The notes beneath the pieces are model-generated. The model saw only the letters and a list, made by a program, of their open reading frames with translations. It did no database searches and was not told the origin of the DNA. A DNA stretch of 64,000 nt, from the IMG/VR virus record IMGVR_UViG_3300009104_001210, positions 1-64,000 of that record; one strand, written 5' to 3'. How positions within the stretch are numbered: the first letter of the stretch is position 1; each line of letters starts with the position of its first letter. The translations under genes were made by a program, and so were the position numbers. Shown here piece by piece: positions 1 through 64,000 of the stretch.

Positions 1-615
1 GGAACAGTTAACGCAAGTGGTGGTACATTTACGGGTAATGTTGATGTAGATGGAACACTTACTGCTGGAACTGCTAAATTTGGTGAGAATGTTGCAAGTA
101 CTAATGATGGTCTTTGGTTAGACGCTGACAATTATTGGTACGATAGTGGAGTTATGAAAGCTACATCAGGTACTGTCGGTGGTTGGACTATGACGGATAC
201 AAAATTACAAAACGCTACAAACCTTTTAACATTGGATTCACAGAATCCCAAGATATACGTTGGAAGTAGTGGTGGTAGTTCTACAAGTTTATTTCTTTCT
301 GGAGATGGTCTTTATAGAATATGGATTGGTGGCACAGCCTCAGGATCTGCCCCATTCAGAGTACATAGGGATGGTACATTAACTGCAACTGGTGTAGATA
401 TCACAGGAAATATTACAGCAACGACTGGTACATTTACAGGAACAGTTAACGCAAGCGGTGGAACATTCACAGGTAGAGTTAGAGCGGGAGATGCATATTT
501 TGGAGTAGGTGCTGATGGAGGATCAAATGACGGCATTTATTTAAACTCTAACAATTATTGGTATGATACTGGAACTATAAAAGCACAAGATGGAACAATT
601 GGTGGATTTACACTT
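1..615 (+). repeat. Internal repeat in tail fibre, ~438 nt (146 aa) period
   Basis: GTVNASGGTFTG at 1-36 recurs at 439-474. Both copies are followed by NDG(L/I)(W/Y)L...NYWYD(S/T)G..KA..GT(V/I)GG(W/F)T. Confidence 0.8.
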
Positions 616-1851
616 GGAAGTTCTAAATTAACTACTACAGGAGGAGCTAACGATCAATCTACAATTGGATTTGGTATATCTACTCCAGAATCTAAACTTC
701 ATGTTATTCAGGATGCTACTGATAGTGATACATTCACAATTGGTTCAACACCATCTTGGGAATGTAAAGATGGAAAAACTGCTTGGGCTGCGAGAATTGG
801 TGTAGATCCATATACAGGCGGAACAGCAAACAATTTTTATCAAGGTGCAATCGGTATGTTAGGTATTAAAGATTCATATCGAATACGAAATTTTGGTCTG
901 TACATGGAAACCATACAGGGTCAAAATAAAGGATGGGCTGGCAGTGATATAGATGTTAGTGGTTCTTATGGTTACGGAGTACAATTTAGTTTTGCTTCAT
1001 CTAAAGTTCAATATGGAGTAAGATCAATTCAAGCGTTTGGACCTGGCCAAGGTACTGCAGGATCTGCTACGGGTGAAATTATGCATATTGGAGCATTGTA
1101 TGATCAGGGAGATGGTTTAGATGTTCAAAGTAACACCCGCACATGGACTACAAGTGGTGGATTAATGCAGAGGGGAGTACAAATCGTCTGTAAGGGAAAC
1201 TATGATGTAGCTATAACATCACACCCAACTAATGCTTCGAATGCAATGAGGGATCTAAGTTATGTATCGGCTTTATCTTTGAATAATTTGCGTACTGGTA
1301 CTAATGGTCAATCAGCTGGACATGGTATTTTTGCTACTGGCTCACAATGGAAACATTTTATTGGTGCATCCACGTTAATTGGAGATCCTTCAGATGGAAA
1401 TAATAAAACACCTTCTTATACGTTAGATGTAAGGGGAGATATACGAGCAACAGGTAACATTACAGCATATTCTGATATTAGAGATAAAGAAAATATAGAA
1501 ACCATTTCTGGGTCTCTTGGTATAATTAATGATATTAGAGGAGTTAAGTTTGATTGGAATGAAGATTATAAATTTGAACACAGAGATAGGAATAAAGGTT
1601 CTGACCGATATATAAAAGCGCTTGCATCAGGATCAGCACCTATGTTAGATCCAAACTTAGAGGGAAGACAAATTGGCGTCATCGCTCAGGAAATAGAGTC
1701 GGTACTACCAGAATTGGTGTTTGAGGATGATAGGGGACGTAAAAATGTATCATATTCAAACTTGACAGCGGTTTTGATAGAGGCTGTTAAGGAACAACAA
1801 GAACAAATCGAAGAATTGAAACAAGAAATAAAGGAGATAAAAGATGCCTGA
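1..1851 (+). CDS. Tail fibre/spike protein with C-terminal peptidase S74 intramolecular chaperone (5' end outside window)
   Basis: Frame 1 is open from base 1 (GTVNASGGTFTG...). G/T/S-rich beta-repeat sequence. C-terminus YSDIRDKENI...GVKFDW...IGVIAQEIE.VLPELV...VSYSNLTAVLIEAVKEQQEQIEELK is the S74 signature plus coiled coil. Confidence 0.88.
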   Translation, partial: GTVNASGGTFTGNVDVDGTLTAGTAKFGENVASTNDGLWLDADNYWYDSGVMKATSGTVGGWTMTDTKLQNATNLLTLDSQNPKIYVGSSGGSSTSLFLSGDGLYRIWIGGTASGSAPFRVHRDGTLTATGVDITGNITATTGTFTGTVNASGGTFTGRVRAGDAYFGVGADGGSNDGIYLNSNNYWYDTGTIKAQDGTIGGFTLGSSKLTTTGGANDQSTIGFGISTPESKLHVIQDATDSDTFTIGSTPSWECKDGKTAWAARIGVDPYTGGTANNFYQGAIGMLGIKDSYRIRNFGLYMETIQGQNKGWAGSDIDVSGSYGYGVQFSFASSKVQYGVRSIQAFGPGQGTAGSATGEIMHIGALYDQGDGLDVQSNTRTWTTSGGLMQRGVQIVCKGNYDVAITSHPTNASNAMRDLSYVSALSLNNLRTGTNGQSAGHGIFATGSQWKHFIGASTLIGDPSDGNNKTPSYTLDVRGDIRATGNITAYSDIRDKENIETISGSLGIINDIRGVKFDWNEDYKFEHRDRNKGSDRYIKALASGSAPMLDPNLEGRQIGVIAQEIESVLPELVFEDDRGRKNVSYSNLTAVLIEAVKEQQEQIEELKQEIKEIKDA

Positions 1852-2014
1852 AGAAACACCCGTCGTTAAATGTGATTGCCCAGAATGTTCGGATACTTGT
1901 AAAAGAGATTATCCATGCCAAAGTAATGGTTGTGATTGTGATTGTTGTTGTCATGCTTCTGAATCTGGTTATTACACCATAACAGATAAAATGAAAGAAA
2001 AGGCTAATGGCTAG
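1844..2014 (+). CDS. Small Cys-rich protein (56 aa, 10 Cys), metallothionein-like or RiPP-precursor-like; not in the ORF track
   Basis: AAGGAG at 1831-1836 and ATG at 1844. Translation MPEETPVVKCDCPECSDTCKRDYPCQSNGCDCDCCCHASESGYYTITDKMKEKANG*. Overlaps both neighbours by 8 nt and fills the gap between them. Confidence 0.8.
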   Translation: MPEETPVVKCDCPECSDTCKRDYPCQSNGCDCDCCCHASESGYYTITDKMKEKANG

Positions 2015-2975
2015 AAGTAATGGAGATACTTTAGGATTAGGAGAAATGGGGTATGCAACCGGCGATAGCGCCAATACTACCACAACGGTAAGTATGCAGG
2101 ATACTTCAGGAGGAACATCTACAGTTTCATTTGATGATTTTGGAATTGATGCTTGTACTAATCCAACAGCCAATGATAGTAATGCTTTACATCCAGAAGA
2201 TACTGCTGAAACTTATACTGCAAATTTTACATCTGCAGGTTCACTTTTTTTATCTAAAATAGGAAATCAAACTCGTAATTTTACTTGGTCTATTTCCCCA
2301 GATGTCGGAGCATTTACATCAGCTGATGTAGGTGCGATATATACAGCACCATTAGTATCTTCAGATACAGCTGCAACTATATCATATAAATTTCATGATT
2401 CGTTTAATGATCACGCAACAGATTATAATACAAATAAATCAATAAGTATAACTATTACAGATACATATGGAGCAGGATGCTTTTCTTTAGATACTAAAAT
2501 TTTGTTATCTGATGGAACGGAAAAAGAAATACAAGATTTAGATATGTCTGATAAGTTAATGGGGATGAAAATGCCAGGTATGCCAACAAAAGGAAAATCA
2601 GCTGATGATTGGCATACCTATGCAAGTTGGACTACAAGCTCTATTGATTTATTTGAAACTTGTGAAGTTGAAATAGAAAGTTTGTGGTTTGATTATTTTG
2701 AAAGTTATTATAAGATTACTACAGAAGAAGATAAAGTTTTAACTGTAACATATGAACACCCTCTTTTTATATTGAGAGAAGGAATTTATCAATGGACACA
2801 TGCTCAAACTTTACAAGAAACAGATAAACTTGTAAATTATAAAAAAGAAGTAGTATCAATAACCAATATAGAGTTTAGAGATGAAGAACTTGAAACTTGT
2901 AATGTTGATGTTGAACCCGAAGACGTTTATTTTGCAGAACATTTTTTAGTGCATAATACTTTTCATGATAAATAG
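2007..2975 (+). CDS. Virion-associated-type protein with C-terminal Hint (intein-like) domain ending HN-T
   Basis: C158 (GAG-CFSLDTKILLSDG), block B VTYEHP, block F/G CNVDVEPEDVYFAEHFLVHN317, then TFHDK*. N-terminal part is S/T/D/G-rich and paralogous to 4029..5144. Confidence 0.85.
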   Translation: MARSNGDTLGLGEMGYATGDSANTTTTVSMQDTSGGTSTVSFDDFGIDACTNPTANDSNALHPEDTAETYTANFTSAGSLFLSKIGNQTRNFTWSISPDVGAFTSADVGAIYTAPLVSSDTAATISYKFHDSFNDHATDYNTNKSISITITDTYGAGCFSLDTKILLSDGTEKEIQDLDMSDKLMGMKMPGMPTKGKSADDWHTYASWTTSSIDLFETCEVEIESLWFDYFESYYKITTEEDKVLTVTYEHPLFILREGIYQWTHAQTLQETDKLVNYKKEVVSITNIEFRDEELETCNVDVEPEDVYFAEHFLVHNTFHDK

Positions 2976-2987
2976 GGATAGTATCAT

Positions 2988-3992
2988 ATGAGTTATGATG
3001 TTTATTATAGTACAGGTGGTGGTTCACTTATTATGGGGGGATCTGATGTATGGGTTAATTATTGGTTACAAAATATAGCACCAAAATTAAAACGACCATC
3101 TAAGTTATTAATTCATAGAGCACCAAATTCAATTGTAGAATTTGATTCACCAATTGAAGTTGTTTGGCAAAATGAACCTGAAGTATTTAAAAAAGTATTA
3201 GGAGAAGCTGAAAGAATTCATATTTTACATGGTTATTATCATCCTAAAAAAGAAATAATGGATAATTTGGATAAAATTTATTCTAATATCTTACACGTAA
3301 CAGTAGAAAAATCTTTACGAGCAGGTGTTTATTTAGGATTAAAAAAGTTGAAACATTTTGCTGCAAATATATCTTATGAAAAAGAAATATTAAAAGCATC
3401 TAAAAATAATATATGGATTGGAGTAGATGATACAACATATCATAAAGATAATGATATAATTGATATTCCAAATTTTTATGAATTTAAGAGAAAAAAAGAT
3501 GTGGTTATGAATGATAGAGTTGGATTTTTAGCTAGAATGGAAACAAGAAAAGCACCACACTTTATAAACGATATAGATTCTTGCATGCTTACAGATATAA
3601 GTGATGTTCAATGGTGGAGAGATAATTTAGAATTTCAATGGAATAAAACAAAAGTATTTCAATTTCAATATAAAAATTTACAAAAGTTTTTAGAAAGGGA
3701 TGATTGGGGAATATCACATTCAGCTCACGTATATGAACCATTTGGCTATTCTATATTTGAAGCAATTGATTATGGTAAGTTACCAATATTAGCAGCTGAT
3801 TGGTTATTTGGTAAGTTAGAGTATCCTTTTAGAGCAGCAAATAAACAAGAATTTGAAAATACACATTCTCAAATTTGTAAACTGAGTGAAAAAGAAAGAC
3901 AGTATTGGTTATTAAAGTTAAGAGCTTATTTATCAAGATATGATAATAAAGATGAATGGATCAACAAATATTTGGAAATATACAATTCTTGA
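2988..3992 (+). CDS. GT-B glycosyltransferase, GT4-like
   Basis: N-terminal GGSDVW loop. C-terminal EPFGYSIFEA (E-x7-E) followed by GKLPIL. Confidence 0.7.
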   Translation: MSYDVYYSTGGGSLIMGGSDVWVNYWLQNIAPKLKRPSKLLIHRAPNSIVEFDSPIEVVWQNEPEVFKKVLGEAERIHILHGYYHPKKEIMDNLDKIYSNILHVTVEKSLRAGVYLGLKKLKHFAANISYEKEILKASKNNIWIGVDDTTYHKDNDIIDIPNFYEFKRKKDVVMNDRVGFLARMETRKAPHFINDIDSCMLTDISDVQWWRDNLEFQWNKTKVFQFQYKNLQKFLERDDWGISHSAHVYEPFGYSIFEAIDYGKLPILAADWLFGKLEYPFRAANKQEFENTHSQICKLSEKERQYWLLKLRAYLSRYDNKDEWINKYLEIYNS

Positions 3993-4000
3993 TATTTATA
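3993..4000 (+). promoter_or_regulatory. TATTTATA intergenic motif (putative phage promoter)
   Basis: Exact motif in the 36-nt gap upstream of 4029. Recurs in every gap of 30 nt or more. Confidence 0.55.
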
Positions 4001-4028
4001 ATTGATAAACTATATATAGGAATGTTTA

Positions 4029-5144
4029 ATGGCAACAGATGCAAATCAAGATTTATCGTTAGGAAAACTGAGAAGAGCGGTAGATGGAAATGACTCATAT
4101 ACAGCAGAATCTAAATTAGGAGAAGATGCTGGCGGCACTACTTCTGCAGATTCAGATGTAGGAATGTCCAATTTTTCTATTTCAGCAGTTAGTTCAACTC
4201 TTTCTGGAAGTAAACACCAAGATGAAGGTACAGCTGAAACCGTAACAATGGAATTTTCAGATGCAGGTTCAAGGTTTATTTCACGAATAGCTGGTCGTTC
4301 TGAGAACTTTACTTGGGCAAAAAACAACGCCGTTGGTTCAGGAACTTATACAATAGAATCTGGAGATTATACGGCGACGGGAACAGCAGGTGCTATTTCT
4401 AGTGTAGATACAGCAAATACAGTAGGTGATGGTGTTAGGGGAACATTTCATGCTGCACATACAGGAGATTGGCGAGTAGGAATTAGTGCTTCATTTCATG
4501 AAGATGGACAATCAGATGGATATAATGATCACGCAACAAGATATAATACTGCTATAAAGAAAAAAACTCAAGTAGAAGACGTATATAATAGTGTTGCTAT
4601 AACTTGTTTTACACCTGATACTGAAATGCTTATGGCAGATGGAACATCTAAACAGATACAAGATGTACTTATTGGTGATGAGATTGTTGCTATGACATTA
4701 CCAAACGATGTAGAAGATTTTAAAGATTATAGTGTTGATAGTATAGATGGATTAGAACAAACTACAGCAAAAGTTGTTAATATGTTCTTTGATTTTGCTG
4801 ATGAGTATTATATTATTAATGGTGATATTAAAGTAACAGGAGAACATCCTATTTTTATTCAGGTTCCTGAAGGATTTTATGTAGATGTTGAAGATTCTTC
4901 TGAATTTTATTGTTGGGAATATGTTGTTAACTTGAAAGTTGGTCAAATTATGTATAATAAGAATTTGAATGAAGTTCCAATTGATGTTATTGAGAAAGTA
5001 GAAAAAGAAATAGAAATTGTAAATGTAGATGTTGATGGTCCAAATACATATTTTGCAGGTGGAGTATTGGTTCATAATAAAGGAGCAGCATCAGTATCAG
5101 ATACAGGTGATGGAATAGGACACTCATTTACTGAAGACGGATAG
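4029..5144 (+). CDS. Virion-associated-type protein with C-terminal Hint (BIL-A-like) domain ending HN-K
   Basis: C193 (AIT-CFTPDTEMLMADG), VTGEHP, VNVDVDGPNTYFAGGVLVHN350 plus a 21-aa tail. Shares AGS.F(L/I)S(K/R)I......NFTW and NDHAT.YNT with 2007..2975. Confidence 0.85.
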   Translation: MATDANQDLSLGKLRRAVDGNDSYTAESKLGEDAGGTTSADSDVGMSNFSISAVSSTLSGSKHQDEGTAETVTMEFSDAGSRFISRIAGRSENFTWAKNNAVGSGTYTIESGDYTATGTAGAISSVDTANTVGDGVRGTFHAAHTGDWRVGISASFHEDGQSDGYNDHATRYNTAIKKKTQVEDVYNSVAITCFTPDTEMLMADGTSKQIQDVLIGDEIVAMTLPNDVEDFKDYSVDSIDGLEQTTAKVVNMFFDFADEYYIINGDIKVTGEHPIFIQVPEGFYVDVEDSSEFYCWEYVVNLKVGQIMYNKNLNEVPIDVIEKVEKEIEIVNVDVDGPNTYFAGGVLVHNKGAASVSDTGDGIGHSFTEDG

Positions 5145-5180
5145 GAGCAATAAATCCTTTAATTTGAGAAGAGTTTTTTA

Positions 5181-5188
5181 TATTTATA
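5181..5188 (+). promoter_or_regulatory. TATTTATA intergenic motif (putative promoter of the first island operon)
   Basis: Exact motif 21 nt upstream of ATG 5210. Confidence 0.55.
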
Positions 5189-5209
5189 ACTGAGTAATAG
5201 CAGGTTTTA

Positions 5210-6793
5210 ATGGATAATAGGTTAGCAATAATTGTTCCTTATCGAGATAGAAGAAAACAGTTAGATGTTTTCATTCCGCATATGGATTCCTTTTTTCAAA
5301 ATAAAGGAATTGATTATCAGATAATAGTAGCAGAACAAAGAGATGATAGGCCTTTTAACAGAGGTAAATTATGTAACGCCGTGTTTGATTTAATTAAAGA
5401 CGACTTTGATTATTTTTGCTTTCACGACGTAGACTTGTTGCCATTAACAGATGATTGTGATTATTCTTATGTAGATAAACCAACTCATGTAGCAGCTATC
5501 ATTGACGATGTATATCTACCATATGAAGAGTTTATTGGTGGAGTATTCTTAATCAATAAAGAGCATTTCGAACAAATTAATGGATTTTCTGATGAATATT
5601 GGGGATGGGGATATGAAGATAATGATTTGTTAGAAAGAATGAGAAAAAATGATATTCCATTAAATACAGTTATAGATATTTCTTCTGTTTCAAAAAATCC
5701 AAGATATTCTTTTGATCAAGTACATTTACACAATAATTTTAAAACTAAGATATTAAATACTATTAAACTACATGGTGATATTTGTATAGAAGTACCAACA
5801 TCGGATTCTATAGATAATTTAACTAATGGTAGTTTTTCTTTTTCTATTTGGGCAAAACCAACAATAGAAGATTATGAACAATTTATATTATCAAGACCAC
5901 CAATTGGGTTAGGAATGTTATATACAGTAGAAGGTGAATTTAAATTTTTATTGTGGGATGAGAATGATGAAGCTCATGTTATAAAAGATTATAGAATACC
6001 AAATGAATGGTATCATTTATGTATGACATATGATACTAAAACTAAAATGTTTAGTGCATATATTAATGGTTCTTTAATAAAAACGATTAAAGTTGAATCA
6101 TTAAAAAACTTTAGTGGAGAGTGGTTTTATATTGGAGCAGATTCTTCTAATGAAAATAATTTTAGAGGAAGTGTTAGTGAAGCAACATTATGGAATGTTT
6201 GTTTAGATGAAAACGAAACTAAAAAATTATATTTTGAACAAGTAACTAATTTGATACATAGTCCAATAATGTGGCATAAGTTTGATAAGTGTTACGGAAG
6301 TTATATATTAGGTACAGAAGTTAATAGTGGAAATTTTCAAAAAATAAAAGTATATATTATGCTAGATGAATCTACTTATGAAAATAACGGAACAGTTAAA
6401 AGTTTTTCTAAGGAAATAAAACCTCTTCAATCGAAAGCTACAATAAATCCTATATTAGAAAAGATAATATTGGGTACTACTATAAAGATACCTAATAGAA
6501 GATATGGAATTTATAAAACTTTAGTTAATGATAAAACATGGAAAAGAGGAAGACAGGTTACAGATAAAGATTATGTTCATAGTAGAGTAAGACATTATAA
6601 GTCTACTGATGGAAAGGATATTGTAACTAAATTAAAATCATATGATCCAGATATTTTAGAAAATTCAGATATATTTTTTGATGAAGTTAGAGAAGGATCA
6701 GTGATTAATGTTGGTTTAAATAAATTAGATTATAAAGTTAGAAACAGACAAGAATTTGAAGATATTCATGAATGGATAGAAATAATAACATAG
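5210..6793 (+). CDS. GT7 (beta-1,4-galactosyltransferase-like) glycosyltransferase with inserted LamG domain
   Basis: LAIIVPYRDR, FNRGKLCN, FHDVD, GWGYEDND. LamG (FSFSIWAKP...WYHLCMTYD...YINGSL...YIGA...FRGSVSEATLWN). GT7 C-terminus resumes at IPNRRYG and ends GLNKLDY. Confidence 0.85.
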   Translation: MDNRLAIIVPYRDRRKQLDVFIPHMDSFFQNKGIDYQIIVAEQRDDRPFNRGKLCNAVFDLIKDDFDYFCFHDVDLLPLTDDCDYSYVDKPTHVAAIIDDVYLPYEEFIGGVFLINKEHFEQINGFSDEYWGWGYEDNDLLERMRKNDIPLNTVIDISSVSKNPRYSFDQVHLHNNFKTKILNTIKLHGDICIEVPTSDSIDNLTNGSFSFSIWAKPTIEDYEQFILSRPPIGLGMLYTVEGEFKFLLWDENDEAHVIKDYRIPNEWYHLCMTYDTKTKMFSAYINGSLIKTIKVESLKNFSGEWFYIGADSSNENNFRGSVSEATLWNVCLDENETKKLYFEQVTNLIHSPIMWHKFDKCYGSYILGTEVNSGNFQKIKVYIMLDESTYENNGTVKSFSKEIKPLQSKATINPILEKIILGTTIKIPNRRYGIYKTLVNDKTWKRGRQVTDKDYVHSRVRHYKSTDGKDIVTKLKSYDPDILENSDIFFDEVREGSVINVGLNKLDYKVRNRQEFEDIHEWIEIIT

Positions 6794-6801
6794 GAGTTGA
6801 T

Positions 6802-6981
6802 ATGATAAGTATTTTTAACGATGAAAAGAAAGTAATTGAGTTAGAAAGAATAGCGGATTGGTTACATTCTGCAACTTCAACTATGAAATTTAATAAAAGT
6901 ATGTCTCAATTTGTTATTTGGACAAATTTATTAAAATTAATGTTTACTAATGAAGTAGATAAGGAGAATACAAATGGCTAA
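6802..6981 (+). CDS. Hypothetical protein (59 aa)
   Basis: AGGAG RBS before ATG 6802 (track start 6772). Coupled to neighbours. Confidence 0.55.
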   Translation: MISIFNDEKKVIELERIADWLHSATSTMKFNKSMSQFVIWTNLLKLMFTNEVDKENTNG

Positions 6982-7186
6982 AACATTAGAAGAAAGAGGA
7001 GTAGATGCTTTAGAAAAGATATCTGAATCCTTACAAACTATAGAAGATGCCGTATTGGAGTTTGATGTTCCAGCATGGAGCGAAAGATTAGAATGGTATA
7101 TGAATGAATACTATGCTATTTTAAAAGCTAAAGTTGTTGGAAATCCAAATAGACCATCTCGTGATAGAGATGTAAATGAGTCATAA
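6974..7186 (+). CDS. Hypothetical protein (70 aa)
   Basis: AAGGAG RBS. Overlaps both neighbours. Confidence 0.65.
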   Translation: MAKTLEERGVDALEKISESLQTIEDAVLEFDVPAWSERLEWYMNEYYAILKAKVVGNPNRPSRDRDVNES

Positions 7187-8654
7187 TATAGGTCCACTCG
7201 GATTAAGATCACTTAATCCTAAGTTAGCAATAATAGTACCTTATAGAGATAGAAAGAAGCAGCTTGATAAATTTATAAAGCACATGACGAACTTCTTTCT
7301 AGATACGGATGTAAAGTATCATATATTTGTAATAGAACAAGAAGATGATAAACCATTTAATCAAGGAAAGTTATTAAATGTTGGGTTTTCTTTAGCAGAA
7401 CACGATTTTAATTATTTTTGTTTCCATGATGTAGATTTACTTCCCGAAAAGGATTGTGATTATTCGTATCCTGATGATAAACCATTACACTTAGGTGGGT
7501 TTACAAGTGAATATGATTACGAATTACAGTTTCAAGACTATTTTGGTGGAGTAACTTTGTTTAGAAAAGAAGATTATGAAGCAGCAAATGGTAGGTCAAA
7601 TAACTATTGGGGGTGGGGATTTGAAGATGATGATTTATTGTTTAGATGTAAACAAGCAGGACTTCCAATTGACACAAAGTTTTTTGGTGTAGCTAAAACA
7701 AACTGTTATTCTTATCTTGAGTTTGATGGATATGATGATTTTGTTGAAATAAAAGTTACAGATGAACTAAAAGAATTAACAAAAGATAGTTTCTCAGTAA
7801 CAGTTTCTATACATCCAGAATTACAACACCAAGTAGAAGATATTCCATACGATGAACATTTTGCTTTTTCTATACCTGGCTATCATTGTGGTTTATCTTA
7901 TACAAGTCATAGAAGATATAAAGCAGATATATTTGATTCTAATATAAAATCACAAGCAGTTCTTACAGATATAGAAACAGAATATTTTAATCATTTAACT
8001 ATGGTTTATAATAAGGAAATAGATAGATTTTTATTTTATCAAAATGGAAAATTAGTAGATTCTACAAGAATTGAAAAATTATATGATTATACTAAAGAAG
8101 AGTATTTATATTTAGGATGTGCTAATCCAGCAAATAAAGAATATTCATATAACTTTAAAGGTAAGATAGTAGAAGTTGCTATTTGGAATAACGCATTGGA
8201 TGAGGGAGATGTGAGTTCTTTATATAAAAATAATTTTGTAAGAAGTTTGACTACAAACTTTTTTGATTATAGAAGTTCGGAAAGCTTAGTTTTATATTAT
8301 GATTTTAAACATATAGTTGGAAATCAAGTTTTTGATAATAGTGGATGGTATAATAATGGTGTTATACATGGAGCAACTAACGGTAGTAAAATAGGCAAGA
8401 GAGGAAGATGGTTAACTGTACCTCATAGAAGATATGGTAGATATACTTCACAACAACATTCAAAATCAGCATGGGCAGCAGAAGGTTTACATTGGTTATA
8501 TTCAGAAACAAGAGATAATCAAACAAGATTTTTTAATAAAGTTAAAACAGGTTATGAAGATTGGCATATTGATGGATTAAATACTTTAAAATATTCATTA
8601 AATTCAAGAGAAGAGTTATCAGATAAAGCAACTATATTTAAAGTGGAATTATAA
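7176..8654 (+). CDS. GT7 glycosyltransferase with inserted LamG domain
   Basis: IIVPYRDR, FNQGKLLNVG, FHDVD, YFGGV, GWGFEDDD. LamG insert. Resumes TVPHRRYGRY...DGLNTLKY. Confidence 0.88.
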   Translation: MSHNIGPLGLRSLNPKLAIIVPYRDRKKQLDKFIKHMTNFFLDTDVKYHIFVIEQEDDKPFNQGKLLNVGFSLAEHDFNYFCFHDVDLLPEKDCDYSYPDDKPLHLGGFTSEYDYELQFQDYFGGVTLFRKEDYEAANGRSNNYWGWGFEDDDLLFRCKQAGLPIDTKFFGVAKTNCYSYLEFDGYDDFVEIKVTDELKELTKDSFSVTVSIHPELQHQVEDIPYDEHFAFSIPGYHCGLSYTSHRRYKADIFDSNIKSQAVLTDIETEYFNHLTMVYNKEIDRFLFYQNGKLVDSTRIEKLYDYTKEEYLYLGCANPANKEYSYNFKGKIVEVAIWNNALDEGDVSSLYKNNFVRSLTTNFFDYRSSESLVLYYDFKHIVGNQVFDNSGWYNNGVIHGATNGSKIGKRGRWLTVPHRRYGRYTSQQHSKSAWAAEGLHWLYSETRDNQTRFFNKVKTGYEDWHIDGLNTLKYSLNSREELSDKATIFKVEL

Positions 8655-9592
8655 TGGAAAAAATAAATAATATGAATGTTTTAATAACAGGAGGAGCGGG
8701 GTTTATAGGATCTACTTTTATTAAAAAATTACATAAATATCCTACTTTTGAAAAAGCTGGTAATTTTATATCTTTGGATAACTATTCTACAGGTACAAAA
8801 GATAATCATCTTAGAGATGATAAAAATAAAAAAATGACGGGTATAGAAGAAAAATATGTATCAGGAGATATTGGAAATCCACACCGTGATCCTGATGAAT
8901 ATAGGGAACTTGCTGGTGGTTGGGTACATTCTAGGAGAACAGGGGCAATATTTGATAATTTAATTGATTGTAATTTAACACAAGGAGATGAAAAGGAATA
9001 TGGAACACACCAAAGACTTGGTAATCCAGATTTAATAGTACATTTTGCTGATGTTCCAAGAATAACAGATACTACAAAACCATTTACAGAATATCAAAAT
9101 AAAGATTATCCATCAGATTTATTTGATACTAATGTTGTTGGAACTAAAAATATACTTGAATTTGCAAGACATGGACAGCAACCTGAAGATCGTGAAAAGA
9201 GAAAATCTTGGGGTTGGAAAAATATAGATTATTCACAAGTGTTTTATATTGGTTCTACTCCAGACAAAACTTTTTATCAGAATGATCACACATTTACTAA
9301 ATGGCAAGGAGAAGAATTGTGCAAATTTTATTATAAAACATTTGGTATGAATATTGGAATTTTTAAATTTGGAAAAGTTTTTGGTGATGAACATAAAATT
9401 CAAAAAGATAATAATTTTTATATAGGTGGTAAAGCAAGTGTTTATGATGTGGGATCAGGAGTTTATAATGATAAAGATAGAATACACGTTGATGATGTTT
9501 GTATGCAATTATTATCAATGATAGGTAAAGATCTTGGTGGAAAAACTTATCATTTAAGTGCTAATTTGGATTGGATGGATGAGTACTTATAA
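8654..9592 (+). CDS. NAD-dependent epimerase/dehydratase (extended SDR), atypical
   Basis: ITGGAGFIGS Rossmann motif. LDNYSTG; TNVVGT.NILE. The YxxxK position reads HTFTK. Confidence 0.75.
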   Translation: MEKINNMNVLITGGAGFIGSTFIKKLHKYPTFEKAGNFISLDNYSTGTKDNHLRDDKNKKMTGIEEKYVSGDIGNPHRDPDEYRELAGGWVHSRRTGAIFDNLIDCNLTQGDEKEYGTHQRLGNPDLIVHFADVPRITDTTKPFTEYQNKDYPSDLFDTNVVGTKNILEFARHGQQPEDREKRKSWGWKNIDYSQVFYIGSTPDKTFYQNDHTFTKWQGEELCKFYYKTFGMNIGIFKFGKVFGDEHKIQKDNNFYIGGKASVYDVGSGVYNDKDRIHVDDVCMQLLSMIGKDLGGKTYHLSANLDWMDEYL

Positions 9593-10607
9593 TAAATCAG
9601 ATATATTAAATTTTAAAAAACACTTTGATATAAAAACACAATCTCTTTTAACAAAAAATTTTAATGTAATACCTTATCATGAAAAAGTATTAACACCACT
9701 TATACAATCTTCAAAAAAGAACACAATTTTAAATTTAGGAGAATTTTTTGAAAATCAAATTTTTGATACAGCAAATTTGGTTAATCTTCATAAATTTTTA
9801 GAAAAAATAGGTTCATTAAATAATATTATATTGCTTAGTGAAGATTGTAATTTTGAAAAATTATATGAAGAGTGGTGTGAAAAAAGGAAAATTAAAAATA
9901 GAGTTAATGTTATTGGGTATCCATTTCTTTTTTATGAAAGAGCTAGAGAGTATCTTATATATTTTAAAGAGAATTACAAAATATTGAGATATGAAGATAG
10001 AGATGAGTTACCAACTAAAAAGTTTATGTGTTTAATGGGCAGAACAATGGAAGATAGAAATTCTCTTTATTATTTTTTTAAAAAAAGAGATTTATTTGAT
10101 AATAATTATATCAGTTATCTTGGTAGACGGATGATATTACCTGATAGTGGTAATATTAATTTAATAGGTATAGGAAATTCTACAGCAGAAACAGATAATT
10201 TAGGATTCTATTTTAAGGATTCTTATTTTTCAGTAATCCCAGAAACAGAACTTTGGTATGCTAGTCCACATTCATTATTTTTTACAGAAAAAACAACTAA
10301 AGTATTATATCATGGTCATCCGTTTATTATTTTGAGTTCTGTGGGAGCATTAAAACAATTAAGAGAGTGGGGATTCGAAACTTTTCCTGAATTATTTGAT
10401 GAAAGTTATGATGAGATAGAGAAACCATTTGATAGAATAGAGTTTATTAAAAAAGAAATTATGAAATTAATAACTATGGATGAAAAAAAATTATTAAAAT
10501 TATGTAAAAGTGTTGAAGATAAATGTATTCATAATAAAGAAGTTTTATTTAGTTTAAAAGTAATAGAAGAAAAAGTGTATAAAAAATTATCGAGTATGTG
10601 TATATGA
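9579..10607 (+). CDS. GT10-like (alpha-1,3-fucosyltransferase-motif) GT-B protein, paralogue 1
   Basis: KKFMCLMGR; YFSVIPET...FFTEKTTK..HGHPFI...GFETFPELFDESYD, resembling the GT10 Y.F....EN....Y.TEK motif. Start moved to ATG 9579. Confidence 0.55.
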   Translation: MSTYNKSDILNFKKHFDIKTQSLLTKNFNVIPYHEKVLTPLIQSSKKNTILNLGEFFENQIFDTANLVNLHKFLEKIGSLNNIILLSEDCNFEKLYEEWCEKRKIKNRVNVIGYPFLFYERAREYLIYFKENYKILRYEDRDELPTKKFMCLMGRTMEDRNSLYYFFKKRDLFDNNYISYLGRRMILPDSGNINLIGIGNSTAETDNLGFYFKDSYFSVIPETELWYASPHSLFFTEKTTKVLYHGHPFIILSSVGALKQLREWGFETFPELFDESYDEIEKPFDRIEFIKKEIMKLITMDEKKLLKLCKSVEDKCIHNKEVLFSLKVIEEKVYKKLSSMCI

Positions 10608-12070
10608 AAAGGAAAGGAGCAACAAAAAAATGGAAGGAAAAGAAAAAACTTCATGGAGAAATGTATGTAGATGCATTTGATACTGGAATTGAATATTATA
10701 GTTCTAATATAGGAAAAGAATTGAAATATTTAAAAGATGAATGGAATATGTCATATTTGGGAGTGATATGGGGATATGCAAAATCATTTAAAAAAGAAAC
10801 TTGGGATTGGTTAATAGAAAATACTTTTATATTTCCAGATGTAGCAAGATTAAAGAAAGATATATCAGATAGTTTACATCCAGAACTTTTTAATTTTTCA
10901 TATGAAGTGATAAAAAAATTAAATAAACATTTTATTACGATTATTGAAGATACTGAAGGTCATTGTATACAACTTAAAGTACCTGAAAAAGTACATAAAG
11001 TTTGTGAAAAAACAGAAATTCCTGTAGAAAAAATATTAATAATTACTAATGATATTAATGCTAAATCTGATTATGATAATTGGTTTGAAAAAATAAAAAA
11101 ATATGAAACAAAACTTAATATTGTAAGTTATCCTTGTTTTGTAAATAGAATGGTAGGGGATTTTTATGAAAAAATAGCAAAAAGTTTATATAAAGAACAT
11201 TCAAGTACTAGATTTGGTCGTACTACACTTGAATCGGGTATAACTATTCCTATTATTGATATTAAAGAACACATTTATAAACCGAAACGCAGATTAAAAC
11301 CAAATAAGAAATTTATATGTCTTATGGGAAGAGGTACAGATGATAGAAGTTTTTTTTGGGAATATTTTCAAAATGGTGTTAATGTTGATATTTTAAATAC
11401 AATGATTAAACGAATTAAATCCAGAAAATTATCTACAAAATGGGGGAAAGTTGTTGATCCAAAAACAAATTATATTTCTTTTGATGCTTTTAACTATGCA
11501 GTTTTTAAAACAAAACATAAGAAAGAGAACAAAGAAATAGCAAATTTATTACAAGAAAGTGGTCATATATCTTATGTTGCAGAAGATGTAATTTTAGAAA
11601 ATAGTTATGAAGATATAGATACTGGAAATTCCTTAACGCCCAGAGAAAATATTTTGTATGGTAGGTCAGGACCATTAACAGATAAGTTAGAATACTATTA
11701 TGAAGATTCTTATTTTTCTATAGTACCAGAATGTGTAAGTGGAACAATGTTATCAGAAAAGTGGGTAAAACCTATATATCATGGACACCCATTTATGATT
11801 TTATCGCCACTTGGGTGTGGAATATTAAAGAAGATGAGAGAGTGGGGATTTGAAACTTTTCCAGAAATATTTGATGAATCATATGATGAAATGGATAATA
11901 GATTAGATAGAGTGTCTCATATAGAAAATGAAATTTTAAGATTGTGTAAAATGGATATGAAAGAATTACAAAAGTTGCGTGATTCTGTATATGAAAAACT
12001 TGTCCATAATCAGAAAACTTTATTTGATATGAAATTAACACAAAAACCCTTTACGGATATATTAAAATGA
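10604..12070 (+). CDS. GT10-like GT-B protein, paralogue 2
   Basis: KKFICLMGR; YFSIVPEC...LSEKWVKP..HGHPFM...GFETFPEIFDESYD. ATGA overlap at 10604-10607. Confidence 0.55.
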   Translation: MKRKGATKKWKEKKKLHGEMYVDAFDTGIEYYSSNIGKELKYLKDEWNMSYLGVIWGYAKSFKKETWDWLIENTFIFPDVARLKKDISDSLHPELFNFSYEVIKKLNKHFITIIEDTEGHCIQLKVPEKVHKVCEKTEIPVEKILIITNDINAKSDYDNWFEKIKKYETKLNIVSYPCFVNRMVGDFYEKIAKSLYKEHSSTRFGRTTLESGITIPIIDIKEHIYKPKRRLKPNKKFICLMGRGTDDRSFFWEYFQNGVNVDILNTMIKRIKSRKLSTKWGKVVDPKTNYISFDAFNYAVFKTKHKKENKEIANLLQESGHISYVAEDVILENSYEDIDTGNSLTPRENILYGRSGPLTDKLEYYYEDSYFSIVPECVSGTMLSEKWVKPIYHGHPFMILSPLGCGILKKMREWGFETFPEIFDESYDEMDNRLDRVSHIENEILRLCKMDMKELQKLRDSVYEKLVHNQKTLFDMKLTQKPFTDILK

Positions 12071-13479
12071 AAGAACATTACTTAGGAGTATGTATTCCTT
12101 ATAGAGATAACGGAGATGGTGTAAGAAAAAAACATTTAGATACATTAGTTCCTTATCTTACTAAGTTTCTCGATGAAAGGAATATAAAACATAAAATGTT
12201 TATTGGTCATCAAGTAGATGATAAGTTATTTAATCGTAGTGGTACAAAGAATGCCGCATTTTTAGCAGCTAAAGAAGAGGGTTGTGATTATGTAGCATTT
12301 CATGATGTAGATATGTTGCCCGAAGACGGAGCAGATTACAGCTATCCCGAAGACAACCCAATCCACATAGCAACCTATCTATCTCAATGGGATTACAATC
12401 TCAGAGATGTAGAATACTTTGGTGGAGTTGTGTTGTTTACTATAGAGCAGTTTGAAGCAGTCAATGGATATCATACCAATTATTGGGGTTGGGGTATGGA
12501 AGATGATGACTTGTTTTGGAGATGTCATTTAAAGGGAATGACAAACGATAGATATGTTGAAGGACCAGGTGAAACAAATATTTGTACACTAAATGGTGAA
12601 TCAGATTTTATACAAATACCTTCTTCTAGAACGCTTCATAGTATTGGTAGTAGAAGTCATGAAATTGAGTTATTAGTAAGACCACATCAGTTTGCTGAAA
12701 AACAATATTTGATAGGAGATGAAAATAAAAAATATATTGAATATCCTATTTTTATTAGATATGGTTGGGATTATAGTATAAGTTATAATAATTCAAAAGC
12801 TATATCAAGTATGATTTGGACTTGGAAAAATGATTTATTATATAATTGGGCTAAAAGATATCCGAATGAATGGACATTAGTTAATGTAAAAGTTGATGAT
12901 GTTAAAAGAGAAATTAGATTGTTAATTAATGGAGAAGAAACAGATGCACGACATGGAACAGGAACAGAATCACCATTAGTATATAATATGCCACTTAAAA
13001 GATATGGTGGGTCTCCGATTTATCTTGGTAAAGCAAATAGTAATAATGCAAAACAACAAAATTTTATGGGAGATATAGCACATATTAAAATAAAAAATAA
13101 TAGAGATAAAGTAGTTTTACATTATGACTTTGATGAAGTTATAGATAATATAGTTATTGATAAGAGTGGTAATGATAATAATGGAATTATGAATGGTTGT
13201 GAGATAAAAAAGGAAGTTGTTGATAAAATACCATTTACAGTTGTACCACATAGAAGGTTTAGTAAATTTGAATGTTTATTTCATGAAGATGAAGGTATTG
13301 TTAAAGGAAATTTTGTGAGTGATACTACACCTAGAAATGAAAGAATATATAAGTTAAAGATGCAACAGAAAAAAATAGATATAGATACAGATGAGTATGG
13401 AGTAAAAAATATGGAATATGAATTAGTTAGTATAGAAGATTGTTATAATTATCATAAAATGGTTAATGTAAAGTTCTAA
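12067..13479 (+). CDS. GT7 glycosyltransferase with inserted LamG domain
   Basis: VCIPYRD, FNRSGTKN, FHDVD, YFGGV, GWGMEDDD. LamG insert. Resumes VVPHRRFSKF...GVKNMEY. Confidence 0.88.
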   Translation: MKEHYLGVCIPYRDNGDGVRKKHLDTLVPYLTKFLDERNIKHKMFIGHQVDDKLFNRSGTKNAAFLAAKEEGCDYVAFHDVDMLPEDGADYSYPEDNPIHIATYLSQWDYNLRDVEYFGGVVLFTIEQFEAVNGYHTNYWGWGMEDDDLFWRCHLKGMTNDRYVEGPGETNICTLNGESDFIQIPSSRTLHSIGSRSHEIELLVRPHQFAEKQYLIGDENKKYIEYPIFIRYGWDYSISYNNSKAISSMIWTWKNDLLYNWAKRYPNEWTLVNVKVDDVKREIRLLINGEETDARHGTGTESPLVYNMPLKRYGGSPIYLGKANSNNAKQQNFMGDIAHIKIKNNRDKVVLHYDFDEVIDNIVIDKSGNDNNGIMNGCEIKKEVVDKIPFTVVPHRRFSKFECLFHEDEGIVKGNFVSDTTPRNERIYKLKMQQKKIDIDTDEYGVKNMEYELVSIEDCYNYHKMVNVKF

Positions 13480-15008
13480 TGAGTAATTACGAACATGAAA
13501 GAATAAAGAAAGTTTTACCTCAAATAGAGGCAAAGACTTCACCAACATTTTGTCTTGCTAAATGGCACCATGTTACTATCTATCTACATTTAGGTGAAAC
13601 TCATAGTTGTTATCACCCACAACCACACGCAATTTCTTTAGAAGAGTTAAAAAACAATCCTTCAGCATTACATAATACCGTACAAAAGAAGTTTGAAAGA
13701 AAGCAGATGTTAGAGGGTAAGAAACCTGAAGGATGTACTTATTGTTGGAATGTAGAAGCATTAGGTGAAGATTATATAAGTGATAGGAAACAAAGAACTC
13801 TTTCTATATATGAGGGAGATAAGAGTAGATTAGATGATATTATAAATAATCCCTGGGATATGAATGTTAATCCTGAATATATCGAACTTTCTTTTGGTAA
13901 TCAATGTAATTTTAAATGTGGTTATTGTCATCCAAGATATAGTTCAAGATTTTATGATGAAATTAAAGAATATGGTTCTTATTACAAAAATTATACAGGC
14001 AAATATGATGTTGAGTGGTTTGAAGATAGGTTATATAAAAATGATGAAGATAATCCATATGTAAAGGCTTGGTGGAAATGGTGGCCAGAAGTTTCTAAGA
14101 CATTAAATATATTGAGAATTACAGGTGGTGAACCAACAATTCATGGTAGTACTTATAGATTATTAGATGAGATTAATAAAAACCCTATGCCAAATCTTGA
14201 ATTGAATATAAATTCTAATCTTGGTGCAAATCCAAAACTTTTTGATAAATTTGTAGAGAAGTTAAAACCAATTATAGAAGAAAAGAAAGTTAGAGAGTTC
14301 AAGTTATTTACTTCTATAGATAGCTGGGATAAACCTAAAGCTGAATATATGAGATATGGTTTAGATTTAGATTTATTTGAAAGAAATTTTAATAAGTATT
14401 TAACTGAAATTGATAATTCAAAATTATCTTTAATGATAACATTTAATAACTTATGTGTTTCTAACTTTGATTCTTTATTAGAACAAATATTAGTGTGGAG
14501 AGAAAAATATAATACTAAAGCAGCTAGAGAAAAAGGAAATGTTAATCAACCTATACCTTTACAGAGAATTCAAATAGATACACCATATTTAAAAGAACCG
14601 CCACATTATGATATGAATATTTTACCTAAAGAAGAGTTTACACATTATATGGATGATCATTTAAAGTTTATGATTGACAATCAAGATGATGAGGATAATA
14701 CAAAATTTAGAACTATAGAAGTTGAAAAATTTAGAAGGGTTGTAGATTATTTTAAAAGTTCAGAGATAGAACATAGACCATATCCAACCGTTGAGGAATA
14801 TATTAAGAAAGGAAGAAGTGATTTTTATAATTTTTTTAAGGAACACGATAATAGAAGGGGAACAAATTTTTTAAAATCTTTTCCCGAATACACAGAGTTT
14901 TTTAATTCTTGTAAGAGTGAAATAATTAATACTGCTAGAAGTTCTAGGTTAGCTGAAAAAAGAATGAGATTATTAGAGAGAAGGAGAAAAAATGATAAAA
15001 CTAATTAA
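13479..15008 (+). CDS. Radical SAM protein with N-terminal twitch-like Fe-S domain
   Basis: FCLAKW...HSCYHP...GCTYCW precedes NQCNFKCGYC (CxxxCxxC). ITGGEP, NSNL. Confidence 0.88.
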   Translation: MSNYEHERIKKVLPQIEAKTSPTFCLAKWHHVTIYLHLGETHSCYHPQPHAISLEELKNNPSALHNTVQKKFERKQMLEGKKPEGCTYCWNVEALGEDYISDRKQRTLSIYEGDKSRLDDIINNPWDMNVNPEYIELSFGNQCNFKCGYCHPRYSSRFYDEIKEYGSYYKNYTGKYDVEWFEDRLYKNDEDNPYVKAWWKWWPEVSKTLNILRITGGEPTIHGSTYRLLDEINKNPMPNLELNINSNLGANPKLFDKFVEKLKPIIEEKKVREFKLFTSIDSWDKPKAEYMRYGLDLDLFERNFNKYLTEIDNSKLSLMITFNNLCVSNFDSLLEQILVWREKYNTKAAREKGNVNQPIPLQRIQIDTPYLKEPPHYDMNILPKEEFTHYMDDHLKFMIDNQDDEDNTKFRTIEVEKFRRVVDYFKSSEIEHRPYPTVEEYIKKGRSDFYNFFKEHDNRRGTNFLKSFPEYTEFFNSCKSEIINTARSSRLAEKRMRLLERRRKNDKTN

Positions 15009-15096
15009 ACGATTGATTACTAAAATAAAATTAGAAATAAGATATCGTAAAAAAATTAAAGAACTTAAAAAAAGAGATCCTTTTATATACAAATAA
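14992..15096 (+). CDS. Small basic peptide (34 aa) ending RDPFIYK; not in the ORF track
   Basis: AAGGAG at 14981-14986, ATG 14992. MIKLIKRLITKIKLEIRYRKKIKELKKRDPFIYK*. Stop TAA directly abuts ATG 15097. Confidence 0.75.
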   Translation: MIKLIKRLITKIKLEIRYRKKIKELKKRDPFIYK

Positions 15097-16332
15097 ATGA
15101 GTATTAGAGAAAAATATAAAAAGTTAAAAGGATCTAAGGTTTTTTGTATGATGCCCTGGATACATACACACGTGTGGCCAAGTGGTAAAGCATTTCCTTG
15201 TTGTATGTCGGATAGTACAGTTGAATATGGTAATTTAAATGATAATAGTTTAGCAGAGATTTGGAATGATGAAAAGTATAAACAACTTCGTTTAAATATG
15301 TTAAATGAAAAAGAAAGTTTAGAATGTAATAGATGTTATGAAATGGAGAAATCCAATGTGTGGACTTTACGAAAAATGGTAAATCAGACATATGATAAGC
15401 ATTGGGATAGAGTAGAGACAACACAAGATGATGGTACGGTAGAAGAAGTAAATATGGGATATATGGATATTAGAGTTTCTAATATATGTAATTTCAGATG
15501 TAGAACTTGTGGTCCAGAGTTGAGTAGTGCTTGGCATGAAGATCATATTAAACTTTATGGAGAAAAACCACAATGGCCTAAGATAATGAATATAGCAAAT
15601 AATGAAAGGTTTTGGAAAGATTTACAACCATTATTATTTACGGTAGAGGAAGCGTGTTGGGCAGGTGGAGAACCAATTATTACAGAAGAACATTATAAGA
15701 TATTAGATTTTTGGGTTGAAAATAACATGAAAGATGTTAGATTAAGATATACAACAAATTTTAGTAATCTTTATTTTAAGAAAAAAAGTATATTAGAGTA
15801 TTGGAATTCTTTTAATGATGTTAGAATAGCTGCAAGTCTTGATGCTATGGGTAAAAGAGGTGAGTTGATTAGGGCAGGAATGGAATGGAATGTTATAGAA
15901 GACAATCGTAGACAAATGATAAAAGAATGTCCTGATGTATATTTTGAAATAACACCTACAGTTAGTATTATGAATGTGTATCATCTACCAGACTTTCATA
16001 AGGATTGGGTAGATAAAGAACTTTTAGAACCAAATAATATAAGAGTAAATATATTAACACATCCAGAAGATTATAGAATACAAATTATACCAAAAGAAGA
16101 AAGAAAGAAATTTATAGACAAGTATAATGAACATATAAAATGGATTGATGATAATTTTGGTGAAGGTGTTGCTAAAAATGGATTTATGTCTATATTAGAT
16201 TTTTTAGAACAAGGTAATTATGAAGATAGTATATCTAATTTTATTAATAGAAATAAAGCATTAGATAAAACAAGAGAAGAATCTTTATTTGATGTTTGTA
16301 CTGAATTAAAGTTTTTAAAAGATTATGAATAG
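15097..16332 (+). CDS. Radical SAM protein with N-terminal twitch domain
   Basis: FCMMPW...GKAFPCC...ECNRCY; NICNFRCRTC; AGGEP; YTTN; SLDA. Confidence 0.9.
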   Translation: MSIREKYKKLKGSKVFCMMPWIHTHVWPSGKAFPCCMSDSTVEYGNLNDNSLAEIWNDEKYKQLRLNMLNEKESLECNRCYEMEKSNVWTLRKMVNQTYDKHWDRVETTQDDGTVEEVNMGYMDIRVSNICNFRCRTCGPELSSAWHEDHIKLYGEKPQWPKIMNIANNERFWKDLQPLLFTVEEACWAGGEPIITEEHYKILDFWVENNMKDVRLRYTTNFSNLYFKKKSILEYWNSFNDVRIAASLDAMGKRGELIRAGMEWNVIEDNRRQMIKECPDVYFEITPTVSIMNVYHLPDFHKDWVDKELLEPNNIRVNILTHPEDYRIQIIPKEERKKFIDKYNEHIKWIDDNFGEGVAKNGFMSILDFLEQGNYEDSISNFINRNKALDKTREESLFDVCTELKFLKDYE

Positions 16333-17047
16333 AGAATTTATATTTTATAAGAATAAACACAAGGATAAAACTGCTATTTTATTTGCAAGTGGTCCAACCT
16401 TAGAATTATATAACTTTGATTCTTCTAAGGATTGGGTTAGAGTAGGGGTTAATTCTGTAATTTATAAAGAAGATTTAAAATTAGATTATTTTTTTGGTGG
16501 ACAAAATGTAAAGAGAGAAAGTTGGAATCATCCACACCATGATTTAGAAATTAAATCACCAATATTTAATCAGTTGGATAAAAGAAAAGATGAAATGGAA
16601 ATTTTTCTATTAAATAAAATAGTGTATGATATACAAAATAAACCAACGTGGGTAGATAAAGCTAATGATGAACTTTTTACAAATGAAGAAATTCAAATGT
16701 TAGATGCAATTTCTTTCGAATGTCATACGGAAAGAGGAGTATCAGCATTTCAAATTGATATAAATACTAATCCATTATATGATAGAAGAATTGTTTTTCC
16801 TGCATTACAATTTTTACTTTATACAGGAGTTAAAGAAATATATTTGGTTGGATGTGATTGTGGATATGGTGCTTCTTATTTAGAACCAAATAAACGATGG
16901 GATCATGATATAAAAAATAAAACAGAAGGAACTATTTCATTTTGGAAAGAATTTAAAGAGTTTGTTGATATAAATTTTAAAGATGTAAAAATAATATCTA
17001 TTAATCCAAAGGGATTAAAAGGAATGTTTCAGGATGTTTATGAATAA
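16325..17047 (+). CDS. DUF115/Maf (MptE-like) domain protein, putative sugar transferase
   Basis: KTAILFASGPTL, VGVNS, PALQFLLYTGVKEIYLVGCDC. Confidence 0.65.
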   Translation: MNREFIFYKNKHKDKTAILFASGPTLELYNFDSSKDWVRVGVNSVIYKEDLKLDYFFGGQNVKRESWNHPHHDLEIKSPIFNQLDKRKDEMEIFLLNKIVYDIQNKPTWVDKANDELFTNEEIQMLDAISFECHTERGVSAFQIDINTNPLYDRRIVFPALQFLLYTGVKEIYLVGCDCGYGASYLEPNKRWDHDIKNKTEGTISFWKEFKEFVDINFKDVKIISINPKGLKGMFQDVYE

Positions 17048-17666
17048 GTTAGTTACATTTGGAGATAGTTTTGTGGAACAATCTGTTCATACAGAACCAT
17101 TGACCTGGTTAGATTATGTTTGTCAAGAAAATGATTTAATACTTGATTCACGTGGTGTAGGTGGTATTGGTCCTTGGAGCACAATAATGAATTTTTTAGA
17201 TTATGATAAAGATTTTGATATTTGTTTCTTTGCTTGGTCCACCTTACACAGAGAAATGGATATAAAAAAAGATTCGAATGATTATATTTTTTTAAAAGGA
17301 ATTGCTTTATTACAATGGTTTGATAGATTTTTACAAAAAAATTATTCAGATAAAAAAATTATTCATTTATATTCTTTTAAAGAATCAGATTATATTTCAG
17401 ATGACGGATCGGGCCATGAAGTGAATATTTTAAACAAGAACAATATACATTTTGATTTTTATCCTCATATATTTGAACAAGGAATAAATATAAAACCAGA
17501 ACTTTTAGAATTTTCGAAGTTATTAGATTTTAATTTTACAAAAGATATTAGATCATTACATATGGCACCTCAAGTTCATGAATCATTTGCTAAACAACTT
17601 AATAAAGTATTAAAAGACGAATCATTAAATAATGGTGATATGGTGGAGTTCAATCTTGAATATTAA
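17034..17666 (+). CDS. SGNH/GDSL-fold protein
   Basis: VTFGDSF block I, RGVGG oxyanion-type Gly, C-terminal ..LHM.PQVH. Confidence 0.55.
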   Translation: MFMNKLVTFGDSFVEQSVHTEPLTWLDYVCQENDLILDSRGVGGIGPWSTIMNFLDYDKDFDICFFAWSTLHREMDIKKDSNDYIFLKGIALLQWFDRFLQKNYSDKKIIHLYSFKESDYISDDGSGHEVNILNKNNIHFDFYPHIFEQGINIKPELLEFSKLLDFNFTKDIRSLHMAPQVHESFAKQLNKVLKDESLNNGDMVEFNLEY

Positions 17667-19083
17667 ATCTAAAACATTTTGTCCTTTTCCTTTTATGAAC
17701 CTCAATAATAATACTGATGGTTCTATGAAGATATGTTGTGCTCAAAATGAAAACTTACATTTAAAGAAAGATGATGGTTCTACATTCAATGTAGCAACTG
17801 ATGATATAGATGAAGTTTGGAATTCAAAGCACATGAGAGATATCAGAAAGAAACTTTTGAATGGAGAGCAAATACAAGAATGTAACGTGTGTTGGAATGT
17901 AGAAAATTTAGAAAAAACATATGGTGGTCATGAAGCACCAACAAGTACAAGATTAGATAGTATTAAAAGTTATATGGAAGAAGATGGTATTTATTCGCAT
18001 ATGAAAGAGGTGATAGAAAATAATATTAAGATGATGGATGATGATGGATTTATTAAAGATACACTTAATAGTTTAGAACTTAGATTAGGAAATCATTGTA
18101 ATTTAAAGTGTACAATGTGTTGGGGATATAGTAGTAGTAGAATTAACGCTGAACGATTAGACATAGTAAAAAAGTATGGATCAAAAATGCCAGTATGGTT
18201 ATATGATATGTGGTATCCAGCCGAGTATAATATATCCAAAATCAATATGATGTGGCATGAAAATCCGCAGTTTTTAGACAACTTTAAAAAAGTAGCACCT
18301 ACATTAAAAAGATTATATGTAACGGGTGGTGAACCAAGTATAATAAAAGCTAATGATGATATGATAAATCATTTGATTGAGATAGGTAATAAAGAATGTC
18401 ATGTATCATTTACTACTAATCTTACAACTTGGAATATGAACTTGTATGATAAACTATCTTTCTTTGATAAGAGTGAAGTTCAGGTTAGTATTGATGGTTA
18501 TAAAGAATCACAAGAGTATATAAGATATGGTTCAGCTTGGGAAGATATAGAAACAAATTTTAAAAGGTTGATAGAATTACCAGATAAAGTAAGAATTCAG
18601 ATATATAATGTATTTCAGATTTATAATATGTTTGAAACATATAAATTAATGAAATGGTTAGACTCTTTGAGTTTAAAAAGGCATGTATCTTTTTGGCCTA
18701 TATTAATAGATCAACCATTACATTTAAGATCAAATATAATTCCCTGGTCTTTAAGAGATAAAGCTATGGAATTATATAGAGAATTTTATGATTATTCAAC
18801 ATATGATAATAAATACTTAGACTTACATGGTGCAGCTAATAGAATTATTTCTTATTTAGAAAGTGATTGGGAAGCGCACGGTAGTTATGGAAAATATTGT
18901 CAAGGTGTAGAACAAACAGAAGTAAATCAAAGATATATGTTTTATCAATATACAAATTTTATGGATAGGTGTAGAGATACAGATTTTTTTAAAACTTTTA
19001 TTCAATTTGAAGAATTGAGAGAAGAATATGAAAACAGTCTTGATAAAAAAATAGTAACACCTAATTGGTGGATAGATGACTGA
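17656..19083 (+). CDS. Radical SAM protein with N-terminal twitch domain
   Basis: FCPFPF...GSMKICC...ECNVCW; NHCNLKCTMC; TGGEP; FTTN; SIDG. Probable TTG start at 17656 after GGAG (track start 17632). Confidence 0.9.
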   Translation: MNIKSKTFCPFPFMNLNNNTDGSMKICCAQNENLHLKKDDGSTFNVATDDIDEVWNSKHMRDIRKKLLNGEQIQECNVCWNVENLEKTYGGHEAPTSTRLDSIKSYMEEDGIYSHMKEVIENNIKMMDDDGFIKDTLNSLELRLGNHCNLKCTMCWGYSSSRINAERLDIVKKYGSKMPVWLYDMWYPAEYNISKINMMWHENPQFLDNFKKVAPTLKRLYVTGGEPSIIKANDDMINHLIEIGNKECHVSFTTNLTTWNMNLYDKLSFFDKSEVQVSIDGYKESQEYIRYGSAWEDIETNFKRLIELPDKVRIQIYNVFQIYNMFETYKLMKWLDSLSLKRHVSFWPILIDQPLHLRSNIIPWSLRDKAMELYREFYDYSTYDNKYLDLHGAANRIISYLESDWEAHGSYGKYCQGVEQTEVNQRYMFYQYTNFMDRCRDTDFFKTFIQFEELREEYENSLDKKIVTPNWWIDD

Positions 19084-20110
19084 GTTATTAAAAATATTAC
19101 CAGGTGAAAATAAGTATATAAATGTAACTTGGCAAGTAAATGATTGGTGTAATTTTAGATGTTCTTATTGTAATGAGGGTAATTGGGGTGGTAACAATTT
19201 AAATAAAGATACAGATAAGTACATAGAGTTTTTAGATTCTTTGATATCAAAATATCAATCATTTGGTTATGAGTCTTTTAAATTCTTTTTTTCGGGAGGA
19301 GAACCAACATATTGGAAATCATTAATACCAATAGCAAAATTTTTACATAAAAAATGTGATAAACCATTATTAGCTATAAATACAAATTTAAGCAATCCTT
19401 TGAGTTGGTGGTTAGATAATTATTATTACTTTCAAGATGTTGTAGCTAGTTATCATATTGAATATATTAAATACAATAAGTATATTAAGAATGCTAAGTT
19501 TTTACAAGATAGAGTAAATTATTTAGCATTGAGAATTATGATGGAAGAAAGTAGGTTTCAAGAGTGTATTGATATTGGTAGAAAGATGTATAGCGACATG
19601 GATAATTGTGTTGTAGAATGGGTCCCACTACTTAAAGATTTATCAGTAGATGCAGAAATGTGGGATTATGACGAAGAATGGAAAAATGATTTTTTCAAAA
19701 AGACGGATGGTTATATGAGAAAATGGGGAAAAGTAAATGAAAGACGAAAGTTTAAACCTGCTTATAGTTTAGAGGTTTGGAGTGATGGTAAAATTAGACC
19801 TGTAAACTCTAATAGATTATCAGCAGAGAAGTTAACTAATTTTCAAGGATGGACTTGTTTTTTAAATGATGCTATTTTTATAAATACAAGGGGTGATGTT
19901 AGCGCTGGTAGTTGTGGTGTTAGTGATATATTTACTAATATAAACACATGGAAACAAGAAGATTTAGAAAATTTAGGAAATCCTGTTATTTGTCCAAAGA
20001 ATCATTGTACTTGTGGTACGGATGTAATAATACCAAAAATAAATCCAAAAGTTTATAAAGATGTAGGAGATTATAAGATTATTAAAAAGGAAAATATAAA
20101 TGCAACCTAA
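19076..20110 (+). CDS. Radical SAM protein with C-terminal twitch-like Cys cluster
   Basis: DWCNFRCSYC; SGGEPT; NTN; ASYH; C-terminal WTCF...SCG...ICPKNHCTCGTD. Confidence 0.88.
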   Translation: MTELLKILPGENKYINVTWQVNDWCNFRCSYCNEGNWGGNNLNKDTDKYIEFLDSLISKYQSFGYESFKFFFSGGEPTYWKSLIPIAKFLHKKCDKPLLAINTNLSNPLSWWLDNYYYFQDVVASYHIEYIKYNKYIKNAKFLQDRVNYLALRIMMEESRFQECIDIGRKMYSDMDNCVVEWVPLLKDLSVDAEMWDYDEEWKNDFFKKTDGYMRKWGKVNERRKFKPAYSLEVWSDGKIRPVNSNRLSAEKLTNFQGWTCFLNDAIFINTRGDVSAGSCGVSDIFTNINTWKQEDLENLGNPVICPKNHCTCGTDVIIPKINPKVYKDVGDYKIIKKENINAT

Positions 20111-22331
20111 GATAGCAGTTTGTATGTTGCCAGCTTGGTCTTTAGAGACACCACCATTGAGTCTTGGACTGTTAGCAGGTGCTTTAAAAACAAGAGATAG
20201 AGTTGCGAAACAATTTCATATTAACTTACTATCTGCTGAATATGTAGATGAAGAAGCTAGAGAAGAATTATGGGCACCTACGGGTCACTTCTTTTGGACT
20301 AATGATCATTCATTCAATGATAAAATTCTTCCTACTTATAAAGAATATTGGGATAGTTTGATAGATGAACTTAAAGATTATGATATAGTTACTTTTACAA
20401 CATATTTTTCTAATATAGTTGTTACTGATTATTTTGCTGAAAGATTATATAAGGCTAATCCAAAACTTCATATTTTTTATGGTGGACCATATTGTTGGAA
20501 TGCACCTAAAGGTGGACTTTGTATATCATCACCCGATGGTGAACCCGATAGGTATTGGATAAAATTATCATGTGATAATGAAGGAGAAATTGTTATTAAT
20601 GATTTGGTAGATTGTTATGAGAAAGGTATTAGTTATGAAACTGTAAAAGGAATATGGACATTTGGTTCAACTTCTAAAGATAGACATAAATTTACAGGTA
20701 TGAGAATACCAGAAAAAGAGTTAGATACAATACCAACGCCTATTTGGGATGGTGTAGATTTGGAAATTTACGCTAAACATCACTATTCAGGACATGCACA
20801 TTTACCATTACAAGGTTCACGTGGTTGTACTTATAAATGTACATTTTGTTCAGAGACAAGAATTTTTAGATTTAAGAAAGGTAGAAAGATTAAAGAAGAA
20901 ATTTTAGAACAAACAAGAAAATATGGAATTACTCATTTCTCATTTGTGGATTCTCTTGTTAATGGTTCTATGCCACAATTTAAAATATTAGTAAATGAAT
21001 TAGCAGAAGAGGTTGAAAAAGATCCAAAATTGAAAGATTTAAGTCTTGGTGGATATGCAAGAACCCATAAAGAAATGGATAGTAAATTGATGAGAAAGGC
21101 TGCTAAAGCAGGATTTAAATGGTTATCTATTGGAGTGGAAAGTGGAACGCCTAAAATACTTGAGGTTATAGAGAAAAGACAAACAGTTGAGGGAATCGAA
21201 CAATTGTGGAAAGCTTGTTGGAGACACGGAATACGTATGGATGCTAATTGGATATCAGGCTATCCAAGAGAAAATCATATTGATTGGATAATGAGTTTAC
21301 ATTTTTTATATAAGAATAAACATTATATACCCGTAGTAGCAGCAAATCAGTTTCCTGCAGGAGTAACTCCAGGTACAGCACTTGATCAATATAGAGATGT
21401 ATTTAATATTTCACCATTAGGAAATATATTTTATGATTGGATTAGTAATGATGTAAAAAATACTTATGTTAATAGATTTTTAAGAGTGAAGTTATGTCAT
21501 ATGTTTTTAGAAATATGGAAAATTTACTATTCGGGATTTTGGACTGTAAGAGAGAATATTAAACACATAAAATTTAAAGATCCTAAATCAATGTTTAATA
21601 AAGAACAGTATCAAGAATGGGATCAAAGAGCAAATGGAACATTTTGGCAACAGAGACATAATTGGCATGGAAATAGAGAACAATTTAAGATTAGAAACTT
21701 AAATTATAATGTACCATATTTAGAATTTGCTAATAAAGCTGATACAGGAGAATACGATGCTTCAGTTAGTATTGAAGATACTATAAAAATACAAACAAGA
21801 AACGAAATAAGAGTTTGGTGTTGGCTAATGTATCAGATAGCCGGACCATTTGATATTGAAGTGGAGTTTGATGAAGATTATAGTGAACGAAATATAGATG
21901 GTGCTAGAATGATTAGTAAATTTAAATTTCAATCAGAAATGGATGGTAGTTATAGATTATCAATAGATAATAAATTGACAATAGATAAAAGAGCAAAAAG
22001 AACTATTCATATACAATTACCTATAGAATTAAAACATAGTGATAAAGAAATGTGGAAAAAAAGAAAAAAACAAATAGCGAGAAGATTTCATGAAGATGAA
22101 GAACCTTTACATATAGGTGATCATTTAAAAATTAATAAGGATGGTACTATGGTAACTTTTTATGATATTAGTTTTCATGATAAGTATCACGATGTTGGAA
22201 ATATGAATGATGAGTATGAAGACGAAGATTATTTTCGGAAAAAATATGGAGTACCAAATTATCTTGATGCATTAGATATAGAAAAATATAAACTTAATTT
22301 AAAAAGAACTTTTATGACAGGAAAACATTAA
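20100..22331 (+). CDS. B12-binding radical SAM protein with long C-terminal extension
   Basis: PPLSLGLLAG, YGGP, SRGCTYKCTFC, SIGVESG, WISGYPRE. Confidence 0.85.
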   Translation: MQPKIAVCMLPAWSLETPPLSLGLLAGALKTRDRVAKQFHINLLSAEYVDEEAREELWAPTGHFFWTNDHSFNDKILPTYKEYWDSLIDELKDYDIVTFTTYFSNIVVTDYFAERLYKANPKLHIFYGGPYCWNAPKGGLCISSPDGEPDRYWIKLSCDNEGEIVINDLVDCYEKGISYETVKGIWTFGSTSKDRHKFTGMRIPEKELDTIPTPIWDGVDLEIYAKHHYSGHAHLPLQGSRGCTYKCTFCSETRIFRFKKGRKIKEEILEQTRKYGITHFSFVDSLVNGSMPQFKILVNELAEEVEKDPKLKDLSLGGYARTHKEMDSKLMRKAAKAGFKWLSIGVESGTPKILEVIEKRQTVEGIEQLWKACWRHGIRMDANWISGYPRENHIDWIMSLHFLYKNKHYIPVVAANQFPAGVTPGTALDQYRDVFNISPLGNIFYDWISNDVKNTYVNRFLRVKLCHMFLEIWKIYYSGFWTVRENIKHIKFKDPKSMFNKEQYQEWDQRANGTFWQQRHNWHGNREQFKIRNLNYNVPYLEFANKADTGEYDASVSIEDTIKIQTRNEIRVWCWLMYQIAGPFDIEVEFDEDYSERNIDGARMISKFKFQSEMDGSYRLSIDNKLTIDKRAKRTIHIQLPIELKHSDKEMWKKRKKQIARRFHEDEEPLHIGDHLKINKDGTMVTFYDISFHDKYHDVGNMNDEYEDEDYFRKKYGVPNYLDALDIEKYKLNLKRTFMTGKH

Positions 22332-23599
22332 TGGAAGATTTAAAATATTTTTGTTCACATCTTTTCACTTCTTTAAGTTTTGATCAAAGAGGTCGAGTTA
22401 GGGTATGTTGTAATAATTATGAAATACCAAAAGATGAGAATGGGAAACCAATATTAGTTACAGACGAAGATTTTAGTATGAAAAAAGCTTTTGCGAGTGA
22501 TGTTCATATGAGAATTAGAAAAAATATATTAGCAAATAAACAAGATCCTGGTTGTATTAGATGTTGGCAAACAGAAGATAATGGAGCAGAGAGTTATAGA
22601 ACTATTTGGAATAATACTTTAGCAAGTGGGTTTTATAAAGATATAATGCTAGAGTCTGTAAATTCAGATGGTTACATTGATAATCCATATGTTACTTTTT
22701 TAGATTTTACTCTTGGTAATAAGTGTAATTTAATATGTAGAATGTGTAATGTAGATAATTCACATATATGGGAAAAAGAATCTAAATTACTTTATCCAAA
22801 TCAAGAATTAAATATACCTGAATCTACCGTATCTGTAAATGAAGATTTTTTAAGTGATGAATTTTTTGCAACTAATTTAACGCATTTAAAGCAAGTTAAT
22901 TTTCTTGGTGGTGAACCATTAATTATACAAGAACATATTGATTTTTTGAAACAATGTATTAAATTTGATATAAGTCAAAATATAGTATTATTTTATACAA
23001 CAAATTTAACAACAGTAAAAGATGAGTTATTTGATTTGTGGGAAGAATTTAGACACATTTATCTTGGTGTGAGTATAGATGGTTATAAAGAAGTAGATGA
23101 TTATATTAGATACCCATCTAAGTGGGCAAAGTTAGAAAAGAATATAAAGAAAGTTTCTAAATGGAAAAAAGATCTTAGTATGGACTTACAGATTCACGCA
23201 ACATTTCAAGTATTAAATGTTTTAAACTATGATAAGTTGTTAGAGTGGGTATATTCATTGGGTGATTTAGGTTTTTGGAGAATACCATTTGCTAATTGGG
23301 TAACATATCCTTCTTGGTATGATTGTAGAATATTACCTGATGATTTAAAAGATATTGCTGTAGAGAGAGTAAATAAATTTCTTGATAGTAAAAAAGATGT
23401 TAAGTGGGATGTAGGTGAAGAACAATGGTTAGGTATTTTGAAAAGTAATTTAGTAACTTTAAAAGATGAGTTACCTGAAACAGAACAATATGATGCTATT
23501 GCTAGATTTAAAATTTATACAAAAAAATTGGATATGAATAGAAAACAACATATAAGTAATTATATTCCTGAATTAGAGTATTTTGTTTATGAGTCTTAA
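22331..23599 (+). CDS. Radical SAM protein with N-terminal twitch domain
   Basis: FCSHLF...RVRVCC...GCIRCW; NKCNLICRMC; LGGEP; YTTN; SIDG. Confidence 0.9.
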   Translation: MEDLKYFCSHLFTSLSFDQRGRVRVCCNNYEIPKDENGKPILVTDEDFSMKKAFASDVHMRIRKNILANKQDPGCIRCWQTEDNGAESYRTIWNNTLASGFYKDIMLESVNSDGYIDNPYVTFLDFTLGNKCNLICRMCNVDNSHIWEKESKLLYPNQELNIPESTVSVNEDFLSDEFFATNLTHLKQVNFLGGEPLIIQEHIDFLKQCIKFDISQNIVLFYTTNLTTVKDELFDLWEEFRHIYLGVSIDGYKEVDDYIRYPSKWAKLEKNIKKVSKWKKDLSMDLQIHATFQVLNVLNYDKLLEWVYSLGDLGFWRIPFANWVTYPSWYDCRILPDDLKDIAVERVNKFLDSKKDVKWDVGEEQWLGILKSNLVTLKDELPETEQYDAIARFKIYTKKLDMNRKQHISNYIPELEYFVYES

Positions 23600-25154
23600 T
23601 ATATATTTTGGTTGGGATTATTATAACTATTCTCAAAAATCTGAAGTTAAAAATATAATTGAAAAAAAGTTTACAGATTGTAGACCAAAAAATGTTTGGC
23701 CAAATGATGCAGATACGTTGCCATTATTTGATGACAGTTATGATATTCCAAATGGTTGGCATAACTTATATTCTGTAATACGATATTTTTATAATCAAAA
23801 TTATGAAATTCATGACAGAGATACAAGTGATTTAATAAAAGAAGATATACCTTTTATTTATGTAATTGGAACAAAATCTGGACCATTTACTTGGTCAGAA
23901 GATAGAGCTAAATTATTTCTTAATATAAAACAGCACACTAAAGATTATATTAAAAAAGGTAAAGTATTATTGGTTGTTGATATGTCCGATGAAGGATTTC
24001 CAATGAAATCTACAGAAGAAATGACAGTTTCAGAAGCAGGTTATTATGAACATATAGGAGAGGAAGTTTATAAAAAAGCATTACAAGAAGATTTTCCATT
24101 AGAAAATATAGTTTATTTAACTTCAAATTATAAAATTGCTAAAAAGTATAAATCAATTAAACAAATGGTATTACCCTGGACAGAACTTATTATGAAAAAT
24201 AGTTCCCCAAATCCAATTCCAAAATTAAATCAATATCATTTAAGTACTATAGATACATGGAATGGTTATGGAACTGATATTGCAGATTTGGGAGACATAA
24301 CTTTAGATGATTGGGCAGAAAAAAGATTTGAAAAGGTTTTCAATTATAAAAAAGATAATTTATCTGATATGAAAAGTTTTTTATGTCTTTGTAAATTAGT
24401 AAAAGATTGGAGATTATTTCATTCATTAGGATTAAACTATTATGGATTGCATGAAAAAGGTTTAACTTCATTAATATTGTCAAGAGAAAAATTGATTTTA
24501 TCACCTTATATGTTAGGAAAAGTTGAAAATAAAAAAGAAATGTTAGATTATGAGTTTAATACTAGTTTAATAGAAGATGATTTATTAGATGAATATATAG
24601 AAACTGTAATATTACAATGTAGTTTATTTGGAAAGAAAACTTCATTAAAAAAGGTTAAAACTAAAAATAACATTAAGAATTTATTTGAGAAGTTACCTTT
24701 ATATATTGATAGAAAATCTTTTGATGATGTGAATGGATTTACTGCTTGGGATGAAAGTTTTTATAATGACACTTTCTTTTCTTATACATATAACACTTTT
24801 GCTACAAGTAATAAGACTATATATTTAACAGAAAAAATTTGGAAGGATATAATGTGTTTTCATCCAACAATTTTAGTTTCAAATCCAGGATCACTTAAAC
24901 AGTTAAGAAAGTTAGGATATAAAACACACTCACCTTTTATAGATGAACGATATGATAATTTAGCAGATTTTGATTTGAGGTCAGAAGCACTGTTTTTAGA
25001 AATGAATAAATTGTGTAAGATGAGTAAGAAAGAACTTTTAACTTGGTATGAAAAACAATCAGATATATTATTGTTTAATTTTAAGCATTTTGTTAAATCA
25101 AATCCTTCAAAAAAGACAGTTGATGATATAGTAACGTTATATAAAATATTATGA
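23589..25154 (+). CDS. GT10-like GT-B protein, paralogue 3
   Basis: KSFLCLCK; FFSYTYNT...YLTEKIWK..FHPTI...GYKTHSPFIDERYD. N-terminus near-identical to 25151. Confidence 0.5.
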   Translation: MSLNIYFGWDYYNYSQKSEVKNIIEKKFTDCRPKNVWPNDADTLPLFDDSYDIPNGWHNLYSVIRYFYNQNYEIHDRDTSDLIKEDIPFIYVIGTKSGPFTWSEDRAKLFLNIKQHTKDYIKKGKVLLVVDMSDEGFPMKSTEEMTVSEAGYYEHIGEEVYKKALQEDFPLENIVYLTSNYKIAKKYKSIKQMVLPWTELIMKNSSPNPIPKLNQYHLSTIDTWNGYGTDIADLGDITLDDWAEKRFEKVFNYKKDNLSDMKSFLCLCKLVKDWRLFHSLGLNYYGLHEKGLTSLILSREKLILSPYMLGKVENKKEMLDYEFNTSLIEDDLLDEYIETVILQCSLFGKKTSLKKVKTKNNIKNLFEKLPLYIDRKSFDDVNGFTAWDESFYNDTFFSYTYNTFATSNKTIYLTEKIWKDIMCFHPTILVSNPGSLKQLRKLGYKTHSPFIDERYDNLADFDLRSEALFLEMNKLCKMSKKELLTWYEKQSDILLFNFKHFVKSNPSKKTVDDIVTLYKIL

Positions 25155-26701
25155 AGAAAATTAAACTTGGTTGGGATTATTATAATTATTCTCAACAACC
25201 AGAGATAAAAGAGATTATAAGTAAGAATTTTCAAGGATTTAGTCCTGATGGAACTTACCCAAATGATTCAGATACACTTCCACTATTTGATTCAAATTAT
25301 CAACCGACAAATGCTTGGCACAATCTTGTCAATATTTTATGGAGACATTTACCTGAAAGAAATGAATTAATACATAAAGATACTGTAGATTTTATAAAAG
25401 ACGATGAATCTTTTATTTATTTAATAGCCACTAATGGGGGACCAAAAGATTGGTGTGGTGGTGATACAGAAAGAAATACTTTATTTCATAATATAAAAGA
25501 ACATACAAAAGAACATATTAGAAAAGGTAAAGTACTTGTTACTATTGATTTATCATTTGAGGGATTTCCAATGGATGGAACTGATAGATTGAGTACAATA
25601 GATATGGGAGACCACCCACATATAGCAGAACAACTACATAGTAGAGCAGAAATAGAAAAGTTTCCAATTGAAAATATTGTTTTTTTAAGTGCTAATCATA
25701 AAGATCCTGAAAATTATAAAAAGTGGTGTGAAAAAAATAATAAAACACCTGTTAATTGGATTTTACTTGATTGGTGTGAGAGAGCCATTTCTTCCGACTA
25801 TGAACATTTAGAAGATACATTTGAAGACAATTTCAATTATAAAAAAGATAATATAGATAAATTAAAACACTATCTTTGTTTAATGAGAAGATGGAAGATG
25901 CCAAGAGTGTTTCATCATATGGCATTAAATTATTTTGATTTATTAGATAAAGGGTCTGTTTCAGGTATATTGTCAAGATGGGATTTGTGGAGTATCTTTC
26001 CAGATGTAGATAGAACAAAACTTGAAATGGCACACGAAGGTGAGGTAACTTTTAGTGATTGTGCAACTTCAGATGATTATGATTTTAATAAAAATTTAAG
26101 ACATAGTTCATTGTTAAACGTTGCTACAGATGAGTTTAAAACAAGATTAAGATCTGATCTTACATCATTGGGTAATAATAAATATTTGTGGCAAGTTCGT
26201 AGTTCTGAAAACATTAAAAGTTTTTTAAAGAAACTTCCATTGGTAGTAGATAGAAAAACTTTTGATACTTTAGATTCATTTCATCATTGGGATAGTAAAA
26301 TATATAAAGATACTGTTTTTTCTTATATATATGAAACTTGGTGTTTATCTACAAATATGGTTTTTTATTCAGAAAAGATTTATAAAGCTATTTTAAATTT
26401 TCATCCAATATTGGCTTGGGCTAATCCACAAACAATGGAGTTTTTAAGAAAAAATGGATATAAGACATTTTCTCCCTGGATAAATGAAGATTATGACAAT
26501 CAAGTTGATCCTGATGTTAGAAGTGTATTTTTATTAAAAGAAATGCAAAGGTTATGTGATATGCCAATTAATAAATTATTAGATTGGTATGGAGAACAAT
26601 CAGATATATTGATTCATAATTATAATCATTTTATGAATAACACACATCTTGAGAATAGTGGTGCAGAATTTTTAAAGGTTTATGATAAAGTAGTTAAATG
26701 A
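25151..26701 (+). CDS. GT10-like GT-B protein, paralogue 4
   Basis: KHYLCLMRR; VFSYIYET...FYSEKIYK..FHPI...GYKTFSPWINEDYD. Confidence 0.5.
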   Translation: MKKIKLGWDYYNYSQQPEIKEIISKNFQGFSPDGTYPNDSDTLPLFDSNYQPTNAWHNLVNILWRHLPERNELIHKDTVDFIKDDESFIYLIATNGGPKDWCGGDTERNTLFHNIKEHTKEHIRKGKVLVTIDLSFEGFPMDGTDRLSTIDMGDHPHIAEQLHSRAEIEKFPIENIVFLSANHKDPENYKKWCEKNNKTPVNWILLDWCERAISSDYEHLEDTFEDNFNYKKDNIDKLKHYLCLMRRWKMPRVFHHMALNYFDLLDKGSVSGILSRWDLWSIFPDVDRTKLEMAHEGEVTFSDCATSDDYDFNKNLRHSSLLNVATDEFKTRLRSDLTSLGNNKYLWQVRSSENIKSFLKKLPLVVDRKTFDTLDSFHHWDSKIYKDTVFSYIYETWCLSTNMVFYSEKIYKAILNFHPILAWANPQTMEFLRKNGYKTFSPWINEDYDNQVDPDVRSVFLLKEMQRLCDMPINKLLDWYGEQSDILIHNYNHFMNNTHLENSGAEFLKVYDKVVK

Positions 26702-27978
26702 AACAATTAAGATTATATTACGATTGCTTAACAGAAGATATAATTTGGAATGACAACCAAGAAGAAATAAATTTAATTCCAAATTGTATGCCAAATGATA
26801 AAGGATTCACATTTAGCCATTTTGGTTTTTTGATAACAAGAGCTACGGGTGAAGAAAATTGGAAAGAATATAAGAATAAATTTGAAATAACATTAACTAA
26901 TGATAGAAGTCAGAAATATGTTTATGTAGTAGAACCACAAGGTATAAGTACTTTGTTATTTGAATCTTTACCAACACTTATTGATAAAAATGTATTTAAA
27001 GATATTCAAAATGGTAGAGCTACATTGTGTATGTGTTATATACAAGAGGGAGATCATTATAAAGAGTTTTATGATGATGTTGATAAGTTTTGTAGTGATA
27101 ATTCTATATCTTCAGAGAATTTTATGTTTGTAACTAACAATCCAAATATAAAACAAACAGATAATATTTTTAGTATAGATTATTATTATAACCACGTATC
27201 TACGGTTTATCAAAATGATTATAGATATGCAAAAGATGATTGTAGAATTAATAAATTAGAAAATCTTGATTATGATAAAATAAGAGATAACTATTTTTTA
27301 TGTTTTAATAGATCACCAAAGTTGCATAGAACTATACTAATATCATTTTTATTGAAAGAAAACTTGTTAGATAAAGGATTGATTAGTTTAGGACCTATGG
27401 ATAAGATAAATACAGAAGAGGGGAGCAATTGGCAAGAAAGTTCAAGAAATTGGAGAACGCCAATATATTCTGAATTAAAAAAAGAAATTATGCCATATTG
27501 GGAAAAAGTAAAAGAAATGTCGCCAATGACAGTTGATCTTTCAAGTGAAGTGATGATTGATGGTTATATATCTTCTTGGATAGGAATAGATCCTACAATA
27601 TATAATCAATCTTATTTTTCTTTAGTTACCTCTACAAGTTTTGATACTCCCTGGTTTCATCCCGATGAAAAGTTTTGGAAACCACTTGGTCAGTTTCATC
27701 CGTTTATTTGGATTGGTCCACCAAATTCATTAGATAATTTAAGAAAATTAGGGTTTAAATCATTTTCTCCCTGGATTGATGAGTCATATGATAAGGAAGA
27801 AGATTGTGAAAAACGAATGTTGATGATAGTGAATGAGATAAAAAGATTATGTGATATGAATTATAATGAGATTCATAGGTGGTATTTAAGTATGAAACTC
27901 GTATTACTTCATAATTGGGAGCGAATATTGTATTATAATCCAAATCCTTTTTTAAAAATGTACACTAAGTTATTATGA
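26698..27978 (+). CDS. GT10-like GT-B protein, paralogue 5
   Basis: YFLCFNRSPKLHR; YFSLVTST...PDEKFWKP..FHPFI...GFKSFSPWIDESYD. Confidence 0.5.
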   Translation: MKQLRLYYDCLTEDIIWNDNQEEINLIPNCMPNDKGFTFSHFGFLITRATGEENWKEYKNKFEITLTNDRSQKYVYVVEPQGISTLLFESLPTLIDKNVFKDIQNGRATLCMCYIQEGDHYKEFYDDVDKFCSDNSISSENFMFVTNNPNIKQTDNIFSIDYYYNHVSTVYQNDYRYAKDDCRINKLENLDYDKIRDNYFLCFNRSPKLHRTILISFLLKENLLDKGLISLGPMDKINTEEGSNWQESSRNWRTPIYSELKKEIMPYWEKVKEMSPMTVDLSSEVMIDGYISSWIGIDPTIYNQSYFSLVTSTSFDTPWFHPDEKFWKPLGQFHPFIWIGPPNSLDNLRKLGFKSFSPWIDESYDKEEDCEKRMLMIVNEIKRLCDMNYNEIHRWYLSMKLVLLHNWERILYYNPNPFLKMYTKLL

Positions 27979-27998
27979 TGTTTTATTAATGAGTATGA

Positions 27999-28006
27999 TA
28001 TTTATA
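27999..28006 (+). promoter_or_regulatory. TATTTATA motif (putative promoter of the second island operon)
   Basis: Exact motif followed by TATGAG, at the head of a ~120-nt structured leader. Confidence 0.6.
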
Positions 28007-28007
28007 T

Positions 28008-28127
28008 ATGAGTCGGGTAGAGCTAACGCGAGTAAAGAACTTGAAAGTCCAAACCCTCTACAATATAAGACTATAAAACATGGGTGGCATCAAATGTTGA
28101 TGCCTTCATTAATTGGAGGCTTTTTTT
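28008..28127 (+). promoter_or_regulatory. Structured 5' leader of rmlC: candidate riboswitch/attenuator, also carrying a 22-codon uORF (28008-28076)
   Basis: AGTC/GACT (28011-14/28069-72) and GTAGAG/CTCTAC (28017-22/28056-61) stems. Perfect 8-bp hairpin GGCATCAA/TTGATGCC (28086-28104) overlaps a second hairpin that occludes the SD. Confidence 0.55.
28102..28127 (+). terminator. Intrinsic terminator-like and SD-sequestering hairpin
   Basis: GCCTTCA-TTAAT-TGGAGGC (7 bp incl. one G-U) followed by T7 and then the ATG at 28128. GGAGG is the SD. Confidence 0.6.
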
Positions 28128-28631
28128 ATGTTTAAAACTAATGTTACAAAATCGGAAGTATTTCCTGAAGTTAAAATCTTTCAGCCAGATTCCTGGTTTG
28201 ATTATCGTGGAGAAATGTGGACTTTTTGGGAATCAACATACGATACACCAAAAGAAAAAATTTCTAAATTTACTCGTTCAAGAAAAAATGTTCTTCGTGG
28301 ATTACATGGTGATAATGTAACTTGGAAGCATATTACTTGTGTTTGGGGAGAAATTTACTTAGTAGTAGTTGATAACAGACCAGAATCTAAAAATTATTTA
28401 AAATGGGATAGTTTTATTATATCAGAGAGAAATCATACAAGTGTTTTAGTACCACCTAATTTTTTAAACGGTCATTTGTGTTTAAGTGATGAATGTTTAT
28501 TTCATTACACACAATCTTATCCAAAAGATTATGTTGATTGGATGGATCAAGATGCTTTAAAATGGAATGATGAAAGAATTGGAATAAATTGGCCAATAGA
28601 TAATCCAATATTAAATTGGAGAGATAAATGA
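28128..28631 (+). CDS. rmlC: dTDP-4-dehydrorhamnose 3,5-epimerase
   Basis: DYRGEM, SRKNVLRGLHG, CVWGEIYLVVVDNR, VLVPPNFLNGH, IGINWPI. ATG 28128 follows GGAGG. Confidence 0.9.
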   Translation: MFKTNVTKSEVFPEVKIFQPDSWFDYRGEMWTFWESTYDTPKEKISKFTRSRKNVLRGLHGDNVTWKHITCVWGEIYLVVVDNRPESKNYLKWDSFIISERNHTSVLVPPNFLNGHLCLSDECLFHYTQSYPKDYVDWMDQDALKWNDERIGINWPIDNPILNWRDK

Positions 28632-29569
28632 AACATATAGTAACAGGTGGCTGCAGTTTTTCAGAAACTAAAAATTGTGTTGACTATACAGTTAAGGGTG
28701 TATCTTATGATAATCTTGAGTATGATACATATAAACCTTGGCCATTACATTTAGAAGATGTAGTTTCAAATTCTAAAGTACATAATATGGCAGTTCCTGG
28801 TGCTGGTAATGGTTATATTATAAGATCTGTTATATGGAAAGTTGATAAGTTGTTAAGAGAAGGAATAAAGCCACAGGTTTTTGTACAATTAACTTCAATG
28901 GATAGAAAAGAATTATTATTAGATGTAGATGACGCTAGCAGTGAAACAGATAAAAATTTATTGATTCATTACATAACCACATTAGATGCTCGGTTTAAAA
29001 GAAAAGATGGTGGTATACAATGGGAAAATGTTAAAAAACATAATCTTAATAAATTGTGGATAAAACATTCATATAGTGAAGATTCTATTATGAAATATTG
29101 GTACAAATATTATAATAGTAAAGAAAGTTCATTTGTAGAAACAATTGAACAAATATTAAGATTACAATGGTATTTAAAATTACATAAGATTAATTATAAA
29201 ATATTTTCAGGATGGAATATCTTTATAGGTCAAACTTCAGCAGTAACCGAAGATTTTGATATGAATCAAAGAGAAACAAATGTAGCAAGTAAACATTTAG
29301 GTAGTTATTTAAAATCAAATTTTAAAGAATTATATACTTTATGGGAAATGGTTGATTGGGATAATTTTTGGTTTCAATCAACTACTCAGCATCCATATAT
29401 ATCTGGATATGGTGGAATAACTGAATGGTCAGATAATAATTTACCATTTAAAGATAGATATATTACAGGAGATAGAACTTATGAAGATGGTTCACCATTG
29501 GATTCTCACCCTTCAGATAAAGCACACAAAGAATTTGCAAAACAGGTAGTAAAAAAATGGGTAAAATAG
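28628..29569 (+). CDS. SGNH/GDSL-fold protein
   Basis: TGGCSFS; NMAVPGAGN; C-terminal DSHPSDKAH. Confidence 0.6.
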   Translation: MKHIVTGGCSFSETKNCVDYTVKGVSYDNLEYDTYKPWPLHLEDVVSNSKVHNMAVPGAGNGYIIRSVIWKVDKLLREGIKPQVFVQLTSMDRKELLLDVDDASSETDKNLLIHYITTLDARFKRKDGGIQWENVKKHNLNKLWIKHSYSEDSIMKYWYKYYNSKESSFVETIEQILRLQWYLKLHKINYKIFSGWNIFIGQTSAVTEDFDMNQRETNVASKHLGSYLKSNFKELYTLWEMVDWDNFWFQSTTQHPYISGYGGITEWSDNNLPFKDRYITGDRTYEDGSPLDSHPSDKAHKEFAKQVVKKWVK

Positions 29570-30150
29570 ATAAACAATATTTAATAGACTTTGAAACAGA
29601 AGTAAAAGAACGATATGAAGCAGGAGAAATTAAAGCACCTGTACATTTAAGTTCTAATAATGAAGAACAACTTATAGAAATCTTTGAACAAGTTAATAAA
29701 GATGATTGGGTATTTTGTAGTTGGAGAAATCATTATCATGCATTACTGCATGGTATTCCAAGAGATACACTTATGGATATGATTGTTCGTGGTAAGAGTA
29801 TGAGTGTATATTCAGATAAACCAAAATTCTATTCATCATCTATTGTTGGTGGAATATTACCGATAGCTCTTGGAACTGCTATGTCAATTAAAATGAAAGG
29901 TGAGGAGAATAAGGTTTGGTGTTTTGTGGGTGATATGACTTTTGAAACAGGATTGTTTTATGAGACATATAAATATGCTAGAAACTTTAACTTACCTTTA
30001 GAGTTTGTAATTGAAGATAATAATCTTTCCACTAATACTCCAGTTGATGAAACTTGGGGTGGAAAGCAAACAGTACCAGCAGATGTATATCACTATGAAT
30101 ATAAAAGTGATTACCCACATCATGGAACAGGAAATTGGGTGTTATTCTAA
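29557..30150 (+). CDS. TPP-dependent E1 alpha-like subunit (pyruvate dehydrogenase/transketolase N-terminal type)
   Basis: PVHLS..NEE, SWRNHYHALL, TPP motif GDMTFETG...EDN, YPHHGTG. Confidence 0.88.
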   Translation: MGKIDKQYLIDFETEVKERYEAGEIKAPVHLSSNNEEQLIEIFEQVNKDDWVFCSWRNHYHALLHGIPRDTLMDMIVRGKSMSVYSDKPKFYSSSIVGGILPIALGTAMSIKMKGEENKVWCFVGDMTFETGLFYETYKYARNFNLPLEFVIEDNNLSTNTPVDETWGGKQTVPADVYHYEYKSDYPHHGTGNWVLF

Positions 30151-30680
30151 TGAAGTATAAAGATGAACTAATAAGAAGTATGGAGTGGTTGGCTGAAAAA
30201 GAAGATACAACTTTCATCGGACAATCAGTTGCTTATAGTGGTAATGCAATATACAATACTTTAAAAACAATAGATATTGATAAAAGGATTGAAGTGCCAG
30301 TATTTGAAGAAGTTCAAATGGGTATGTGTACAGGAATGGCAATGAATGGTATAGTTCCTATTTGTTGTTTTCCACGATTTGATTTTATATTAAGATGTAT
30401 GGATGCTTTAGTAAACCATTTAGATAAAATGCAACATATGACAGAGGGAACATTTAAACCTAAAGTTATAATGAGAACTTCTATAGGTTCTACAGATCCA
30501 TTAAATGGTGGTGTACAACATACACAAGATTATACAGACCCAATAAAAAGAATGTTACATGAAGTTAATGTGGTGTTGTTAAATGAACCAGAACAAATAT
30601 TTCCTGAATTTGAGGAAGCATATAATACAGATTGTTCTACATTGTTAATTGAATGGGGTGATTACTACAATGAAAAATAA
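30150..30680 (+). CDS. TPP-dependent E1 beta-like subunit (pyrimidine-binding domain)
   Basis: FIGQSV, EVPVFEEVQMG, FPRFDFIL..DALVNHLDK, GVQHTQD. TAATG overlap at 30148-30152. Confidence 0.88.
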   Translation: MKYKDELIRSMEWLAEKEDTTFIGQSVAYSGNAIYNTLKTIDIDKRIEVPVFEEVQMGMCTGMAMNGIVPICCFPRFDFILRCMDALVNHLDKMQHMTEGTFKPKVIMRTSIGSTDPLNGGVQHTQDYTDPIKRMLHEVNVVLLNEPEQIFPEFEEAYNTDCSTLLIEWGDYYNEK

Positions 30681-31587
30681 GAGTGCACTTATTATTGGTG
30701 GAATGGGAATGGTAGGTAGACAACTTACTAAATTATGTTCTAAAGAATATGGTGAGGTTTGTGTTGTAGATTTAGATTATAGGACACCACAAGATTTATT
30801 ACAAGGAGTTAAGTATCAACAAGCAGATTTAACATTTAAATCAAATGCAAGTATTATAGGAGAGTTTGATCACGTTTATCATTTAGCAGGAATTAAAGGA
30901 TCACCACTTAGAGCAAAAGAGAAGCCTGCAGATTATTTACCAATGTTACAGTTTGATTCAAATGTTATTGAAGCAGTTGGTTATTATCAACCAGATTGGT
31001 TTTTATATACAAGCACTATTGGTGTATATCCACCTATGGAAGAATATAGAGAAAATTTAGTTTGGCATAAAGTTCCAAGTGAAAATGATAGAGTTCCAGC
31101 TTATATAAAACGAATGGGTGAGTTGAGTTGTTATGCGATTAGAGCAACATATGGATATGAAAATATTTCTATTGTAAGACCTGCAAATATTTATGGGCCT
31201 TATGATAATTTTGGAGATGAATCTACAGTTATAGCTTCACTAATCAAAAAAGGATATAATGATGATGTAATAAATGTTTGGGGTGATGGAGAACCAATAA
31301 GAGATTTTATTTATTCTAAAGATGTTGCACAAGGAATGTTACATATGGTACAGAATAAAATAAATGTACCAGTAAATCTTGGTAGTGGAGTAGAAGTAAA
31401 AATTTCAGATATAGCAAATACAATTGGAGAATATTTTGATAAAGAAGTTAAGTATGATAAATTAAAACCAAATGGTGATATGAGACGACAAATGGATACA
31501 CGTAGAGCAGAGTCGGTTGGATTTAAACCAAAGTATACTTTAGAAGATGGAATTAAAGAAACTATAGATTGGTATACAAATGTTTGA
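30670..31587 (+). CDS. NAD-dependent epimerase/reductase, GDP-L-fucose-synthase-like
   Basis: GGMGMVG, HLAGIKG, RPANIYGPYDNF, WGDGEPIRDFIY, NLGSG. The catalytic YxxxK position reads PAYIK. Confidence 0.82.
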   Translation: MKNKSALIIGGMGMVGRQLTKLCSKEYGEVCVVDLDYRTPQDLLQGVKYQQADLTFKSNASIIGEFDHVYHLAGIKGSPLRAKEKPADYLPMLQFDSNVIEAVGYYQPDWFLYTSTIGVYPPMEEYRENLVWHKVPSENDRVPAYIKRMGELSCYAIRATYGYENISIVRPANIYGPYDNFGDESTVIASLIKKGYNDDVINVWGDGEPIRDFIYSKDVAQGMLHMVQNKINVPVNLGSGVEVKISDIANTIGEYFDKEVKYDKLKPNGDMRRQMDTRRAESVGFKPKYTLEDGIKETIDWYTNV

Positions 31588-32680
31588 CGAATCATTACAA
31601 AAACAAAACATACAAGATTTAAAAGACGTAGGTGTACTTCCATTAGAGATTTGTGAATATCTTGAACAAAATACGATATGTACTGATGATGGATCTTGGG
31701 GTACTTGGATAAATGAAATTGAAAATGAAAATGAGATAGAATGGGTACAACGTCGAATTGTACTTTTTACGAGTAAAGGTAAACCTCTCATTGTAACTAT
31801 TGATGCAGGAGAAGCAAATTGGTATGAAAATGAAGTTCATATAAGAATACACAATTTGTGTGAAAAATATAGTATTTCAGCAGATAAATTTATTTTTATT
31901 ACTAATGATGCTGAAATTGAGAATAGATATAACGAGTGGTTTAAAACAAGTAATTATAAAAAGAAAATTAATGTACTTAGTTATCCAATGCTTTTTCAAA
32001 GATATATTTCATTATATTATAAAGAAGGTTATACTGGTTACGATTTATTTGACATAAAAAAATATAAAAATCCAACAAAAAAGTTTTTATGTTTGATAGG
32101 AAAAGAAACTACAGAAAGAAGTTTACTTTGGAATTGGTTTAATATGTGGAAAGAAATAAAAGATTGTGGATATGTTTCTAATATTGCAAAAAATATAGTT
32201 TTACCAAATAGTTATAAAACATCTAAAAAAGATGTTTTAGAAGGTCGTTCATATGCAGGAATTGATAGTTTAGAACAATATTATGAAGATACTTATTTTT
32301 CTATAGTTCCTGAAAATACTGTAGATCATGGAGAGAAATGGGTAACAGAGAAAATAACTAAAGTATTATATCATGGTCATCCATTTATTGTAGTAGGAAC
32401 ACACGGAATTCTTAAATTGTTAAAATCTTGGGGATTTGAAACTTTTCCTGAATTATTTGACGAAAGTTATGATGATATAGAAGATTGGAGAGAAAGAATA
32501 GAGTATATTAAAAAAGAAATTATAAAATTTTGTTTATTAAAAGATGATAAAGAATTAAGTAAATTATATGATAGTGTTTATGAAAAATGTGTTCATAATC
32601 AAAAAACTTTACTTAATCTTAAAATACCAGGCGAAGAATTATTAAGTAAGTTAAAAAATATTGTGGAAACAAATGGGTAA
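31580..32680 (+). CDS. GT10-like GT-B protein, paralogue 6
   Basis: KKFLCLIGK; YFSIVPEN...WVTEKITK..HGHPFI...GFETFPELFDESYD. Confidence 0.55.
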   Translation: MFDESLQKQNIQDLKDVGVLPLEICEYLEQNTICTDDGSWGTWINEIENENEIEWVQRRIVLFTSKGKPLIVTIDAGEANWYENEVHIRIHNLCEKYSISADKFIFITNDAEIENRYNEWFKTSNYKKKINVLSYPMLFQRYISLYYKEGYTGYDLFDIKKYKNPTKKFLCLIGKETTERSLLWNWFNMWKEIKDCGYVSNIAKNIVLPNSYKTSKKDVLEGRSYAGIDSLEQYYEDTYFSIVPENTVDHGEKWVTEKITKVLYHGHPFIVVGTHGILKLLKSWGFETFPELFDESYDDIEDWRERIEYIKKEIIKFCLLKDDKELSKLYDSVYEKCVHNQKTLLNLKIPGEELLSKLKNIVETNG

Positions 32681-33257
32681 AATAGAAATAACATTATATT
32701 ACCGTAAAGAAAAAGATGGTACTAAAGGGCTTGATTATGAAGCAATAGCAGAAGATTTTGAGGATAAGTTAAGTAATATAGTTGATGTACCTGTAATGTG
32801 TTCTGTAACTGAAGATGTCAAATATGAAGATAGAGTCGCAAATGAAGGTGGTCCAGGCATTGAATATGATATACCAACTGATGGTTTATTTCAAGTACAT
32901 TGGCCAAACGGAAAACTTAGATATGAATGGTATTATAAAGACGGAAAAAGGGCAGATGGAGTATCGAGAGGTTGGTGGCCAAATGGTAATTTAAAACAAG
33001 CAATAAGTTTCAAGAATGGGAAATGGGATGGATTATACGATGAACGGTATCAGAGTGGACAGCATTGGAGAGAAAGAACGTTCAGTAAAGGCAGACTTGC
33101 TGGAACTTGTACAGAATGGTATGAGAATGGACAGATGAAATCTAAAGGATCATGGAAAGTGGTAAGTGTAAAAGATGGTAAATGGACTGAGTGGTATGAG
33201 AATGGACAGATAAAAAGTAAAGAAGAATATGATGCAAAACAAGAGACGATTATATGA
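32673..33257 (+). CDS. Small N-terminal domain fused to MORN-variant (YwqK-like) repeats
   Basis: Repeated (W/Y)xNG(K/N/Q)...(Y/F)K.GK.DG units. ATG 32673. Confidence 0.75.
   Translation: MGKIEITLYYRKEKDGTKGLDYEAIAEDFEDKLSNIVDVPVMCSVTEDVKYEDRVANEGGPGIEYDIPTDGLFQVHWPNGKLRYEWYYKDGKRADGVSRGWWPNGNLKQAISFKNGKWDGLYDERYQSGQHWRERTFSKGRLAGTCTEWYENGQMKSKGSWKVVSVKDGKWTEWYENGQIKSKEEYDAKQETII
33117..33211 (+). repeat. 20-nt exact direct repeat within the MORN repeats
   Basis: TGGTATGAGAATGGACAGAT at 33117-33136 and 33192-33211 (75 nt period). Confidence 0.85.
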
Positions 33258-34087
33258 AAATAGGAATAATAGGATTAGGATATGTAGGAACTGCTATTAA
33301 AAGTGGTTTCGAGAAACATTATAAATTAGAGACATATGATAAGTATGATGAGTCTAAGAGTACTTGTGAATTATTTGATATGGTTGCAGAGTGTGAAGTA
33401 ATATTTGTATGTGTTCCAACACCAATGAATAAAGATGGTAGTTGCCACACAGATATAGTTGAGAGTGTTGTAAAAGAAATAGATAAATGGACAGATAGTT
33501 ATTGGAAAGACATTAAACCAACTATTGTAATTAAATCTACAGTTCCACCTGGCACAACAAATAGACTACATAAGAAATATAAAAACGTTGATGTTATATT
33601 TAATCCAGAATTTCTTACAGAAGCTAATTTTCTTGAAGATTTTAAGAATCAGAATAGAATTATATTAGGTGGTATTCGTAGAGGAACTACTAAATTAAGA
33701 CAAGTCTATAGTAAAGTATTTCCACACGCAACGATTGTGAAGACAAATGCAAAGTATGCAGAAACTGTAAAGTATTTCATCAACTGTTTCTTAGGAACTA
33801 AGGTATCATTTGCTAATGAGATGAAGATGTTGTGTGATGAGATAGATATTGATTATGATAAGGTTGTAGAGTATGCCACATATGATGAACGATTAGGTAA
33901 ATCACATTGGGCTGTTCCAGGTCCCGATGGAGATTATGGATTCGGTGGACATTGTTTACCAAAAGACATTTCAGCAATAGTAAAAGGATATAGTGATATG
34001 AAATTATTAAAAGCTGTATTAGAAGTTAATAAAAAAGTGAGAAAGAACAAAGATTGGGAAGATATGAAAGGGAGGGCAGTAATATGA
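33254..34087 (+). CDS. UDP-glucose/GDP-mannose dehydrogenase family, short form lacking the C-terminal domain
   Basis: GLGYVG, FVCVPTP, IKSTVPPGT, NPEFLTE, GFGGHCLPKD. Only 277 aa. Confidence 0.88.
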   Translation: MKIGIIGLGYVGTAIKSGFEKHYKLETYDKYDESKSTCELFDMVAECEVIFVCVPTPMNKDGSCHTDIVESVVKEIDKWTDSYWKDIKPTIVIKSTVPPGTTNRLHKKYKNVDVIFNPEFLTEANFLEDFKNQNRIILGGIRRGTTKLRQVYSKVFPHATIVKTNAKYAETVKYFINCFLGTKVSFANEMKMLCDEIDIDYDKVVEYATYDERLGKSHWAVPGPDGDYGFGGHCLPKDISAIVKGYSDMKLLKAVLEVNKKVRKNKDWEDMKGRAVI

Positions 34088-35331
34088 AAATAGGATTTGT
34101 AGGATTAGGGAAATTAGGATTACCTGTAGCTTTAGCAGTTGAAATGAAGGGGCATGATGTTATAGGATATGATCCTTCATCTGAAGTTCAAAAAATAATT
34201 GCAGAGAAAAAATTACCATATAAAGAAGTTTTTGCTCAAGATTATTTAGATAAAAGTAAAATAGAAATAAAGGAAATAGAAGAAGTAGTTAAACATTCTG
34301 ATATTATTTTTGTTCCAATACAAACACCACACGATCCAAAGTTTGAGGGAGCTACAAGAATACCCGATGAAAGAAAAGATTTTGATTATTCTTATTTAAA
34401 GAAAGGACTTATAGATTTAGATGCTGAATTGCAAAGACAGGATAAAAAAGTAGTTGTAGTAGTAATTTCTACAGTTTTACCAGGAACAATTCGTAGAGAG
34501 ATTTTACCAATTTTAAGTAAGCATACTAAATTATGTTATAATCCATTTTTTATTGCTATGGGAACTGTAATAGAAGATTTTCTTAGACCAGAGATTATTT
34601 TATTTGGTGTAGATGATGAAGAAGCTGCAAAGAAGGCAAAGAAGTTTTATAGAACCATTAATCACGCACCATTTTATGAAACAACGATTGAGAATGCAGA
34701 ATTAATTAAGGTTGCGTATAATACTTTTATAGGAACTAAGATAGCATATGTAAATACACTTATGGAGATGTGTCATCTTTTACCAAATACAAATGTAGAT
34801 GAGGTTATGAACGGATTGAAGATGTGTAATAAACGTATTATATCAGACAAGTATTTAAGTGGTGGTATGGGAGATGGTGGTGGTTGTCATCCAAGAGATA
34901 ATATAGCATTGAGTTGGTTAAGTGATGAACTTGGATTGAGATTTAATTGGTTTGATAATATAATGAAACAGAGAGAAGTTCAAACAGAGTGGTTAGCAGA
35001 CTTAATTGAATATCATCACTTACCTGGAGAAGTTATAATATTGGGAAAATCTTTTAAATCGGAAACTAATATAGAAACAGGAAGCCCTGCACATTTGTTA
35101 GTTAATATATTGAAGGAAAGAAATATAGAAACTATACATTGGGATCCATATGTAGATGATTATCAGTTAGATATTGATAGACCAAGAACATTTTTTATAG
35201 CAACAAAACATCAAGAGTTCGCAACGTTTAACTTTCCTATAGAATCAATAATTATTGATCCATGGCGGTATATATCTGAGGTGGATAGATGTACAATAAT
35301 TAAATTAGGTGATAATATAAGTGAAAAATAA
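34084..35331 (+). CDS. UDP-glucose/GDP-mannose dehydrogenase family, full length
   Basis: GLGKLG, FVPIQTP, ISTVLPGT, NAELIKVAYN, GDGGGCHPRD, LGKSFK. GGGAGG RBS before ATG 34084. Confidence 0.9.
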   Translation: MKIGFVGLGKLGLPVALAVEMKGHDVIGYDPSSEVQKIIAEKKLPYKEVFAQDYLDKSKIEIKEIEEVVKHSDIIFVPIQTPHDPKFEGATRIPDERKDFDYSYLKKGLIDLDAELQRQDKKVVVVVISTVLPGTIRREILPILSKHTKLCYNPFFIAMGTVIEDFLRPEIILFGVDDEEAAKKAKKFYRTINHAPFYETTIENAELIKVAYNTFIGTKIAYVNTLMEMCHLLPNTNVDEVMNGLKMCNKRIISDKYLSGGMGDGGGCHPRDNIALSWLSDELGLRFNWFDNIMKQREVQTEWLADLIEYHHLPGEVIILGKSFKSETNIETGSPAHLLVNILKERNIETIHWDPYVDDYQLDIDRPRTFFIATKHQEFATFNFPIESIIIDPWRYISEVDRCTIIKLGDNISEK

Positions 35332-37294
35332 ATTATATTTAGTTGAACCATCATTTTTATTCGAAGACATTCAAGTAAGATTGCCTTATTCTACAGGTTT
35401 GCTTTGGTCTCATTGTAGATTAAACAAAACTATTAAAGAAAATTATGAATTGGCAGATTATTTATTTATTAGAACTGATGTAGATGATTTTATTAATGAA
35501 ATAGAAAATCCATCAATAATTGGTTTCTCTTGCTTTGTTTGGAATTGGGCATTCAATAATGAAGTAGCTAAAATAGTAAAAGAAAGGTATCCTGATTGTG
35601 TTATTGTATATGGTGGACAACATCAACCTTCTGTAGATAGGTTAAAACATGAAAAAGACTTTTTTGAAAGACACCCATATGTAGATATGTTAGTTCATGG
35701 TGAAGGTGAGTTAACTTTTGAACAAATTCTTTTAGAAAATTTAGAGGAAAAGGATTGGTCTAAAGTAACAGGTATAACTTATCAAACAAATGATTATAAA
35801 TTTGTTACAACTTTAACAACACCAAGAATTACAGATATAGATTCTATGCCAAGTCCATATTTAGATGGAACTTTTGATAAAATTCTTAAAAAATATAAAA
35901 ATAAAGATTTTAATTTCACTTGTACAGTAGAAGGTACAAGAGGGTGTCCATATAGATGTACTTATTGTGAAATAGGTAGTTTATATTTTCAAAAATTACA
36001 AAAACAGAGTTTTAAAAAGTTAAAAAGAGAGTTTGAGTGGATTTCAAAGAATAATATTGATTATGTTGATAATGGAGATTCGAATTTTGGACTTTTTGCG
36101 GATAGGGATTTAAAAACAGCAAAACTTTTAGTTGAATTGAAAAATAAAAATGGATTTCCAATTCGTTTTAGAAATGATTGGGCAAAAGATAGAGGTGAAC
36201 AATGTATACCTATTGCAAAGGTTTTGAAAGAAGGAGATTTAAATAAAGGATTGACTTTAGCACTACAATCATTACACGAACCAACTTTAAAAGCAATAAT
36301 GAGAAAGAATGTGAGTGGAAAAGATATAGAGGGGTTTTTAAAAAGATGTAAAGAAGAAAATCTTCCTGTATATTGTGAACTTATTGTTGGTTTACCCGAA
36401 GAAACATTAGAATCATTTAAAAAGGGTATATTCACTTTAATAAATCATAATCAACATAACTATATTGGTGTTTATCCATTAAGTATTTTACCAAATACAC
36501 CATTTGGTGATCCTGAGTATACTAAAAAATATGGAATAAAATATAAAACTACTAAAGCTCTTTATTATCATATTACAAAAACAGAGATGAGTGAACAAGA
36601 AGATGAACAAATTGTTTATGAATCAAATACTATGACACACGAAGAAGTATTAGAGGCTTATAATTTTAGATGGTTTATGATGGTTTGTCATTTTTTTGGA
36701 ACTACTCAATTTATAGCAAGATTTTTCAAAAATTATTTAGATGTTTCTTATGAAAGTTTTTATGATAAATTGTATGAGTATTTTACAAAAAAAGAAGATA
36801 CTGTTTTAGGAGAAGAAATTAAAAAGTTTAAAGTAGCAATAGATGAAGTTTTTAATGAGTTAAGATATTGGGGATGGTATTTGGAAGATGGTAGAACATG
36901 GGAATTTGATGAAGGCAGTATGTTTAGAATTTTTAAACAAAAAGATAAATTTTATAAAGAAATTAAAAAGTTTATTGTTGAAGAAATATATACCGATAGT
37001 TTAGAAATCGTAGATTCAGTAATGGAATATCAAGAGAACGCATTGATTGTTCCCGATAAACAATATCCATATAAATTAAATTTAGATTATAATATTCATG
37101 ATGTAGTAAGAAATAATAAAAATTTGACGAATAGTGGTCATGTATATGATATTGATGGAATGCCGAAGTCAAAAAATTATAAAGGAAATATGATAAAATG
37201 GTGTCGTGAGTTGTATTGGTGGGGAAGAAAAGAAGGTAGATATAAGTCAATAATAAGGAGTTATAATGATTTACAAAAAAAGAGAGTGGGATAA
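35321..37294 (+). CDS. B12-binding radical SAM protein
   Basis: LPYSTG, GFSCFVWN, YGGQH, GEGE, TRGCPYRCTYC, LIVGLPEET. Confidence 0.88.
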   Translation: MKNKLYLVEPSFLFEDIQVRLPYSTGLLWSHCRLNKTIKENYELADYLFIRTDVDDFINEIENPSIIGFSCFVWNWAFNNEVAKIVKERYPDCVIVYGGQHQPSVDRLKHEKDFFERHPYVDMLVHGEGELTFEQILLENLEEKDWSKVTGITYQTNDYKFVTTLTTPRITDIDSMPSPYLDGTFDKILKKYKNKDFNFTCTVEGTRGCPYRCTYCEIGSLYFQKLQKQSFKKLKREFEWISKNNIDYVDNGDSNFGLFADRDLKTAKLLVELKNKNGFPIRFRNDWAKDRGEQCIPIAKVLKEGDLNKGLTLALQSLHEPTLKAIMRKNVSGKDIEGFLKRCKEENLPVYCELIVGLPEETLESFKKGIFTLINHNQHNYIGVYPLSILPNTPFGDPEYTKKYGIKYKTTKALYYHITKTEMSEQEDEQIVYESNTMTHEEVLEAYNFRWFMMVCHFFGTTQFIARFFKNYLDVSYESFYDKLYEYFTKKEDTVLGEEIKKFKVAIDEVFNELRYWGWYLEDGRTWEFDEGSMFRIFKQKDKFYKEIKKFIVEEIYTDSLEIVDSVMEYQENALIVPDKQYPYKLNLDYNIHDVVRNNKNLTNSGHVYDIDGMPKSKNYKGNMIKWCRELYWWGRKEGRYKSIIRSYNDLQKKRVG

Positions 37295-37958
37295 TTCACC
37301 CGTTCCGTTTATATATGTAGATAATTTTTTAGATGAAAAAACTTGTTTAGAGTTACATAATGAATGTTTACAAGCACCTAAAGGTGGGTGGACATTATTC
37401 AGTAGAGCAGGTTCTGCTATGGAAGAATATAATGATTTATTTTATACAAAAACAGCACATAAAATAACTTATGATTTATTACATAGTGGAGAATTTCTTT
37501 ATGAGTTAGAACAACTCACAGGTATTGTAGGATTAATGCCTGATCCACATTTAGTTGGTGCTGGTTTTAGTAGATTTAGAAAAGGTAAAGATTTGAAAAT
37601 CCATCATGATTTTAATTGGAACGATAGACTAAGATTACATAGAAAATTAACTTGTTTTTTATTCTTGAATCCAGATTGGAAAGAAACTTGGGGTGGTCAT
37701 CAACAATATTGGGAATCAAGAGATGGTGAGATGATTGATGAAGTAGCACCAATGTTTAATAGGTTTATTATGTTTGAAAATAAAAAAGAATCACCATACC
37801 ATTCAGTAAGAAAATTAACTTGTCCTAAAAATGAAATAAGAACTGCATTGAGGGTTTTTTATTATGTTAGTTCAAGTGAATATGATGAAAATGATCCACC
37901 ACATAGAAGTATTTATGATTCTGATGAATATACACATACGAGGTTATATGATGAATAA
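37266..37958 (+). CDS. 2OG-Fe(II) oxygenase
   Basis: IHHDFN (HxD), WGG.Q.W, YHSV, R.ALRVFYY. Confidence 0.85.
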   Translation: MIYKKREWDNSPVPFIYVDNFLDEKTCLELHNECLQAPKGGWTLFSRAGSAMEEYNDLFYTKTAHKITYDLLHSGEFLYELEQLTGIVGLMPDPHLVGAGFSRFRKGKDLKIHHDFNWNDRLRLHRKLTCFLFLNPDWKETWGGHQQYWESRDGEMIDEVAPMFNRFIMFENKKESPYHSVRKLTCPKNEIRTALRVFYYVSSSEYDENDPPHRSIYDSDEYTHTRLYDE

Positions 37959-38469
37959 ATGGAAAATAGGTAATATAGAACCATTTTGGGATGAACAATA
38001 TAAAGATTTAAATTATTATAAAGTTGTTCATAATAACCCTCAAGATATGGAAAGATGGAGAAAACAAGGATATACACATCCTGATGAACTTTTTACAGGT
38101 GCTATGTGTCCTCATGGTGAGAAACATCCAACTTGGAGTCATAAAATAGTAGAGTGGTTAGAAAAAGATTTTGATTGGAAAGATATAGGATTAAATTATT
38201 ATAGAATGGAAACAGGAGTTATATTACCATCACATGCGGATTTGTATCAAGAATATACAAAAAAATTTAATTTAACTCAACGTCAAGCAGAACGAGTTCT
38301 TCTTTTGTTAGAAGATTGGAAACCTGGTCATTATCTTGAAGTAGATGGTGAAGCAGTAGTAAATTGGGAAGCAGGTGATTGGGTGTGGTGGCCAGGTGAT
38401 ATGGAACACGCTGCGTCAAATATAGGACCTGAGTATAGATATTCATTACAATTGACAGGACACAAATAA
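37948..38469 (+). CDS. Fe(II)-dependent oxygenase/cupin-fold protein
   Basis: LPSHADLY (HxD), MEHAASNIG, RYSLQLTG. GAGG RBS before ATG 37948. Confidence 0.72.
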   Translation: MMNKWKIGNIEPFWDEQYKDLNYYKVVHNNPQDMERWRKQGYTHPDELFTGAMCPHGEKHPTWSHKIVEWLEKDFDWKDIGLNYYRMETGVILPSHADLYQEYTKKFNLTQRQAERVLLLLEDWKPGHYLEVDGEAVVNWEAGDWVWWPGDMEHAASNIGPEYRYSLQLTGHK

Positions 38470-39845
38470 TGGAAGATTTTAAATTTTTATCAGTAGACAA
38501 TCTTTTTGAAGAGGTTAGAGATGAAGTTGTTCATATAAAGATGAAACATTTAGTAATTAGAACAGGAGAGTGGATTGATAAGGATGGAAACTATAAACCA
38601 GGTAATCATCCAAGTAAAAAAAGAGTTTCTGCGGTTGATGCTGAAATGTTTATTCATAATTGGTATAGTGCGGAAGATTTTGAGAAACAAGAAAATTGGG
38701 AATATGAACTTATGGAAGAAAGTATTCTTAAACATGGTTTGAAAGAACCTATTATGATTAGACCTAGATTTGATACAGGAGATTATGAAATGTGGGATGG
38801 GTCTCATCGTATGGTAACTATAAAACATATTTTATTAACAAGACATCCTGAAGTTGATATTAATGAAGTAGAAATACCTTGTATAGAGAGAGAAACTTTT
38901 GAAGATCAACTTGACGAATATTATAAAGTAAAAGATAGAGCTAAAGAATTTGAAAAGACTATAGATTTTGGGATGGAACGATATAAAGGAGCTACAGCAT
39001 TTCCAGATGTGGAAGTTAATGAATTTTGGAAAACTATTAATAAAGAAATAGATATTAGTTATATTTTTTCATTGACAAGTTTATCACAAGCATTTTGTAA
39101 CGTATTTCATAAGTACATTAAAGCATCTAAATTAAATAAATTAAAAGGGTTGGATGATTATAAATATAAATCTTATACTAATGGAACAAGTCAAGCATTT
39201 GATTCATTTTGGATGAGACATAAAGATAAAAGATTTAAATGTTTTAAAGGGGAGTTCTTTTATCATAAAGCAAATTGGAGAAAATATTATAGGTGGGATT
39301 ATATAGAAGATACGGGTGTTAGTTCTAATGATGCAGTAGTTATTAGTTTCCCATTTAGTGATTATTGTAAAATACACCCTAAAATGATAGAAGTGTTAGA
39401 TAAGTGTGAAGAGTTAAAAGTTCCTGTTTTGATTGATTGTGCTTGGTATTTAATTGCAAAAAATATAAAATTTGATTTTTCAAAATATACTTGTATTGAA
39501 GATATAACTTTTAGTTTGAGTAAGGGATTTTATGGCGCACCTAAATTGAGAGCAGGTATTAGATATTCAAGAAATTATTACGATGATAATATTAATATTA
39601 TGAATGAATGGAAACAATATAATTATCTATCAGCATATATTGGTATTAAATTATTAGAAGAGTTTGAACCAGATTTTGCTTGGACAAAACGGGGTGAAGA
39701 ATATAAAAGATATTGTAAATCTAATAATTTTGAAGAAACTGATTGTGTTGGATTTGTTTTTGGTGGAGATGAATATAAAGAATTAAATAGAGGTACGGAA
39801 GTAAATAGATTGTGCATTGTTAACGACATTGGAGATAATTTTTGA
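38469..39845 (+). CDS. Fusion of a ParB/Srx-like N-terminal domain and a fold-type-I PLP-dependent enzyme
   Basis: ESILKHGLKEPIMI...YEMWDGSHR (ParB/Srx). TNGTSQAF, VLIDCAW, FSLSKGF (PLP Lys), RAGIR. Confidence 0.72.
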   Translation: MEDFKFLSVDNLFEEVRDEVVHIKMKHLVIRTGEWIDKDGNYKPGNHPSKKRVSAVDAEMFIHNWYSAEDFEKQENWEYELMEESILKHGLKEPIMIRPRFDTGDYEMWDGSHRMVTIKHILLTRHPEVDINEVEIPCIERETFEDQLDEYYKVKDRAKEFEKTIDFGMERYKGATAFPDVEVNEFWKTINKEIDISYIFSLTSLSQAFCNVFHKYIKASKLNKLKGLDDYKYKSYTNGTSQAFDSFWMRHKDKRFKCFKGEFFYHKANWRKYYRWDYIEDTGVSSNDAVVISFPFSDYCKIHPKMIEVLDKCEELKVPVLIDCAWYLIAKNIKFDFSKYTCIEDITFSLSKGFYGAPKLRAGIRYSRNYYDDNINIMNEWKQYNYLSAYIGIKLLEEFEPDFAWTKRGEEYKRYCKSNNFEETDCVGFVFGGDEYKELNRGTEVNRLCIVNDIGDNF

Positions 39846-40807
39846 ATATATTAGTTACAGGTGGTGCAGGATATCTTGGTTCAGTAATTGTTCCTTTGTT
39901 ATTAGATAAAGGTTATGATGTAACCGTATATGATAATTTGATGTATAATCAGTTAACATTGAGTGATTTATGTTATAAATCTAATTTTAAATTTGTATAT
40001 GGAGATGTTAGAGATTATAAAAAATTAAATGAGTATGTACAGAAAGCAGATGTGATAATACCATTGGCTGCGATAGTTGGTTTTCCTGCTTGTGAAAAAG
40101 ATAAACAATTAGCAGAAGAGGTAAATTATAATCAGATATATGATTTAATAACTAATACATCTAAAGAACAAACTATTATTTTTCCAAATACAAATAGTGG
40201 TTATGGAACTCGTTCAAGTGGTATATGTACGGAAGATCAAAAATTACAACCAATTAGTCATTATGGAATAACCAAATGTAATGCAGAAGATATATTATTA
40301 CAAAATGGTAATGCAATTATCTTTAGATTTGCTACGGTGTTTGGTGTATCACCAAGAATGAGATTAGATTTATTAGTTAATGAATTTGTTTATAAAGCAT
40401 TGACGGATAAATATATTACTATCTTTGAAAGAAAAGCAGTTCGTAACTATATTCATATCAGAGATGTAGCTTCAGTATTTGAATGGATGGTTGTTCTTCG
40501 TGATATACATAGAGGTGAGATATTCAATGTAGGATTATCAAACGCTAATATCAATAAACAACAATTAGCTGAAATGATTAAAAAATATATTTCAGATTTT
40601 GCTATTACTTATTCTGATTATTATGAGGATCCTGACAAAAGAGATTACATTGTAAGTAATGAAAAAGTAGAAAGCACAGGTTGGCTACCTAAATATACTT
40701 TACACGATGGTATAAAAGAATTAATAATGGCTTATCAAATAATAATAAATAATGATACAAGTCATTTTAGAAATGGATTTCCTTTAACATATGGGGCAGC
40801 ATTATGA
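39842..40807 (+). CDS. NAD-dependent epimerase/dehydratase (extended SDR)
   Basis: TGGAGYLGS, PLAAIVGFPAC, canonical YGITK, RFATVFG, RNYIHIRD. TTG start. Confidence 0.88.
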   Translation: MNILVTGGAGYLGSVIVPLLLDKGYDVTVYDNLMYNQLTLSDLCYKSNFKFVYGDVRDYKKLNEYVQKADVIIPLAAIVGFPACEKDKQLAEEVNYNQIYDLITNTSKEQTIIFPNTNSGYGTRSSGICTEDQKLQPISHYGITKCNAEDILLQNGNAIIFRFATVFGVSPRMRLDLLVNEFVYKALTDKYITIFERKAVRNYIHIRDVASVFEWMVVLRDIHRGEIFNVGLSNANINKQQLAEMIKKYISDFAITYSDYYEDPDKRDYIVSNEKVESTGWLPKYTLHDGIKELIMAYQIIINNDTSHFRNGFPLTYGAAL

Positions 40808-41712
40808 GAATATTAATAACAGGAGTAACAGGTTTAATAGGTTCTAATCTTTATAGACTATTAAAAGAAAATAATTATGAAGTAGATGGAATATCATCTA
40901 AAGATGGAGATTTAACATCACTTGATGTTTGTAAAGATTTGATACAAGGTTATGATACAATTGTTCATTGTGCAGCAAATACATCAAACGCTTTTGATAC
41001 AGAGAAATCACCATTGGTTCACGTTACACCAAATGTTGCTATGAATGCTAATGTGATGGATGCAGCTTATCATAGTGGAGTTAAAAAATTTATTTTTATT
41101 AGTAGTTCCACAATATATCCACCATCAGATGAAAGACCAGTAAAAGAAACTGATCATATTTTTGATGAACCATATCCTGCATATTTTCCTGTTGGGTGGA
41201 TGAAAAGATATGCAGAAGTATTATGTGATATGTATTCTAATCGTTTAGATAAAACTATGCAGTGTATAGTTGTTAGACCTGCGAATGTATTTGGACCAGG
41301 AGACAAATGGGATTTTGATAAATGTCATGTAACACCTGCTACAATTAGAAAAGTAGTTGATAAACACAATCCAATTAAAGTTTGGGGAGATGGTTCTGAA
41401 ATAAGAGATTTGATTTATGTAAATGATGTTGCAGAAGCACTTAAACTTATCATAGATAAAGTAGATAAGTATTCTATTTGGAATGTAGGTAGTAATACTG
41501 CTTATTCTGTAAATGATGTTTTAGATATGTGTATGGAAATAGAAAATTATGAAGCACCAATAGAATATGTTGGTGGTATGAAACCAATGATTCCTATAAG
41601 AAAAATAAATTCTAATAAGATGGGTGATGATCTTAAATGGGAATGTAAGTATACGTTGAAAGAGGGATTAGAAAAAACAATTAAATGGTATAAAGAAAAT
41701 TATGTTAAGTGA
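40804..41712 (+). CDS. NAD-dependent epimerase/reductase, GDP-L-fucose-synthase-like
   Basis: GVTGLIG, HCAA, FISSS, RPANVFGPGD, WGDGSEIRD. The YxxxK position reads VGWMK. Confidence 0.82.
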   Translation: MRILITGVTGLIGSNLYRLLKENNYEVDGISSKDGDLTSLDVCKDLIQGYDTIVHCAANTSNAFDTEKSPLVHVTPNVAMNANVMDAAYHSGVKKFIFISSSTIYPPSDERPVKETDHIFDEPYPAYFPVGWMKRYAEVLCDMYSNRLDKTMQCIVVRPANVFGPGDKWDFDKCHVTPATIRKVVDKHNPIKVWGDGSEIRDLIYVNDVAEALKLIIDKVDKYSIWNVGSNTAYSVNDVLDMCMEIENYEAPIEYVGGMKPMIPIRKINSNKMGDDLKWECKYTLKEGLEKTIKWYKENYVK

Positions 41713-42343
41713 GTACGAAAAAAATAGTTATATAATAATAGATAATCTTTTAGAACAATCTTTATATAATCAACTTCTTGAGTTGTGTGTATCTTCTAAA
41801 TATGAAGAGGTGAACCAAATTAGAGAGGGTAGATATAAAACTTGGGAAACTAAAGGAGACGAAAACTTTCCATCAGAAGATGAAGATTATTTAGCTCATA
41901 TGTGGGCAAGTAATTCTATACTTGAAACAGATTTATTTAAAAATGTTTTTGAGAATTATATTAAACCACATATGCTTACTTTAACTGATAATAAAGTATC
42001 AAGGTTTATGCACCAAGCAAACAAATATAATAATGATGGAAAAGATTTTATTAGATTACATTATGATGATTATATGGGTATGTGTGGTTATATATTTTAT
42101 GTGAATGAAATTCAATGGAAATATGATTGGGGTGGTTTATTACAATTTACAAAAGATGATAAAATAAGCACGGTATTACCTAATCCAAATAGATTGGTAT
42201 TGACAAACCATTCTGCAAGAATAGGACATTGGGTCACACCAACAAATGTATGGGCTAAAGCAAATAGATATGTCTTAACAGGATTTTCATTAGAAGAAGA
42301 TAGAGAATTACCTGAGACTTGGAAAAAGAGGATAGATGAATAA
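41702..42343 (+). CDS. 2OG-Fe(II) oxygenase
   Basis: IRLHYDD (HxD), DWGGLL.F, PNPNRLV, GHWVTP, RYVLTGF. Confidence 0.82.
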   Translation: MLSEYEKNSYIIIDNLLEQSLYNQLLELCVSSKYEEVNQIREGRYKTWETKGDENFPSEDEDYLAHMWASNSILETDLFKNVFENYIKPHMLTLTDNKVSRFMHQANKYNNDGKDFIRLHYDDYMGMCGYIFYVNEIQWKYDWGGLLQFTKDDKISTVLPNPNRLVLTNHSARIGHWVTPTNVWAKANRYVLTGFSLEEDRELPETWKKRIDE

Positions 42344-43487
42344 TTTAAGATGGAGAGAACCCTGGGGTGGTTCTATGAGTCCTGAAGATACGGGATTGTG
42401 CAATAGACTTTTCCATTGGGAAATAGCATATGGTTTATGTAAAGCTAATGATTTTAAATTTAATATATTATTAGAAGAAAATTATTGGCCAGAATTACAA
42501 TATATAGAACTTCCATATACAAGAGGAGTACATCACGATGAGTTAAGAGATGAAAAATATAATTATGTTAGTTCTAAATTTTATAAAGGTACTACACCGA
42601 TTACTTATAAAAAATTAAAACAAATGTCGGATAAAAAGAATTATAAATTAAATATAAGTAAAGATTATTATTCTAATTTTGGATTTCATTTTATTGATGA
42701 GTTTAGTGATTTTGATGAAGATACAGGTGCATTATTATCTAGACCATCTCAGTTAATAACACTTCAAGATCAGTTTCTTGAAATGTTTATCAAAAAATAT
42801 ACAGAAAAAACTGTAGGATTACATATACGAAGGTGGCCAACGGGAGTTTTTAGAGATGAAGATGATGTTAAAGGATTTAGAGATGGAGAACCTGTAGATT
42901 GGGAAGTTGACGAATCAGATTTGTTAAATTTAGAAAATGTAGGAATTGCAGGAAAGCCACCAGATAATCTTTACTTTCTTAAAGATGACTCTGAAGTGGT
43001 AAAGGAGAGATTAAGACAATTAAAAAGCCCTATGAAAGATGGAAAGTTACTTTTACAGTACTCAGGAGATCCTGTGGGATATACTGCTGTGAATAATAGT
43101 GTATATATGTATATAATGGATGAGATGTTAAAAATAAATCCCAATCAAAAATTTTACCTTAGTAGTGATGTTAATAAAAAGAATTTGAAAATATTTTATG
43201 ATAATTATGACATTATTGATTTTGATACAATTATGAACGAATCGCCATTGATGAGAAGACATTTTAGACGTACTAAAACTTTACATCCACCTGAAGGATT
43301 CCACCAATATGTTTTAAAAAATGTAGTGGATTTGTTTTCATTAGCTAATTCTTATTTTTTAATTGCATTTGGAGATTCAACTTTTAGTACATTTGCACAA
43401 GATTATAAAATTATACCTGGAATTTTTCCACAAGATAAATTTAATGAAGAAGATAAACAAGCTTATATAAAGGTTATTGAATCATGA
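42336..43487 (+). CDS. GT11/GT23 (NodZ)-like fucosyltransferase-fold glycosyltransferase
   Basis: GLCNRLF, VGLHIRR, FYLSSD, VDLFSLA....STFS. Confidence 0.68.
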   Translation: MNNLRWREPWGGSMSPEDTGLCNRLFHWEIAYGLCKANDFKFNILLEENYWPELQYIELPYTRGVHHDELRDEKYNYVSSKFYKGTTPITYKKLKQMSDKKNYKLNISKDYYSNFGFHFIDEFSDFDEDTGALLSRPSQLITLQDQFLEMFIKKYTEKTVGLHIRRWPTGVFRDEDDVKGFRDGEPVDWEVDESDLLNLENVGIAGKPPDNLYFLKDDSEVVKERLRQLKSPMKDGKLLLQYSGDPVGYTAVNNSVYMYIMDEMLKINPNQKFYLSSDVNKKNLKIFYDNYDIIDFDTIMNESPLMRRHFRRTKTLHPPEGFHQYVLKNVVDLFSLANSYFLIAFGDSTFSTFAQDYKIIPGIFPQDKFNEEDKQAYIKVIES

Positions 43488-44272
43488 ATGTAGTAGTTAT
43501 AGGAGATAGTTGTAATGATATTTTTATTTATGGAGACATAGAAAGAATAAGTCCAGAAGCACCTATACCAGTTTTTAAACCAACACATAAAGAATCAAAT
43601 GGTGGTATGGCAAAAAATGTTGTAAACAATGTAGAATCATTAGAAATGACTATCTATACAGTTACAAATGAAAATACAATTGTGAAAAAACGATATGTAG
43701 ATAATCGTTCAGGACAAATGGTATTAAGAGTTGATGAACATGATTATTGTGATAGAGTAGAAATAAAAAAATTACAAGGTATAAAAAATAATAAATTTAA
43801 ATCTTATGGGTTGGGTGGTAATATAGATAAAATTGATGCAATTATTATTTCAGATTATTGTAAAGGATTTTTAGAAGAAAGTGATATAGAACATATTTGT
43901 AAATACAATAAAAATGTATTCGTGGATACTAAAAAGAAACTCGGTAAGTGGATTAAAGACGCAGATTATATTAAAATAAATGAGTTAGAATATAAAAAGA
44001 ATTACGAGTTATTATCAGATAAAGGATTTAGAGATAAACTTATTGTTACATTAGGTAGTAAAGGTTGTAGATATAAAGGATTAGAATATCCAGTAAAAGA
44101 AGTTCCTGTAAGGGATGTAAGTGGAGCAGGGGATACATTTATTGCAGGATTAGTTCGTGGTTATTTAGATACCAATAACATATATGAAGCAATTAAGTTT
44201 GCACAGAAATGTACTACAGTAGTTGTACAGAAACATGGAGTTGCAACAGTTACATTAGAGGAGATTTTATGA
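43484..44272 (+). CDS. PfkB sugar kinase, HldE/RfaE domain I-like (heptose-7-phosphate kinase)
   Basis: RISPEAPIPV, GGMAKNV, IISDYCKG, VDTK, VTLGSKG, DVSGAGDTF. Confidence 0.88.
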   Translation: MNVVVIGDSCNDIFIYGDIERISPEAPIPVFKPTHKESNGGMAKNVVNNVESLEMTIYTVTNENTIVKKRYVDNRSGQMVLRVDEHDYCDRVEIKKLQGIKNNKFKSYGLGGNIDKIDAIIISDYCKGFLEESDIEHICKYNKNVFVDTKKKLGKWIKDADYIKINELEYKKNYELLSDKGFRDKLIVTLGSKGCRYKGLEYPVKEVPVRDVSGAGDTFIAGLVRGYLDTNNIYEAIKFAQKCTTVVVQKHGVATVTLEEIL

Positions 44273-44988
44273 AAGTTAAGTATTTAGCTTGGCCTTATGG
44301 AAAATTAGGAAGTAAAGAACGTCCAGAACTTACTGAATTAAAAGATGCTGGATATGAATTTTCAGATCCATTTGATGTTATAGATATTTTTGAGAAAAAA
44401 GTAGCAAAATTTGCAGGAAGTAAATATGCTTGTGCTGTAAATAGTTCAAGTAGTGGATTGTTTCTTTGTTTAAAATATTATTGGGATCAGTTTTATGGGA
44501 TGAGAAATTTTCCTCAAACAGTAAAAATTCCTGGTAGAACTTATGTTTCAGTTCCAATGACAATTATCAATGCAGGATATAAAGTAGAGTTTGAGGATTT
44601 AAAATGGAAAGGTATTTATCAATTAAAACCATATACTATATGGGATGGTGCTTGTAGATGGACAAAGGATATGTATGTTGGTGATAATGCTTTACAAATA
44701 GTATCTTTTAATATTAAAAAGAGAATACCAATAGGTGCAGGTGGAATGGTATTAACTGACGATAAAAAAGCATATGAATGGATAAAACTTGCAAGTCATG
44801 ATGGTCGTAATGTTAATGTTCATTATGGAGATGATGATTTTGCTATGATAGGATGGCATATGTATATGTTACCCGAAGATGCTGCTAGAGGAATATTATT
44901 AATGGATTCAGTACCAGAAGTAAACGAAGATGTTTATAGTTGGGAAAACTATTATGACGTATCAGATAAAGAGGTTTTTAATAAATAA
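44269..44988 (+). CDS. DegT/DnrJ/StrS aminotransferase, short form (~239 aa)
   Basis: FEKKVAKFAGSKYACAVNS, P..TYVSVP, WDGA, SFNIKKRIPIGAGGM. GAGGAG RBS before ATG 44269. Confidence 0.82.
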   Translation: MKVKYLAWPYGKLGSKERPELTELKDAGYEFSDPFDVIDIFEKKVAKFAGSKYACAVNSSSSGLFLCLKYYWDQFYGMRNFPQTVKIPGRTYVSVPMTIINAGYKVEFEDLKWKGIYQLKPYTIWDGACRWTKDMYVGDNALQIVSFNIKKRIPIGAGGMVLTDDKKAYEWIKLASHDGRNVNVHYGDDDFAMIGWHMYMLPEDAARGILLMDSVPEVNEDVYSWENYYDVSDKEVFNK

Positions 44989-45860
44989 TGGGACGAGGTA
45001 ATTTAACATTATATAATACTGAACACAAATCTTTTGAGTGGAATCAATTTCCTTTATTAATTGATACTAATAAAGTGGGTATTAGGGATCTTAAATGGCA
45101 CAGTACTGATAAAGAAGAATTCTTTAAAATGAATTTAGAAGAACTTGGTTCAGATTGGGAATATGCAGATAGTGAAAAAACATTGCGATATGATTTTAAT
45201 AGTTGGGGTTATAGAGCAAAAGAATTAGATTATTTAGATAAAGATAATATATTAGTAATGGGTTGTAGTATTACAGAAGGAGTTGGATTACATAAAAATG
45301 ATATATGGTGTCATCAACTTAGTCAAGCATTAGATATAGATATTTTAAATTTGGGTAAAGGGGGAGTTGGACCAGATACTCTTTATATTAATACTGTTTT
45401 ATTTATTAAAAACATATATCCAAAACTCAGAAAGAAAAAACCAAATTTAATAATTTATCAATGGCCTCAAAGTTTTAGAAGAAGTTTTGCTTATGTTAAT
45501 GTTAATTATGATAAAAAAACTACAGATTTAGAGTTTACACATTATAATATAAATACGGTAGCTAGTGATAGAGATTATACTTGGTTTAGAACAAGATATT
45601 TGAGAGAAAATGGTGAAATGTATAGAGATCATTATATTAATTTTTGTGCAATAAATAATATGTGGAAAGCATTAGATATACCTGTTTTACATTGGTCTTA
45701 TTTACAAGATTTTGAATTACAGTTAGATATTAAAAGTGTACAAAAGGTAGAAATAACAAGTCAGAATAAGGATAAAGCTAGAGATTTAAAACATGATGGT
45801 AAGTTAGCACACAGCCAAGTAGTAGACGAATTAATACCTAATGTAAAGAAAATGTTATGA
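44988..45860 (+). CDS. SGNH/GDSL-fold protein
   Basis: FNSWGYR, MGCSITEG, NLGKGG, ARDLKHDG..AH. Confidence 0.6.
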   Translation: MGRGNLTLYNTEHKSFEWNQFPLLIDTNKVGIRDLKWHSTDKEEFFKMNLEELGSDWEYADSEKTLRYDFNSWGYRAKELDYLDKDNILVMGCSITEGVGLHKNDIWCHQLSQALDIDILNLGKGGVGPDTLYINTVLFIKNIYPKLRKKKPNLIIYQWPQSFRRSFAYVNVNYDKKTTDLEFTHYNINTVASDRDYTWFRTRYLRENGEMYRDHYINFCAINNMWKALDIPVLHWSYLQDFELQLDIKSVQKVEITSQNKDKARDLKHDGKLAHSQVVDELIPNVKKML

Positions 45861-47002
45861 GTGAAGGATTAGTTAATAAAGCGCAATATCATTTTGAAAG
45901 ATTAAATGATACTATTAATGGTAGTAGAATGCCTGTTCCTTTGAGTCTTGAGTTACAAATAACTAATACTTGCCATCAAGCCTGCTATTATTGTAATTCA
46001 GAAATATTTAGAGAACATAATCCTGATAAAGCAACTACTGAAGATTGGATAAATTTTATAGATAATTTACCTGAAGGAATTAAAGATGTTACCTTTTCGG
46101 GAGGTGGAGAACCATTAGATCATTTAGATGCAGATAAAATTATAAATTATGTTTTACATAAGGGATATAAGGTAGGATTGATAACTAATGGAGCAAGATT
46201 TAGACATTTAAATTTTACAAAAGAATATAGACCAAATTGGGTAGGTATTGATTTTGATACTGCAGATTCTAAAAAATATTTTCAAATAAGAAAAGGTAAT
46301 TTAGAAAAAGTAAAGAAAAGTATTTCTGAAAAAATGAGTGAGTTTCAAAGTTATGGTACTTTTTTTACTTATAAAGTTTTAATTAATGATTATAATTCAG
46401 AAATAGAAGATTTAAAAGCTAGCGTTGATTTAGCAGTAGAAATGGGATTTGATGAATATTTTCAGAGAATAGTTTATTTTGGTTATAGAACAGAAGATAT
46501 GGAAGGAGCAGGTAATAGAACATTAAAACCACCTAAAGGATATACGTGGGAAGAAGTTGAAAATGAAGTTAGAGATTATTGTGAAAAGAAAGGAATTTCA
46601 TATAAAGGTACATTTGGAAAACAAAGGCATTCTAAATTAATTAGAAATGCTGATTCCAATATAGAAAATTATGAATGGAATGAATCAACTCAAACTCATA
46701 TGGTAAAACAATGTTTTGCACCTTTATTTTATGTGGTTGTTAATTCAAACGGTGATATTTTGTGGTGCTGTGAACATTTAGGAAATAAAGATTATGTGGT
46801 AGATAATTGGATAGATAATGGATTATCATTTTTAGAAGAAAAGGGATTACTTGATAAAATGAAAAATTTTATTGATTGGAGAAAATGTGATAGTCAATGT
46901 AGATATTATGATTATAATAAGTTTTCAGCTAGAGTTAGTGATGGTTATTACAAGTATTCAGAAAATGAAATAAGAACAGGTCATGAAAAAGGATTTTTTT
47001 AA
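45857..47002 (+). CDS. Radical SAM protein with C-terminal SPASM/twitch domain
   Basis: NTCHQACYYC; SGGGEPL; ITNG; CFAP...NGDILWCC...CDSQCR. Confidence 0.88.
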   Translation: MSEGLVNKAQYHFERLNDTINGSRMPVPLSLELQITNTCHQACYYCNSEIFREHNPDKATTEDWINFIDNLPEGIKDVTFSGGGEPLDHLDADKIINYVLHKGYKVGLITNGARFRHLNFTKEYRPNWVGIDFDTADSKKYFQIRKGNLEKVKKSISEKMSEFQSYGTFFTYKVLINDYNSEIEDLKASVDLAVEMGFDEYFQRIVYFGYRTEDMEGAGNRTLKPPKGYTWEEVENEVRDYCEKKGISYKGTFGKQRHSKLIRNADSNIENYEWNESTQTHMVKQCFAPLFYVVVNSNGDILWCCEHLGNKDYVVDNWIDNGLSFLEEKGLLDKMKNFIDWRKCDSQCRYYDYNKFSARVSDGYYKYSENEIRTGHEKGFF

Positions 47003-48021
47003 TGGTAAGAGTTAATAACGAATGGGATAGGTTAAGAGAAGTATTCGTTGGTACAGTAGAAAATGCAAATAATCCAATTAAGGGTAAAGATTTACATGCG
47101 ATTAATTATGCAGATAAAAATAATATAGATGATGTAAAAGAGGGTTATTATCCTGAACAAGTTATAGAAGAAACAAAAGAAGATTTAGATATTCTTGTAC
47201 AATCTTTAAAATCTTTTTTTGATATTAAAGTTCGTAGAATGAAACCGAATCAAAATAATAAAATATTTCAAACAATTGATTGGGTTTCAGATGGATATTA
47301 TACATTTTGTCCGAGAGATAGTGTTACAGTAATTGGAGATACGATTATAGAATCACCAATGACGTTACGTTCACGATATTTTGAGACATTTGGATTTAGA
47401 GATCAGTTTATTGAGTATATGGAAGATGGTGCAAGGTGGGTATCAGCACCAAAACCAAGATTAACCGATGATAATTATCAAAGAAGAGATTTAACTAAAT
47501 TAACACTTACAAATGTAGAACCCGTTTTTGATGCGGCTAACATTTTACGGTGTAATAAAGATATATTATATTTATTATCGAACACAGGTAATAAACTTGG
47601 TGCAAAATGGTTACAAAACTTTTTAGGTGATGAATATAAGGTTCATGTTCTTGAAAATATGTATTCTTATGTTCATATTGATTCAACTATAGCACTTTTA
47701 AGGGAAGGATTGTGTTTATTGAACCCAGAAAGAGTGAATGATGACAATATGCCTGAAATTTTAAAGTCGTGGGATAAGATTTGGTGTCCACCTTGTGTAG
47801 ATATTGGATATTATGGTAATTTTAACCACGCATCTACTTGGATTGGGTTAAATTTGTTATCAATTGATGAAAATACTGTTATTGTAGATGAAAGTCAAGT
47901 AGAGTTACATAAATTATTGAAAAAGCATAATGTTGATAGTTTACCATTACGAATAAGACATTCGAGAACACTTGGTGGCTCATTTCATTGTGTAACTACG
48001 GATATACATAGGCAAAGTTAA
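47002..48021 (+). CDS. Amidinotransferase (glycine or inosamine-phosphate amidinotransferase family)
   Basis: NEWDRLREVFVG, CPRD, HIDSTI, RTLGGSFHCVT (Asp/His/Cys catalytic set). Confidence 0.92.
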   Translation: MVRVNNEWDRLREVFVGTVENANNPIKGKDLHAINYADKNNIDDVKEGYYPEQVIEETKEDLDILVQSLKSFFDIKVRRMKPNQNNKIFQTIDWVSDGYYTFCPRDSVTVIGDTIIESPMTLRSRYFETFGFRDQFIEYMEDGARWVSAPKPRLTDDNYQRRDLTKLTLTNVEPVFDAANILRCNKDILYLLSNTGNKLGAKWLQNFLGDEYKVHVLENMYSYVHIDSTIALLREGLCLLNPERVNDDNMPEILKSWDKIWCPPCVDIGYYGNFNHASTWIGLNLLSIDENTVIVDESQVELHKLLKKHNVDSLPLRIRHSRTLGGSFHCVTTDIHRQS

Positions 48022-48022
48022 T

Positions 48023-49309
48023 ATGGAAAAAGTAATCATAGTAAATCCCGACGCTAAAATGGATGCAAAGCAATTTGCATATGCACCTTTGGGTCCATTA
48101 TACATTGCGGCTGTCTTAGAAAGAGATGGTTTCGAATGTGAGTTGTGGGATTTAAGAGAAGATTACAATTCTTATGATAATCCACCAAAAGGTGATATCT
48201 ACTGTATCACTGCCGTTACACCACAAATAGATGATATGAAAGAAGTGGCTCGTAACATTAAAAAGAAGTATGGTGATAAAGCATATACAATTTTAGGTGG
48301 CCCACACGCAACTTGGTTACCAGATGATTGTGTTGACCATTTTGATTGTGTAGTTCAAGATGAAGCTGAAGGAATTATAACCAAAATATGTACAGAGAAA
48401 CCAACAGGTGTTCAAAGAGGTGATAGGATTGTTGATTTAGATACAATACCACATCCAGCAAGGCACTTACTTCCCGACCATAGAGCAGCAAGTACAGATT
48501 TGTGGGGTGGATATAACTACGAAAGTAATGTGATTGGTGCGACACTTATGTCAAGTAGAGGTTGTCCTTTCGCCTGTGCCTTTTGTGCCAACCTACAACA
48601 AAAAACAAGATTTAGAAGTGCAGAAAATGTTATAGAAGAAATAGAACTAATGATTGAAAAGTATGGTGTAAAACATTTTAGATTCTTAGATGACAATATA
48701 ATCATAGATAAGAAAAGGTTTGAAAGATTAGCACCAATGTTACACGAATTAGATATTAGGTTTAGATGTTCGATTAGTTCAGTATTATTAAATGATGAGT
48801 ATTGTGAATTATTATATCACGCAGGATGTAGAGAGGTTGGTATAGGTTTTGAATCGGCAGATGACGACATACTAAAACTTATTAATAAAGCTGGTAAAGC
48901 AACCAACAATATGCACAAAGATGCAGTTCAAGTTATACAGAAGTGGGGAATGAAAGCTAAGGTTTATATTATTACAGGTTTACCTGGTGAAACAAAAGAA
49001 TCAATAGAAGCAACAAAGAAGTTTGTATTAGATTTAAAACCCGATAAGTGGATTTGTTTATTATTCACACCATATCCTGGTACACCTATTTATATGAATC
49101 CTGATTTCTATGGTGTAGAGATAATACATAAAAGGTTTAGAGAATATGTTCAGTCTTACCCATCAAAGAGTCATGTAAATCTTAAAAAGATAGGTAATGG
49201 TGAGATATTGGCAACAAATAAAGATTTAGAAGAAAGGTTTGAAGATTTGTATCATTGGTTAAACAAATTAAATCCAGAATCTATGGAGTATAGTTCTTTT
49301 AATGGATAA
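48023..49309 (+). CDS. B12-binding radical SAM protein (class B methyltransferase-like)
   Basis: APLGPLYIAA, GGPHAT, SRGCPFACAFC, IGFESAD, ITGLPGET. Confidence 0.9.
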   Translation: MEKVIIVNPDAKMDAKQFAYAPLGPLYIAAVLERDGFECELWDLREDYNSYDNPPKGDIYCITAVTPQIDDMKEVARNIKKKYGDKAYTILGGPHATWLPDDCVDHFDCVVQDEAEGIITKICTEKPTGVQRGDRIVDLDTIPHPARHLLPDHRAASTDLWGGYNYESNVIGATLMSSRGCPFACAFCANLQQKTRFRSAENVIEEIELMIEKYGVKHFRFLDDNIIIDKKRFERLAPMLHELDIRFRCSISSVLLNDEYCELLYHAGCREVGIGFESADDDILKLINKAGKATNNMHKDAVQVIQKWGMKAKVYIITGLPGETKESIEATKKFVLDLKPDKWICLLFTPYPGTPIYMNPDFYGVEIIHKRFREYVQSYPSKSHVNLKKIGNGEILATNKDLEERFEDLYHWLNKLNPESMEYSSFNG

Positions 49310-49312
49310 TTT

Positions 49313-49738
49313 ATGATAATGGCAATTTTATATAATAAAAGTTATAAAGATATTGCAGTTAGTACAAGAGAAGAAATAATTAATTATTTTTCTCATATGC
49401 CTGGAAAGAAGAATACACCACATCGGTTGGTATCAGATCATAAAAATTTCGTAGATAATTTTCAAATGGAATCACGTAATACATTTGATGTTTTTGAAGT
49501 TTATATAAAAGGGCCTCAAGATAAAAATGCAGAATATAATGAAATTTGGCCAAAAAACTATGTTACAACTGTTTTTAGTAAAAGAGAACTTAATAGATTG
49601 CCAAAAGAAAATGAAATAATAGAAACTTTAGATACGATATCTGATTTTGAAAAAGGTCTTTATATAAGAAGAAGAGTTATAGTTGAAGGCGCAGATATAA
49701 GGGATCCAAGTGATCCAGGAGTAGAACATTTGGTATGA
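49313..49738 (+). CDS. Hypothetical protein
   Basis: 141-aa ORF coupled to the next gene (ATGA overlap). No recognised motif. Confidence 0.65.
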   Translation: MIMAILYNKSYKDIAVSTREEIINYFSHMPGKKNTPHRLVSDHKNFVDNFQMESRNTFDVFEVYIKGPQDKNAEYNEIWPKNYVTTVFSKRELNRLPKENEIIETLDTISDFEKGLYIRRRVIVEGADIRDPSDPGVEHLV

Positions 49739-51207
49739 GAATATTTGGTTTTAATGCATTGAATCATGATGCAGCTTTAAGTGTTATAGAAGATGGTGAA
49801 ATACTTTTCGCAGGTCATTCAGAAAGATATAGTGGTAAAAAGTTTGATGCTGAATTAAATGAAGAAATGGTACACGAAGCGCTTTCATATGGAATGCCTG
49901 ATAAGGTAGCATGGTTTGAAAAACCATATCTTAAAAAGACAAGACAACTTTGGGCAGGTCAATACGGAGAAGTATTTAATACATCTAATATTCCATCTCA
50001 ATATCTAAAACAATTCGGTATATATAATAAAGTTCAGTATGTTCCACATCATTTATCTCATGCTTCAGCAGGATATTACACTTCACCTTATGATGAAGCG
50101 GCAATTGTAGTTATAGATGCTATTGGTGAATGGGATGTAATGTCTATATGGTATGGGTGTGGAAATAAATTAGAAAAACGTTGGTCAAAGAAGTATCCAC
50201 ATTCACTTGGGTTATTTTATTCAGCTATGACACAAAGACTTGGATTGAAACCACAAGAAGATGAATATATTCTAATGGGAATGGATGCTTGGGGTCAGAG
50301 AGATAAAAAAATAAAAAATAGAATATATGATGATTTAATTAGAACTCGTATGAATCTTCATCGAGGATGTTCGGCTTGGGATTTAGATTTTTATCCTGAC
50401 GATGATAGTGATAAGTGGAAATTTGATGTAGCAGCAAATGTACAATGGATATGTGAAGAAGAAATCCAAAAAATATTTAAATTAACACAACGGTTAGTAC
50501 CCGAAACTAAAAATTGTGTTTATATGGGTGGAGTAGCATTGAATTGTGTAGCTAATTCAATTATAGCAAAAGATTATTATCCTAATTTATGGATATTTCC
50601 AAATCCAGGAGATGCAGGTTCATCACTTGGTTGTGCGGCATATGTATATGGTGAACATATTAATTGGAAAACACCATTTACAGGATATAATATAAAAGGT
50701 GAGTACCCTGTTACTCAAGTGAGTAAAGAACTACTCAAGGGAAATATAGTTGGTGTGGCAAATGGTAAAGCAGAATTTGGACCAAGAGCATTAGGGAATA
50801 GAAGTTTACTTGCTGACCCAAGAGGTGATGATATAAAAGATAAAGTAAACAAAATTAAACATAGACAAGAATTTAGACCTTTTGCACCATCTGTATTAGA
50901 GGAATATGCACATGAAATCTTTGATATGCCTGTTCGGAAATCTCAGTTTATGCAGTTTGTAGCAGATTGTAAGTATCCTGAAAAATATCCTGCTATTTGT
51001 CATGTGGATGGAACTTCAAGAGTTCAGACGGTAAGTAAAGATGATAATCCTGCTTATTATGAGTTAATAAAACAATTTTTTGAAGAAACAAGGTGTCCTA
51101 TGGTATTAAACACAAGTTTAAACATAAAAGGACAGCCAATTGTTAATGATGAGACAGATGCTTTAGATTTTCAAAAGCGTTATGGAGTAAAGGTTTTTAC
51201 TAAATAA
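49735..51207 (+). CDS. O-carbamoyltransferase (NodU/CmcH/TobZ family)
   Basis: NHDAA, HHLSHAS, GGVALNCVAN, GDAG, EFGPRALGNRS, FRPFAP, HVDGTSRVQTV, LNTSLN. Confidence 0.93.
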   Translation: MRIFGFNALNHDAALSVIEDGEILFAGHSERYSGKKFDAELNEEMVHEALSYGMPDKVAWFEKPYLKKTRQLWAGQYGEVFNTSNIPSQYLKQFGIYNKVQYVPHHLSHASAGYYTSPYDEAAIVVIDAIGEWDVMSIWYGCGNKLEKRWSKKYPHSLGLFYSAMTQRLGLKPQEDEYILMGMDAWGQRDKKIKNRIYDDLIRTRMNLHRGCSAWDLDFYPDDDSDKWKFDVAANVQWICEEEIQKIFKLTQRLVPETKNCVYMGGVALNCVANSIIAKDYYPNLWIFPNPGDAGSSLGCAAYVYGEHINWKTPFTGYNIKGEYPVTQVSKELLKGNIVGVANGKAEFGPRALGNRSLLADPRGDDIKDKVNKIKHRQEFRPFAPSVLEEYAHEIFDMPVRKSQFMQFVADCKYPEKYPAICHVDGTSRVQTVSKDDNPAYYELIKQFFEETRCPMVLNTSLNIKGQPIVNDETDALDFQKRYGVKVFTK

Positions 51208-51209
51208 GA

Positions 51210-51217
51210 TATTTATT
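51210..51217 (+). promoter_or_regulatory. TATTTATT variant of the intergenic motif
   Basis: GATATTTATT in the 32-nt gap before ATG 51240. Confidence 0.45.
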
Positions 51218-51239
51218 AGTAATATAATGGGGCTTTTTT

Positions 51240-51989
51240 ATGATCAAATTAATGGATTTATTAACCGAAGGTATAAACGATCCAGGAATATTCAAGGCAG
51301 TTTTTCTTGCAGGTGGACCTGGTAGTGGTAAATCATATGTCGCTAGTCAATTGTTTGGTATTCCAAATAACGTGAATATTTCTGCCTATGGTCTTAAAAT
51401 GGTTAATCAAGATACAGAGTTGGAAACGTTTTTGAAAAAGTATTTTGGAAGTGTTGATATAGATATGATGCCTGATGAGTTATTTAAACAATTAACTGAT
51501 CCAAAATCTGATGATTATAGTGGAATGAGAACACATACTAAGACATTAAGTAAACAAAGATTGAAACTTTATACTAATGGTAGATTAGGAGTTGTTATTG
51601 ATGGAACAGGTCACAAATATGGTGATGTAAAGGCAGAACGACAAAAATTGATTAATATGGGTTATGATACTTTTATGGTTTTTGTGAATACAAGTTTAGA
51701 TGTAGCTCAAAAAAGAAATATGGAAAGAGCGAGAAAACTTCCATCAGAGATTGTAGAAAAGTATTGGCAAGATGTACAAAAAAATATGGCATATTTTCAA
51801 GGTTTATTTGGAAATGCTAATTTTTTATTAGTTGATAATAATGCTACATTAAATTCAAAACAAGCGTTAAGAAAATTTAATATGTTAGTGGGGAAAGGTA
51901 TTGCTAAATTTATTAAGAAACCTATTAAGAATGCTATTGCAAAAAAATGGGTTAAAAAACAACAAATCCTTAAAAAACAAGGAAAATAA
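51240..51989 (+). CDS. P-loop kinase (AAA_33/zeta-toxin-like)
   Basis: KAVFLAGGPGSGKS, VVIDGTG, MVFVNTSL.VAQKRN..RAR. N-terminal MIKLMDLLTE. Confidence 0.8.
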   Translation: MIKLMDLLTEGINDPGIFKAVFLAGGPGSGKSYVASQLFGIPNNVNISAYGLKMVNQDTELETFLKKYFGSVDIDMMPDELFKQLTDPKSDDYSGMRTHTKTLSKQRLKLYTNGRLGVVIDGTGHKYGDVKAERQKLINMGYDTFMVFVNTSLDVAQKRNMERARKLPSEIVEKYWQDVQKNMAYFQGLFGNANFLLVDNNATLNSKQALRKFNMLVGKGIAKFIKKPIKNAIAKKWVKKQQILKKQGK

Positions 51990-51990
51990 T

Positions 51991-52473
51991 ATGTTAACAA
52001 CATTCGATGAGATTATTGAGTTAACTCTAGAACACGAGGGTGGATATGTCCATGATCCGAAAGATTTGGGTGGTGAGACTAATTTTGGTATTGCTAAAAG
52101 GTTTTATCCTGACGTAGATATCAAAAATCTTACCGTAGAGGGTGCTAAAGAAATCTATAAAAAAGATTATTGGGATAAAAATAAAGTAGATGCTTTACCC
52201 GATAATTTAAAACATATCTTTTTTGATATGTGTGTAAATCAAGGTAGAGGAGCCGCTGTAAAGATTTTACAACGAGCAATTAATGGTAAAGGTGGAAAAA
52301 TATCAGTTGATGGTGGATTTGGGCCAGGTACTAAAGCCGCATTAGCAAAACATACACCTGAATTAGAAAGAGTTCGTTGTTACAGATTAAAACACTATTA
52401 TGATATAGTGAATAAGAAACCTGAACAAGAAAGATTTTTGTTTGGATGGTATCGTAGGGCATTGTCAGTATAA
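51991..52473 (+). CDS. GH108 lysozyme with peptidoglycan-binding region (endolysin-like)
   Basis: EGGYVHDPKDLGGETNFGI, FDMCVNQG, LQRA, VDGGFGPGT, FLFGW.RR. ATG 51991. Confidence 0.92.
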   Translation: MLTTFDEIIELTLEHEGGYVHDPKDLGGETNFGIAKRFYPDVDIKNLTVEGAKEIYKKDYWDKNKVDALPDNLKHIFFDMCVNQGRGAAVKILQRAINGKGGKISVDGGFGPGTKAALAKHTPELERVRCYRLKHYYDIVNKKPEQERFLFGWYRRALSV

Positions 52474-52802
52474 TGCCAAAAGGAGATTGCTATAAGGCGA
52501 ATGGTAGAATTGTGATGAAAAAGATGTCCGCTTCTGATGCAAAGAATTGGATACTTTGTCATGGTGTAGGAATTTTACAAACAGATGGTAAACCATTTGG
52601 ACACGCTTGGGTAGAGAATGGTAGTAGGTGTATTGATAAAAGTAATGATCAAGATATTAATTTACCTAAGAAATTATATTATCAGTTAGGTAATTTTCCA
52701 GTTAAAGGATATAAGATTTATAAATATACACCAGAACAAACAGGATTGGCTATGGTAAGAAATAAACATTGGGGTCCTTGGGATTTAAAACCACCGAGAT
52801 AA
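52473..52802 (+). CDS. Hypothetical protein with transglutaminase/papain-like Cys-His motifs
   Basis: GDCY near the N-terminus and GHAWVE...ID. Confidence 0.5.
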   Translation: MPKGDCYKANGRIVMKKMSASDAKNWILCHGVGILQTDGKPFGHAWVENGSRCIDKSNDQDINLPKKLYYQLGNFPVKGYKIYKYTPEQTGLAMVRNKHWGPWDLKPPR

Positions 52803-52805
52803 ATT

Positions 52806-52970
52806 ATGAGAAAATTTCATATAGATGAACCGAGAGAAATCGGAAAAAAGAGATTAAGAGTAACACCAAAAGAGTTAAATATGGTTAAAAATGATTTAAC
52901 TGAATTGGCAGTTAAGAAAAAATTAAAAGAGTTAGTTAAAAAGGAAATAGCAGAACGACAAATAAGGTAA
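52806..52970 (+). CDS. Hypothetical protein (54 aa); not in the ORF track
   Basis: MRKFHIDEPREIGKKRLRVTPKELNMVKNDLTELAVKKKLKELVKKEIAERQIR* fills the 52803-52976 gap. Confidence 0.6.
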   Translation: MRKFHIDEPREIGKKRLRVTPKELNMVKNDLTELAVKKKLKELVKKEIAERQIR

Positions 52971-52976
52971 TTATGA

Positions 52977-55900
52977 ATGAATAAGTTAACTCAATGGCTA
53001 ATTGATCCTTATGTGAAAGAGGAATTTGGTGCACCTGCAGGTGTACTACCTTCACCTAGTAAAAAATACGTAAAGAAAGCTAAGAAAAAAGTAGATCAAT
53101 TAAATAAACAGATAAAGTATACAGATACTTTTAGTACACAACATCTTGATGAGGCACAAGATTGGGATAAGATTATTGCTATATATCCAGGTAGATTTCA
53201 ACCATTTGGACCACATCATTTAAAAGTATATAAATCACTTCAAAAACAATTTGATGATGTTTATATTGTAACTTCTAATATTCAGAAACCACCTCGACAC
53301 CCTTTAAATTTTAAAGAGAAAAAAGCACATATGGTTAAAATGGGAATTCCTTCAAAAAATATATTGATGGATAATCCATATAAACCTGCTAGTTTATATA
53401 GAAAATTTAACCCAAAGAAAACTGTAGCCGTATTTGTAGTTGGAAAGAAGGATAAGGGTAGATTATCAGGTGGTAAATATTTTCAAGATTATAAAAAGAA
53501 TAAAAAAGATTTAAAAGGATTTAGTACACACGGATATGTTCTACAAGCACCACATATATCAGTAAATGTTGCTGGTAAAGAAATTAGTGGAACTACTATG
53601 AGAACTATTTTGGGAAATCCTGAAATAAAACCAAAACAACGACAATTATTGTTTAAAAAACTTTTTGGATATTGGAATGCTTCTGTTTATAAAATGATGA
53701 CAGATAGGTTTGGTAAATTATATGAATATGTTGATAATAATTTAGATAAAGTACGGAATGAATTTCATATGTTGGTTGAGAGTAGTATTATGGCAGGTGC
53801 TCCCGTTGATGATGGACCACCTATATTTTATAATAGTTTTTCAGATTATAAAATAAATACTGAGAAGTGGATAAGAAAAACATTTGAAGATATTGGTTGG
53901 CAAATAATAGATTATATGATTAGTAAAAATGCGGAAGATCCTGGATGGGATTTAACATTAAAAACTAGCATTGTTCCTGCAGTATCATATGGTAAAACAG
54001 GTGGAAGTGAAAAAGAAGCTATTTCTAAATATAAACAACACGTTCAAGATAGAATTTTACAAAATTTGGGTTGGCAAATAGTACAATGGATGGGAATTAA
54101 AAATGATAATACTACTACGGGTGTTGATATAGGAATATCAAAAGTTTTACCTGGTACACATAATGCAGATAAGAATACAGATTTAAAAGAAAGTGTTAAT
54201 TTAGATAAAGAAGTAGAATTTCTTCTTGAAGTAGATGGAATGTTGTTAGAAGAAGGAGTTAAGTTTAATAACTTTTTAAAAGATTGGGCTAAAAAAGGAA
54301 AACAACCATTAGATAAAGTTAGACAAACAATGATGAATAAAAATGCTTTTTCTGTTGCTAAATTAAATGATTTTAGTGTAGATAAAGTATTAGATGGTGC
54401 AAAAAAAGGTTTTAAGCAGTATCAAAAAATTATAAATTATGTTCCTGATAAAATAGCCGATAAATTACACCAAACTAAATTTGGGAAATCTAAAGAAAAA
54501 CATTTGGCAAAACTTGATGATTATTTGAAAAATCATCCAAAACTAAAAAAAGTAATGGGTGTAGCAGCTGCAGCAGGTATAACTTATGCTTGGACTAAGA
54601 TGACATTCATCGGAGATCCTGAGTATGATTTAGATTTATCATCAGCTGCATCAGCAGCCGCTATGGGTGAATATAGTATGCAAGATTTGTTTTCGGGAAA
54701 AATGGGAACTAAATTTTTAGTATTAACCGCAGTAGGTGCTACTACAGGTTTGACAGCACCTTATACAAAGATTTTAGGTAGTGCTGGAACTATGGCAGCA
54801 GGTGTTAGTTTTGGTGCATATAGAGCATATAAAGCACGTAAACAAAAGAAAGCAGGTGCTGAAAAGAAAGCAAAAACATCAGCACCCGATACAGTAAAGA
54901 ATCCTAATCCAAAAGGAAGGAAGAAAACAGTTAATCGCCAAAGTGCAGTTAGGTGGGTAGCAAAGAATAAAGGAAATAAAGCAGCAAAAAAATATGCAAG
55001 TGGGTTATCCGAAATTAATTTAGATGATGAAGTTAATTTATTAATTGAAGGTGGAGCAGCAGGTCATATGAGTCATCCATTTGATGACAATCATTTAACT
55101 TTTGGTGATTTTAAAAATATTATAGATTTGAGTTTGAGTGGACAGTTGAATAGAGAAGATAACGTTACAGAGAAACTTGATGGACAAAACTTAATGGTGA
55201 GTTGGATAGGTGGTAAGTTAAGAGCAGCTAGAAATAAAGGAAATTTACAGAATTTTGGTGCTAGTTCTCTTGATATAAATGGTATGGCTTCTAAATTTGC
55301 AGGTAGGGGTAATATAAAAGATGCTTTTGTATTTGCTATGAAAGATTTAGAAAAGGCAATAGGTTCATTGAGTGATAAACAGAAAGAAAAAGTATTTGGT
55401 AATGGTAATAAATGGATGAATTTAGAAGTGATTTATCCTAAAGCACCAAGAATTATAGATTATGATGTTTCTGAACTATTTTTTCATGGAAGTATTGAGA
55501 TAGATGAAAGTGGTAGAACTATATCTCAAGTAAAAGGTAGTGCAAGAATGTTAGAAGGTATGATTAGACAGGTAAACCAGCACGTACAAAGAAAATTTAA
55601 AATATCAAAACCAATTGCATTAAGTTTACCAAAAGTGCAAAATTATTCAAAAAGAAAAAAATATTTTTTATCTAAGTTGAGAAAGTTACAGACTATTTAT
55701 AAACTAAAGGATAATGATACTTTAGGTATGTATCATGAGATGTATTGGAGAGAGTATATCTTTAATGGTGCAAAACAACATAAATATAAGATATCAAGAC
55801 CAGTTTTAGAGTCATTAGTAAGAAGGTGGGCTTATTTAGATAAGTCATTCAGATTGGATAATAAAAATATAGAAAATGATAAGTTTTTAAGTTGGGCAAA

Positions 55901-56270
55901 AGGAGTTGACAAGTTTAATTTGAAAAAGTTACAAGAAGACCATATAAAACCATTTGAATTGTTGTTTTTAGAGTTAGGTGCTGAGATTTTAAAGAATTTG
56001 GAAGGATTTTTGGCAGTAAATCCGAAAAGCGCCGCTAAAAAATTGAAAAATGAGTTAGGAAAAGCAGTTTCTGTATTAAAATCATCAAAAGATATAAAAA
56101 AATTAAATGTATTAAAGAAAAATTTAGAAAAAATCAATTCTTTAGGTGGATCGTCTGCAATAGTTCCATCAGAGGGTTTAGTTTTTAAATATAAAGGTAA
56201 AATGTATAAATTTACGGGCTTATTTGCACCTGTAAATCAAATATTGGGCGCAATGAAGTTTGTGAGGTAA
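52977..56270 (+). CDS. Multidomain protein: cytidylyltransferase-like N-domain, two unknown domains, C-terminal ATP-dependent ligase-like domain
   Basis: IYPGRFQPFGPHH...ISGTTMR (HxGH-type). C-terminal VTEKLDGQN (KxDG), NLEVI, SEGLVF, YKFTG (covalent nucleotidyltransferase motifs I, III, IV, V). Confidence 0.75.
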   Translation: MNKLTQWLIDPYVKEEFGAPAGVLPSPSKKYVKKAKKKVDQLNKQIKYTDTFSTQHLDEAQDWDKIIAIYPGRFQPFGPHHLKVYKSLQKQFDDVYIVTSNIQKPPRHPLNFKEKKAHMVKMGIPSKNILMDNPYKPASLYRKFNPKKTVAVFVVGKKDKGRLSGGKYFQDYKKNKKDLKGFSTHGYVLQAPHISVNVAGKEISGTTMRTILGNPEIKPKQRQLLFKKLFGYWNASVYKMMTDRFGKLYEYVDNNLDKVRNEFHMLVESSIMAGAPVDDGPPIFYNSFSDYKINTEKWIRKTFEDIGWQIIDYMISKNAEDPGWDLTLKTSIVPAVSYGKTGGSEKEAISKYKQHVQDRILQNLGWQIVQWMGIKNDNTTTGVDIGISKVLPGTHNADKNTDLKESVNLDKEVEFLLEVDGMLLEEGVKFNNFLKDWAKKGKQPLDKVRQTMMNKNAFSVAKLNDFSVDKVLDGAKKGFKQYQKIINYVPDKIADKLHQTKFGKSKEKHLAKLDDYLKNHPKLKKVMGVAAAAGITYAWTKMTFIGDPEYDLDLSSAASAAAMGEYSMQDLFSGKMGTKFLVLTAVGATTGLTAPYTKILGSAGTMAAGVSFGAYRAYKARKQKKAGAEKKAKTSAPDTVKNPNPKGRKKTVNRQSAVRWVAKNKGNKAAKKYASGLSEINLDDEVNLLIEGGAAGHMSHPFDDNHLTFGDFKNIIDLSLSGQLNREDNVTEKLDGQNLMVSWIGGKLRAARNKGNLQNFGASSLDINGMASKFAGRGNIKDAFVFAMKDLEKAIGSLSDKQKEKVFGNGNKWMNLEVIYPKAPRIIDYDVSELFFHGSIEIDESGRTISQVKGSARMLEGMIRQVNQHVQRKFKISKPIALSLPKVQNYSKRKKYFLSKLRKLQTIYKLKDNDTLGMYHEMYWREYIFNGAKQHKYKISRPVLESLVRRWAYLDKSFRLDNKNIENDKFLSWAKGVDKFNLKKLQEDHIKPFELLFLELGAEILKNLEGFLAVNPKSAAKKLKNELGKAVSVLKSSKDIKKLNVLKKNLEKINSLGGSSAIVPSEGLVFKYKGKMYKFTGLFAPVNQILGAMKFVR
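54198..55049 (+). repeat. Duplicated 33-nt linker flanking an internal domain
   Basis: NLDKEVEFLLE (54198-54230) and NLDDEVNLLIE (55017-55049). DNA aatttagataaagaagtagaatttcttcttgaa vs aatttagatgatgaagttaatttattaattgaa. Confidence 0.7.
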
Positions 56271-56271
56271 T

Positions 56272-56802
56272 ATGGCTAATAGAGAATCAGAAAGACAAGA
56301 TAAGGCTATGAAAGCTGTTTTACGAGGAGAAACTCCTGAAAAAAGAGTGATGGTTGGGTATGAACCCGAAAAAAAATCATCAAGTAACGGAAAAACGGTA
56401 GAAAGTCATCTAACAGAGATAATGAAAGATGTTAGAATGCCCTGGTTTTGTCCAGAGTGTGATAAGACAATGAAGATAAAACTTGATAATAAGTTTTGGA
56501 GATTATTTGGACATTGTTTTGATTGTCAAGTAAAAATTGAAACTCAACTTCGTATTGAGGGAAAATATGAAGAATGGGCAGAAAATAAGATTAAAGAAAA
56601 CCAAAAGTCATATTATAGGGATATGTTACAATCATTGGCAGAATGGAAGGAAAATGCTTCCAAAGTAGAATTTTTAGAAGAAGTTGGTGCACTTGAACTT
56701 GAAATGGAGAGTGAAAGATGGAAAACACCACAAGAAAACATAGATAAAATAGCTGATGAGGCTGAAGAGTTCATCAGAAAACAACTAAAAGAATTAGAAT
56801 AA
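56272..56802 (+). CDS. Hypothetical protein with CxxC...CxxC zinc ribbon
   Basis: FCPECDK and HCFDCQ. Confidence 0.75.
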   Translation: MANRESERQDKAMKAVLRGETPEKRVMVGYEPEKKSSSNGKTVESHLTEIMKDVRMPWFCPECDKTMKIKLDNKFWRLFGHCFDCQVKIETQLRIEGKYEEWAENKIKENQKSYYRDMLQSLAEWKENASKVEFLEEVGALELEMESERWKTPQENIDKIADEAEEFIRKQLKELE

Positions 56803-56803
56803 C

Positions 56804-56811
56804 TATTTATA
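56804..56811 (+). promoter_or_regulatory. TATTTATA motif upstream of the terminase/portal operon
   Basis: Exact motif followed by TATATGAC. Confidence 0.6.
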
Positions 56812-56849
56812 TATATGACAGAAAATAAACTCTTAAATAGGAGATTAAA

Positions 56850-57149
56850 ATGGCTATAAATGACCATCCAAGTGATTATACTCAATTTCAAAAATTTGGA
56901 CATCCTGGAAAATATCGTTCATTAAAGATAGTAAATAATGCAACGGGAAGTTTCACAGGTTCAGATTATGGAGCAGGTGGACTTATTGTAGGAGAAGCAT
57001 CAACAACTGGACACGCTGATTTATCAGGTGGTGGAAGAGTAAATCTTGCACACTTGACAGTTGGAACACAGTATGATTTTTCACTAAAAGAAGTGGCTTG
57101 TAACGCAAAAGCAGTATATGTACTTATACGTAATCCAAAGCTTGCATAA
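56850..57149 (+). CDS. Hypothetical protein (99 aa)
   Basis: AGGAG RBS. TAATG overlap with the terminase gene. Confidence 0.75.
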   Translation: MAINDHPSDYTQFQKFGHPGKYRSLKIVNNATGSFTGSDYGAGGLIVGEASTTGHADLSGGGRVNLAHLTVGTQYDFSLKEVACNAKAVYVLIRNPKLA

Positions 57150-58726
57150 TGGATAAAAACTATAAAGATATTATAAAGAAGGAATATATAAAATGTGCAC
57201 AAGATCCCGTGTATTTTTTAAAGAAGTATTCTTATATTCAACACCCAATACGAGGTAAGATACCATTTCATCTTTATGATTTTCAAGAGAAGTCAGTAGA
57301 AGAGTTTAAAGAAAATAGATTTCAAATAATTCTTAAAGCCCGACAACTTGGTATATCTACTATTACTGCTGGCTACTCTTTATGGATGATGACTTTCCAT
57401 TCAGACAAGAATATATTGGTTATTGCTACTAAACAAGATACTGCTAAAAATCTTGTAACAAAAATTAGAGTAATGCACGCAAATCTTCCAAGTTGGTTAA
57501 AACAACCATGTGTTGAAGATAATAAACTTTCATTACGATATAAGAATGGATCACAAGTAAAAGCAATTTCAAGTAGTGATGAAAGTGGTCGTTCAGAGGC
57601 ATTGTCATTATTGATACTTGATGAGGCAGCGTTTATTGAAAAGATTGATAGTATATGGGCAGCTGCATCACAGACGTTATCTACAGGTGGACAATGTATA
57701 GCATTATCTACACCAAACGGTGTTGGTAATTGGTTTCACAGAACTTGGGTTGATGCAGAAGACGGATTGAATGATTTTAATTTTAGTAGATTACATTGGA
57801 CATTACATCCTGAAAGAAATCAAGACTGGAGAGATGAACAAGATAAGTTATTAGGTCCTTCTCTTGCAGCTCAAGAATGTGATTGTGATTTTATCACTTC
57901 AGGGCAAAATGTTATTGATGGTTTAATTTTGGAAGAAATTAAAGAAAATATGATTGTAGATCCAATTGAAAAAAGAGGAGTAGATAGTAATGTTTGGGTA
58001 TGGGAGCCGCCAAATTATACAAAAAATTATTTAGTATGTGCAGACGTTAGTAGAGGAGACTCTACAGACTACTCTGCTTTTCACGTTATTGAATTGGAAG
58101 AAGTAAAACAGGTAGCAGAATATAAAGGTAGAATATCTACAAGAGATTTTGGTAATATGTTAGTTAATATTTCTAATGAATATAATGAAGCATTACTTGT
58201 TGTGGAAAACAATAATATTGGTTGGGCAGCAATTCAACAAGTAATAGATAGGGAATATCCTAATTTATTTTATTCAAGTAAAGATTTAAAGTGGGTAGAT
58301 GTTGAAAGACAGATTACTAATAAGCATTATAGAGAGGAAAAGAAAATGACTCCTGGTTTTACAATGTCTATGAAGACAAGACCATTAGTTATTGCTAAAT
58401 TAGAAGAATTTTTTAGAGAAAAAGCTGTAAGTATTTATTCTCAACGGTTATTAGATGAATTATTTGTATTTATATACAATGGAAGTAAAGCAGAAGCAAT
58501 GAGAGGATATAACGACGATTTGGTTATATCTTTTGGTATTGGTTTGTGGGTAAGAGAAACTGCTTTAAGATTAAAGGCACAGGGAATTGAATTACAGAGA
58601 AAAACTTTAGATAGCTTTCAATTAAATGAAGGCATATACACTCCAGAAGAAAATAGACCTGATTCTTGGGATTGGCACGTTGGCCCAGAGAAAGAAAAAG
58701 AGTCATTGGAGTGGTTAATTAACTAA
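57149..58726 (+). CDS. terL: Terminase large subunit (T4 gp17-like)
   Basis: LKARQLGIST (Walker A), LLILDEAAF (Walker B), STPNG, ADVSRGD..DYS, NDDLV nuclease acidic residues. Confidence 0.96.
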   Translation: MDKNYKDIIKKEYIKCAQDPVYFLKKYSYIQHPIRGKIPFHLYDFQEKSVEEFKENRFQIILKARQLGISTITAGYSLWMMTFHSDKNILVIATKQDTAKNLVTKIRVMHANLPSWLKQPCVEDNKLSLRYKNGSQVKAISSSDESGRSEALSLLILDEAAFIEKIDSIWAAASQTLSTGGQCIALSTPNGVGNWFHRTWVDAEDGLNDFNFSRLHWTLHPERNQDWRDEQDKLLGPSLAAQECDCDFITSGQNVIDGLILEEIKENMIVDPIEKRGVDSNVWVWEPPNYTKNYLVCADVSRGDSTDYSAFHVIELEEVKQVAEYKGRISTRDFGNMLVNISNEYNEALLVVENNNIGWAAIQQVIDREYPNLFYSSKDLKWVDVERQITNKHYREEKKMTPGFTMSMKTRPLVIAKLEEFFREKAVSIYSQRLLDELFVFIYNGSKAEAMRGYNDDLVISFGIGLWVRETALRLKAQGIELQRKTLDSFQLNEGIYTPEENRPDSWDWHVGPEKEKESLEWLIN

Positions 58727-58737
58727 GTGAGGTAAAA

Positions 58738-60561
58738 ATGGCTGATAAATCATTATTTGGTAGACTACAAAGATTATTTTCTACAAACGTTATTGTTAGA
58801 AACGTTGGTGGTAGAAAATTAAAAGTTGCAGATACAGATAAAACTCAAATGATGGCAAGAAAAAACTTAATTGACAGATATACAAGATTGTATTCTGGTT
58901 ATGGAGTTTCTGCTGTATCGGATGCCGTAGCAAAAAAAGCACAAAGAATAGGATTATTTAAAGATTATGAAACAATGGATAGTGATGGCATAATCTCATC
59001 AGCACTTGATATCTATGCAGATGAATCAACAATGAAATCTGAATATGGTAATGTTATAGAAATTAATAGTGATAATTCTAATATTAAAGAAATATTACAT
59101 AATCTTTTTTATGATATATTGAATGTTGAATTTAATTTGTGGCCTTGGGTTCGTAATATGTGTAAATATGGAGATTTCTTTTTACAATTAGAAATTAATG
59201 AAAAATATGGTATTACAAATGTAAATCCAATGTCTGCATATGATGTTGTAAGAGTAGAAGGTATAGATGCAGAGAATCCACAACTTGTTAAATTCCACCT
59301 TGAACAGTCAGAAAATATACACGCTATGCAAAGTAGGATGCAGTTTGGTAAAGATAAACCATATGAACTTGAAAATTATGAAGTAGCACATTTCAGATTA
59401 CTTTCAGATTCTAATTATCTTCCATATGGTAAGTCTATGATTGAACAAGGAAGAAAAGTATGGAAGCAGTTACAGTTGATGGAAGATGCTATGTTAATAC
59501 ACCGTATTATGAGAGCACCAGAAAAGAGAGTGTTTAGAGTAGATATAGGAAACATACCACCCGCTGAAGTTGATAACTATATGCAAAAAATCATCAATAA
59601 GATGAAGAAAGCGCCTATAATTGATAATACTACAGGTGATTATAATTTGAAATATAATGTTCAAAATGTTACGGAAGATTTTTTCTTGCCTGTACGTGGT
59701 GGAGATAGTGGAACACAAATTGATTCTTTGCCAGGATTGACTTATGAAGCAATAGAAGATATTGAATATCTTAAAAATAAAATGCTAGCAGCACTTCGTG
59801 TTCCAAAAGCATTTCTTGGATATGAAGAAGGACTTGGTAGTAAAGCTACACTTGCAGCAGAAGATGTAAGGTTTGCAAGAACGATTGAAAGAATCCAAAG
59901 AATTACTGTATCTGAATTGACGAAAATTGCAATAGTTCATTTATATGCACAAGGATTTACAGATGAAGAACTTGTAAACTTTGAATTAAATCTTACAAAT
60001 CCATCTACAATTTATGAAACTGAAAAAGTTGAGTTGTGGAATAGTAAAACTACATTAGCTTCGTCTATGATACAAGATGGTTTAGTTTCTACAGAGTGGA
60101 TTTATAAGAATATATTTAATTTTACGGATAAAGAAATTAAAGAAATGGATAATGAAATTGTATTTGATTACAAACAGAAATTCAGACGATCACAGATAGA
60201 AAATGAGGGTAATGATCCTGCAAAGAGTGGTGAAGCACAAGGAACACCCTCAGATGCACAAGCGGGTAGGACAGGACACGAGTTGGATGATATAGGTGGT
60301 TCACCTCCAGGTGGTTGGAACGGTGCAGGAAGACCAAAAGAGGGTGGAAAATATGGAAAAGATAGTGGCGCAAGAGGTAGAGATCCAATAGGTAAGCATG
60401 ATAGAAAAAAGAGTTATAGTCCGCATTTAGCACTTGCACATTTTGATGGATTAAAGAAAAATATGAAGAAATTCACCAAAAAGGATTATAAGTTAATAAA
60501 TGAGGCTGAAATGATAGAAAACGAATATAAAGAAGAACTTGAGGAGTCTAAATTAAAGTAA
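58738..60561 (+). CDS. Portal protein (T4 gp20-like)
   Basis: MEDAMLIHRIMRAPEKRVFRVDIGNIPP, EDFFLPVRGG, L.VPKAFL, EDVRFARTIERIQ. Confidence 0.95.
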   Translation: MADKSLFGRLQRLFSTNVIVRNVGGRKLKVADTDKTQMMARKNLIDRYTRLYSGYGVSAVSDAVAKKAQRIGLFKDYETMDSDGIISSALDIYADESTMKSEYGNVIEINSDNSNIKEILHNLFYDILNVEFNLWPWVRNMCKYGDFFLQLEINEKYGITNVNPMSAYDVVRVEGIDAENPQLVKFHLEQSENIHAMQSRMQFGKDKPYELENYEVAHFRLLSDSNYLPYGKSMIEQGRKVWKQLQLMEDAMLIHRIMRAPEKRVFRVDIGNIPPAEVDNYMQKIINKMKKAPIIDNTTGDYNLKYNVQNVTEDFFLPVRGGDSGTQIDSLPGLTYEAIEDIEYLKNKMLAALRVPKAFLGYEEGLGSKATLAAEDVRFARTIERIQRITVSELTKIAIVHLYAQGFTDEELVNFELNLTNPSTIYETEKVELWNSKTTLASSMIQDGLVSTEWIYKNIFNFTDKEIKEMDNEIVFDYKQKFRRSQIENEGNDPAKSGEAQGTPSDAQAGRTGHELDDIGGSPPGGWNGAGRPKEGGKYGKDSGARGRDPIGKHDRKKSYSPHLALAHFDGLKKNMKKFTKKDYKLINEAEMIENEYKEELEESKLK

Positions 60562-60576
60562 TTTTTCATATTTTTA

Positions 60577-60584
60577 TATTTATA
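60577..60584 (+). promoter_or_regulatory. TATTTATA motif upstream of the prohead genes
   Basis: Exact motif followed by TATGAC. Confidence 0.6.
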
Positions 60585-60616
60585 TATGACACACTTTTTA
60601 ATGATTGGAGCAATCT

Positions 60617-61474
60617 ATGTTAAATAGAAAACTAGGGCATTCGAAGATAAAAAATGCTGGAATACTTTTTGAACTGTTAACAAGACAAATTACAGTAGAT
60701 TTAATGGAGTCGGATAAATCTAAGGCAGTTGATATTTTAAAAAAATATTTTCATAATAAAACAGAATTGGGAAAAGAATATCAATTATATAAAGTTTTAG
60801 TTGAAAATAAATACAGTTCTGAATCGAGAGCAGAATCTTTGATTGATGCGGTTTTAGAGAGCAGAAAAAAATTAAATAATTCTACTATTAAAAAGGAAAA
60901 ATATAATGCTATTAAAGAAATTAAAGAATGTTATGATATAGGAGACTTTTTTAATGCACGAATTCCTAATTATAAAGTTTTAGCATCAATATATAATGTG
61001 TTTCAAACTCAAGATAGTGTCCAGCCTGAATTGTATGTTAAATCAAAATATACTATTGTTGAAAATTTAACTATTAATTCAAAACCAGCTAAAAAGAATA
61101 AAACTTTTGAATACCTTAAAAAACAAGAAAAAGATTTAAGATTACTAGCATATTCAACTTTAGTAGATAAGTTCAATAAAAAATATAAAAATTTAAATAA
61201 TGAACAAAAAACATTAATAAAAGAATATATCAATAATATTTCTAATACTAATAAATTAAGAGAGTATGTAAATACTGAAGTAGATAAAGTTAAAAAGTCA
61301 TTAAAAAAACAAGTTCAAACTGTAGATGATAAAGTTACACAAATTAAATTAACAGAAGTTGTTAATCAAATTGATGGTTTGAAAAAAGGTAAAATTGTTT
61401 CTGATAAGCAGGTTGTTTCAATGATGAGGTATTACCAACTTATAGAGGAAATAGATCATGTCGCAAACAATTAA
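60617..61474 (+). CDS. Hypothetical head-module protein
   Basis: GGAG RBS before ATG 60617. HSKIKNAGILFELLTRQIT N-terminus, helical/coiled-coil composition, lies between portal and protease. Confidence 0.75.
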   Translation: MLNRKLGHSKIKNAGILFELLTRQITVDLMESDKSKAVDILKKYFHNKTELGKEYQLYKVLVENKYSSESRAESLIDAVLESRKKLNNSTIKKEKYNAIKEIKECYDIGDFFNARIPNYKVLASIYNVFQTQDSVQPELYVKSKYTIVENLTINSKPAKKNKTFEYLKKQEKDLRLLAYSTLVDKFNKKYKNLNNEQKTLIKEYINNISNTNKLREYVNTEVDKVKKSLKKQVQTVDDKVTQIKLTEVVNQIDGLKKGKIVSDKQVVSMMRYYQLIEEIDHVANN

Positions 61475-62084
61475 ATTATCAAAACTTAAAGAAATTATTA
61501 GAGATCTTTTAACAAAAGAGTTAGAAGAGGCTTCTACAACTGTAACTGCTGGTGGTTCTTATATGACACCTGCCGCATTTACTGCTAAAGGAAAAGATAG
61601 ACGAAAGAAAAATGCTAAACAAAGTGGATATGCTTTAGCAGAGGCTAAGTTTGCAGTCAAGTTTCAGTTAGGCAGTGAAATGGGTGATACGGCTACTATT
61701 ATTGTTAATGCAGGTTCAGCAGGTGCTGCAAAAATGGTAGTTGCTAAACAACTTAAAGGTGGAGCTAAAAAAGTTGTTAGTGTCAAGAGAGTTGAAGCTG
61801 GTAAAGCAAAACAGATTGATAAAAAACTTGAAAATGTAAATGAAGGTAAATATCACGAATATAGAAATGATAAAACAAGAACATCAAAACAAAAGATTGG
61901 TCGTTCTATGATGGAAGTTCGTGATAAGTTGAATGAGCTTGATAAATTAGTTAAAATGAATATTAAGTTAAAGAACGAGTTAGGTGTTGATTCTACATCT
62001 TATTGGAAACGAACTCATTCTGCTATGAAAAAAATTAGTGAAAGGTTAGTAAAATTAGCTAATAAAGTCGGCCAATTACACTAA
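61458..62084 (+). CDS. Hypothetical prohead-core-like protein
   Basis: Head-module position. (L/V)xE-A/G motifs (ELEE-A, ALAE-A, VNE-G). C-terminal coiled coil. Confidence 0.6.
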   Translation: MSQTIKLSKLKEIIRDLLTKELEEASTTVTAGGSYMTPAAFTAKGKDRRKKNAKQSGYALAEAKFAVKFQLGSEMGDTATIIVNAGSAGAAKMVVAKQLKGGAKKVVSVKRVEAGKAKQIDKKLENVNEGKYHEYRNDKTRTSKQKIGRSMMEVRDKLNELDKLVKMNIKLKNELGVDSTSYWKRTHSAMKKISERLVKLANKVGQLH

Positions 62085-62090
62085 CTTTTT

Positions 62091-62306
62091 ATGAAGTTGA
62101 AAGAAAAGCCAAAATGGGAACATTTTAGGTTTCAACTTATTTACAAACTTTTGGATATTATAACTATAACAAAAAAGTTTTGTGAAGAATCGCTGAAACA
62201 GGGAAAACGAAATAGTTTTAGTAAGGTGGAAGCGTTAGAAAAAGTTGACAAGCTAATAGAAGAGCTTGAAGAGGTTAGAACTGAAATTATTAAAGTTAAA
62301 AGCTAA
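62091..62306 (+). CDS. Hypothetical protein (71 aa)
   Basis: Fills the gap on the + strand; helical composition. Confidence 0.6.
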   Translation: MKLKEKPKWEHFRFQLIYKLLDIITITKKFCEESLKQGKRNSFSKVEALEKVDKLIEELEEVRTEIIKVKS

Positions 62307-62321
62307 TAAGGTGAGATAAAT

Positions 62322-62975
62322 ATGAGACAACTTATAGTAGACTACTTACCATTTGAAGTAAGGCCAGAGACAATAACTGAATCCATGAAATCCAATAATG
62401 GGAAATTAATGGTTAAGGGTGTATTGCAGAGAGCAAATGCTGAAAATCAAAATGGTAGAATCTACCCTAAAGAAATTCTAGTAAGGGAAGCAAAAAAATA
62501 TGGTCAATCATTTATAAAAGAACGTAGAGCAATGGGTGAATTAGACCATCCCGAAAGCTCGGTAGTCAACTTATCAAATGTTTCTCATAATATAAGAGAA
62601 ATGTGGTGGGAAAATGATGATTTAGTAGGAAAGGTAGAAGTTCTACCTACGCCCGCAGGAAACATTTTAAAAGAATTATTCAGATCAGGTATTAAATTAG
62701 GTATCTCTTCAAGAGGTATGGGTTCAGTAGAAACTATAGATGAAAAAGATGATGAAGACCCAAGTAAACAAACTGTAGCAGTACAACCTGATTTTGAACT
62801 TATAGCATTTGATTTTGTATCTAATCCATCTACACAAGGCGCTTTCTTACACCCAACAAACGAGGGTAGACTTAATGAAAGTGTAGATTATAGAGTAGAT
62901 GAAAGAAATCCGAATGAATGTGGACAATGGTGTAAAGTAGAAACTATTGCTAACGATATTATTAGAGAGATGTAA
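62322..62975 (+). CDS. Prohead maturation protease (T4 gp21-like)
   Basis: NQNGRIYP, GELDHP, GISSRGMGS, FDFVSNPST.GA. Confidence 0.95.
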   Translation: MRQLIVDYLPFEVRPETITESMKSNNGKLMVKGVLQRANAENQNGRIYPKEILVREAKKYGQSFIKERRAMGELDHPESSVVNLSNVSHNIREMWWENDDLVGKVEVLPTPAGNILKELFRSGIKLGISSRGMGSVETIDEKDDEDPSKQTVAVQPDFELIAFDFVSNPSTQGAFLHPTNEGRLNESVDYRVDERNPNECGQWCKVETIANDIIREM

Positions 62976-62977
62976 TT

Positions 62978-63220
62978 ATGCCGAAAACAAAAATAGATAA
63001 AATGTGGGAAACGTGGAAAGATTTTAGATTAGATGATATACCACCTATGTATGAAGGAGCAAAATCTTCAGCTTTAAAAGATGTATCAAGTCTTGAGAAA
63101 AACTTGAAAATGATGATTAAAGATATACATGAAAGTGGTGATAAGAAAAAAGCTGTACGTTTAATGGGGTTATATAAGGAATATGTTCTTGAATTGAAAC
63201 TTGCTTTATCGGAAATGTAA
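62978..63220 (+). CDS. Hypothetical protein (80 aa)
   Basis: Coupled ORF in the head module. Confidence 0.65.
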   Translation: MPKTKIDKMWETWKDFRLDDIPPMYEGAKSSALKDVSSLEKNLKMMIKDIHESGDKKKAVRLMGLYKEYVLELKLALSEM

Positions 63221-63597
63221 TGTCTGTATTACACCGAATAGTCAAGGAATCTATAGCAAATGGCTGGTTTGATGAAGTAACTGAAGATATTCTTAATGAC
63301 GAACAAGAATTCAACACAATGGTTGATGTTTTTGTTAGTGAAATAATGAATAACTTACAAGAATTCAGAAAAAAGAGAGTTATTCGTAATAAAAAACTCA
63401 AACTCAGAGTTATTTGTCCAAAAAATAAAAGATATGTCGCATCAAAAAAGCAATGCGTAAGAGTTTCGGGTGCACAAAGAGTTAAAAAAAGAAGGGCTAT
63501 GAAAAGAGCAGCTATTAAGAAAAGAGGAAAGTCTGCTATGATTAGAAGAAAGAGAATGAAGTCTATGAGAAAAAGACGGGCTATGGGATTACGATAA
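63220..63597 (+). CDS. Prohead core protein-like (T4 gp68-like): acidic N-half, K/R-rich C-half
   Basis: RVKKRRAMKRAAIKKRGKSAMIRRKRMKSMRKRRAMG tail. Confidence 0.6.
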   Translation: MSVLHRIVKESIANGWFDEVTEDILNDEQEFNTMVDVFVSEIMNNLQEFRKKRVIRNKKLKLRVICPKNKRYVASKKQCVRVSGAQRVKKRRAMKRAAIKKRGKSAMIRRKRMKSMRKRRAMGLR

Positions 63598-64000
63598 TGA
63601 GTGAACGTAACTATAAAGCAGAATACAAGAAATTTCAATCATCTACTAAAGCAAAGAAATATAGAGCTGAGTTAAATCAGTATAATAGAAAAAAAGGTAC
63701 TTATGGTAATGGTGATGGTAAAGATGCTTCACATAAAGGTGGTAGAATAGCAGGATTTGAAGCAGAATCTAAAAATCGTGGTAGAGCAGAAAAAAGTAGA
63801 TTAAAAAAAGAAGCTATAACTATGTTAGAAGCTAAGTTTACTGATGATACTTTAGTTAGTAGAATTAAACATTGGAGTAAACAACATAAAGGTACAGGAA
63901 TCGGATATGGTCATGTACTTGGTCAATTAGCAGTTCATATGAAAGAAATGGGTTGGAATAAAAGTTATAAAGAGGTTGCAAGAATTGCAGTGGAATTAGG
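63597..64000 (+). CDS. Protein with N-terminal degenerate HNH-like domain (3' end outside window); not in the ORF track
   Basis: TAATG overlap at 63595-63599. MSERNYKAEYKKFQSS...RAELNQYNRKKG..GNGDGKDASH...SKNRGR; open to the window end. Confidence 0.65.
   Translation, partial: MSERNYKAEYKKFQSSTKAKKYRAELNQYNRKKGTYGNGDGKDASHKGGRIAGFEAESKNRGRAEKSRLKKEAITMLEAKFTDDTLVSRIKHWSKQHKGTGIGYGHVLGQLAVHMKEMGWNKSYKEVARIAVEL

Follow-up and report, generated by a model that had tools for sequence, protein, structure and literature searches.

The region analysed was a window of 64 000 nt (positions 1 to 64 000 of IMG/VR record IMGVR_UViG_3300009104_001210) from the 216-kb genome of a marine T4-like phage. Between tail-fibre genes and packaging/head genes, positions 5210–51207 hold 44 ORFs, all on the + strand, as are all other features described below. 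This island occupies about a fifth of the genome and runs from the start of the first GT7-LamG ORF to the stop of a carbamoyltransferase ORF. It comprises 42 ORFs of at least 80 aa plus two conserved small ORFs; 41 of 43 junctions overlap or lie within 3 nt, the only gaps being of 88 and 134 nt. Its left neighbour (154–1851) is a tail fibre with a C-terminal Peptidase_S74 intramolecular chaperone (PF13884, E = 1e-11). The island probably begins further upstream, at about 2007, with two Hint-domain proteins and a GT4-motif protein. The first (2007–2975; C158 ... HN-T) and the second (4029–5144; Hint/BIL, C193 ... HN-K) are paralogues with a Ser/Thr-rich N-domain followed by a Hint (intein-like) domain, the Pfam Hint matches of the former being weak. 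The gene between them (2988–3992) is a candidate GT-B glycosyltransferase on the basis of motifs only (an N-terminal GGG motif and EPFGxxxxEA; no Pfam hit), but it always lies between the Hint proteins in relatives.

Three proteins (5210–6793, 7176–8654 and 12067–13479) are fusions of GT7 (beta-4-GalT-like GT-A with a DVD motif) and a LamG/ConA-like lectin domain; in the first, the Pfam 7N, 7C and Laminin_G_3 matches are all above cut-off. Between the first two lie a small ORF of 69 aa (6772–6981) and a conserved small helical protein of 70 aa (6974–7186), which was found immediately before GT7-LamG genes in every related locus examined (tblastn, 39–59% identity in 27 loci, some of them overlapping pieces of the same contig). 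A MAFFT alignment of 17 copies shows a helical core and no conserved Cys, Ser or Thr-rich core peptide. Six further proteins (9558–10607, 10598–12070, 23583–25154, 25151–26701, 26698–27978 and 31580–32680) form a new paralogue family without Pfam match. The AF2 model of the last one (pLDDT 85.6) matched only GT-B glycosyltransferases in Foldseek searches, and one BFVD homologue is fused to a UGDH domain. Two other proteins are transferase candidates at the motif level only: 16325–17047 has a weak DUF115/MptE-like (Maf-type) hit, and 42336–43487, an unknown protein without family or PDB hit, has an 'HIRR' motif reminiscent of GT23/65/68 fucosyltransferases. The number of transferases is therefore 9 solid cases and about 11 at most.

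Nine radical SAM enzymes were confirmed, each with Pfam or NCBIfam support and a single CX3CX2C motif. Four are N-terminal-twitch enzymes of NCBIfam N_Twi_rSAM (NF033640, cut-off 170 bits): 13479–15008 (310 bits), 15097–16332 (384 bits), 17632–19083 (298 bits) and 22331–23599 (314 bits). Three are of the B12 class: a large 743-aa enzyme of the B12-dependent methyltransferase class (20100–22331; NCBIfam class hits all below cut-off, Pfam Radical_SAM), a B12-binding enzyme whose best match, far below that model's cut-off, is the KedN5 C-methyltransferase family (35321–37294), and a B12-binding enzyme (48023–49309) that is 94% identical in a relative whose terminase is 79% identical. The remaining two have no assigned subfamily (19076–20110) or a weak C-terminal SPASM/twitch domain (45857–47002).

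Nucleotide-sugar enzymes are represented by an RmlC-like NDP-4-keto-6-deoxyhexose 3,5-epimerase (28113–28631; E = 4e-29), four SDR proteins and two UGDH-like proteins. The SDR proteins are a divergent epimerase/dehydratase (8654–9592; Pfam Epimerase, E = 3e-11), an NDP-sugar epimerase/dehydratase (30649–31587; E = 1e-35) and two NDP-sugar dehydratase/epimerase/reductase enzymes (39842–41712; E = 2e-29 and 1e-50). Of the UGDH-like proteins, one is short (33254–34087) and one is a full-length UDP-Glc/GDP-Man dehydrogenase (34054–35331); the short form recurs in other viral cassettes, and it is replaced in a near-identical strain. An RfaE-domain-I-like sugar(-phosphate) kinase (43484–44272) is followed by a short DegT/PseC/LegC-like aminotransferase (44209–44988). 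A split thiamine-diphosphate enzyme (PP-domain subunit 29557–30150, Pyr-domain subunit 30135–30680; Pfam E1_dh and Transket_pyr), 87–96% identical in relatives, is a candidate for forming two-carbon branches. The amidinotransferase (47002–48021) is strongly supported: it scores 376 bits (phmmer, E = 1e-111) against the full length of StrB1 (PDB 1bwd), with about half the residues identical and the catalytic FHC, HxDS and FDAAN motifs conserved. The NodU/CmcH-type carbamoyltransferase (49735–51207; Pfam, E = 6e-57 and 1e-37) closes the island.

Two 2OG-Fe(II) oxygenases were confirmed (37266–37958 and 41702–42343, of P4H-type family PF13640), whereas a third candidate, a cupin-like protein (37864–38469), rests only on an HxD...H motif. 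Evidence for SGNH proteins is weak, being limited to a GDSF motif in 17034–17666 and to distant similarity of 44988–45860 (blastp E = 1e-5 to a DUF6071 protein; weak NCBIfam hit) and 28628–29569 (motifs and weak blastp only) to DUF6071, which carries SGNH-type motifs. The two small enzymes at 16325–17666 are both absent from two related islands. The other products are a MORN_2 repeat protein (32661–33257), a protein with a ParB/Srx-like N-domain (weak hits) and a class-I aminotransferase-like C-terminal motif (38469–39845), and an unknown 141-aa protein (49313–49738). No Pfam hit to an exporter or initiating transferase was obtained, and no 19-residue hydrophobic segment was found in any island protein.

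The motif TATTTATA occurs 9 times on the + strand of the window. Five copies lie in the 1041 intergenic bases, where about 0.15 would be expected from position alone (about 30-fold enrichment): at 3993–4000, at 5181–5188 (29 nt before the first island gene), at 27999, at 56804–56811 (before the operon of a small protein and the large terminase, the latter with a TerL Pfam hit) and at 60577–60584 (after portal and before the head-assembly genes; Pfam hits to portal and prohead protease). The motif thus precedes both island operons as well as the terminase and head operons, and it is conserved in relatives. At the start of the second operon (27999–28112), the TATTTATATATGA motif is followed by a conserved leader of ~110 nt with a perfect 8-bp hairpin, for which no Rfam hit was found.

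The initial annotation had named a chimera of phage and host loci as a possible refutation. The contig is not a chimera: codon usage of the island correlates with that of the flanks (r = 0.94 and 0.89), and contigs from four other metagenomes carry the same island flanked by the same phage genes. A core cassette recurs next to tail-fibre or head genes in several T4-like contig groups and consists of a small 64–82 aa protein, then two to three GT7-LamG genes, then an N_Twi radical SAM enzyme, then the GT-B-like protein. It lies directly downstream of tail-fibre genes (PHROG tail-fibre hits down to E = 2e-50) and, in another T4-like contig group, downstream of portal, gp23 and gp13. In one other phage, however, a radical SAM cassette with the GT-B-like and SGNH-like genes sits among DNA ligase and PNKP genes and not near fibres, and single-copy N_Twi genes in bacteria have uninformative neighbours. 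Near-identical strains (96–99% nt identity) differ by precise loss or replacement of tailoring genes; for example, the pair at 37266–38469 is precisely absent from one of them.

The observation made in the initial annotation, an island of about 45 co-oriented, coupled genes lacking exporter and initiating transferase and sharing an intergenic motif with the terminase and prohead operons, is real, although only two of its three oxygenases are solid, its three SGNH calls are weak, 9 of its 11 transferases are well supported and the conserved core (the small protein, GT7-LamG, N-terminal-twitch radical SAM enzymes and the predicted GT-B family) was not recognized. Its interpretation, a late pathway making an unusually modified glycan for virion armour or host-surface remodelling, is supported only in part: the island is phage-encoded, carries sugar-nucleotide, glycosyl-transfer and many tailoring enzymes (C-methylation, two-carbon branching, amidination and carbamoylation are all plausible at family level), lacks membrane or export parts, shares a promoter-like motif with the packaging and head operons and sits beside tail-fibre genes, but late timing is inferred from the motif only and no acceptor was identified, which leaves the choice between the two proposed roles undecided.

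We tentatively favour, without regarding it as established, a pathway of entirely soluble proteins, probably transcribed with the virion genes, that would convert host nucleotide sugars into rare, heavily tailored sugars and assemble them into a complex glycan on a soluble acceptor, most likely proteins of the phage's own tail-fibre or host-recognition apparatus or another virion protein. In this view, two operons would start at the TATTTATA motifs at 5181 and 27999, and the UGDH-like, SDR, RmlC-like, aminotransferase and kinase enzymes would make 6-deoxy, uronic and amino sugars. Tailoring would follow, with addition of a two-carbon branch by the split thiamine-diphosphate enzyme, C-methylation by B12-radical SAM enzymes, hydroxylation by 2OG oxygenases, conversion of an amine into a guanidine by the StrB1-like enzyme, O-carbamoylation by the NodU-type enzyme and handling of acyl groups by SGNH-like proteins. 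The three GT7-LamG and six GT-B-fold transferases would then build the chain, with the conserved 70-aa protein as a partner of GT7-LamG, and the four N-terminal-twitch radical SAM enzymes and their companion would perform further radical chemistry on nucleotide sugars or on the glycan. The family or fold assignments, solubility, the motif, the synteny and the strain-level gene swaps rest on the analysis itself, whereas substrates, the order of steps, timing and the acceptor are inferences. The gene swaps are as expected for a surface-exposed structure under diversifying selection, and the Hint-domain proteins, with their Ser/Thr-rich N-domains and a GT-like gene between them, are possible acceptors. 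However, many O-antigen glycosyltransferases are also soluble peripheral proteins, so the absence of membrane segments does not exclude work on host lipid-linked intermediates, and this island has no sugar nucleotidyltransferase, although related islands have NTP_transferase and CTP_transf_3. Also against this view, the closest structural neighbours of the N_Twi model include both nucleotide-acting and peptide-acting radical SAM enzymes.

Several alternatives remain possible but appear less likely. The phage might supply rare nucleotide sugars and peripheral glycosyltransferases to the host's own undecaprenyl-linked LPS or capsule machinery and so change the cell surface during infection, for example to block superinfection or to prevent progeny from adsorbing to debris. 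The enzyme repertoire is what O-antigen and capsule loci contain, related islands carry NeuB, a CMP-sugar synthetase and a sulfotransferase, cassette swapping resembles O-antigen locus evolution, and this is the published interpretation for pelagimyophage host-recognition clusters (PMC7029224). We nevertheless consider it unlikely, since the 44 genes include no initiating transferase, flippase, polymerase, ligase or ABC exporter and no membrane segment, the shared motif suggests late expression, when surface change would bring little benefit, and the consistent linkage is to fibre and head genes. More doubtful still is a soluble aminoglycoside-like or orthosomycin-like pseudo-oligosaccharide natural product, made during infection, that might act on the host's translation or on competitors. 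The StrB1-like amidinotransferase, with a kinase, an aminotransferase and a radical SAM enzyme beside it, matches the logic of guanidino-cyclitol formation, and the NodU/TobZ-type carbamoyltransferase, B12-radical SAM, RmlC-like, split TPP-enzyme and 2OG-oxygenase genes all have counterparts in aminoglycoside and orthosomycin clusters. In addition, a mini-module in the cultured cyanophage S-SCSM2R was labelled 'antibiotic synthesis genes'. But no cyclitol-forming enzyme (inositol-phosphate or 2-deoxy-scyllo-inosose synthase) was detected by Pfam or NCBIfam searches, there is no exporter or self-resistance gene, at least nine glycosyltransferases, three of them with lectin domains, suggest a polymer or a glycoconjugate, and linkage to fibre genes would be unexplained.

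Equally doubtful is RiPP-like radical tailoring (epimerisation, C-methylation, cross-links) of a phage structural protein or small peptide, with the sugars a separate function or only part of the chemistry. SPASM/twitch enzymes commonly act on peptides, sub-threshold NCBIfam hits include RiPP C-methyltransferases and peptide maturases, structural neighbours of the N_Twi model include CteB, anSME, SuiB and EpeE, and conserved small ORFs sit inside the cassette. On the other hand, N_Twi genes are always accompanied by glycosyltransferase-like genes, even in the minimal cassette, the best structural neighbours are viperin and MoaA, which act on nucleotides, the list also includes the sugar-acting DesII, BlsE and AprD4, and the conserved small protein lacks features of a core peptide (see above). 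DNA hypermodification, the alternative given in the initial annotation, is the least likely. Phages do attach diverse glycans to hydroxymethylated bases (preprint 10.1101/2023.12.21.572611), T4 DNA glucosyltransferases have the GT-B fold, a DNA beta-glucosyltransferase appears among weak structural matches (probability 0.66), one radical SAM cassette lies near DNA ligase in another phage, and amidinotransferase homologues occur in Campylobacter phages, a group known for modified DNA. Yet within the 64-kb window, which excludes the remaining 152 kb of the contig, there is no hydroxymethylase, DNA methyltransferase, TET/JBP-type oxygenase, DpdA or DNA kinase of the thymidine pathways, that is, no base-activating enzyme; the two oxygenases belong to P4H-type PF13640, the cassette is linked to fibre and head genes in most loci, and LamG lectin fusions and nine transferases are unlike any known DNA-glycosylation system.

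The conserved gene core has no described function, and no cultured phage carries GT7-LamG, so that virion proteomes offer no check on the proposed role. Mycobacteriophages and giant viruses glycosylate their own virions (Freeman 2023, cited in PMC12619734), and islands of this general kind, with glycosyltransferase genes and radical SAM cassettes next to tail fibres, have already been reported in marine T4-like phages (PMC7029224, PMC5332604).

The sequence analysed is positions 1-64000 of IMG/VR contig IMGVR_UViG_3300009104_001210, which is 216 422 bp long. Every ORF of 125 aa or more except one lies on the + strand, GC content is 0.26-0.38 and GC skew is steady. To the right of the island lie a P-loop kinase, a GH108 endolysin, a 1097-aa protein with one cytidylyltransferase-like domain (52977-56270, +), a T4-type large terminase (TerL), a gp20 portal and a gp21 prohead protease; to its left lie a tail fibre with an S74 chaperone domain and two Hint-domain proteins. 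The 1097-aa protein, which is outside the island and most of which has no domain match, is conserved across the whole lineage, and its apparent counterpart in phage immuto is annotated as NadR/NMN adenylyltransferase. The closest cultured phages by portal are Microcystis phage Mel-JY01 (52%) and Flavobacterium phage immuto (54%); both share the backbone from the cytidylyltransferase-domain protein through terminase to portal, and both lack the island. The lineage is common in marine metagenomes, with 380 terminase matches in IMG/VR.

The initial annotation had described a block of about 45 co-oriented, coupled genes between 5210 and 51207, and this observation held. The block contains 42 ORFs of at least 80 aa and two small ORFs, all co-oriented, and 41 of its 43 junctions overlap or are within 3 nt. 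Nine radical SAM proteins were confirmed, each with one CX3CX2C motif. Four of them (ORFs are named here by their start coordinates: 13479, 15097, 17632 and 22331) score 298-384 bits against NCBIfam NF033640 (N_Twi_rSAM; curated cut-off 170 bits) and carry an N-terminal four-to-five-cysteine domain that Pfam reads as SPASM, in which C17, C35, C77 and C80 are invariant and C36 is nearly invariant. Three others (20100, 35321 and 48023) belong to the B12-dependent class; the best match of 35321 is the KedN5 C-methyltransferase family, at 255 bits against a cut-off of 700. Three paralogous proteins are fusions of a GT7 (beta-4-galactosyltransferase-like GT-A) catalytic domain with a Laminin_G_3/ConA-like lectin domain; both Pfam halves are above the gathering score (Glyco_transf_7N, 52-86 bits; Glyco_transf_7C, 61-70 bits) and each protein has a DVD motif of the DXD type. 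Sugar-nucleotide and related enzymes comprise an RmlC-like epimerase, four SDR epimerase/dehydratases, one full-length and one short UDP-glucose dehydrogenase-like (UGDH) protein, a split thiamine-diphosphate (TPP) enzyme, two P4H-type 2OG-Fe(II) oxygenases, an RfaE-domain-I-like kinase and a short DegT/PseC-like aminotransferase. The kinase (262 aa) and the aminotransferase (259 aa), which together occupy 43484-44988 (+), are much shorter than their family models and overlap by 64 nt, so that they could be trimmed functional forms or decaying genes; the kinase is absent from two related islands. A NodU/CmcH-type carbamoyltransferase was also confirmed, as was an amidinotransferase (47002) that Pfam missed. 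The latter aligns over its full length and without gaps to StrB1, the inosamine-phosphate amidinotransferase of streptomycin biosynthesis (PDB 1bwd), with 376 bits, E 1e-111 and about half the residues identical, and the catalytic Cys, His and Asp motifs (FHC, HxDS and FDAAN) are conserved.

Six proteins with no family hit (9558, 10598, 23583, 25151, 26698 and 31580) form a single paralogue family. An AlphaFold2 model of 31580 (pLDDT 85.6) matches only GT-B glycosyltransferases in the PDB, namely BshA, SdgB, MshA and a GT10 fucosyltransferase, at probability 0.97-0.98. In BFVD it matches many uncharacterised phage proteins and one Mimivirus-like giant-virus protein at E down to 4e-13, with weaker matches to other giant-virus proteins; one of these is fused to a UGDH domain. 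Membership of the GT10 fucosyltransferases was considered but is not supported at the sequence level: no member matches any Pfam family, Glyco_transf_10 included, better than E 0.005, none of the weak matches is a glycosyltransferase family, a profile search of the PDB gave no hit, and the 120 best of 133 metagenomic relatives carry no Pfam domain or name. The similarity to GT-B enzymes, including FUT13, is at the level of the predicted fold only, and the family is therefore treated here as having a GT-B fold without an assigned family.

Other assignments made in the initial annotation proved weaker. Its third oxygenase (37864) rests on an HxD...H motif only, its three SGNH proteins (17034, 28628 and 44988) rest on block-I-like motifs and distant similarity to DUF6071, and 42336 and 16325 are transferase candidates by motif or a weak hit only. 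Single-sequence PDB searches with 42336, 28628, 44988, 38469, 37864, 17034 and 16325 gave nothing significant. Apart from one Rossmann N-terminus, no protein of the 44 has a 19-residue window with a mean hydropathy of 1.6 or more, and no initiating phosphoglycosyl transferase, flippase, polymerase or ABC exporter was hit in Pfam or NCBIfam. This island also has no sugar nucleotidyltransferase.

The motif TATTTATA occurs nine times on the + strand. Five copies fall in the 1041 intergenic bases: at 3993, before the second Hint gene; at 5181, 29 nt before the first island gene; at 27999, before the second island operon; at 56804, before the terminase operon; and at 60577, after portal. The extended form TATTTATATATGA is conserved at the two island positions in related contigs. 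This supports co-regulation with the morphogenesis genes, although the timing of expression is itself an inference. The longer 12-mer motif with one mismatch allowed was not enriched window-wide; only the positional test of the 8-mer was informative. A sigma-70 promoter scan showed no enrichment (135 sites against 136 expected). A leader of about 110 nt between the promoter-like motif and the RmlC-like gene (27999-28112, +) is nearly identical in related contigs (L084:4198-4311, L085:2225-2338 and L086:2373-2487) whose flanking proteins are about 71% identical, and ends in a perfect 8-bp hairpin just before the ribosome-binding site; however, it folds no better than shuffled sequence (z = −1.5), and Rfam and tRNA scans found nothing.

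The possibility that the contig is a chimera of phage and host DNA, which the initial annotation had named as a refuting condition, was rejected. Codon usage of the island correlates with both flanks (r = 0.94 and 0.89) and its GC3 is 0.15 against 0.18 and 0.15. Four other IMG/VR contigs from different samples carry the island in the same order, between homologues of the Hint genes on the left and of the endolysin and terminase genes on the right, at 44-99% protein identity. Genes have been gained and lost among relatives whose TerL is about 79-80% identical, yet some island genes are far more conserved than the terminase, for example 39842 at 99%, 29557 at 95-96% and 48023 at 94%. In comparisons with L084, L085 and L037 (a further contig), the genes at 29557-30680, 39842-40807 and 48023-49309 are 87-99% identical at protein level where the terminase is 79% identical and neighbouring island genes are 57-80% identical, which suggests recent recombination or unusually strong constraint. 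Exchange of tailoring genes is seen at strain level, since contig L086, which is 96-99% identical in nucleotide sequence, precisely lacks 37269-38465 (the 2OG oxygenase plus the cupin-like gene) and replaces 33277-34080 (the short UGDH) with another GT-B-like paralogue.

Searches with the N_Twi and GT7-LamG proteins found a recurring arrangement in many other viral contigs: a tail-fibre protein (PHROG tail-fibre hits down to E 2e-50), a few small genes and a methyltransferase, a 64-82 aa protein, two or three GT7-LamG genes, an N_Twi radical SAM enzyme and a GT-B-like protein, followed variably by an SDR, RmlC, the TPP subunit, the short UGDH, an amidinotransferase, a sulfotransferase, NeuB and nucleotidyltransferases. 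In one abundant group this block directly follows portal, prohead protease, gp23 and gp13. The 43-kb contigs were at first considered to be small phages, but they are fragments of T4-like genomes. The small helical protein (core pattern ER.V.ALE..IA.S....D...W.ER..Y..E), represented here by 6974-7186 (+) and in related viral loci by, for example, L206:9798-9989, L217:9536-9766 and L217:9784-10011, lies immediately before a GT7-LamG gene in every locus examined, at 39-59% identity, which is higher than the identity between the transferases themselves. It has no assigned family and may be a partner, an adaptor or an acceptor. The idea that its C-terminal Pro-rich tail is the glycosylation site was set aside because the tail is missing from many homologues.

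GT7-LamG has no homologue in 50 697 GenBank phage records, and N_Twi has only 20-26% relatives there (KVP40-like vibriophages, K566, RsoM2USA and a marine single-cell viral record); the context in Vibrio phage K566 consists entirely of hypothetical proteins. In cellular genomes N_Twi is mostly single-copy, in Bacteroidota, Bdellovibrionota and Elusimicrobia, and the neighbours of single-copy genes in cultured bacteria (Reichenbachiella, Hoeflea) are uninformative, being regulators, YaaA, proline racemases and an ABC transporter. Two contigs from a Haliscomenobacter sp. MAG (L107 and L109) do hold multi-copy N_Twi cassettes with GT-B-like genes and a carbamoyltransferase, arranged as in viral contigs L100, L101 and L104; as they are binned as a bacterial genome, they may be prophage or mis-binned viral DNA. 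Another phage (L105:7598-16069 and L106) carries a compact cassette of a GT-B-like gene, two N_Twi radical SAM genes, three other radical SAM genes and a DUF6071 gene with SGNH-type motifs, next to DNA ligase and PNKP genes and without GT7-LamG or sugar-nucleotide genes. The N_Twi model (pLDDT 86.4) is closest to viperin, CteB, anSME and MoaA, with DesII, BlsE and AprD4 further down the list; this is compatible with nucleotide-linked sugar substrates but does not decide the question. Literature searches found no paper on N-terminal-twitch radical SAM enzymes and no described function for the family.

The initial annotation read the island as a late pathway making an unusually modified glycan for virion armour or host-surface remodelling, and this interpretation is partly supported. 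That the island is a phage-encoded pathway for an unusually tailored glycan or glycoconjugate is well supported, whereas the choice of target is tentative. We favour phage virion or host-recognition proteins because of the repeated linkage to fibre and head genes in several T4-like contig groups, the promoter motif shared with the morphogenesis genes, a fully soluble enzyme set, lectin-fused transferases, strain-level diversification and the neighbouring Hint-domain proteins. The latter (2007-5144, +) are two paralogues with Ser/Thr-rich N-domains followed by a Hint/bacterial-intein-like domain (Cys at the junction, HN at the end, C-terminal extensions of only 5 and 21 residues), with a gene carrying GT4-type motifs between them (2988); the trio is conserved to the left of the island in relatives, one copy is preceded by TATTTATA, and the two proteins may be auto-processed acceptors or carriers. 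By hhalign, 2988 is not related to the GT-B-like family. The gene layout, the family, motif and predicted-fold matches, the positions of the promoter-like motif, the synteny and the strain-level gene exchange come directly from the sequences, whereas every function is inferred from family or fold, and late expression and the attachment of a glycan to any capsid, tail or fibre protein are inferences made without expression, proteomic or chemical data.

Remodelling of host LPS or capsule through the host's own machinery, the published view for pelagimyophage islands (PMC7029224), is considered unlikely. Less likely still is radical tailoring of a protein by the radical SAM cassette, although this does not exclude the favoured reading, and the same weight is given to a soluble aminoglycoside-like or orthosomycin-like product. 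The latter echoes the label 'antibiotic synthesis genes' given to a mini-module of cyanophage S-SCSM2R (PMC12801897) and agrees with the StrB1-type amidinotransferase and its catalytic triad, but neither a cyclitol-forming enzyme (myo-inositol-phosphate synthase or 2-deoxy-scyllo-inosose synthase) nor resistance or export genes were found in Pfam or NCBIfam searches. DNA hypermodification is the least likely: no enzyme that would create an attachment point on the base (dNMP hydroxymethylase, or DNA methyltransferase plus TET/5mYOX) was found among all 59 ORFs of at least 80 aa on the + strand of the window, which leaves 152 kb of the contig unseen, and the oxygenases are PF13640, not Tet_JBP.

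A bolder reading, which we regard as unlikely but not excluded, is that the conserved core of the 64-82 aa helical protein, GT7-LamG transferases, N-terminal-twitch radical SAM enzymes and the Pfam-less GT-B family defines a virus-specific glycosylation machine. In this view radical SAM enzymes would remodel the sugars of a glycan attached to tail-fibre or virion proteins, and rapid swapping of the tailoring genes would give marine T4-like phages a variable glycan coat, which would be a new class of post-translational modification and a new role for radical SAM chemistry. If the product does sit on virions, abundant marine phages would be shown to invest up to a fifth of their genome in a variable sugar coat, with consequences for host recognition, for resistance to grazing or enzymes and for how adsorption is modelled. 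The island also brings together at least four uncharacterised but widespread protein families, namely N_Twi radical SAM enzymes (at least 1151 clusters), GT7-LamG transferases (at least 1461 clusters), the GT-B-like family and the small partner protein, and their conserved genomic association gives a concrete starting point for assigning their chemistry. The StrB1-like amidinotransferase and the split TPP enzyme point to guanidino and branched sugars, which are rare in biology.

Compared with bacterial O-antigen and capsule loci (Wzx/Wzy- or ABC-dependent), the island likewise combines nucleotide-sugar modification genes and several glycosyltransferases in one operon-like block with strain-level cassette exchange, but all membrane steps are missing: the initiating phosphoglycosyl transferase, flippase, polymerase, chain-length regulator and exporter. 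With streptomycin-type guanidino-cyclitol biosynthesis it shares the amidinotransferase and an adjacent kinase and aminotransferase, but it has no cyclitol synthase and no resistance or export genes among those detected, and many more glycosyltransferases. The mini-module of the cultured cyanomyovirus S-SCSM2R (PQ898602, 229-236 kb; PMC12801897) has a similar gene set: a 2OG oxygenase, four to five glycosyltransferases including a GT2, a short DegT/AHBA-type aminotransferase, a radical SAM enzyme, a second 2OG oxygenase and an inosamine-type amidinotransferase 45% identical to 47002. However, it spans about 8 kb rather than 46 kb, has no GT7-LamG, is not among the isolates with distant N_Twi-like matches, and lies among photosynthesis and auxiliary genes rather than beside fibres; its authors regard the role of the genes as unclear. 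It offers an experimental handle, and the virion proteome of this phage reportedly contains another amidinotransferase and a prolyl-dihydroxylase-like protein (PMC12801897). In the virion glycosylation systems of mycobacteriophages (Freeman 2023) and of giant viruses (Mimivirus fibrils, chloroviruses), as in the pathway inferred here, the virus encodes its own soluble glycosyltransferases and sugar-nucleotide enzymes, the genes lie near structural genes and the host export machinery is not needed. Those systems use one to a few transferases and conventional sugars, none is known to have radical SAM, amidino or carbamoyl tailoring, and the one relationship seen here is structural, in that the GT-B-like family has structural relatives in Mimivirus-like genomes.

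The closest counterparts are the 'host recognition clusters', or LPS-like hypervariable islands, of marine T4-like phages (pelagimyophages and cyanomyophages; Zaragoza-Solas 2020, PMC7029224) and the T4-like environmental genome with 12 radical SAM genes (Nishimura 2017, PMC5332604), so that large islands of this kind are already known. The published work assigns no function to the radical SAM genes and proposes host O-chain modification. In the literature searched, we did not find the conserved core of small protein, GT7-LamG, N_Twi radical SAM enzyme and GT-B-like family, any function for these families, or a StrB1-like amidinotransferase, a split TPP enzyme and a carbamoyltransferase together in a 46-kb, 44-gene block. 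The present island agrees with the published ones in lying next to tail-fibre genes of a T4-like genome (a large variable region of 34-45 kb), in containing glycosyltransferases, deoxy-sugar and other sugar-nucleotide genes and radical SAM cassettes, and in diverging gradually between related genomes by gain and loss of cassettes; it differs in belonging to another lineage and in its transferases, which are GT7-LamG and a novel family with a predicted GT-B fold instead of the GT8 reported there.

What the first reader, a model, noticed from the sequence alone, without database searches (positions are those of the whole stretch)
13479..23599. Array of radical SAM enzymes with the twitch Fe-S domain placed N-terminal to the core
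Seen: four paralogues (13479, 15097, 17656, 22331) carry FC..P(W/F)...CC...CxxC before CxxxCxxC, the reverse of the usual SPASM/twitch order. 13479 has a variant C...C.H...CxxC set. A conventional C-terminal twitch enzyme (19076) and a B12 enzyme are interleaved, and the block is flanked by GT clusters. Established: twitch rSAMs such as BtrN oxidise sugar carbons; N-terminal-twitch proteins are, to my knowledge, functionally uncharacterised. Inference: an expanded set of radical sugar epimerases/dehydrogenases acting on the growing glycan, each paired with a transferase.
Basis: partly seen in the sequence, partly recalled or inferred. Interest (0 to 1): 0.7.

Follow-up and report, generated by a model that had tools for sequence, protein, structure and literature searches.

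The report
Phage array of N-terminal-twitch radical SAM enzymes
A common marine giant phage carries four old, distinct copies of an uncharacterised iron-sulfur radical enzyme, whose extra cluster-binding domain sits at the front instead of the back, inside a 50-kb sugar-building gene island; the enzyme family already has a database name but no known function.

Summary
ORFs 13479-15008, 15097-16332, 17632-19083 and 22331-23599 all match NCBIfam NF033640 (N_Twi_rSAM, "twitch domain-containing radical SAM protein") over their full length, at 298-384 bits against a cutoff of 170. Their N-terminal approximately 80 residues align to the C-terminal twitch domain of BtrN, and all four cluster cysteines correspond. 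The permuted architecture is therefore real, but the family is already curated. I found no paper on its function.

Three things are new here:
- The window is the first 64 kb of a 216-kb marine T4-like jumbo phage.
- All nine radical SAM genes of this phage lie in one sugar-tailoring island.
- The four paralogues belong to four ancient orthogroups that keep the same gene order in many uncultured phages. These phages usually carry arrays of 4-6 copies. A short radical SAM enzyme and a previously unannotated GT10-like glycosyltransferase family often accompany them.

One-to-one pairing with transferases is not seen. Cellular homologues and cultured-phage homologues lack a consistent glycosyltransferase context. 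Protein or nucleotide substrates remain real alternatives.

The parts
13479..15008 (+). N-Twi radical SAM, paralogue 1. It belongs to the orthogroup that always comes first in the array, and it has the C(Y/H)H variant of the twitch motif.
   Evidence: NF033640 309.8 bits. Cys 25/44/86/89 precede 143/147/150. Forms a clade with the first-position genes of other phages, support 100. C(Y/H)H in 107/117 members.
14992..15096 (+). Small basic ORF of 34 aa, ending RDPFIYK, between paralogues 1 and 2.
   Evidence: Orthologue of 37 aa in L011/L012. Changes in the conserved half are mostly synonymous. Absent from other arrays.
15097..16332 (+). N-Twi radical SAM, paralogue 2. This is the copy that was modelled.
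   Evidence: NF033640 383.6 bits and Pfam SPASM at residues 17-81. AF2 model pLDDT 96.5. The family profile (alignment A2, first sequence 15097) matches the BtrN twitch domain over its N-terminal positions 8-80.
16325..17047 (+). Unknown 240-aa protein. It has a faint MptE-like/DUF115 match and has no counterpart in the syntenic relative.
   Evidence: PF01973 E=1.4e-4, below cutoff. L011 has no counterpart.
17034..17666 (+). 210-aa protein with an N-terminal FGDSF motif, putatively of the SGNH/GDSL type.
   Evidence: Motif seen by eye in the translation. No Pfam or PHROG match. Cluster c30 recurs beside arrays.
17632..19083 (+). N-Twi radical SAM, paralogue 3.
   Evidence: NF033640 298.4 bits, SPASM at residues 17-88. 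Orthogroup support 99.
19076..20110 (+). Short radical SAM enzyme (cluster c8) with a conserved C-terminal five-Cys region.
   Evidence: CxxxCxxC at 25/29/32. C261, C280, C306, C311 and C313 conserved in 23-27 of 28 sequences. Sits between N-Twi genes in many phages. Only the core matches solved structures.
20100..22331 (+). 743-aa radical SAM enzyme resembling B12-binding (class B) enzymes, with an uncharacterised C-terminal extension of about 330 residues.
   Evidence: Sub-cutoff matches to TIGR03975, HpnJ, BchE and PhpK over residues ~76-420. Pfam Radical_SAM at residues 240-400.
22331..23599 (+). N-Twi radical SAM, paralogue 4.
   Evidence: NF033640 314.2 bits. Orthogroup support 94.
23583..27978 (+). 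Three tandem c1 genes (23583-25154, 25151-26701, 26698-27978). c1 is an unannotated GT-B family resembling GT10 fucosyltransferases.
   Evidence: No Pfam match. AF2 model of 25151 pLDDT 81. Best structural match is H. pylori alpha1,3-fucosyltransferase 2nzw, Z 10.9, followed by other GT-B transferases. The nearest named ESM Atlas clusters are Glyco_transf_10.
9558..12070 (+). Two more c1 genes (9558-10607, 10598-12070).
   Evidence: Same BLAST cluster as 25151.
31580..32680 (+). Sixth c1 gene in the window.
5210..8654 (+). Two GT7-type glycosyltransferase + Laminin_G_3 (ConA-like) fusions (5210-6793, 7176-8654).
   Evidence: Pfam Glyco_transf_7N/7C and Laminin_G_3.
12067..13479 (+). Third GT7 + Laminin_G_3 fusion. 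Its stop overlaps the start of N-Twi paralogue 1.
   Evidence: Coordinates.
28113..51207 (+). The rest of the sugar-tailoring island:
- RmlC-like epimerase.
- Split TPP E1-like pair.
- Three SDR epimerases/dehydratases.
- Two UDP-glucose dehydrogenase-like genes.
- Two 2OG-Fe oxygenases.
- PfkB kinase.
- DegT fragment.
- Three further radical SAM genes: 35321 and 48023 (B12-binding) and 45857.
- Carbamoyltransferase.
   Evidence: Pfam. All nine Radical_SAM matches of the genome lie between 13.9 and 49.0 kb.
154..1851 (+). Tail-fibre-like protein with a Peptidase_S74 intramolecular chaperone domain, at the head of the island.
   Evidence: Pfam PF13884.

Best explanation
**What the proteins are.** The four ORFs are members of the curated but uncharacterised family NF033640.
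- Each has a radical SAM core. Its CxxxCxxC cluster cleaves S-adenosylmethionine to give a 5'-deoxyadenosyl radical.
- Each also has a BtrN-type twitch domain moved to the N-terminus. Four invariant cysteines in it should fully ligate one auxiliary [4Fe-4S] cluster.

**Proposed role (inferred).**
- Each of the four orthogroups abstracts a hydrogen atom from a different carbon of a sugar. The sugar is most likely a nucleotide-activated sugar, or else a glycan intermediate.
- The auxiliary cluster then takes the electron from the substrate radical. This gives a keto-sugar, as in the dehydrogenase BtrN. If a hydrogen atom is instead returned from the opposite face, the result is an epimer.
- The short radical SAM enzyme (19076), the B12-type radical SAM enzymes, the SDR epimerases, the aminotransferase, the carbamoyltransferase and the oxygenases add further tailoring.
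- The GT7-lectin fusions and the GT10-like c1 proteins transfer the products.
- The final glycan probably decorates the virion, or the infected cell surface, of a cosmopolitan marine jumbo phage.

**Shown here:** family membership, the domain permutation, conservation of the cluster ligands, the ancient collinear orthogroups, the phage origin and the sugar-gene context.

**Inferred only:** the substrate class, the chemistry and the destination of the product.
For: - **Membership.** NF033640 scores are 298-384 bits against a cutoff of 170.
- **Twitch homology.**
  - Family profile positions 8-80 align to BtrN residues 163-238 (E 3e-8 to 8e-8). The four invariant Cys fall on the four BtrN Cys in that segment.
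  - Pfam SPASM matches the N-terminus.
- **Invariant residues.** Across 73 diverse members: C17, C35, C77, C80, C131, C135, C138, GGE190-192, N221, S247, D249 and R259. Nearly invariant: R65, R92, R136 and R393. A run of conserved arginines would suit an anionic substrate.
- **Structure.**
  - The model is confident (pLDDT 96.5).
  - Its core is closest to SPASM/twitch enzymes, including the sugar enzymes BlsE and DesII (Z 11-12.5).
- **Context in this phage.** All nine radical SAM genes lie in one co-directional island with overlapping stop and start codons. The island also holds 3 GT7-lectin fusions, 6 c1 genes, epimerases, UDP-glucose dehydrogenase-like genes, DegT, PfkB and a carbamoyltransferase.
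- **Context elsewhere.**
  - 72 of 80 viral loci carry a GT-like neighbour family. In 48 of 80, c1 lies in or next to the array.
  - c1 is GT10-like by structure and by ESM features.
  - c3 is glycogenin-like.
  - A TPR-fused cellular member sits beside a sugar C-methyltransferase/epimerase fusion, RmlD and GT2.
- **One pathway.**
  - There are four orthogroups in conserved order.
  - Natural fusions join 2-3 N-Twi modules in one polypeptide.
- **Constraint.** Between marine populations, SNPs in the three N-Twi genes covered are 22 synonymous to 10 non-synonymous.
- **Against T4-type DNA sugar modification.** The phage has no thymidylate synthase or hydroxymethylase homologue.
Against: - No substrate or activity is known for any family member.
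- Most characterised SPASM/twitch enzymes modify peptides or proteins. The best structural matches include SuiB, anSME, CteB and SkfB.
- The 80 viral loci are mostly related phages, so shared neighbours may partly reflect ancestry rather than function.
- Bacterial single-copy homologues lie next to unrelated genes: endonuclease I, penicillin amidase, two-component regulators, PhoX, fatty-acid-type KS/KR.
- Arrays in Vibrio phage K566 and the copy in Ralstonia phage RsoM2USA have no detectable c1, c3 or c4 nearby.
- The GT assignment of c1 rests on moderate structural scores only. It has no Pfam match and no sequence match to solved structures.
- I could not read the model coordinates, so the position of the auxiliary cluster relative to the active site is unverified.
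Confidence: 0.48

Rival explanations
1. The N-Twi enzymes modify proteins or peptides, as most SPASM/twitch enzymes do. Likely targets are phage structural proteins such as tail fibres. The chemistry could be cross-links, epimerisation or Cα/Cβ oxidation. The neighbouring sugar genes would be a separate function of the same variable region.
For: - Top structural matches are the peptide maturases SuiB, CteB and SkfB and the protein-modifying anSME. Remote HMM matches are to PapB, ScmE, anSME and similar enzymes.
- The arrays lie just downstream of fibre-like genes in two phage clades. In this window that gene is an S74-chaperone fibre at 154-1851. Elsewhere it is c10 (Peptidase_G2 chaperone domain) followed by the Ser/Thr/Gly-rich c5.
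- Some members are fused to TPR repeats, which usually bind proteins.
- A conserved 34-37-aa ORF lies inside the array in the closest relatives.
Against: - No RiPP recognition element or PqqD-like domain was detected.
- The small ORF is limited to near relatives and has no Cys in this phage.
- c5, c6, c10 and c12 are absent from this genome.
- The twitch domain matches BtrN, a sugar enzyme, much better than it matches the auxiliary domains of the peptide maturases SkfB and TvgB.
Confidence: 0.22
2. The enzymes act on nucleotides, DNA or a cofactor, as viperin, MoaA and QueE do. They would make modified nucleotides for genome protection or host takeover.
For: - The Foldseek top match is viperin bound to UTP/CTP (E 4e-6). 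MoaA is also among the matches.
- Several conserved arginines are present.
- In L009/L010 the arrays lie near DNA ligase and a PNKP-type HAD phosphatase. In K566 the array is about 5 kb from nicotinamide phosphoribosyltransferase.
- Phage radical SAM enzymes in DNA hypermodification are established (my own knowledge: thymidine hypermodification pathways, 7-deazaguanine QueE).
Against: - The viperin and MoaA matches cover only the shared core, at TM about 0.33-0.5.
- The genome has no hydroxymethylase or thymidylate synthase homologue.
- A nucleotide role does not explain conserved arrays of 4-7 paralogues interleaved with GT-like genes.
- A nucleotide-sugar substrate would also explain the arginines.
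Confidence: 0.13
3. The island makes a free, heavily tailored pseudo-oligosaccharide resembling an aminoglycoside, rather than a polymer-bound or virion-bound glycan. The N-Twi enzymes would play roles like those of BtrN and NeoN.
For: The set of enzyme types matches aminoglycoside pathways. It includes twitch radical SAM, B12 radical SAM, DegT aminotransferase, carbamoyltransferase, kinase, SDR enzymes and glycosyltransferases. The comparison with the btr, neo, gen and tob pathways comes from my own knowledge.
Against: - The Pfam scans of the window ORFs showed no inositol/2-deoxy-scyllo-inosose synthase and no resistance or export gene. ORFs beyond about 56.3 kb were not scanned.
- The lectin-fused GT7 proteins and the adjacent fibre gene point to a macromolecular acceptor.
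- No phage is known to make such a compound.
Confidence: 0.07

Closest known systems
NCBIfam NF033640, N_Twi_rSAM (twitch domain-containing radical SAM protein)
   Same: All four ORFs match full length above the curated cutoff. They share its domain order and its invariant Cys, GGE, N, S/D and R residues.
   Different: Nothing structural differs. The family carries only a name, with no function. The phage origin, the arrays and the four orthogroups are not part of that annotation.
BtrN (2-deoxy-scyllo-inosamine dehydrogenase, butirosin pathway; PDB 4M7S/4M7T)
   Same: - The twitch domain is homologous, and all four auxiliary-cluster cysteines align.
- It has a radical SAM core.
- Its substrate is a carbohydrate, and its pathway also uses aminotransferases and glycosyltransferases (my own knowledge).
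   Different: - In BtrN the twitch domain is C-terminal; here it is N-terminal.
- The cores are not significantly similar by sequence (domain E=60).
- N-Twi proteins are about 150 residues longer. They have a helical C-terminal region (residues ~333-410) ending in a conserved D..R..F..FPE motif.
- BtrN is bacterial and single-copy.
SPASM/twitch peptide and protein maturases (anSME, SuiB, CteB, SkfB, TvgB)
   Same: These are the best structural matches to the core, Z 11.6-12.5. All carry auxiliary Fe-S domains of the same superfamily.
   Different: - They carry C-terminal SPASM or twitch domains, and often an N-terminal peptide-recognition domain.
- The SPASM members among them (anSME, SuiB, CteB, TvgB) bind two auxiliary clusters.
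- Here there is one N-terminal four-Cys site and no recognition domain.
Virus-encoded glycosylation systems (chlorovirus and mimivirus glycan machinery; glycosylated mycobacteriophage virions)
   Same: A virus carries its own sugar-nucleotide tailoring genes and glycosyltransferases. The comparison itself rests on my own knowledge.
   Different: - To my knowledge none of those systems uses a battery of radical SAM enzymes.
- Here nine of them lie in one island, together with oxygen-dependent 2OG oxygenases.
- The target of the glycan is unknown.
GT10 alpha1,3-fucosyltransferases (for the c1 neighbours)
   Same: - Best structural match is 2nzw, Z 10.9.
- The nearest named ESM Atlas clusters are Glyco_transf_10.
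- c1 has a conserved ...ET...F.TEK..KP... motif and an R.HR motif, resembling fucosyltransferase motifs (the motif comparison is from my own knowledge).
   Different: - No Pfam PF00852 match.
- No sequence match to solved structures.
- The N-terminal half is poorly modelled.

Membership tests
NF033640 N_Twi_rSAM | Full-length HMM score above the curated cutoff (170 bits). | tested here: met
   309.8, 383.6, 298.4 and 314.2 bits, model 1-398. Confirmed on six-frame DNA. The 14 control genomes have no hit above the cutoff.
NF033640 N_Twi_rSAM | A twitch-type four-Cys domain placed N-terminal to the CxxxCxxC core. | tested here: met
   Cys positions. Invariant across 73 members. The family profile aligns to the BtrN twitch domain with all four Cys matched.
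Radical SAM superfamily | CxxxCxxC cluster motif and the GGE SAM-binding motif. | tested here: met
   C131/135/138 and G190-G191-E192 are invariant. Pfam PF04055 matches all four, two of them above and two below the gathering score.
Radical SAM superfamily | Binding of [4Fe-4S] clusters and reductive cleavage of SAM. | not testable with these tools
   The complex-prediction job with SAM and two 4Fe-4S clusters was not folded. This needs anaerobic biochemistry.
Canonical SPASM/twitch radical SAM enzymes (PF13186/TIGR04085 type) | The auxiliary-cluster domain lies C-terminal to the core. | tested here: not met
   The SPASM match is at residues 17-81 and 17-88, upstream of the core, which runs from residue ~120 to ~330.
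Canonical SPASM/twitch radical SAM enzymes (PF13186/TIGR04085 type) | The full seven-Cys SPASM motif, which binds two auxiliary clusters. | tested here: not met
   Only C-x12-G-x4-C ... CxxC is present, and no further Cys follow. This makes it a twitch domain with one cluster.
BtrN-like carbohydrate dehydrogenases | A homologous twitch domain with four Cys ligands. | tested here: met
   E 3e-8 to 8e-8 to BtrN residues 163-238.
BtrN-like carbohydrate dehydrogenases | Two-electron oxidation of a sugar or cyclitol C-H/C-OH. | not testable with these tools
The sugar-gene context is suggestive only.
RiPP radical SAM maturases | A peptide-recognition (RRE/PqqD-like) domain. | tested here: not met
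   No such Pfam or NCBIfam match at E<0.01. The N-terminus is occupied by the twitch domain.
RiPP radical SAM maturases | A precursor peptide gene that travels with the enzyme. | tested here: not met
   A 34-37-aa ORF is found only in the closest relatives. No small ORF is shared across the arrays.
Class B (B12-binding) radical SAM enzymes, for ORF 20100 | A B12-binding domain plus a radical SAM domain. | tested here: inconclusive
   Sub-cutoff matches to several B12 radical SAM families span residues ~76-420. Pfam B12-binding PF02310 matches 35321 and 48023 but not 20100.
GT10 fucosyltransferases, for the c1 neighbours | A match to Pfam PF00852. | tested here: not met
   No Pfam match for any of the six window copies.
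GT10 fucosyltransferases, for the c1 neighbours | A GT-B fold close to a solved GT10 enzyme. | tested here: met
   2nzw ranks first at Z 10.9 with 279 aligned residues. All other strong matches are GT-B transferases.

The most novel reading that the evidence does not exclude
N-Twi radical SAM enzymes are a mainly phage-borne toolkit for radical sugar chemistry. Four to seven specialised paralogues act in sequence on nucleotide sugars to make rare sugars: keto, epimerised, C-branched or methylated. GT10-like and lectin-fused transferases then attach these sugars to the virion or its fibres. Abundant marine jumbo phages would then carry a self-made, chemically unusual glycan coat, built by oxygen-sensitive enzymes in oxic seawater hosts.
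Probability: 0.3. Interest if true: 0.8.

Novelty: new member of a known kind. Interest (0 to 1): 0.58.

Why it matters
- **A large family with no known function.** It has about 8,700 clusters at 50% identity with E<=1e-30. The 100 nearest ESM Atlas clusters shown are almost all viral.
- **A conserved multi-step pathway.** It occurs as ordered arrays of specialised paralogues, which points to a multi-step radical pathway that no one has described.
- **Possible new biology.** If the substrates are sugars, this would add new radical carbohydrate chemistry. It would also be a new way for ocean phages to build surface glycans. This phage is widespread: near-identical sequence is in at least 20 marine runs from 12 studies.
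- **It can be tested.** Cultured carriers exist: Vibrio phage K566 and Ralstonia phage RsoM2USA. The question can therefore be taken to the bench.
- **A second unannotated family.** The GT10-like c1 family is also unannotated and deserves a name.

Tried and rejected
- **Cluster geometry.** Complex prediction with SAM and two 4Fe-4S clusters, meant to place the clusters, was not folded and gives no evidence. Model coordinates are not exposed to scripts. I could not measure cluster-to-cluster geometry or test whether the permuted twitch occupies the BtrN position.
- **Literature.** Searches for N-terminal twitch, NF033640 and phage + SPASM + glycosyltransferase found nothing relevant. PDB 8VPO, the best sequence match to the core, is a cyclopropylglycine synthase and matches the core only.
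- **Expression.** No RNA run was listed that holds the array. Four metatranscriptomes gave essentially nothing, which is no proof of absence.
- **Near-identical cultured phage.** None found.
- **c1 near cultured-phage arrays.** hhalign found no c1 beside the arrays of K566 or RsoM2USA.
- **Sequence matches to solved structures.** c1 and c4 profiles have no significant match. The single 15097 sequence has none either.
- **Upstream genes of the main phage clade.** c3, c4, c5, c6, c12 and c13 are absent from this genome. They are not obligatory partners.
- **RiPP idea.** The small ORF is lineage-specific.
- **Recent tandem duplication.** Rejected: the paralogues are 22-25% identical and fall in separate cross-phage clades.
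- **Bacterial rather than phage locus.** Rejected: the genome has a major head protein, tail sheath, RNR and PolB.

Full report
**1. Where the window lies**

The window is the first 64 kb of a 216,422-bp IMG/VR virus record. The record is linear, and CheckV rates it 100% complete. GC is about 28-31%, and 217 of 222 ORFs lie on the + strand.

PHROG matches outside the window identify a tailed jumbo phage of the T4-like capsid lineage. They are a major head protein (phrog_138), tail sheath, ribonucleotide reductase and a family-B DNA polymerase.

The closest head proteins are 50-57% identical. They come from an uncultured 484-kb phage, Microcystis phage Mel-JY01 and Flavobacterium phage immuto.

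Near-identical copies of the region occur in at least 20 marine or seawater metagenome runs from 12 studies, dated 2014-2024.

**2. The observation**

The four ORFs are real and open. Each matches NCBIfam NF033640, N_Twi_rSAM, from end to end at 298-384 bits against a cutoff of 170. A six-frame search of the whole genome finds exactly these four above the cutoff. None of 14 control genomes has a hit above the cutoff.

Each copy has four N-terminal cysteines in the pattern C-x12/13-G-x4-C ... CxxC, lying 50-68 residues before the CxxxCxxC motif.

In an alignment of 73 members at 21-50% identity to 15097, the following are invariant: the four N-terminal Cys, the three core Cys, GGE190-192, N221, S247, D249 and R259. 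R65, R92, R136, D390 and R393 are nearly invariant.

Pfam SPASM matches residues 17-81 of 15097 and residues 17-88 of 17632.

The most direct test was a profile search against solved structures. Family positions 8-80 hit the C-terminal twitch domain of BtrN (residues 163-238) at E 3e-8 to 8e-8. In the printed alignment, all four invariant Cys fall on BtrN Cys residues. From my own knowledge of the BtrN structure, these are the four ligands of its auxiliary cluster. The architecture is therefore a true permutation of a BtrN-type twitch enzyme.

The 'variant' in 13479 is a single Cys followed by Y-H. It is a fixed trait of its orthogroup: C(Y/H)H occurs in 107 of 117 members.

**3. Other genes in the block**

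- **19076** is a short radical SAM enzyme. It has five conserved C-terminal Cys in a pattern unlike the canonical twitch motif. No SPASM model matches it.
- **20100** resembles B12-binding radical SAM enzymes only below their cutoffs.
- **17034** has a GDSL-like FGDSF motif, seen by eye.
- **16325** has only a faint MptE-like match.
- **14992-15096** is a 34-aa basic ORF with an orthologue in the nearest relatives. Between the two, its conserved half shows mostly synonymous changes. It is absent from other arrays.

**4. The island**

Pfam scans show the block sits in a sugar-tailoring island of about 50 kb. It contains:

- A fibre-like gene with an S74 chaperone domain.
- Three GT7 + Laminin_G_3 fusions.
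- SDR epimerases/dehydratases and an RmlC-like epimerase.
- A split TPP E1-like pair.
- UDP-glucose dehydrogenase-like genes.
- Two 2OG-Fe oxygenases.
- A PfkB kinase and a DegT fragment.
- A carbamoyltransferase.
- Three further radical SAM genes, two of them with B12-binding domains.

All nine Radical_SAM matches of the phage lie between 13.9 and 49.0 kb. The genes are co-directional, and many stop and start codons overlap.

**5. Relatives and neighbourhoods**

The family is large. There are 8,683 clusters at 50% identity with E<=1e-30 among 1.84 billion proteins. There are more than 532 matches in IMG/VR and more than 238 in species-representative genomes.

The nearest 100 ESM Atlas clusters shown are 93-100% viral. 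AlphaFold DB holds the fold only under generic names. No solved structure is close; the best Z is about 12.5, over the core only.

I clustered all ORFs within 10 kb of the match in 164 loci.

*Copy number.* Viral loci carry 2-7 copies, most often 4-6. Bacterial loci mostly carry one.

*Recurrent viral module.* It consists of:
- a first-position N-Twi of the 13479 type;
- two to four further N-Twi genes;
- the short radical SAM c8 (19076 type) or another N-Twi type (c7);
- one or more copies of an unannotated family, c1.

*The c1 family.* It has six copies in the window and eight in the genome. Three lines of evidence point to a GT-B, GT10-like fold:
- Its model (pLDDT 81) matches only GT-B glycosyltransferases. 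H. pylori alpha1,3-fucosyltransferase ranks first at Z 10.9.
- The nearest named ESM Atlas clusters are Glyco_transf_10.
- Its conserved motifs look fucosyltransferase-like (the motif comparison is from my own knowledge).

*Other viral neighbours.* In the main viral clade the array follows a fibre-like gene (c10), a Ser/Thr/Gly-rich protein (c5), two glycogenin-like GT8 genes (c3) and c4. None of these is present in this genome.

*Counts.* 72 of 80 viral loci hold a GT-like family. In 48 of 80, c1 lies in or beside the array. These loci are related to one another, so the counts are not independent.

**6. Age of the paralogues**

The four window proteins are 22-25% identical to each other. In a tree of 77 members, each groups with genes at the corresponding position of other phages, with supports of 94-100. 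Gene order is kept. This is an ancient, collinear set of specialised enzymes, not a recent expansion.

Two further observations fit the paralogues acting together, under functional constraint:
- Natural fusions join two or three N-Twi modules in one polypeptide.
- SNPs between ocean populations in the three N-Twi genes covered are 22 synonymous to 10 non-synonymous.

**7. What weakens the sugar reading**

- Bacterial single-copy members lie beside unrelated genes.
- Vibrio phage K566 has four copies and Ralstonia phage RsoM2USA has one. All their neighbours are annotated as hypothetical, and none of c1, c3 or c4 is nearby.
- Some members are fused to TPR repeats. One of those sits next to a sugar C-methyltransferase/epimerase fusion, RmlD and GT2.
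- The best structural matches to the core are peptide and protein maturases as well as the sugar enzymes BlsE and DesII. Foldseek ranks viperin first.

**8. Most likely mechanism**

*Shown.* There are two cluster-binding sites, and the auxiliary one has four Cys ligands, as in BtrN.

*Inferred.* Each paralogue abstracts H from a distinct sugar carbon. The fully ligated auxiliary cluster accepts the electron, giving a keto product, or an epimer if H is returned from the other face. The near-invariant second Cys of the CC doublet in three of the four orthogroups is a candidate H donor. It is replaced by Y/H-H in the first-position group, which suggests different chemistry there.

The absence of a thymidylate synthase or hydroxymethylase homologue argues against T4-style DNA glycosylation.

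My confidence estimates are:
- sugar tailoring: 0.48;
- protein or peptide modification: 0.22;
- nucleotide, DNA or cofactor chemistry: 0.13;
- a free aminoglycoside-like product: 0.07.

**9. Novelty**

The architecture and the family are already curated, so the ORFs are new members of a known but uncharacterised kind. I found the following in no paper of the held library:
- the mainly viral distribution of the family;
- the ordered four-orthogroup arrays;
- the companion GT10-like family;
- nine radical SAM enzymes concentrated in one phage glycan island.

**10. Limits**

- I could not read model coordinates.
- The ligand complex job was not folded.
- No transcript evidence was found.
- Substrate and chemistry remain inference.

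Noticed in passing
window 14992-15096 (+): A 34-aa basic ORF ending RDPFIYK lies between the first two N-Twi genes. It has a 37-aa orthologue in L011/L012. Changes in its conserved half are mostly synonymous, so it is probably a real small gene. It is absent from other arrays.
   Followed up: partly
window 9558-12070, 23583-27978, 31580-32680; genome 135185-136342 and 148731-149843: Eight paralogues of an unannotated protein family (c1). The family is GT-B/GT10-like by predicted structure and by ESM Atlas features. It is widespread in uncultured phages next to N-Twi arrays.
   Followed up: partly
window 2007-2975 and 4029-5144 (+): Two paralogous proteins with weak Hint/intein-type matches in their middle and C-terminal parts lie just after the tail-fibre-like gene 154-1851. 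Their role is unknown.
   Followed up: no
window 5210-6793, 7176-8654, 12067-13479 (+): Three glycosyltransferases of the eukaryote-typical GT7 (beta4-galactosyltransferase) family, each fused to a ConA-like Laminin_G_3 lectin domain. This is an unusual architecture for a phage.
   Followed up: no
window 37266-37958 and 41702-42343 (+): Two oxygen-dependent 2OG-Fe(II) oxygenases share one island with nine oxygen-sensitive radical SAM enzymes.
   Followed up: no
window 29557-30150 and 30135-30680 (+): A split TPP-dependent E1/transketolase-like pair inside the sugar island. It could add a two-carbon branch to a sugar.
   Followed up: no
window 16325-17666: Between marine populations, the two non-radical-SAM genes 16325 and 17034 show 2 synonymous and 6 non-synonymous SNPs. 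The flanking N-Twi genes show 22 and 10. Numbers are small, but constraint may be relaxed. Gene 16325 has no counterpart in the syntenic relative L011.
   Followed up: partly
P0121-P0137, P0179 (search hits); L175, L177: Natural fusions of two or three N-Twi modules in one polypeptide of 790-1200 aa. Other members are fused to TPR repeats.
   Followed up: partly
L015 (Haliscomenobacter MAG contig, 148 kb): This contig carries the complete viral module (c3, c12, c4, N-Twi array, c1, c13, carbamoyltransferase). It is either a prophage or a phage contig binned with a Saprospiraceae genome, and it may hint at the host of that phage clade.
   Followed up: no
genome 166246-167375 (outside the window): A cluster of five tRNA genes (Glu, Tyr, Ala, Cys, Thr) in the phage genome.
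   Followed up: no

What the first reader, a model, noticed from the sequence alone, without database searches (positions are those of the whole stretch)
38469..39845. ParB/Srx-like domain fused to a PLP enzyme: possible kinase-decarboxylase
Seen: an N-terminal domain with the DGxHR motif joined to a fold-type-I PLP domain (DCAW, SLSK). Established: ParB/Srx-fold proteins include the free-serine kinases SerK and SbnI, and CobD-type PLP enzymes decarboxylate phospho-threonine. Inference: the fusion may make an aminoalcohol phosphate (e.g. phosphoethanolamine or aminopropanol phosphate) as a glycan substituent or linker.
Basis: inference. Interest (0 to 1): 0.62.

Follow-up and report, generated by a model that had tools for sequence, protein, structure and literature searches.

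The report
Phage ParB-fold domain fused to PLP enzyme
A marine T4-like phage carries a real, widespread gene that joins a nucleotide-binding ParB/sulfiredoxin-type domain to a compact vitamin-B6 (PLP) enzyme, a fusion I found described nowhere; what it makes is still open, and the "kinase-decarboxylase" idea is only one of several possibilities.

Summary
ORF 38469-39845 (+, 458 aa) is intact. It has an N-terminal ParB/Srx-fold domain (DGSHR at aa 110-114) and a C-terminal fold-type-I, class I/II (PF00155-type) PLP domain with a full cofactor set (D323, K352, R361, R447).

Curated libraries miss both domains. Structure prediction and profile searches recover them.

The window is a 216-kb marine T4-like phage. 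The gene lies in a one-strand island rich in sugar, radical-SAM and 2OG-oxygenase genes, next to the tail fibres.

The PLP domain belongs to a large viral family (536 representatives), nearly all about 290 aa and standalone. The ParB fusion is one narrow but abundant marine lineage. The ParB domain has been lost or gained repeatedly, and it also exists alone.

Other family members are fused to radical-SAM, PhyH or methyltransferase domains. That pattern suggests a transaminase step in a tailoring pathway.

Neither domain can be placed in a sub-family:
- SerK/SbnI tie with ParB, KorB and Srx.
- CobD/HisC tie with dozens of aminotransferases and lyases.
- The His of "DGxHR" is absent from 92 of 104 fused homologues.

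The kinase-decarboxylase reading is therefore possible but weakly supported (about 0.1). This is a new variant of known kinds, of moderate interest.

The parts
38469..39845 (+). Whole gene: ParB/Srx-fold domain fused to a PF00155-type PLP domain, 458 aa plus stop
   Evidence: Start and stop overlap the neighbouring genes.
38469..38963 (+). N-terminal ParB/Srx-fold (ParB-CTPase-fold) domain, aa 1-165
   Evidence: Model pLDDT 83. VIA: KorB Z 6.6, PadC 6.5, Srx 6.0, pNOB8 ParB 5.8, SerK 5.5, SbnI 5.5. Profile against PDB: Noc E 0.0024, SbnI 0.39. PHROG ParB-like 1.9e-5. Pfam ParB_N only 0.019-0.1.
38505..38519 (+). Invariant FEEVR motif (aa 13-17) ahead of strand 1
   Evidence: Invariant in fused and standalone N-domain homologues.
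38559..38702 (+). About 48-aa insertion in the loop after strand 1, found only in the 458-aa subgroup. It ends in A-E-D (aa 68-70), an acidic position that may match SbnI Glu20.
   Evidence: Alignment A1. Lowest pLDDT of the model. The equivalence to Glu20 is inferred from spacing only.
38736..38753 (+). Box I-like GLKEPI (aa 90-95)
   Evidence: G90, K92, E93 and P94 are invariant. Aligned to Noc and ParB Box I.
38796..38810 (+). Box II-like DGSHR (aa 110-114). D110, G111 and R114 are invariant; H113 is not.
   Evidence: Aligned to GERR of Noc/ParB and to D58-G-V-H-R of SbnI.
38931..38948 (+). Box III-position helix KDRAKE (aa 155-160). R157 and E160 are invariant. The E-N of canonical ParB Box III is absent.
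38976..39842 (+). C-terminal compact fold-type-I PLP domain (aa 170-458), class I/II aminotransferase type
   Evidence: Foldseek PDB: HisC 3e-9, CobD 6.6e-7. VIA Z 18.3-19.6. ESM Atlas neighbours are viral 'aminotransferase class I/II' clusters. Profile A4 hits PDB aminotransferase 3if2 at E 7e-4. Relatives P0181 and P0228 pass the PF00155 cut-off.
39183..39194 (+). GTSQ (aa 239-242), in the position of the glycine-rich PLP-phosphate loop
   Evidence: G239 is conserved in >=90% of 116 family members. The role is inferred from the class I/II pattern.
39345..39362 (+). SFPFSD (aa 293-298), counterpart of the S-x-P-x-N-P-T-G strand. The usual Asn that bonds PLP O3' is Ser297 here.
   Evidence: Aligned to CSRPTNPTG of 3if2. 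S293, P295 and F296 are >=90% conserved.
39435..39446 (+). DCAW (aa 323-326): D323 is the pyridine-N aspartate; W326 is Tyr in most homologues
   Evidence: Aligned to IDNAY of 3if2. D323 is >=90% conserved.
39513..39524 (+). SLSK (aa 349-352): K352 is the Schiff-base lysine
   Evidence: Aligned to FSLSK of 3if2 and SLSK of ACC synthase. SLSK is present in 120 of 121 homologues.
39549..39563 (+). RAGIR (aa 361-365): R361 is the PLP-phosphate arginine
   Evidence: Aligned to MRTGI and FRVG of solved aminotransferases. R361 and G363 are >=90% conserved.
39786..39809 (+). NRGTEVNR (aa 440-447): R447 is the carboxylate- or phosphate-binding arginine of the small domain; R441 is a second arginine conserved in most members
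   Evidence: R447 is >=90% conserved across 116 members. NR[L/I]C is present in 121 of 121. The role is inferred from the class I/II pattern.
37864..38469 (+). Upstream, translationally coupled 201-aa gene, weakly Asp/Asn-beta-hydroxylase (cupin)-like
   Evidence: Pfam Asp_Arg_Hydrox E 0.07 only. An unknown gene sits in the same position in L001. Asp_Arg_Hydrox genes flank the family member in phage Mosig.
34054..37958 (+). Conserved upstream neighbours: UDP-glucose dehydrogenase, B12-binding radical-SAM enzyme, 2OG-Fe(II) oxygenase
   Evidence: The same set is found in L001, L003 and L008.
39842..41712 (+). Two downstream NAD-dependent epimerase/dehydratase (SDR) genes
   Evidence: Conserved in L001, L003 and L008.
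13479..23599 (+). Radical-SAM/SPASM paralogues. Relatives of four of them are fused to this PLP family in other viruses: 13479-15008, 15097-16332, 17632-19083, 22331-23599.
   Evidence: BLASTP 1e-8 to 1e-35 against the rSAM parts of P0195, P0223 and P0225.

Best explanation
The gene encodes a two-domain tailoring enzyme of a marine T4-like phage. It sits in the phage's hypervariable island next to the tail fibres, which is rich in sugar, radical-SAM and 2OG-oxygenase genes.

The core is the C-terminal domain, a compact PLP enzyme of about 290 aa of the class I/II aminotransferase type. It keeps the Schiff-base lysine (K352), the pyridine aspartate (D323), the phosphate arginine (R361) and the anion-binding arginine (R447). 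It most likely acts as an aminotransferase: it would use an amino-acid donor to put an amine on a keto intermediate made by the neighbouring dehydrogenase, radical-SAM and oxygenase enzymes. That intermediate probably carries an anionic group (phosphate, carboxylate or nucleotide).

The N-terminal domain is a ParB/sulfiredoxin-fold nucleotide-binding module. It has no DNA-binding or dimerisation domain. It is accessory and evolutionarily removable. It most likely binds an NTP and either phosphorylates the same intermediate or holds its phosphate or nucleotide handle for the PLP site.

Shown: the ORF, both folds, the cofactor residues, the family distribution and the conserved neighbourhood.

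Inferred: the reaction type, the substrate, and any catalytic role of the N-domain.
For: Architecture and folds.

PLP residues, aligned residue by residue to solved aminotransferases and conserved in >=90% of 116 relatives.

PF00155 membership through relatives that pass the curated cut-off. ESM Atlas neighbours are labelled class I/II aminotransferase.

Family size: 536 representatives, nearly all standalone at about 290 aa.

Fusions of the same PLP module with rSAM-SPASM, PhyH and methyltransferase domains. Their rSAM parts are homologous to four paralogues in this same island. An alcohol-to-ketone-to-amine-to-N-methyl sequence is the usual logic for such a set of enzymes (own knowledge: BtrN/BtrS, DesV/DesVI).

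Conserved neighbourhood of UGD, B12-rSAM, 2OG oxygenase and SDR in four loci, and a comparable island in the cultured pelagiphage Mosig.

N-domain:
- Charged residues E14, E15, R17, K26, K92, E93, D110, R114, R157 and E160 are invariant, also in standalone homologues.
- It is conserved about as well as the PLP domain within subgroups: 0.88 vs 0.85 and 0.69 vs 0.75.
- D110 aligns with SbnI Asp58, which is needed for kinase activity (PMC9641203).
- The ParB fold is a general NTP-binding module often fused to enzymes (PMC12704722).
Against: No sub-family assignment is possible for either domain. VIA Z values are tied across aminotransferases, C-S lyases, ACC synthases, O2-dependent oxidases and HisC, and across ParB, KorB, Srx, SerK and SbnI.

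The usual PLP-O3' Asn is Ser here.

The known nucleotide-sugar aminotransferases I am aware of are DegT-type, not PF00155-type (own knowledge), and a short DegT gene is already present in the island.

The N-domain is absent from closely related orthologues, so the pathway runs without it.

A standalone N-domain exists in unrelated contexts, so its job need not concern the PLP substrate.

Domain docking could not be assessed (no verdict).

There is no RNA or biochemical evidence.
Confidence: 0.4

Rival explanations
1. The N-domain is a SerK/SbnI-like free Ser/Thr kinase. The PLP domain is a CobD/Cj1436-like phospho-amino-acid decarboxylase. Together they make ethanolamine phosphate or aminopropanol phosphate for a glycan substituent, for example an amide on glucuronic acid.
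For: D110 aligns with the kinase-essential Asp58 of SbnI (PMC9641203). An acidic residue is kept in the loop after strand 1. There is no HTH domain. HisC and CobD are among the top Foldseek matches. Two conserved arginines (R441, R447) could hold a phosphate. UGD is a conserved neighbour, as in the C. jejuni Cj1441, Cj1436, Cj1437, Cj1438 and Cj1435 pathway (PMC12409886). SerK and SbnI both feed PLP enzymes (own knowledge).
Against: SerK and SbnI are not closer than other ParB-fold proteins. Their C-terminal substrate lobe is missing. His of DGxHR is missing in 92 of 104 fused homologues. CobD is tied with many non-decarboxylases, and decarboxylases are a small minority of PF00155 (own knowledge). 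No amidoligase or phosphatase was recognised in the island, although many ORFs remain unannotated. The rSAM, PhyH and MTase fusions of relatives are not explained by this model. The N-domain is dispensable.
Confidence: 0.1
2. A kinase-transaminase variant. The N-domain phosphorylates a hydroxy-ketone, or holds a phospho-ketone. The PLP domain transaminates it, as HisC or Cj1437 do, giving a phosphorylated amino-alcohol such as serinol phosphate.
For: HisC is the best Foldseek match. Transamination is the majority chemistry of PF00155 (own knowledge). There is a Cj1437 precedent next to a UGD (PMC12409886). The conserved arginine pair fits. The N-domain shares Asp58-equivalent D110 with the kinase SbnI.
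Against: The same lack of sub-family resolution applies. DHAP-type substrates would not need a dedicated kinase. The N-domain is dispensable.
Confidence: 0.15
3. The N-domain is not catalytic. It is an NTP-dependent switch or an oligomerisation module that regulates a PLP transaminase, or it binds the nucleotide handle (CDP or UDP) of a nucleotide-sugar substrate.
For: The ParB fold is a general NTP-binding switch, often fused to enzymes whose activity it may modulate (PMC12704722). By sequence the domain is closest to Noc and ParB N-domains. It is removable without loss of the gene. The island is dominated by nucleotide-sugar enzymes.
Against: Only one of the three Box II arginines is kept, and the Box III E-N is absent. 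Five invariant acidic residues look more like an active site than a binding site.
Confidence: 0.25
4. The protein acts on DNA or on a protein. Either the ParB-like domain targets the PLP domain to amino-acid-modified bases, as in thymidine hypermodification, or the island modifies tail-fibre proteins or peptides in a RiPP-like way and the PLP domain transaminates a peptide-borne ketone.
For: The island is adjacent to the tail fibres. It contains many SPASM-rSAM, B12-rSAM, 2OG-oxygenase and methyltransferase-type partners, as RiPP clusters do. PLP plus rSAM pairs occur in phage thymidine hypermodification (own knowledge).
Against: No thymidylate-synthase or hydroxymethylase homologue was found in the complete 216-kb genome. 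The protein has no HTH or other DNA-binding domain. No precursor peptide was identified. Sugar-nucleotide enzymes and three GT7 glycosyltransferases dominate the island.
Confidence: 0.08

Closest known systems
Class I/II aminotransferase family (Pfam PF00155; for example HisC, aspartate aminotransferase, PatB/MalY C-S lyases, ACC synthase, CobD)
   Same: Fold-type-I architecture (VIA Z 18-19.6, about 280 aligned residues). Shared residues: the Schiff-base Lys in S-x-S-K, Asp in D-x-A-Y/W, R-x-G after the lysine, and the C-terminal Arg.
   Different: It is about 290 aa rather than 330-420 aa (target lengths). The PLP-O3' Asn is replaced by Ser297. The query itself is below the Pfam threshold. 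The family appears almost entirely viral.
Free serine kinases SerK (T. kodakarensis) and SbnI (Staphylococcus)
   Same: ParB/Srx fold (Z 5.5, rmsd 3.1-3.2 over 87-88 residues). The D-G-x-x-R motif, with the Asp aligned to SbnI Asp58. No DNA-clamp domains. Functional pairing with a PLP enzyme (own knowledge).
   Different: It lacks their second (C-terminal) lobe; they are 241-254 aa, against about 165 aa here. His of the motif is usually Asn. It is not closer to them than to ParB, KorB or Srx. In the known cases the PLP partner is a separate enzyme, fold type II in the case of SbnA (own knowledge); here it is fused and fold type I.
C. jejuni HS:2 capsule enzymes Cj1436 (serine-phosphate decarboxylase) and Cj1437 (DHAP transaminase)
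   Same: PLP enzymes encoded near a UDP-glucose dehydrogenase in a glycan cluster. They make amino-alcohol phosphates used to amidate glucuronic acid (PMC12409886).
   Different: Their sequences could not be compared here. No kinase domain is reported for them in PMC12409886. No Cj1438-like amidoligase or Cj1435-like phosphatase was recognised in the phage island.
Canonical ParB/Noc/KorB CTP-dependent DNA clamps
   Same: N-domain fold, with Box I (G-x-x-x-P) and one Box II arginine. These are the best sequence matches: Noc E 0.0024 and KorB Z 6.6.
   Different: No HTH and no C-terminal dimerisation domain. Two of the three Box II arginines and the Box III E-N are missing. An Asp precedes the Gly.
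Small aminotransferase of Pelagibacter phage Mosig EXVC030M (Mosig_00079, 'putative aminotransferase')
   Same: It hits relatives of the query's PLP family (tblastn 9e-11 and 4e-10 with P0181 and P0140). It lies in a similar island next to the tail fibres, with Asp_Arg_Hydrox, rSAM, carbamoyltransferase and DegT-type genes.
   Different: It is 262 aa with no ParB domain. It is too distant to be hit by the query itself.

Membership tests
Fold-type-I PLP enzymes, class I/II aminotransferase family (PF00155) | Overall fold: large alpha/beta domain plus C-terminal small domain | tested here: met
   AF2 model pLDDT 81. Foldseek E 3e-9 to HisC. VIA Z 18.3-19.6 over 262-298 residues.
Fold-type-I PLP enzymes, class I/II aminotransferase family (PF00155) | Schiff-base lysine in S-x-S-K, about 30 residues after the pyridine-N aspartate (D-x-A-Y) | tested here: met
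   K352 and D323 align to the corresponding residues of 3if2 and ACC synthase. Both are >=90% conserved in 116 relatives.
Fold-type-I PLP enzymes, class I/II aminotransferase family (PF00155) | Phosphate-binding Arg after the lysine, and a C-terminal substrate-anion Arg | tested here: met
   R361 is aligned to solved aminotransferases. R447 is >=90% conserved, but its equivalence to the class I Arg rests on motif position only.
Fold-type-I PLP enzymes, class I/II aminotransferase family (PF00155) | Asn that hydrogen-bonds PLP O3' in the N-P-T-G strand | tested here: not met
   The aligned residue is Ser297. I read this as a variant of the family rather than an exclusion.
Fold-type-I PLP enzymes, class I/II aminotransferase family (PF00155) | Score above the Pfam gathering cut-off | tested here: inconclusive
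   The query gets no PF00155 hit. Relatives P0181 (27.9 bits) and P0228 (25.6 bits) pass the 19.7-bit cut-off.
ParB/Srx (ParB-CTPase) fold superfamily | Fold of the N-terminal domain | tested here: met
   All matches with Z>=4.8 are ParB/Srx-fold proteins. The Foldseek list is the same set. ESM Atlas shape matches are ParB_N clusters.
ParB/Srx (ParB-CTPase) fold superfamily | Box I (G-x-x-x-P) and Box II G-x-x-R | tested here: met
   G90, P94, G111 and R114 are invariant and align to Noc and ParB.
Canonical ParB CTP-dependent DNA clamp | HTH DNA-binding domain, C-terminal dimerisation domain, full GERRxRA, Box III E-N-x-x-R | tested here: not met
   The ParB fold is followed directly by the PLP domain. 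Only one Box II arginine is kept, and there is no E-N.
Free serine kinases SerK/SbnI | Two-lobed structure: a ParB-like N-lobe plus a C-terminal lobe that closes the serine site | tested here: not met
   The N-domain is about 165 aa and is followed by the PLP domain. SerK and SbnI chains are 241-254 aa, and only 87-88 residues align.
Free serine kinases SerK/SbnI | Catalytic acidic pair (SbnI Glu20 and Asp58) | tested here: inconclusive
   D110 aligns with Asp58 and is invariant. A Glu20 equivalent (E69 region, acidic in 14 of 15 sequences) is placed by spacing only.
Free serine kinases SerK/SbnI | Closer to SerK/SbnI than to other ParB-fold families | tested here: not met
   Z 5.5, against 6.0-6.6 for KorB, PadC and Srx. 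Profile E 0.39, against 0.0024 for Noc.
Free serine kinases SerK/SbnI | ATP- or ADP-dependent phosphorylation of free serine | not testable with these tools
   Needs an enzyme assay.
CobD / Cj1436-type phospho-amino-acid decarboxylases | Specific similarity to CobD above other PF00155 members | tested here: not met
   CobD 1lc8 scores Foldseek E 6.6e-7, behind HisC and level with many others. It is not among the top 50 by VIA Z. Profile E is 0.65.
CobD / Cj1436-type phospho-amino-acid decarboxylases | Decarboxylation of O-phospho-Ser or O-phospho-Thr | not testable with these tools
   Needs an enzyme assay. I know of no sequence signature that separates decarboxylases from transaminases in this family.
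DegT/DnrJ/EryC1 nucleotide-sugar aminotransferases (PF01041) | Sequence membership in PF01041 | tested here: not met
   No PF01041 hit for the query. A separate short DegT gene lies at 44209-44988.

The most novel reading that the evidence does not exclude
The fusion is a self-contained phage module. A minimal ParB/Srx-fold domain, without the second lobe of SerK/SbnI, phosphorylates a small hydroxy compound (serine, threonine or a hydroxy-ketone). The fused compact PLP domain then converts the phospho-intermediate by decarboxylation or transamination into an amino-alcohol phosphate. That product decorates a glucuronic-acid-containing glycan made by the phage island. This would be the first kinase-PLP fusion of the ParB fold, and a new route to such substituents in the ocean's abundant myophages.
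Probability: 0.2. Interest if true: 0.72.

Novelty: new variant of a known kind. Interest (0 to 1): 0.5.

Why it matters
Both domains belong to well-known folds, but the combination has not been described as far as I could check.

- The 2025 survey of ParB-fold fusions (PMC12704722) does not mention PLP or aminotransferase partners in its text or in the supplements held.
- Pfam, NCBIfam and PHROGs do not recognise the protein as either family at curated thresholds.

The gene is abundant in marine metagenomes. It sits in the large hypervariable "host recognition" island of T4-like marine myophages. The chemistry of that island is essentially unknown, and it has been proposed to alter the host surface (PMC7029224).

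Working out what this enzyme makes would give a handle on that chemistry. It would also test whether a minimal ParB fold can act as a small-molecule kinase or as a nucleotide-dependent regulator of a metabolic enzyme.

The broader family is itself an uncharacterised enzyme class of about 290-aa viral PLP enzymes, with rSAM, PhyH and methyltransferase fusions.

Tried and rejected
- **Curated family scans.** Pfam, PHROGs and NCBIfam scans of the query gave only sub-threshold ParB, alliinase or valine-pyruvate-transaminase hints.
- **tblastn against phage genomes.** The query against 50,697 deposited phage genomes gave no match. Two more typical family members hit only Pelagibacter phage Mosig.
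- **Profile A1 against PDB sequences.** Nothing at E<=10. The deeper profile A4 was needed.
- **Split-gene (Rosetta-stone) idea.** C-only loci L003 and L008 carry a small ParB-like DGHHR gene in the cluster. The query genome has its own copy of that small gene at 165057-165536. It is therefore a different ParB family, not the detached N-domain. I rejected it as evidence of a split.
- **P0288 in L009.** It looked like a standalone N-domain next to PLP fragments, but it is a frameshifted copy of the fused gene.
- **DNA-hypermodification idea.** No thymidylate-synthase or hydroxymethylase homologue was found in the complete genome.
- **PF02195 scan of the whole genome.** It found nothing, not even the query, so that tool is too insensitive for this domain.
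- **Complex prediction of N-domain against C-domain.** No verdict (score 0.00). This is not evidence either way.
- **RNA evidence.** None is on record.
- **Literature search.** A search for this combination of island genes in phages found nothing.
- **SbnI primary paper.** It is not held. The Glu20 and Asp58 statement comes second-hand from PMC9641203.


Full report
**Observation**

The ORF at 38469-39845 (+) is open and encodes 458 aa. Its ATG overlaps the stop codon of the upstream gene (TAATG, with an AGGA box 8 nt upstream). Its stop overlaps the TTG start of the downstream SDR gene (TTGA). It is therefore embedded in a translationally coupled operon.

- DGSHR, aa 110-114
- DCAW, aa 323-326
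- SLSK, aa 349-352

The gene is real. A word-based search found 183 homologues down to E=0, all unnamed proteins from marine metagenomes. Near-identical DNA is present in marine or seawater runs of about 11 independent studies.

**What the window is**

The window is the first 64 kb of a 216,422-bp IMG/VR virus record, rated 100% complete by CheckV. It has 31% GC, and almost all genes are on one strand.

It is a T4-like myophage:
- T4-type large terminase, gp20 portal and prohead protease.
- Nearest cultured relatives are Microcystis phage Mel-JY01 and Flavobacterium phage immuto, at 52-54% portal identity.

From about 5 kb to 56 kb, directly after tail-fibre-like genes (Peptidase_S74 and Hint domains), lies a one-strand island. 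It contains:
- three GT7 glycosyltransferases fused to LamG domains
- about nine radical-SAM/SPASM genes, two of them B12-binding
- an RmlC-like epimerase and several SDR epimerase/dehydratases
- two UDP-glucose dehydrogenase copies
- a split TPP enzyme
- 2OG-Fe(II) oxygenases
- PfkB and AAA_33 kinases
- a short DegT gene and a carbamoyltransferase
- a GH108 endolysin at the end

This matches the "host recognition cluster" described for pelagimyophages and cyanomyophages (PMC7029224). A comparable island surrounds a distant member of the same PLP family in the cultured Pelagibacter phage Mosig.

**The C-terminal domain (aa about 170-458)**

The AlphaFold model, built from a 21-sequence alignment, has mean pLDDT 81.

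- Foldseek against the PDB returns only fold-type-I class I/II PLP enzymes. T. maritima HisC is best at E 3e-9, and CobD scores 6.6e-7.
- Re-alignment with VIA gives Z 18.3-19.6 for C-S lyases, RohP/MppP oxidases, ACC synthases, aspartate aminotransferases and HisC. These are all within one Z unit. The fold is certain, but the sub-family is not resolved.
- A deeper profile of 116 relatives (A4) hits solved aminotransferases by sequence (3if2, E 7e-4). It aligns S293-x-P295 to the S-x-P-x-N-P-T-G strand, D323-x-A-W/Y to D-N-A-Y, S349-L-S-K352 to S-L-S-K, and R361-x-G to R-x-G.
- These positions and R447 are conserved in at least 90% of the 116 sequences.
- The one departure is Ser297 in place of the Asn that normally bonds PLP O3'.
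- Two relatives pass the PF00155 gathering score. The ESM Atlas places the domain among viral clusters labelled class I/II aminotransferase.

**The N-terminal domain (aa 1-about 165)**

Modelled alone, it has pLDDT 83.

- All VIA matches with Z>=4.8 are ParB/Srx-fold proteins: KorB 6.6, PadC 6.5, plant Srx 6.0, pNOB8 ParB 5.8, SerK 5.5, SbnI 5.5 and human Srx 4.8. Foldseek lists the same set.
- By sequence the profile is closest to Noc (E 0.0024), with SbnI at 0.39.
- Invariant residues are F13-E-E-V-R17, K26, G90-x-K-E-P94 (Box I), D110-G-x-x-R114 (Box II position), I-P-C138, R157 and E160. They are also invariant in standalone homologues.
- Relative to canonical ParB, two of the three Box II arginines and the Box III E-N are missing, and there is no HTH or dimerisation domain.
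- Relative to SerK and SbnI, the second lobe is missing.
- D110 aligns with SbnI Asp58. Together with Glu20, that residue is reported to be required for kinase activity (PMC9641203, citing Verstraete 2018).
- The His of "DGxHR" is not a family feature. 92 of 104 fused homologues read DGYNR.
- The 458-aa subgroup carries an extra insertion of about 48 aa after strand 1.

**Distribution and evolution**

An exhaustive profile search found 536 representatives (at 50% identity) of the PLP family. Nearly all are standalone proteins of 280-310 aa. The ParB-fused form appears only as the query's own cluster.

Within that cluster the fused form is abundant, with dozens of 90%-identity clusters, some seen on 27 or more contigs.

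A maximum-likelihood tree of C-domains puts the fused forms (458-aa and about 395-aa) and their closest C-only relatives in one clade (support 99/96). The C-only proteins are interleaved among the fused ones. The ParB domain has therefore been lost, or less likely gained, several times.

The C-only genes are genuine. In L003-L005, L006-L007 and L008 the upstream gene abuts them.

True standalone N-domain proteins of 162-168 aa, with all invariant residues kept, exist on other phage contigs next to heme oxygenase and SPASM genes. No PLP gene is nearby.

I found no case of the two domains as separate adjacent genes. The one apparent case (L009) is a frameshifted copy. A small DGHHR ParB-like gene in the C-only clusters turned out to be a different family that the query genome also has elsewhere.

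Within subgroups the N-domain is conserved about as well as the C-domain: 0.88 vs 0.85 and 0.69 vs 0.75. This argues against a decaying appendage.

**Functional clues**

1. The neighbourhood of UDP-glucose dehydrogenase, B12-rSAM, 2OG oxygenase and SDR is conserved around both fused and unfused forms.
2. Distant members of the PLP family are fused to rSAM-SPASM domains (three representatives, in both orders), to a PhyH dioxygenase and to a SAM methyltransferase. The rSAM parts are homologous to four paralogues in this same island, at 1e-8 to 1e-35. From general knowledge of aminoglycoside and deoxysugar pathways (BtrN/BtrS, DesV/DesVI), an rSAM dehydrogenase, a PLP transaminase and an N-methyltransferase form the sequence alcohol, ketone, amine, methylamine. 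This favours a transaminase role.
3. The C. jejuni HS:2 capsule pathway pairs a UGD with PLP enzymes that make ethanolamine phosphate (Cj1436) and serinol phosphate (Cj1437) for amidation of glucuronic acid (PMC12409886).
4. The ParB fold is now regarded as a general NTP-binding module, with unpredictable nucleotide preference, that is often fused to enzymes (PMC12704722). That survey mentions no PLP partner in its text or in the supplements held.
5. A DNA-hypermodification role is unlikely. The complete genome has no thymidylate-synthase or hydroxymethylase homologue, and the protein has no DNA-binding domain.

**Verdict**

The architecture is confirmed, and as far as I could check it is undescribed.

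My best reading (confidence about 0.4) has two parts:
- A PLP-dependent transaminase-type tailoring enzyme that works with the island's rSAM, oxygenase and dehydrogenase enzymes on an anionic keto intermediate.
- An accessory, removable ParB/Srx NTP-binding domain that phosphorylates that intermediate or holds it.

Probabilities for the alternatives:
- Its kinase-transaminase variant: about 0.15.
- A purely regulatory or handle-binding N-domain: about 0.25.

An attempt to test docking of the two domains gave no verdict. Enzyme assays and a structure are needed to decide between these readings.

Noticed in passing
window 5210-56270 (+): A roughly 50-kb one-strand island next to the tail-fibre genes. 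It holds three GT7+LamG glycosyltransferases, about nine radical-SAM/SPASM genes (two B12-binding), an RmlC-like gene, SDRs, UGD, 2OG oxygenases, PfkB and AAA_33 kinases, a carbamoyltransferase and an endolysin. It is an unusually rSAM-rich version of the 'host recognition cluster' of marine myophages (PMC7029224). Its product is unknown.
   Followed up: partly
window 13479-15008, 15097-16332, 17632-19083, 22331-23599: Four paralogous radical-SAM proteins. In two of them a SPASM domain lies N-terminal to the rSAM core, which is an unusual order. Relatives of these proteins are fused to the small PLP family in other viruses.
   Followed up: partly
window 2007-2975 and 4029-5144: Two ORFs after the Peptidase_S74 tail-fibre-like gene carry weak Hint or homing-endonuclease-associated Hint matches. 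They may be intein-like or autoprocessing modules in fibre proteins.
   Followed up: no
window 33254-34087 and 34054-35331: Two adjacent UDP-glucose dehydrogenase genes. The first (277 aa) lacks the start of the NAD-binding domain, with its match beginning at profile position 64. It is either a truncated duplicate or a mis-called start.
   Followed up: no
window 29557-30150 and 30135-30680: A TPP-dependent E1-like enzyme split into two small genes (E1_dh and Transket_pyr). The same split is conserved in L001. It may form a branched-chain sugar.
   Followed up: no
window 44209-44988: A short (259 aa) DegT-type gene covering only the N-terminal part of the profile, overlapping the PfkB gene. A 240-aa version is conserved in L001, so it may be a real short form rather than a pseudogene.
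   Followed up: no
window 52977-56270: A 1097-aa protein with a cytidylyltransferase-like domain. The corresponding 1283-aa protein in L003 also carries a PolyA_pol domain.
   Followed up: no
G000 165057-165536 (outside the window); L003:14483-14890; L008:12573-12983: A second, small (135-160 aa) ParB-like protein family with DGHHR and a CxC motif. In genomes whose PLP gene lacks the ParB domain it lies inside the sugar island, just before the AAA_33 kinase. In the query genome it lies far away.
   Followed up: partly
L010:5570-6076; L011:3164-3652: Standalone 162-168-aa orthologues of the N-domain, on phage contigs next to heme oxygenase, Na/Ca-exchanger and SPASM genes. They end at the junction where the PLP domain starts in the fusion.
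   Followed up: yes
L012 (MT647606.1, Pelagibacter phage Mosig, 49918-68595): The only deposited phage with a member of the small PLP family. That gene is flanked by Asp_Arg_Hydrox, FA-desaturase-like, FMN reductase, peroxiredoxin, TauD, MoaA-like rSAM, ArnB-like and carbamoyltransferase genes, next to the tail fibres.
   Followed up: partly
window 32661-33257: A 198-aa protein made of MORN-variant repeats, sitting inside the sugar island.
   Followed up: no
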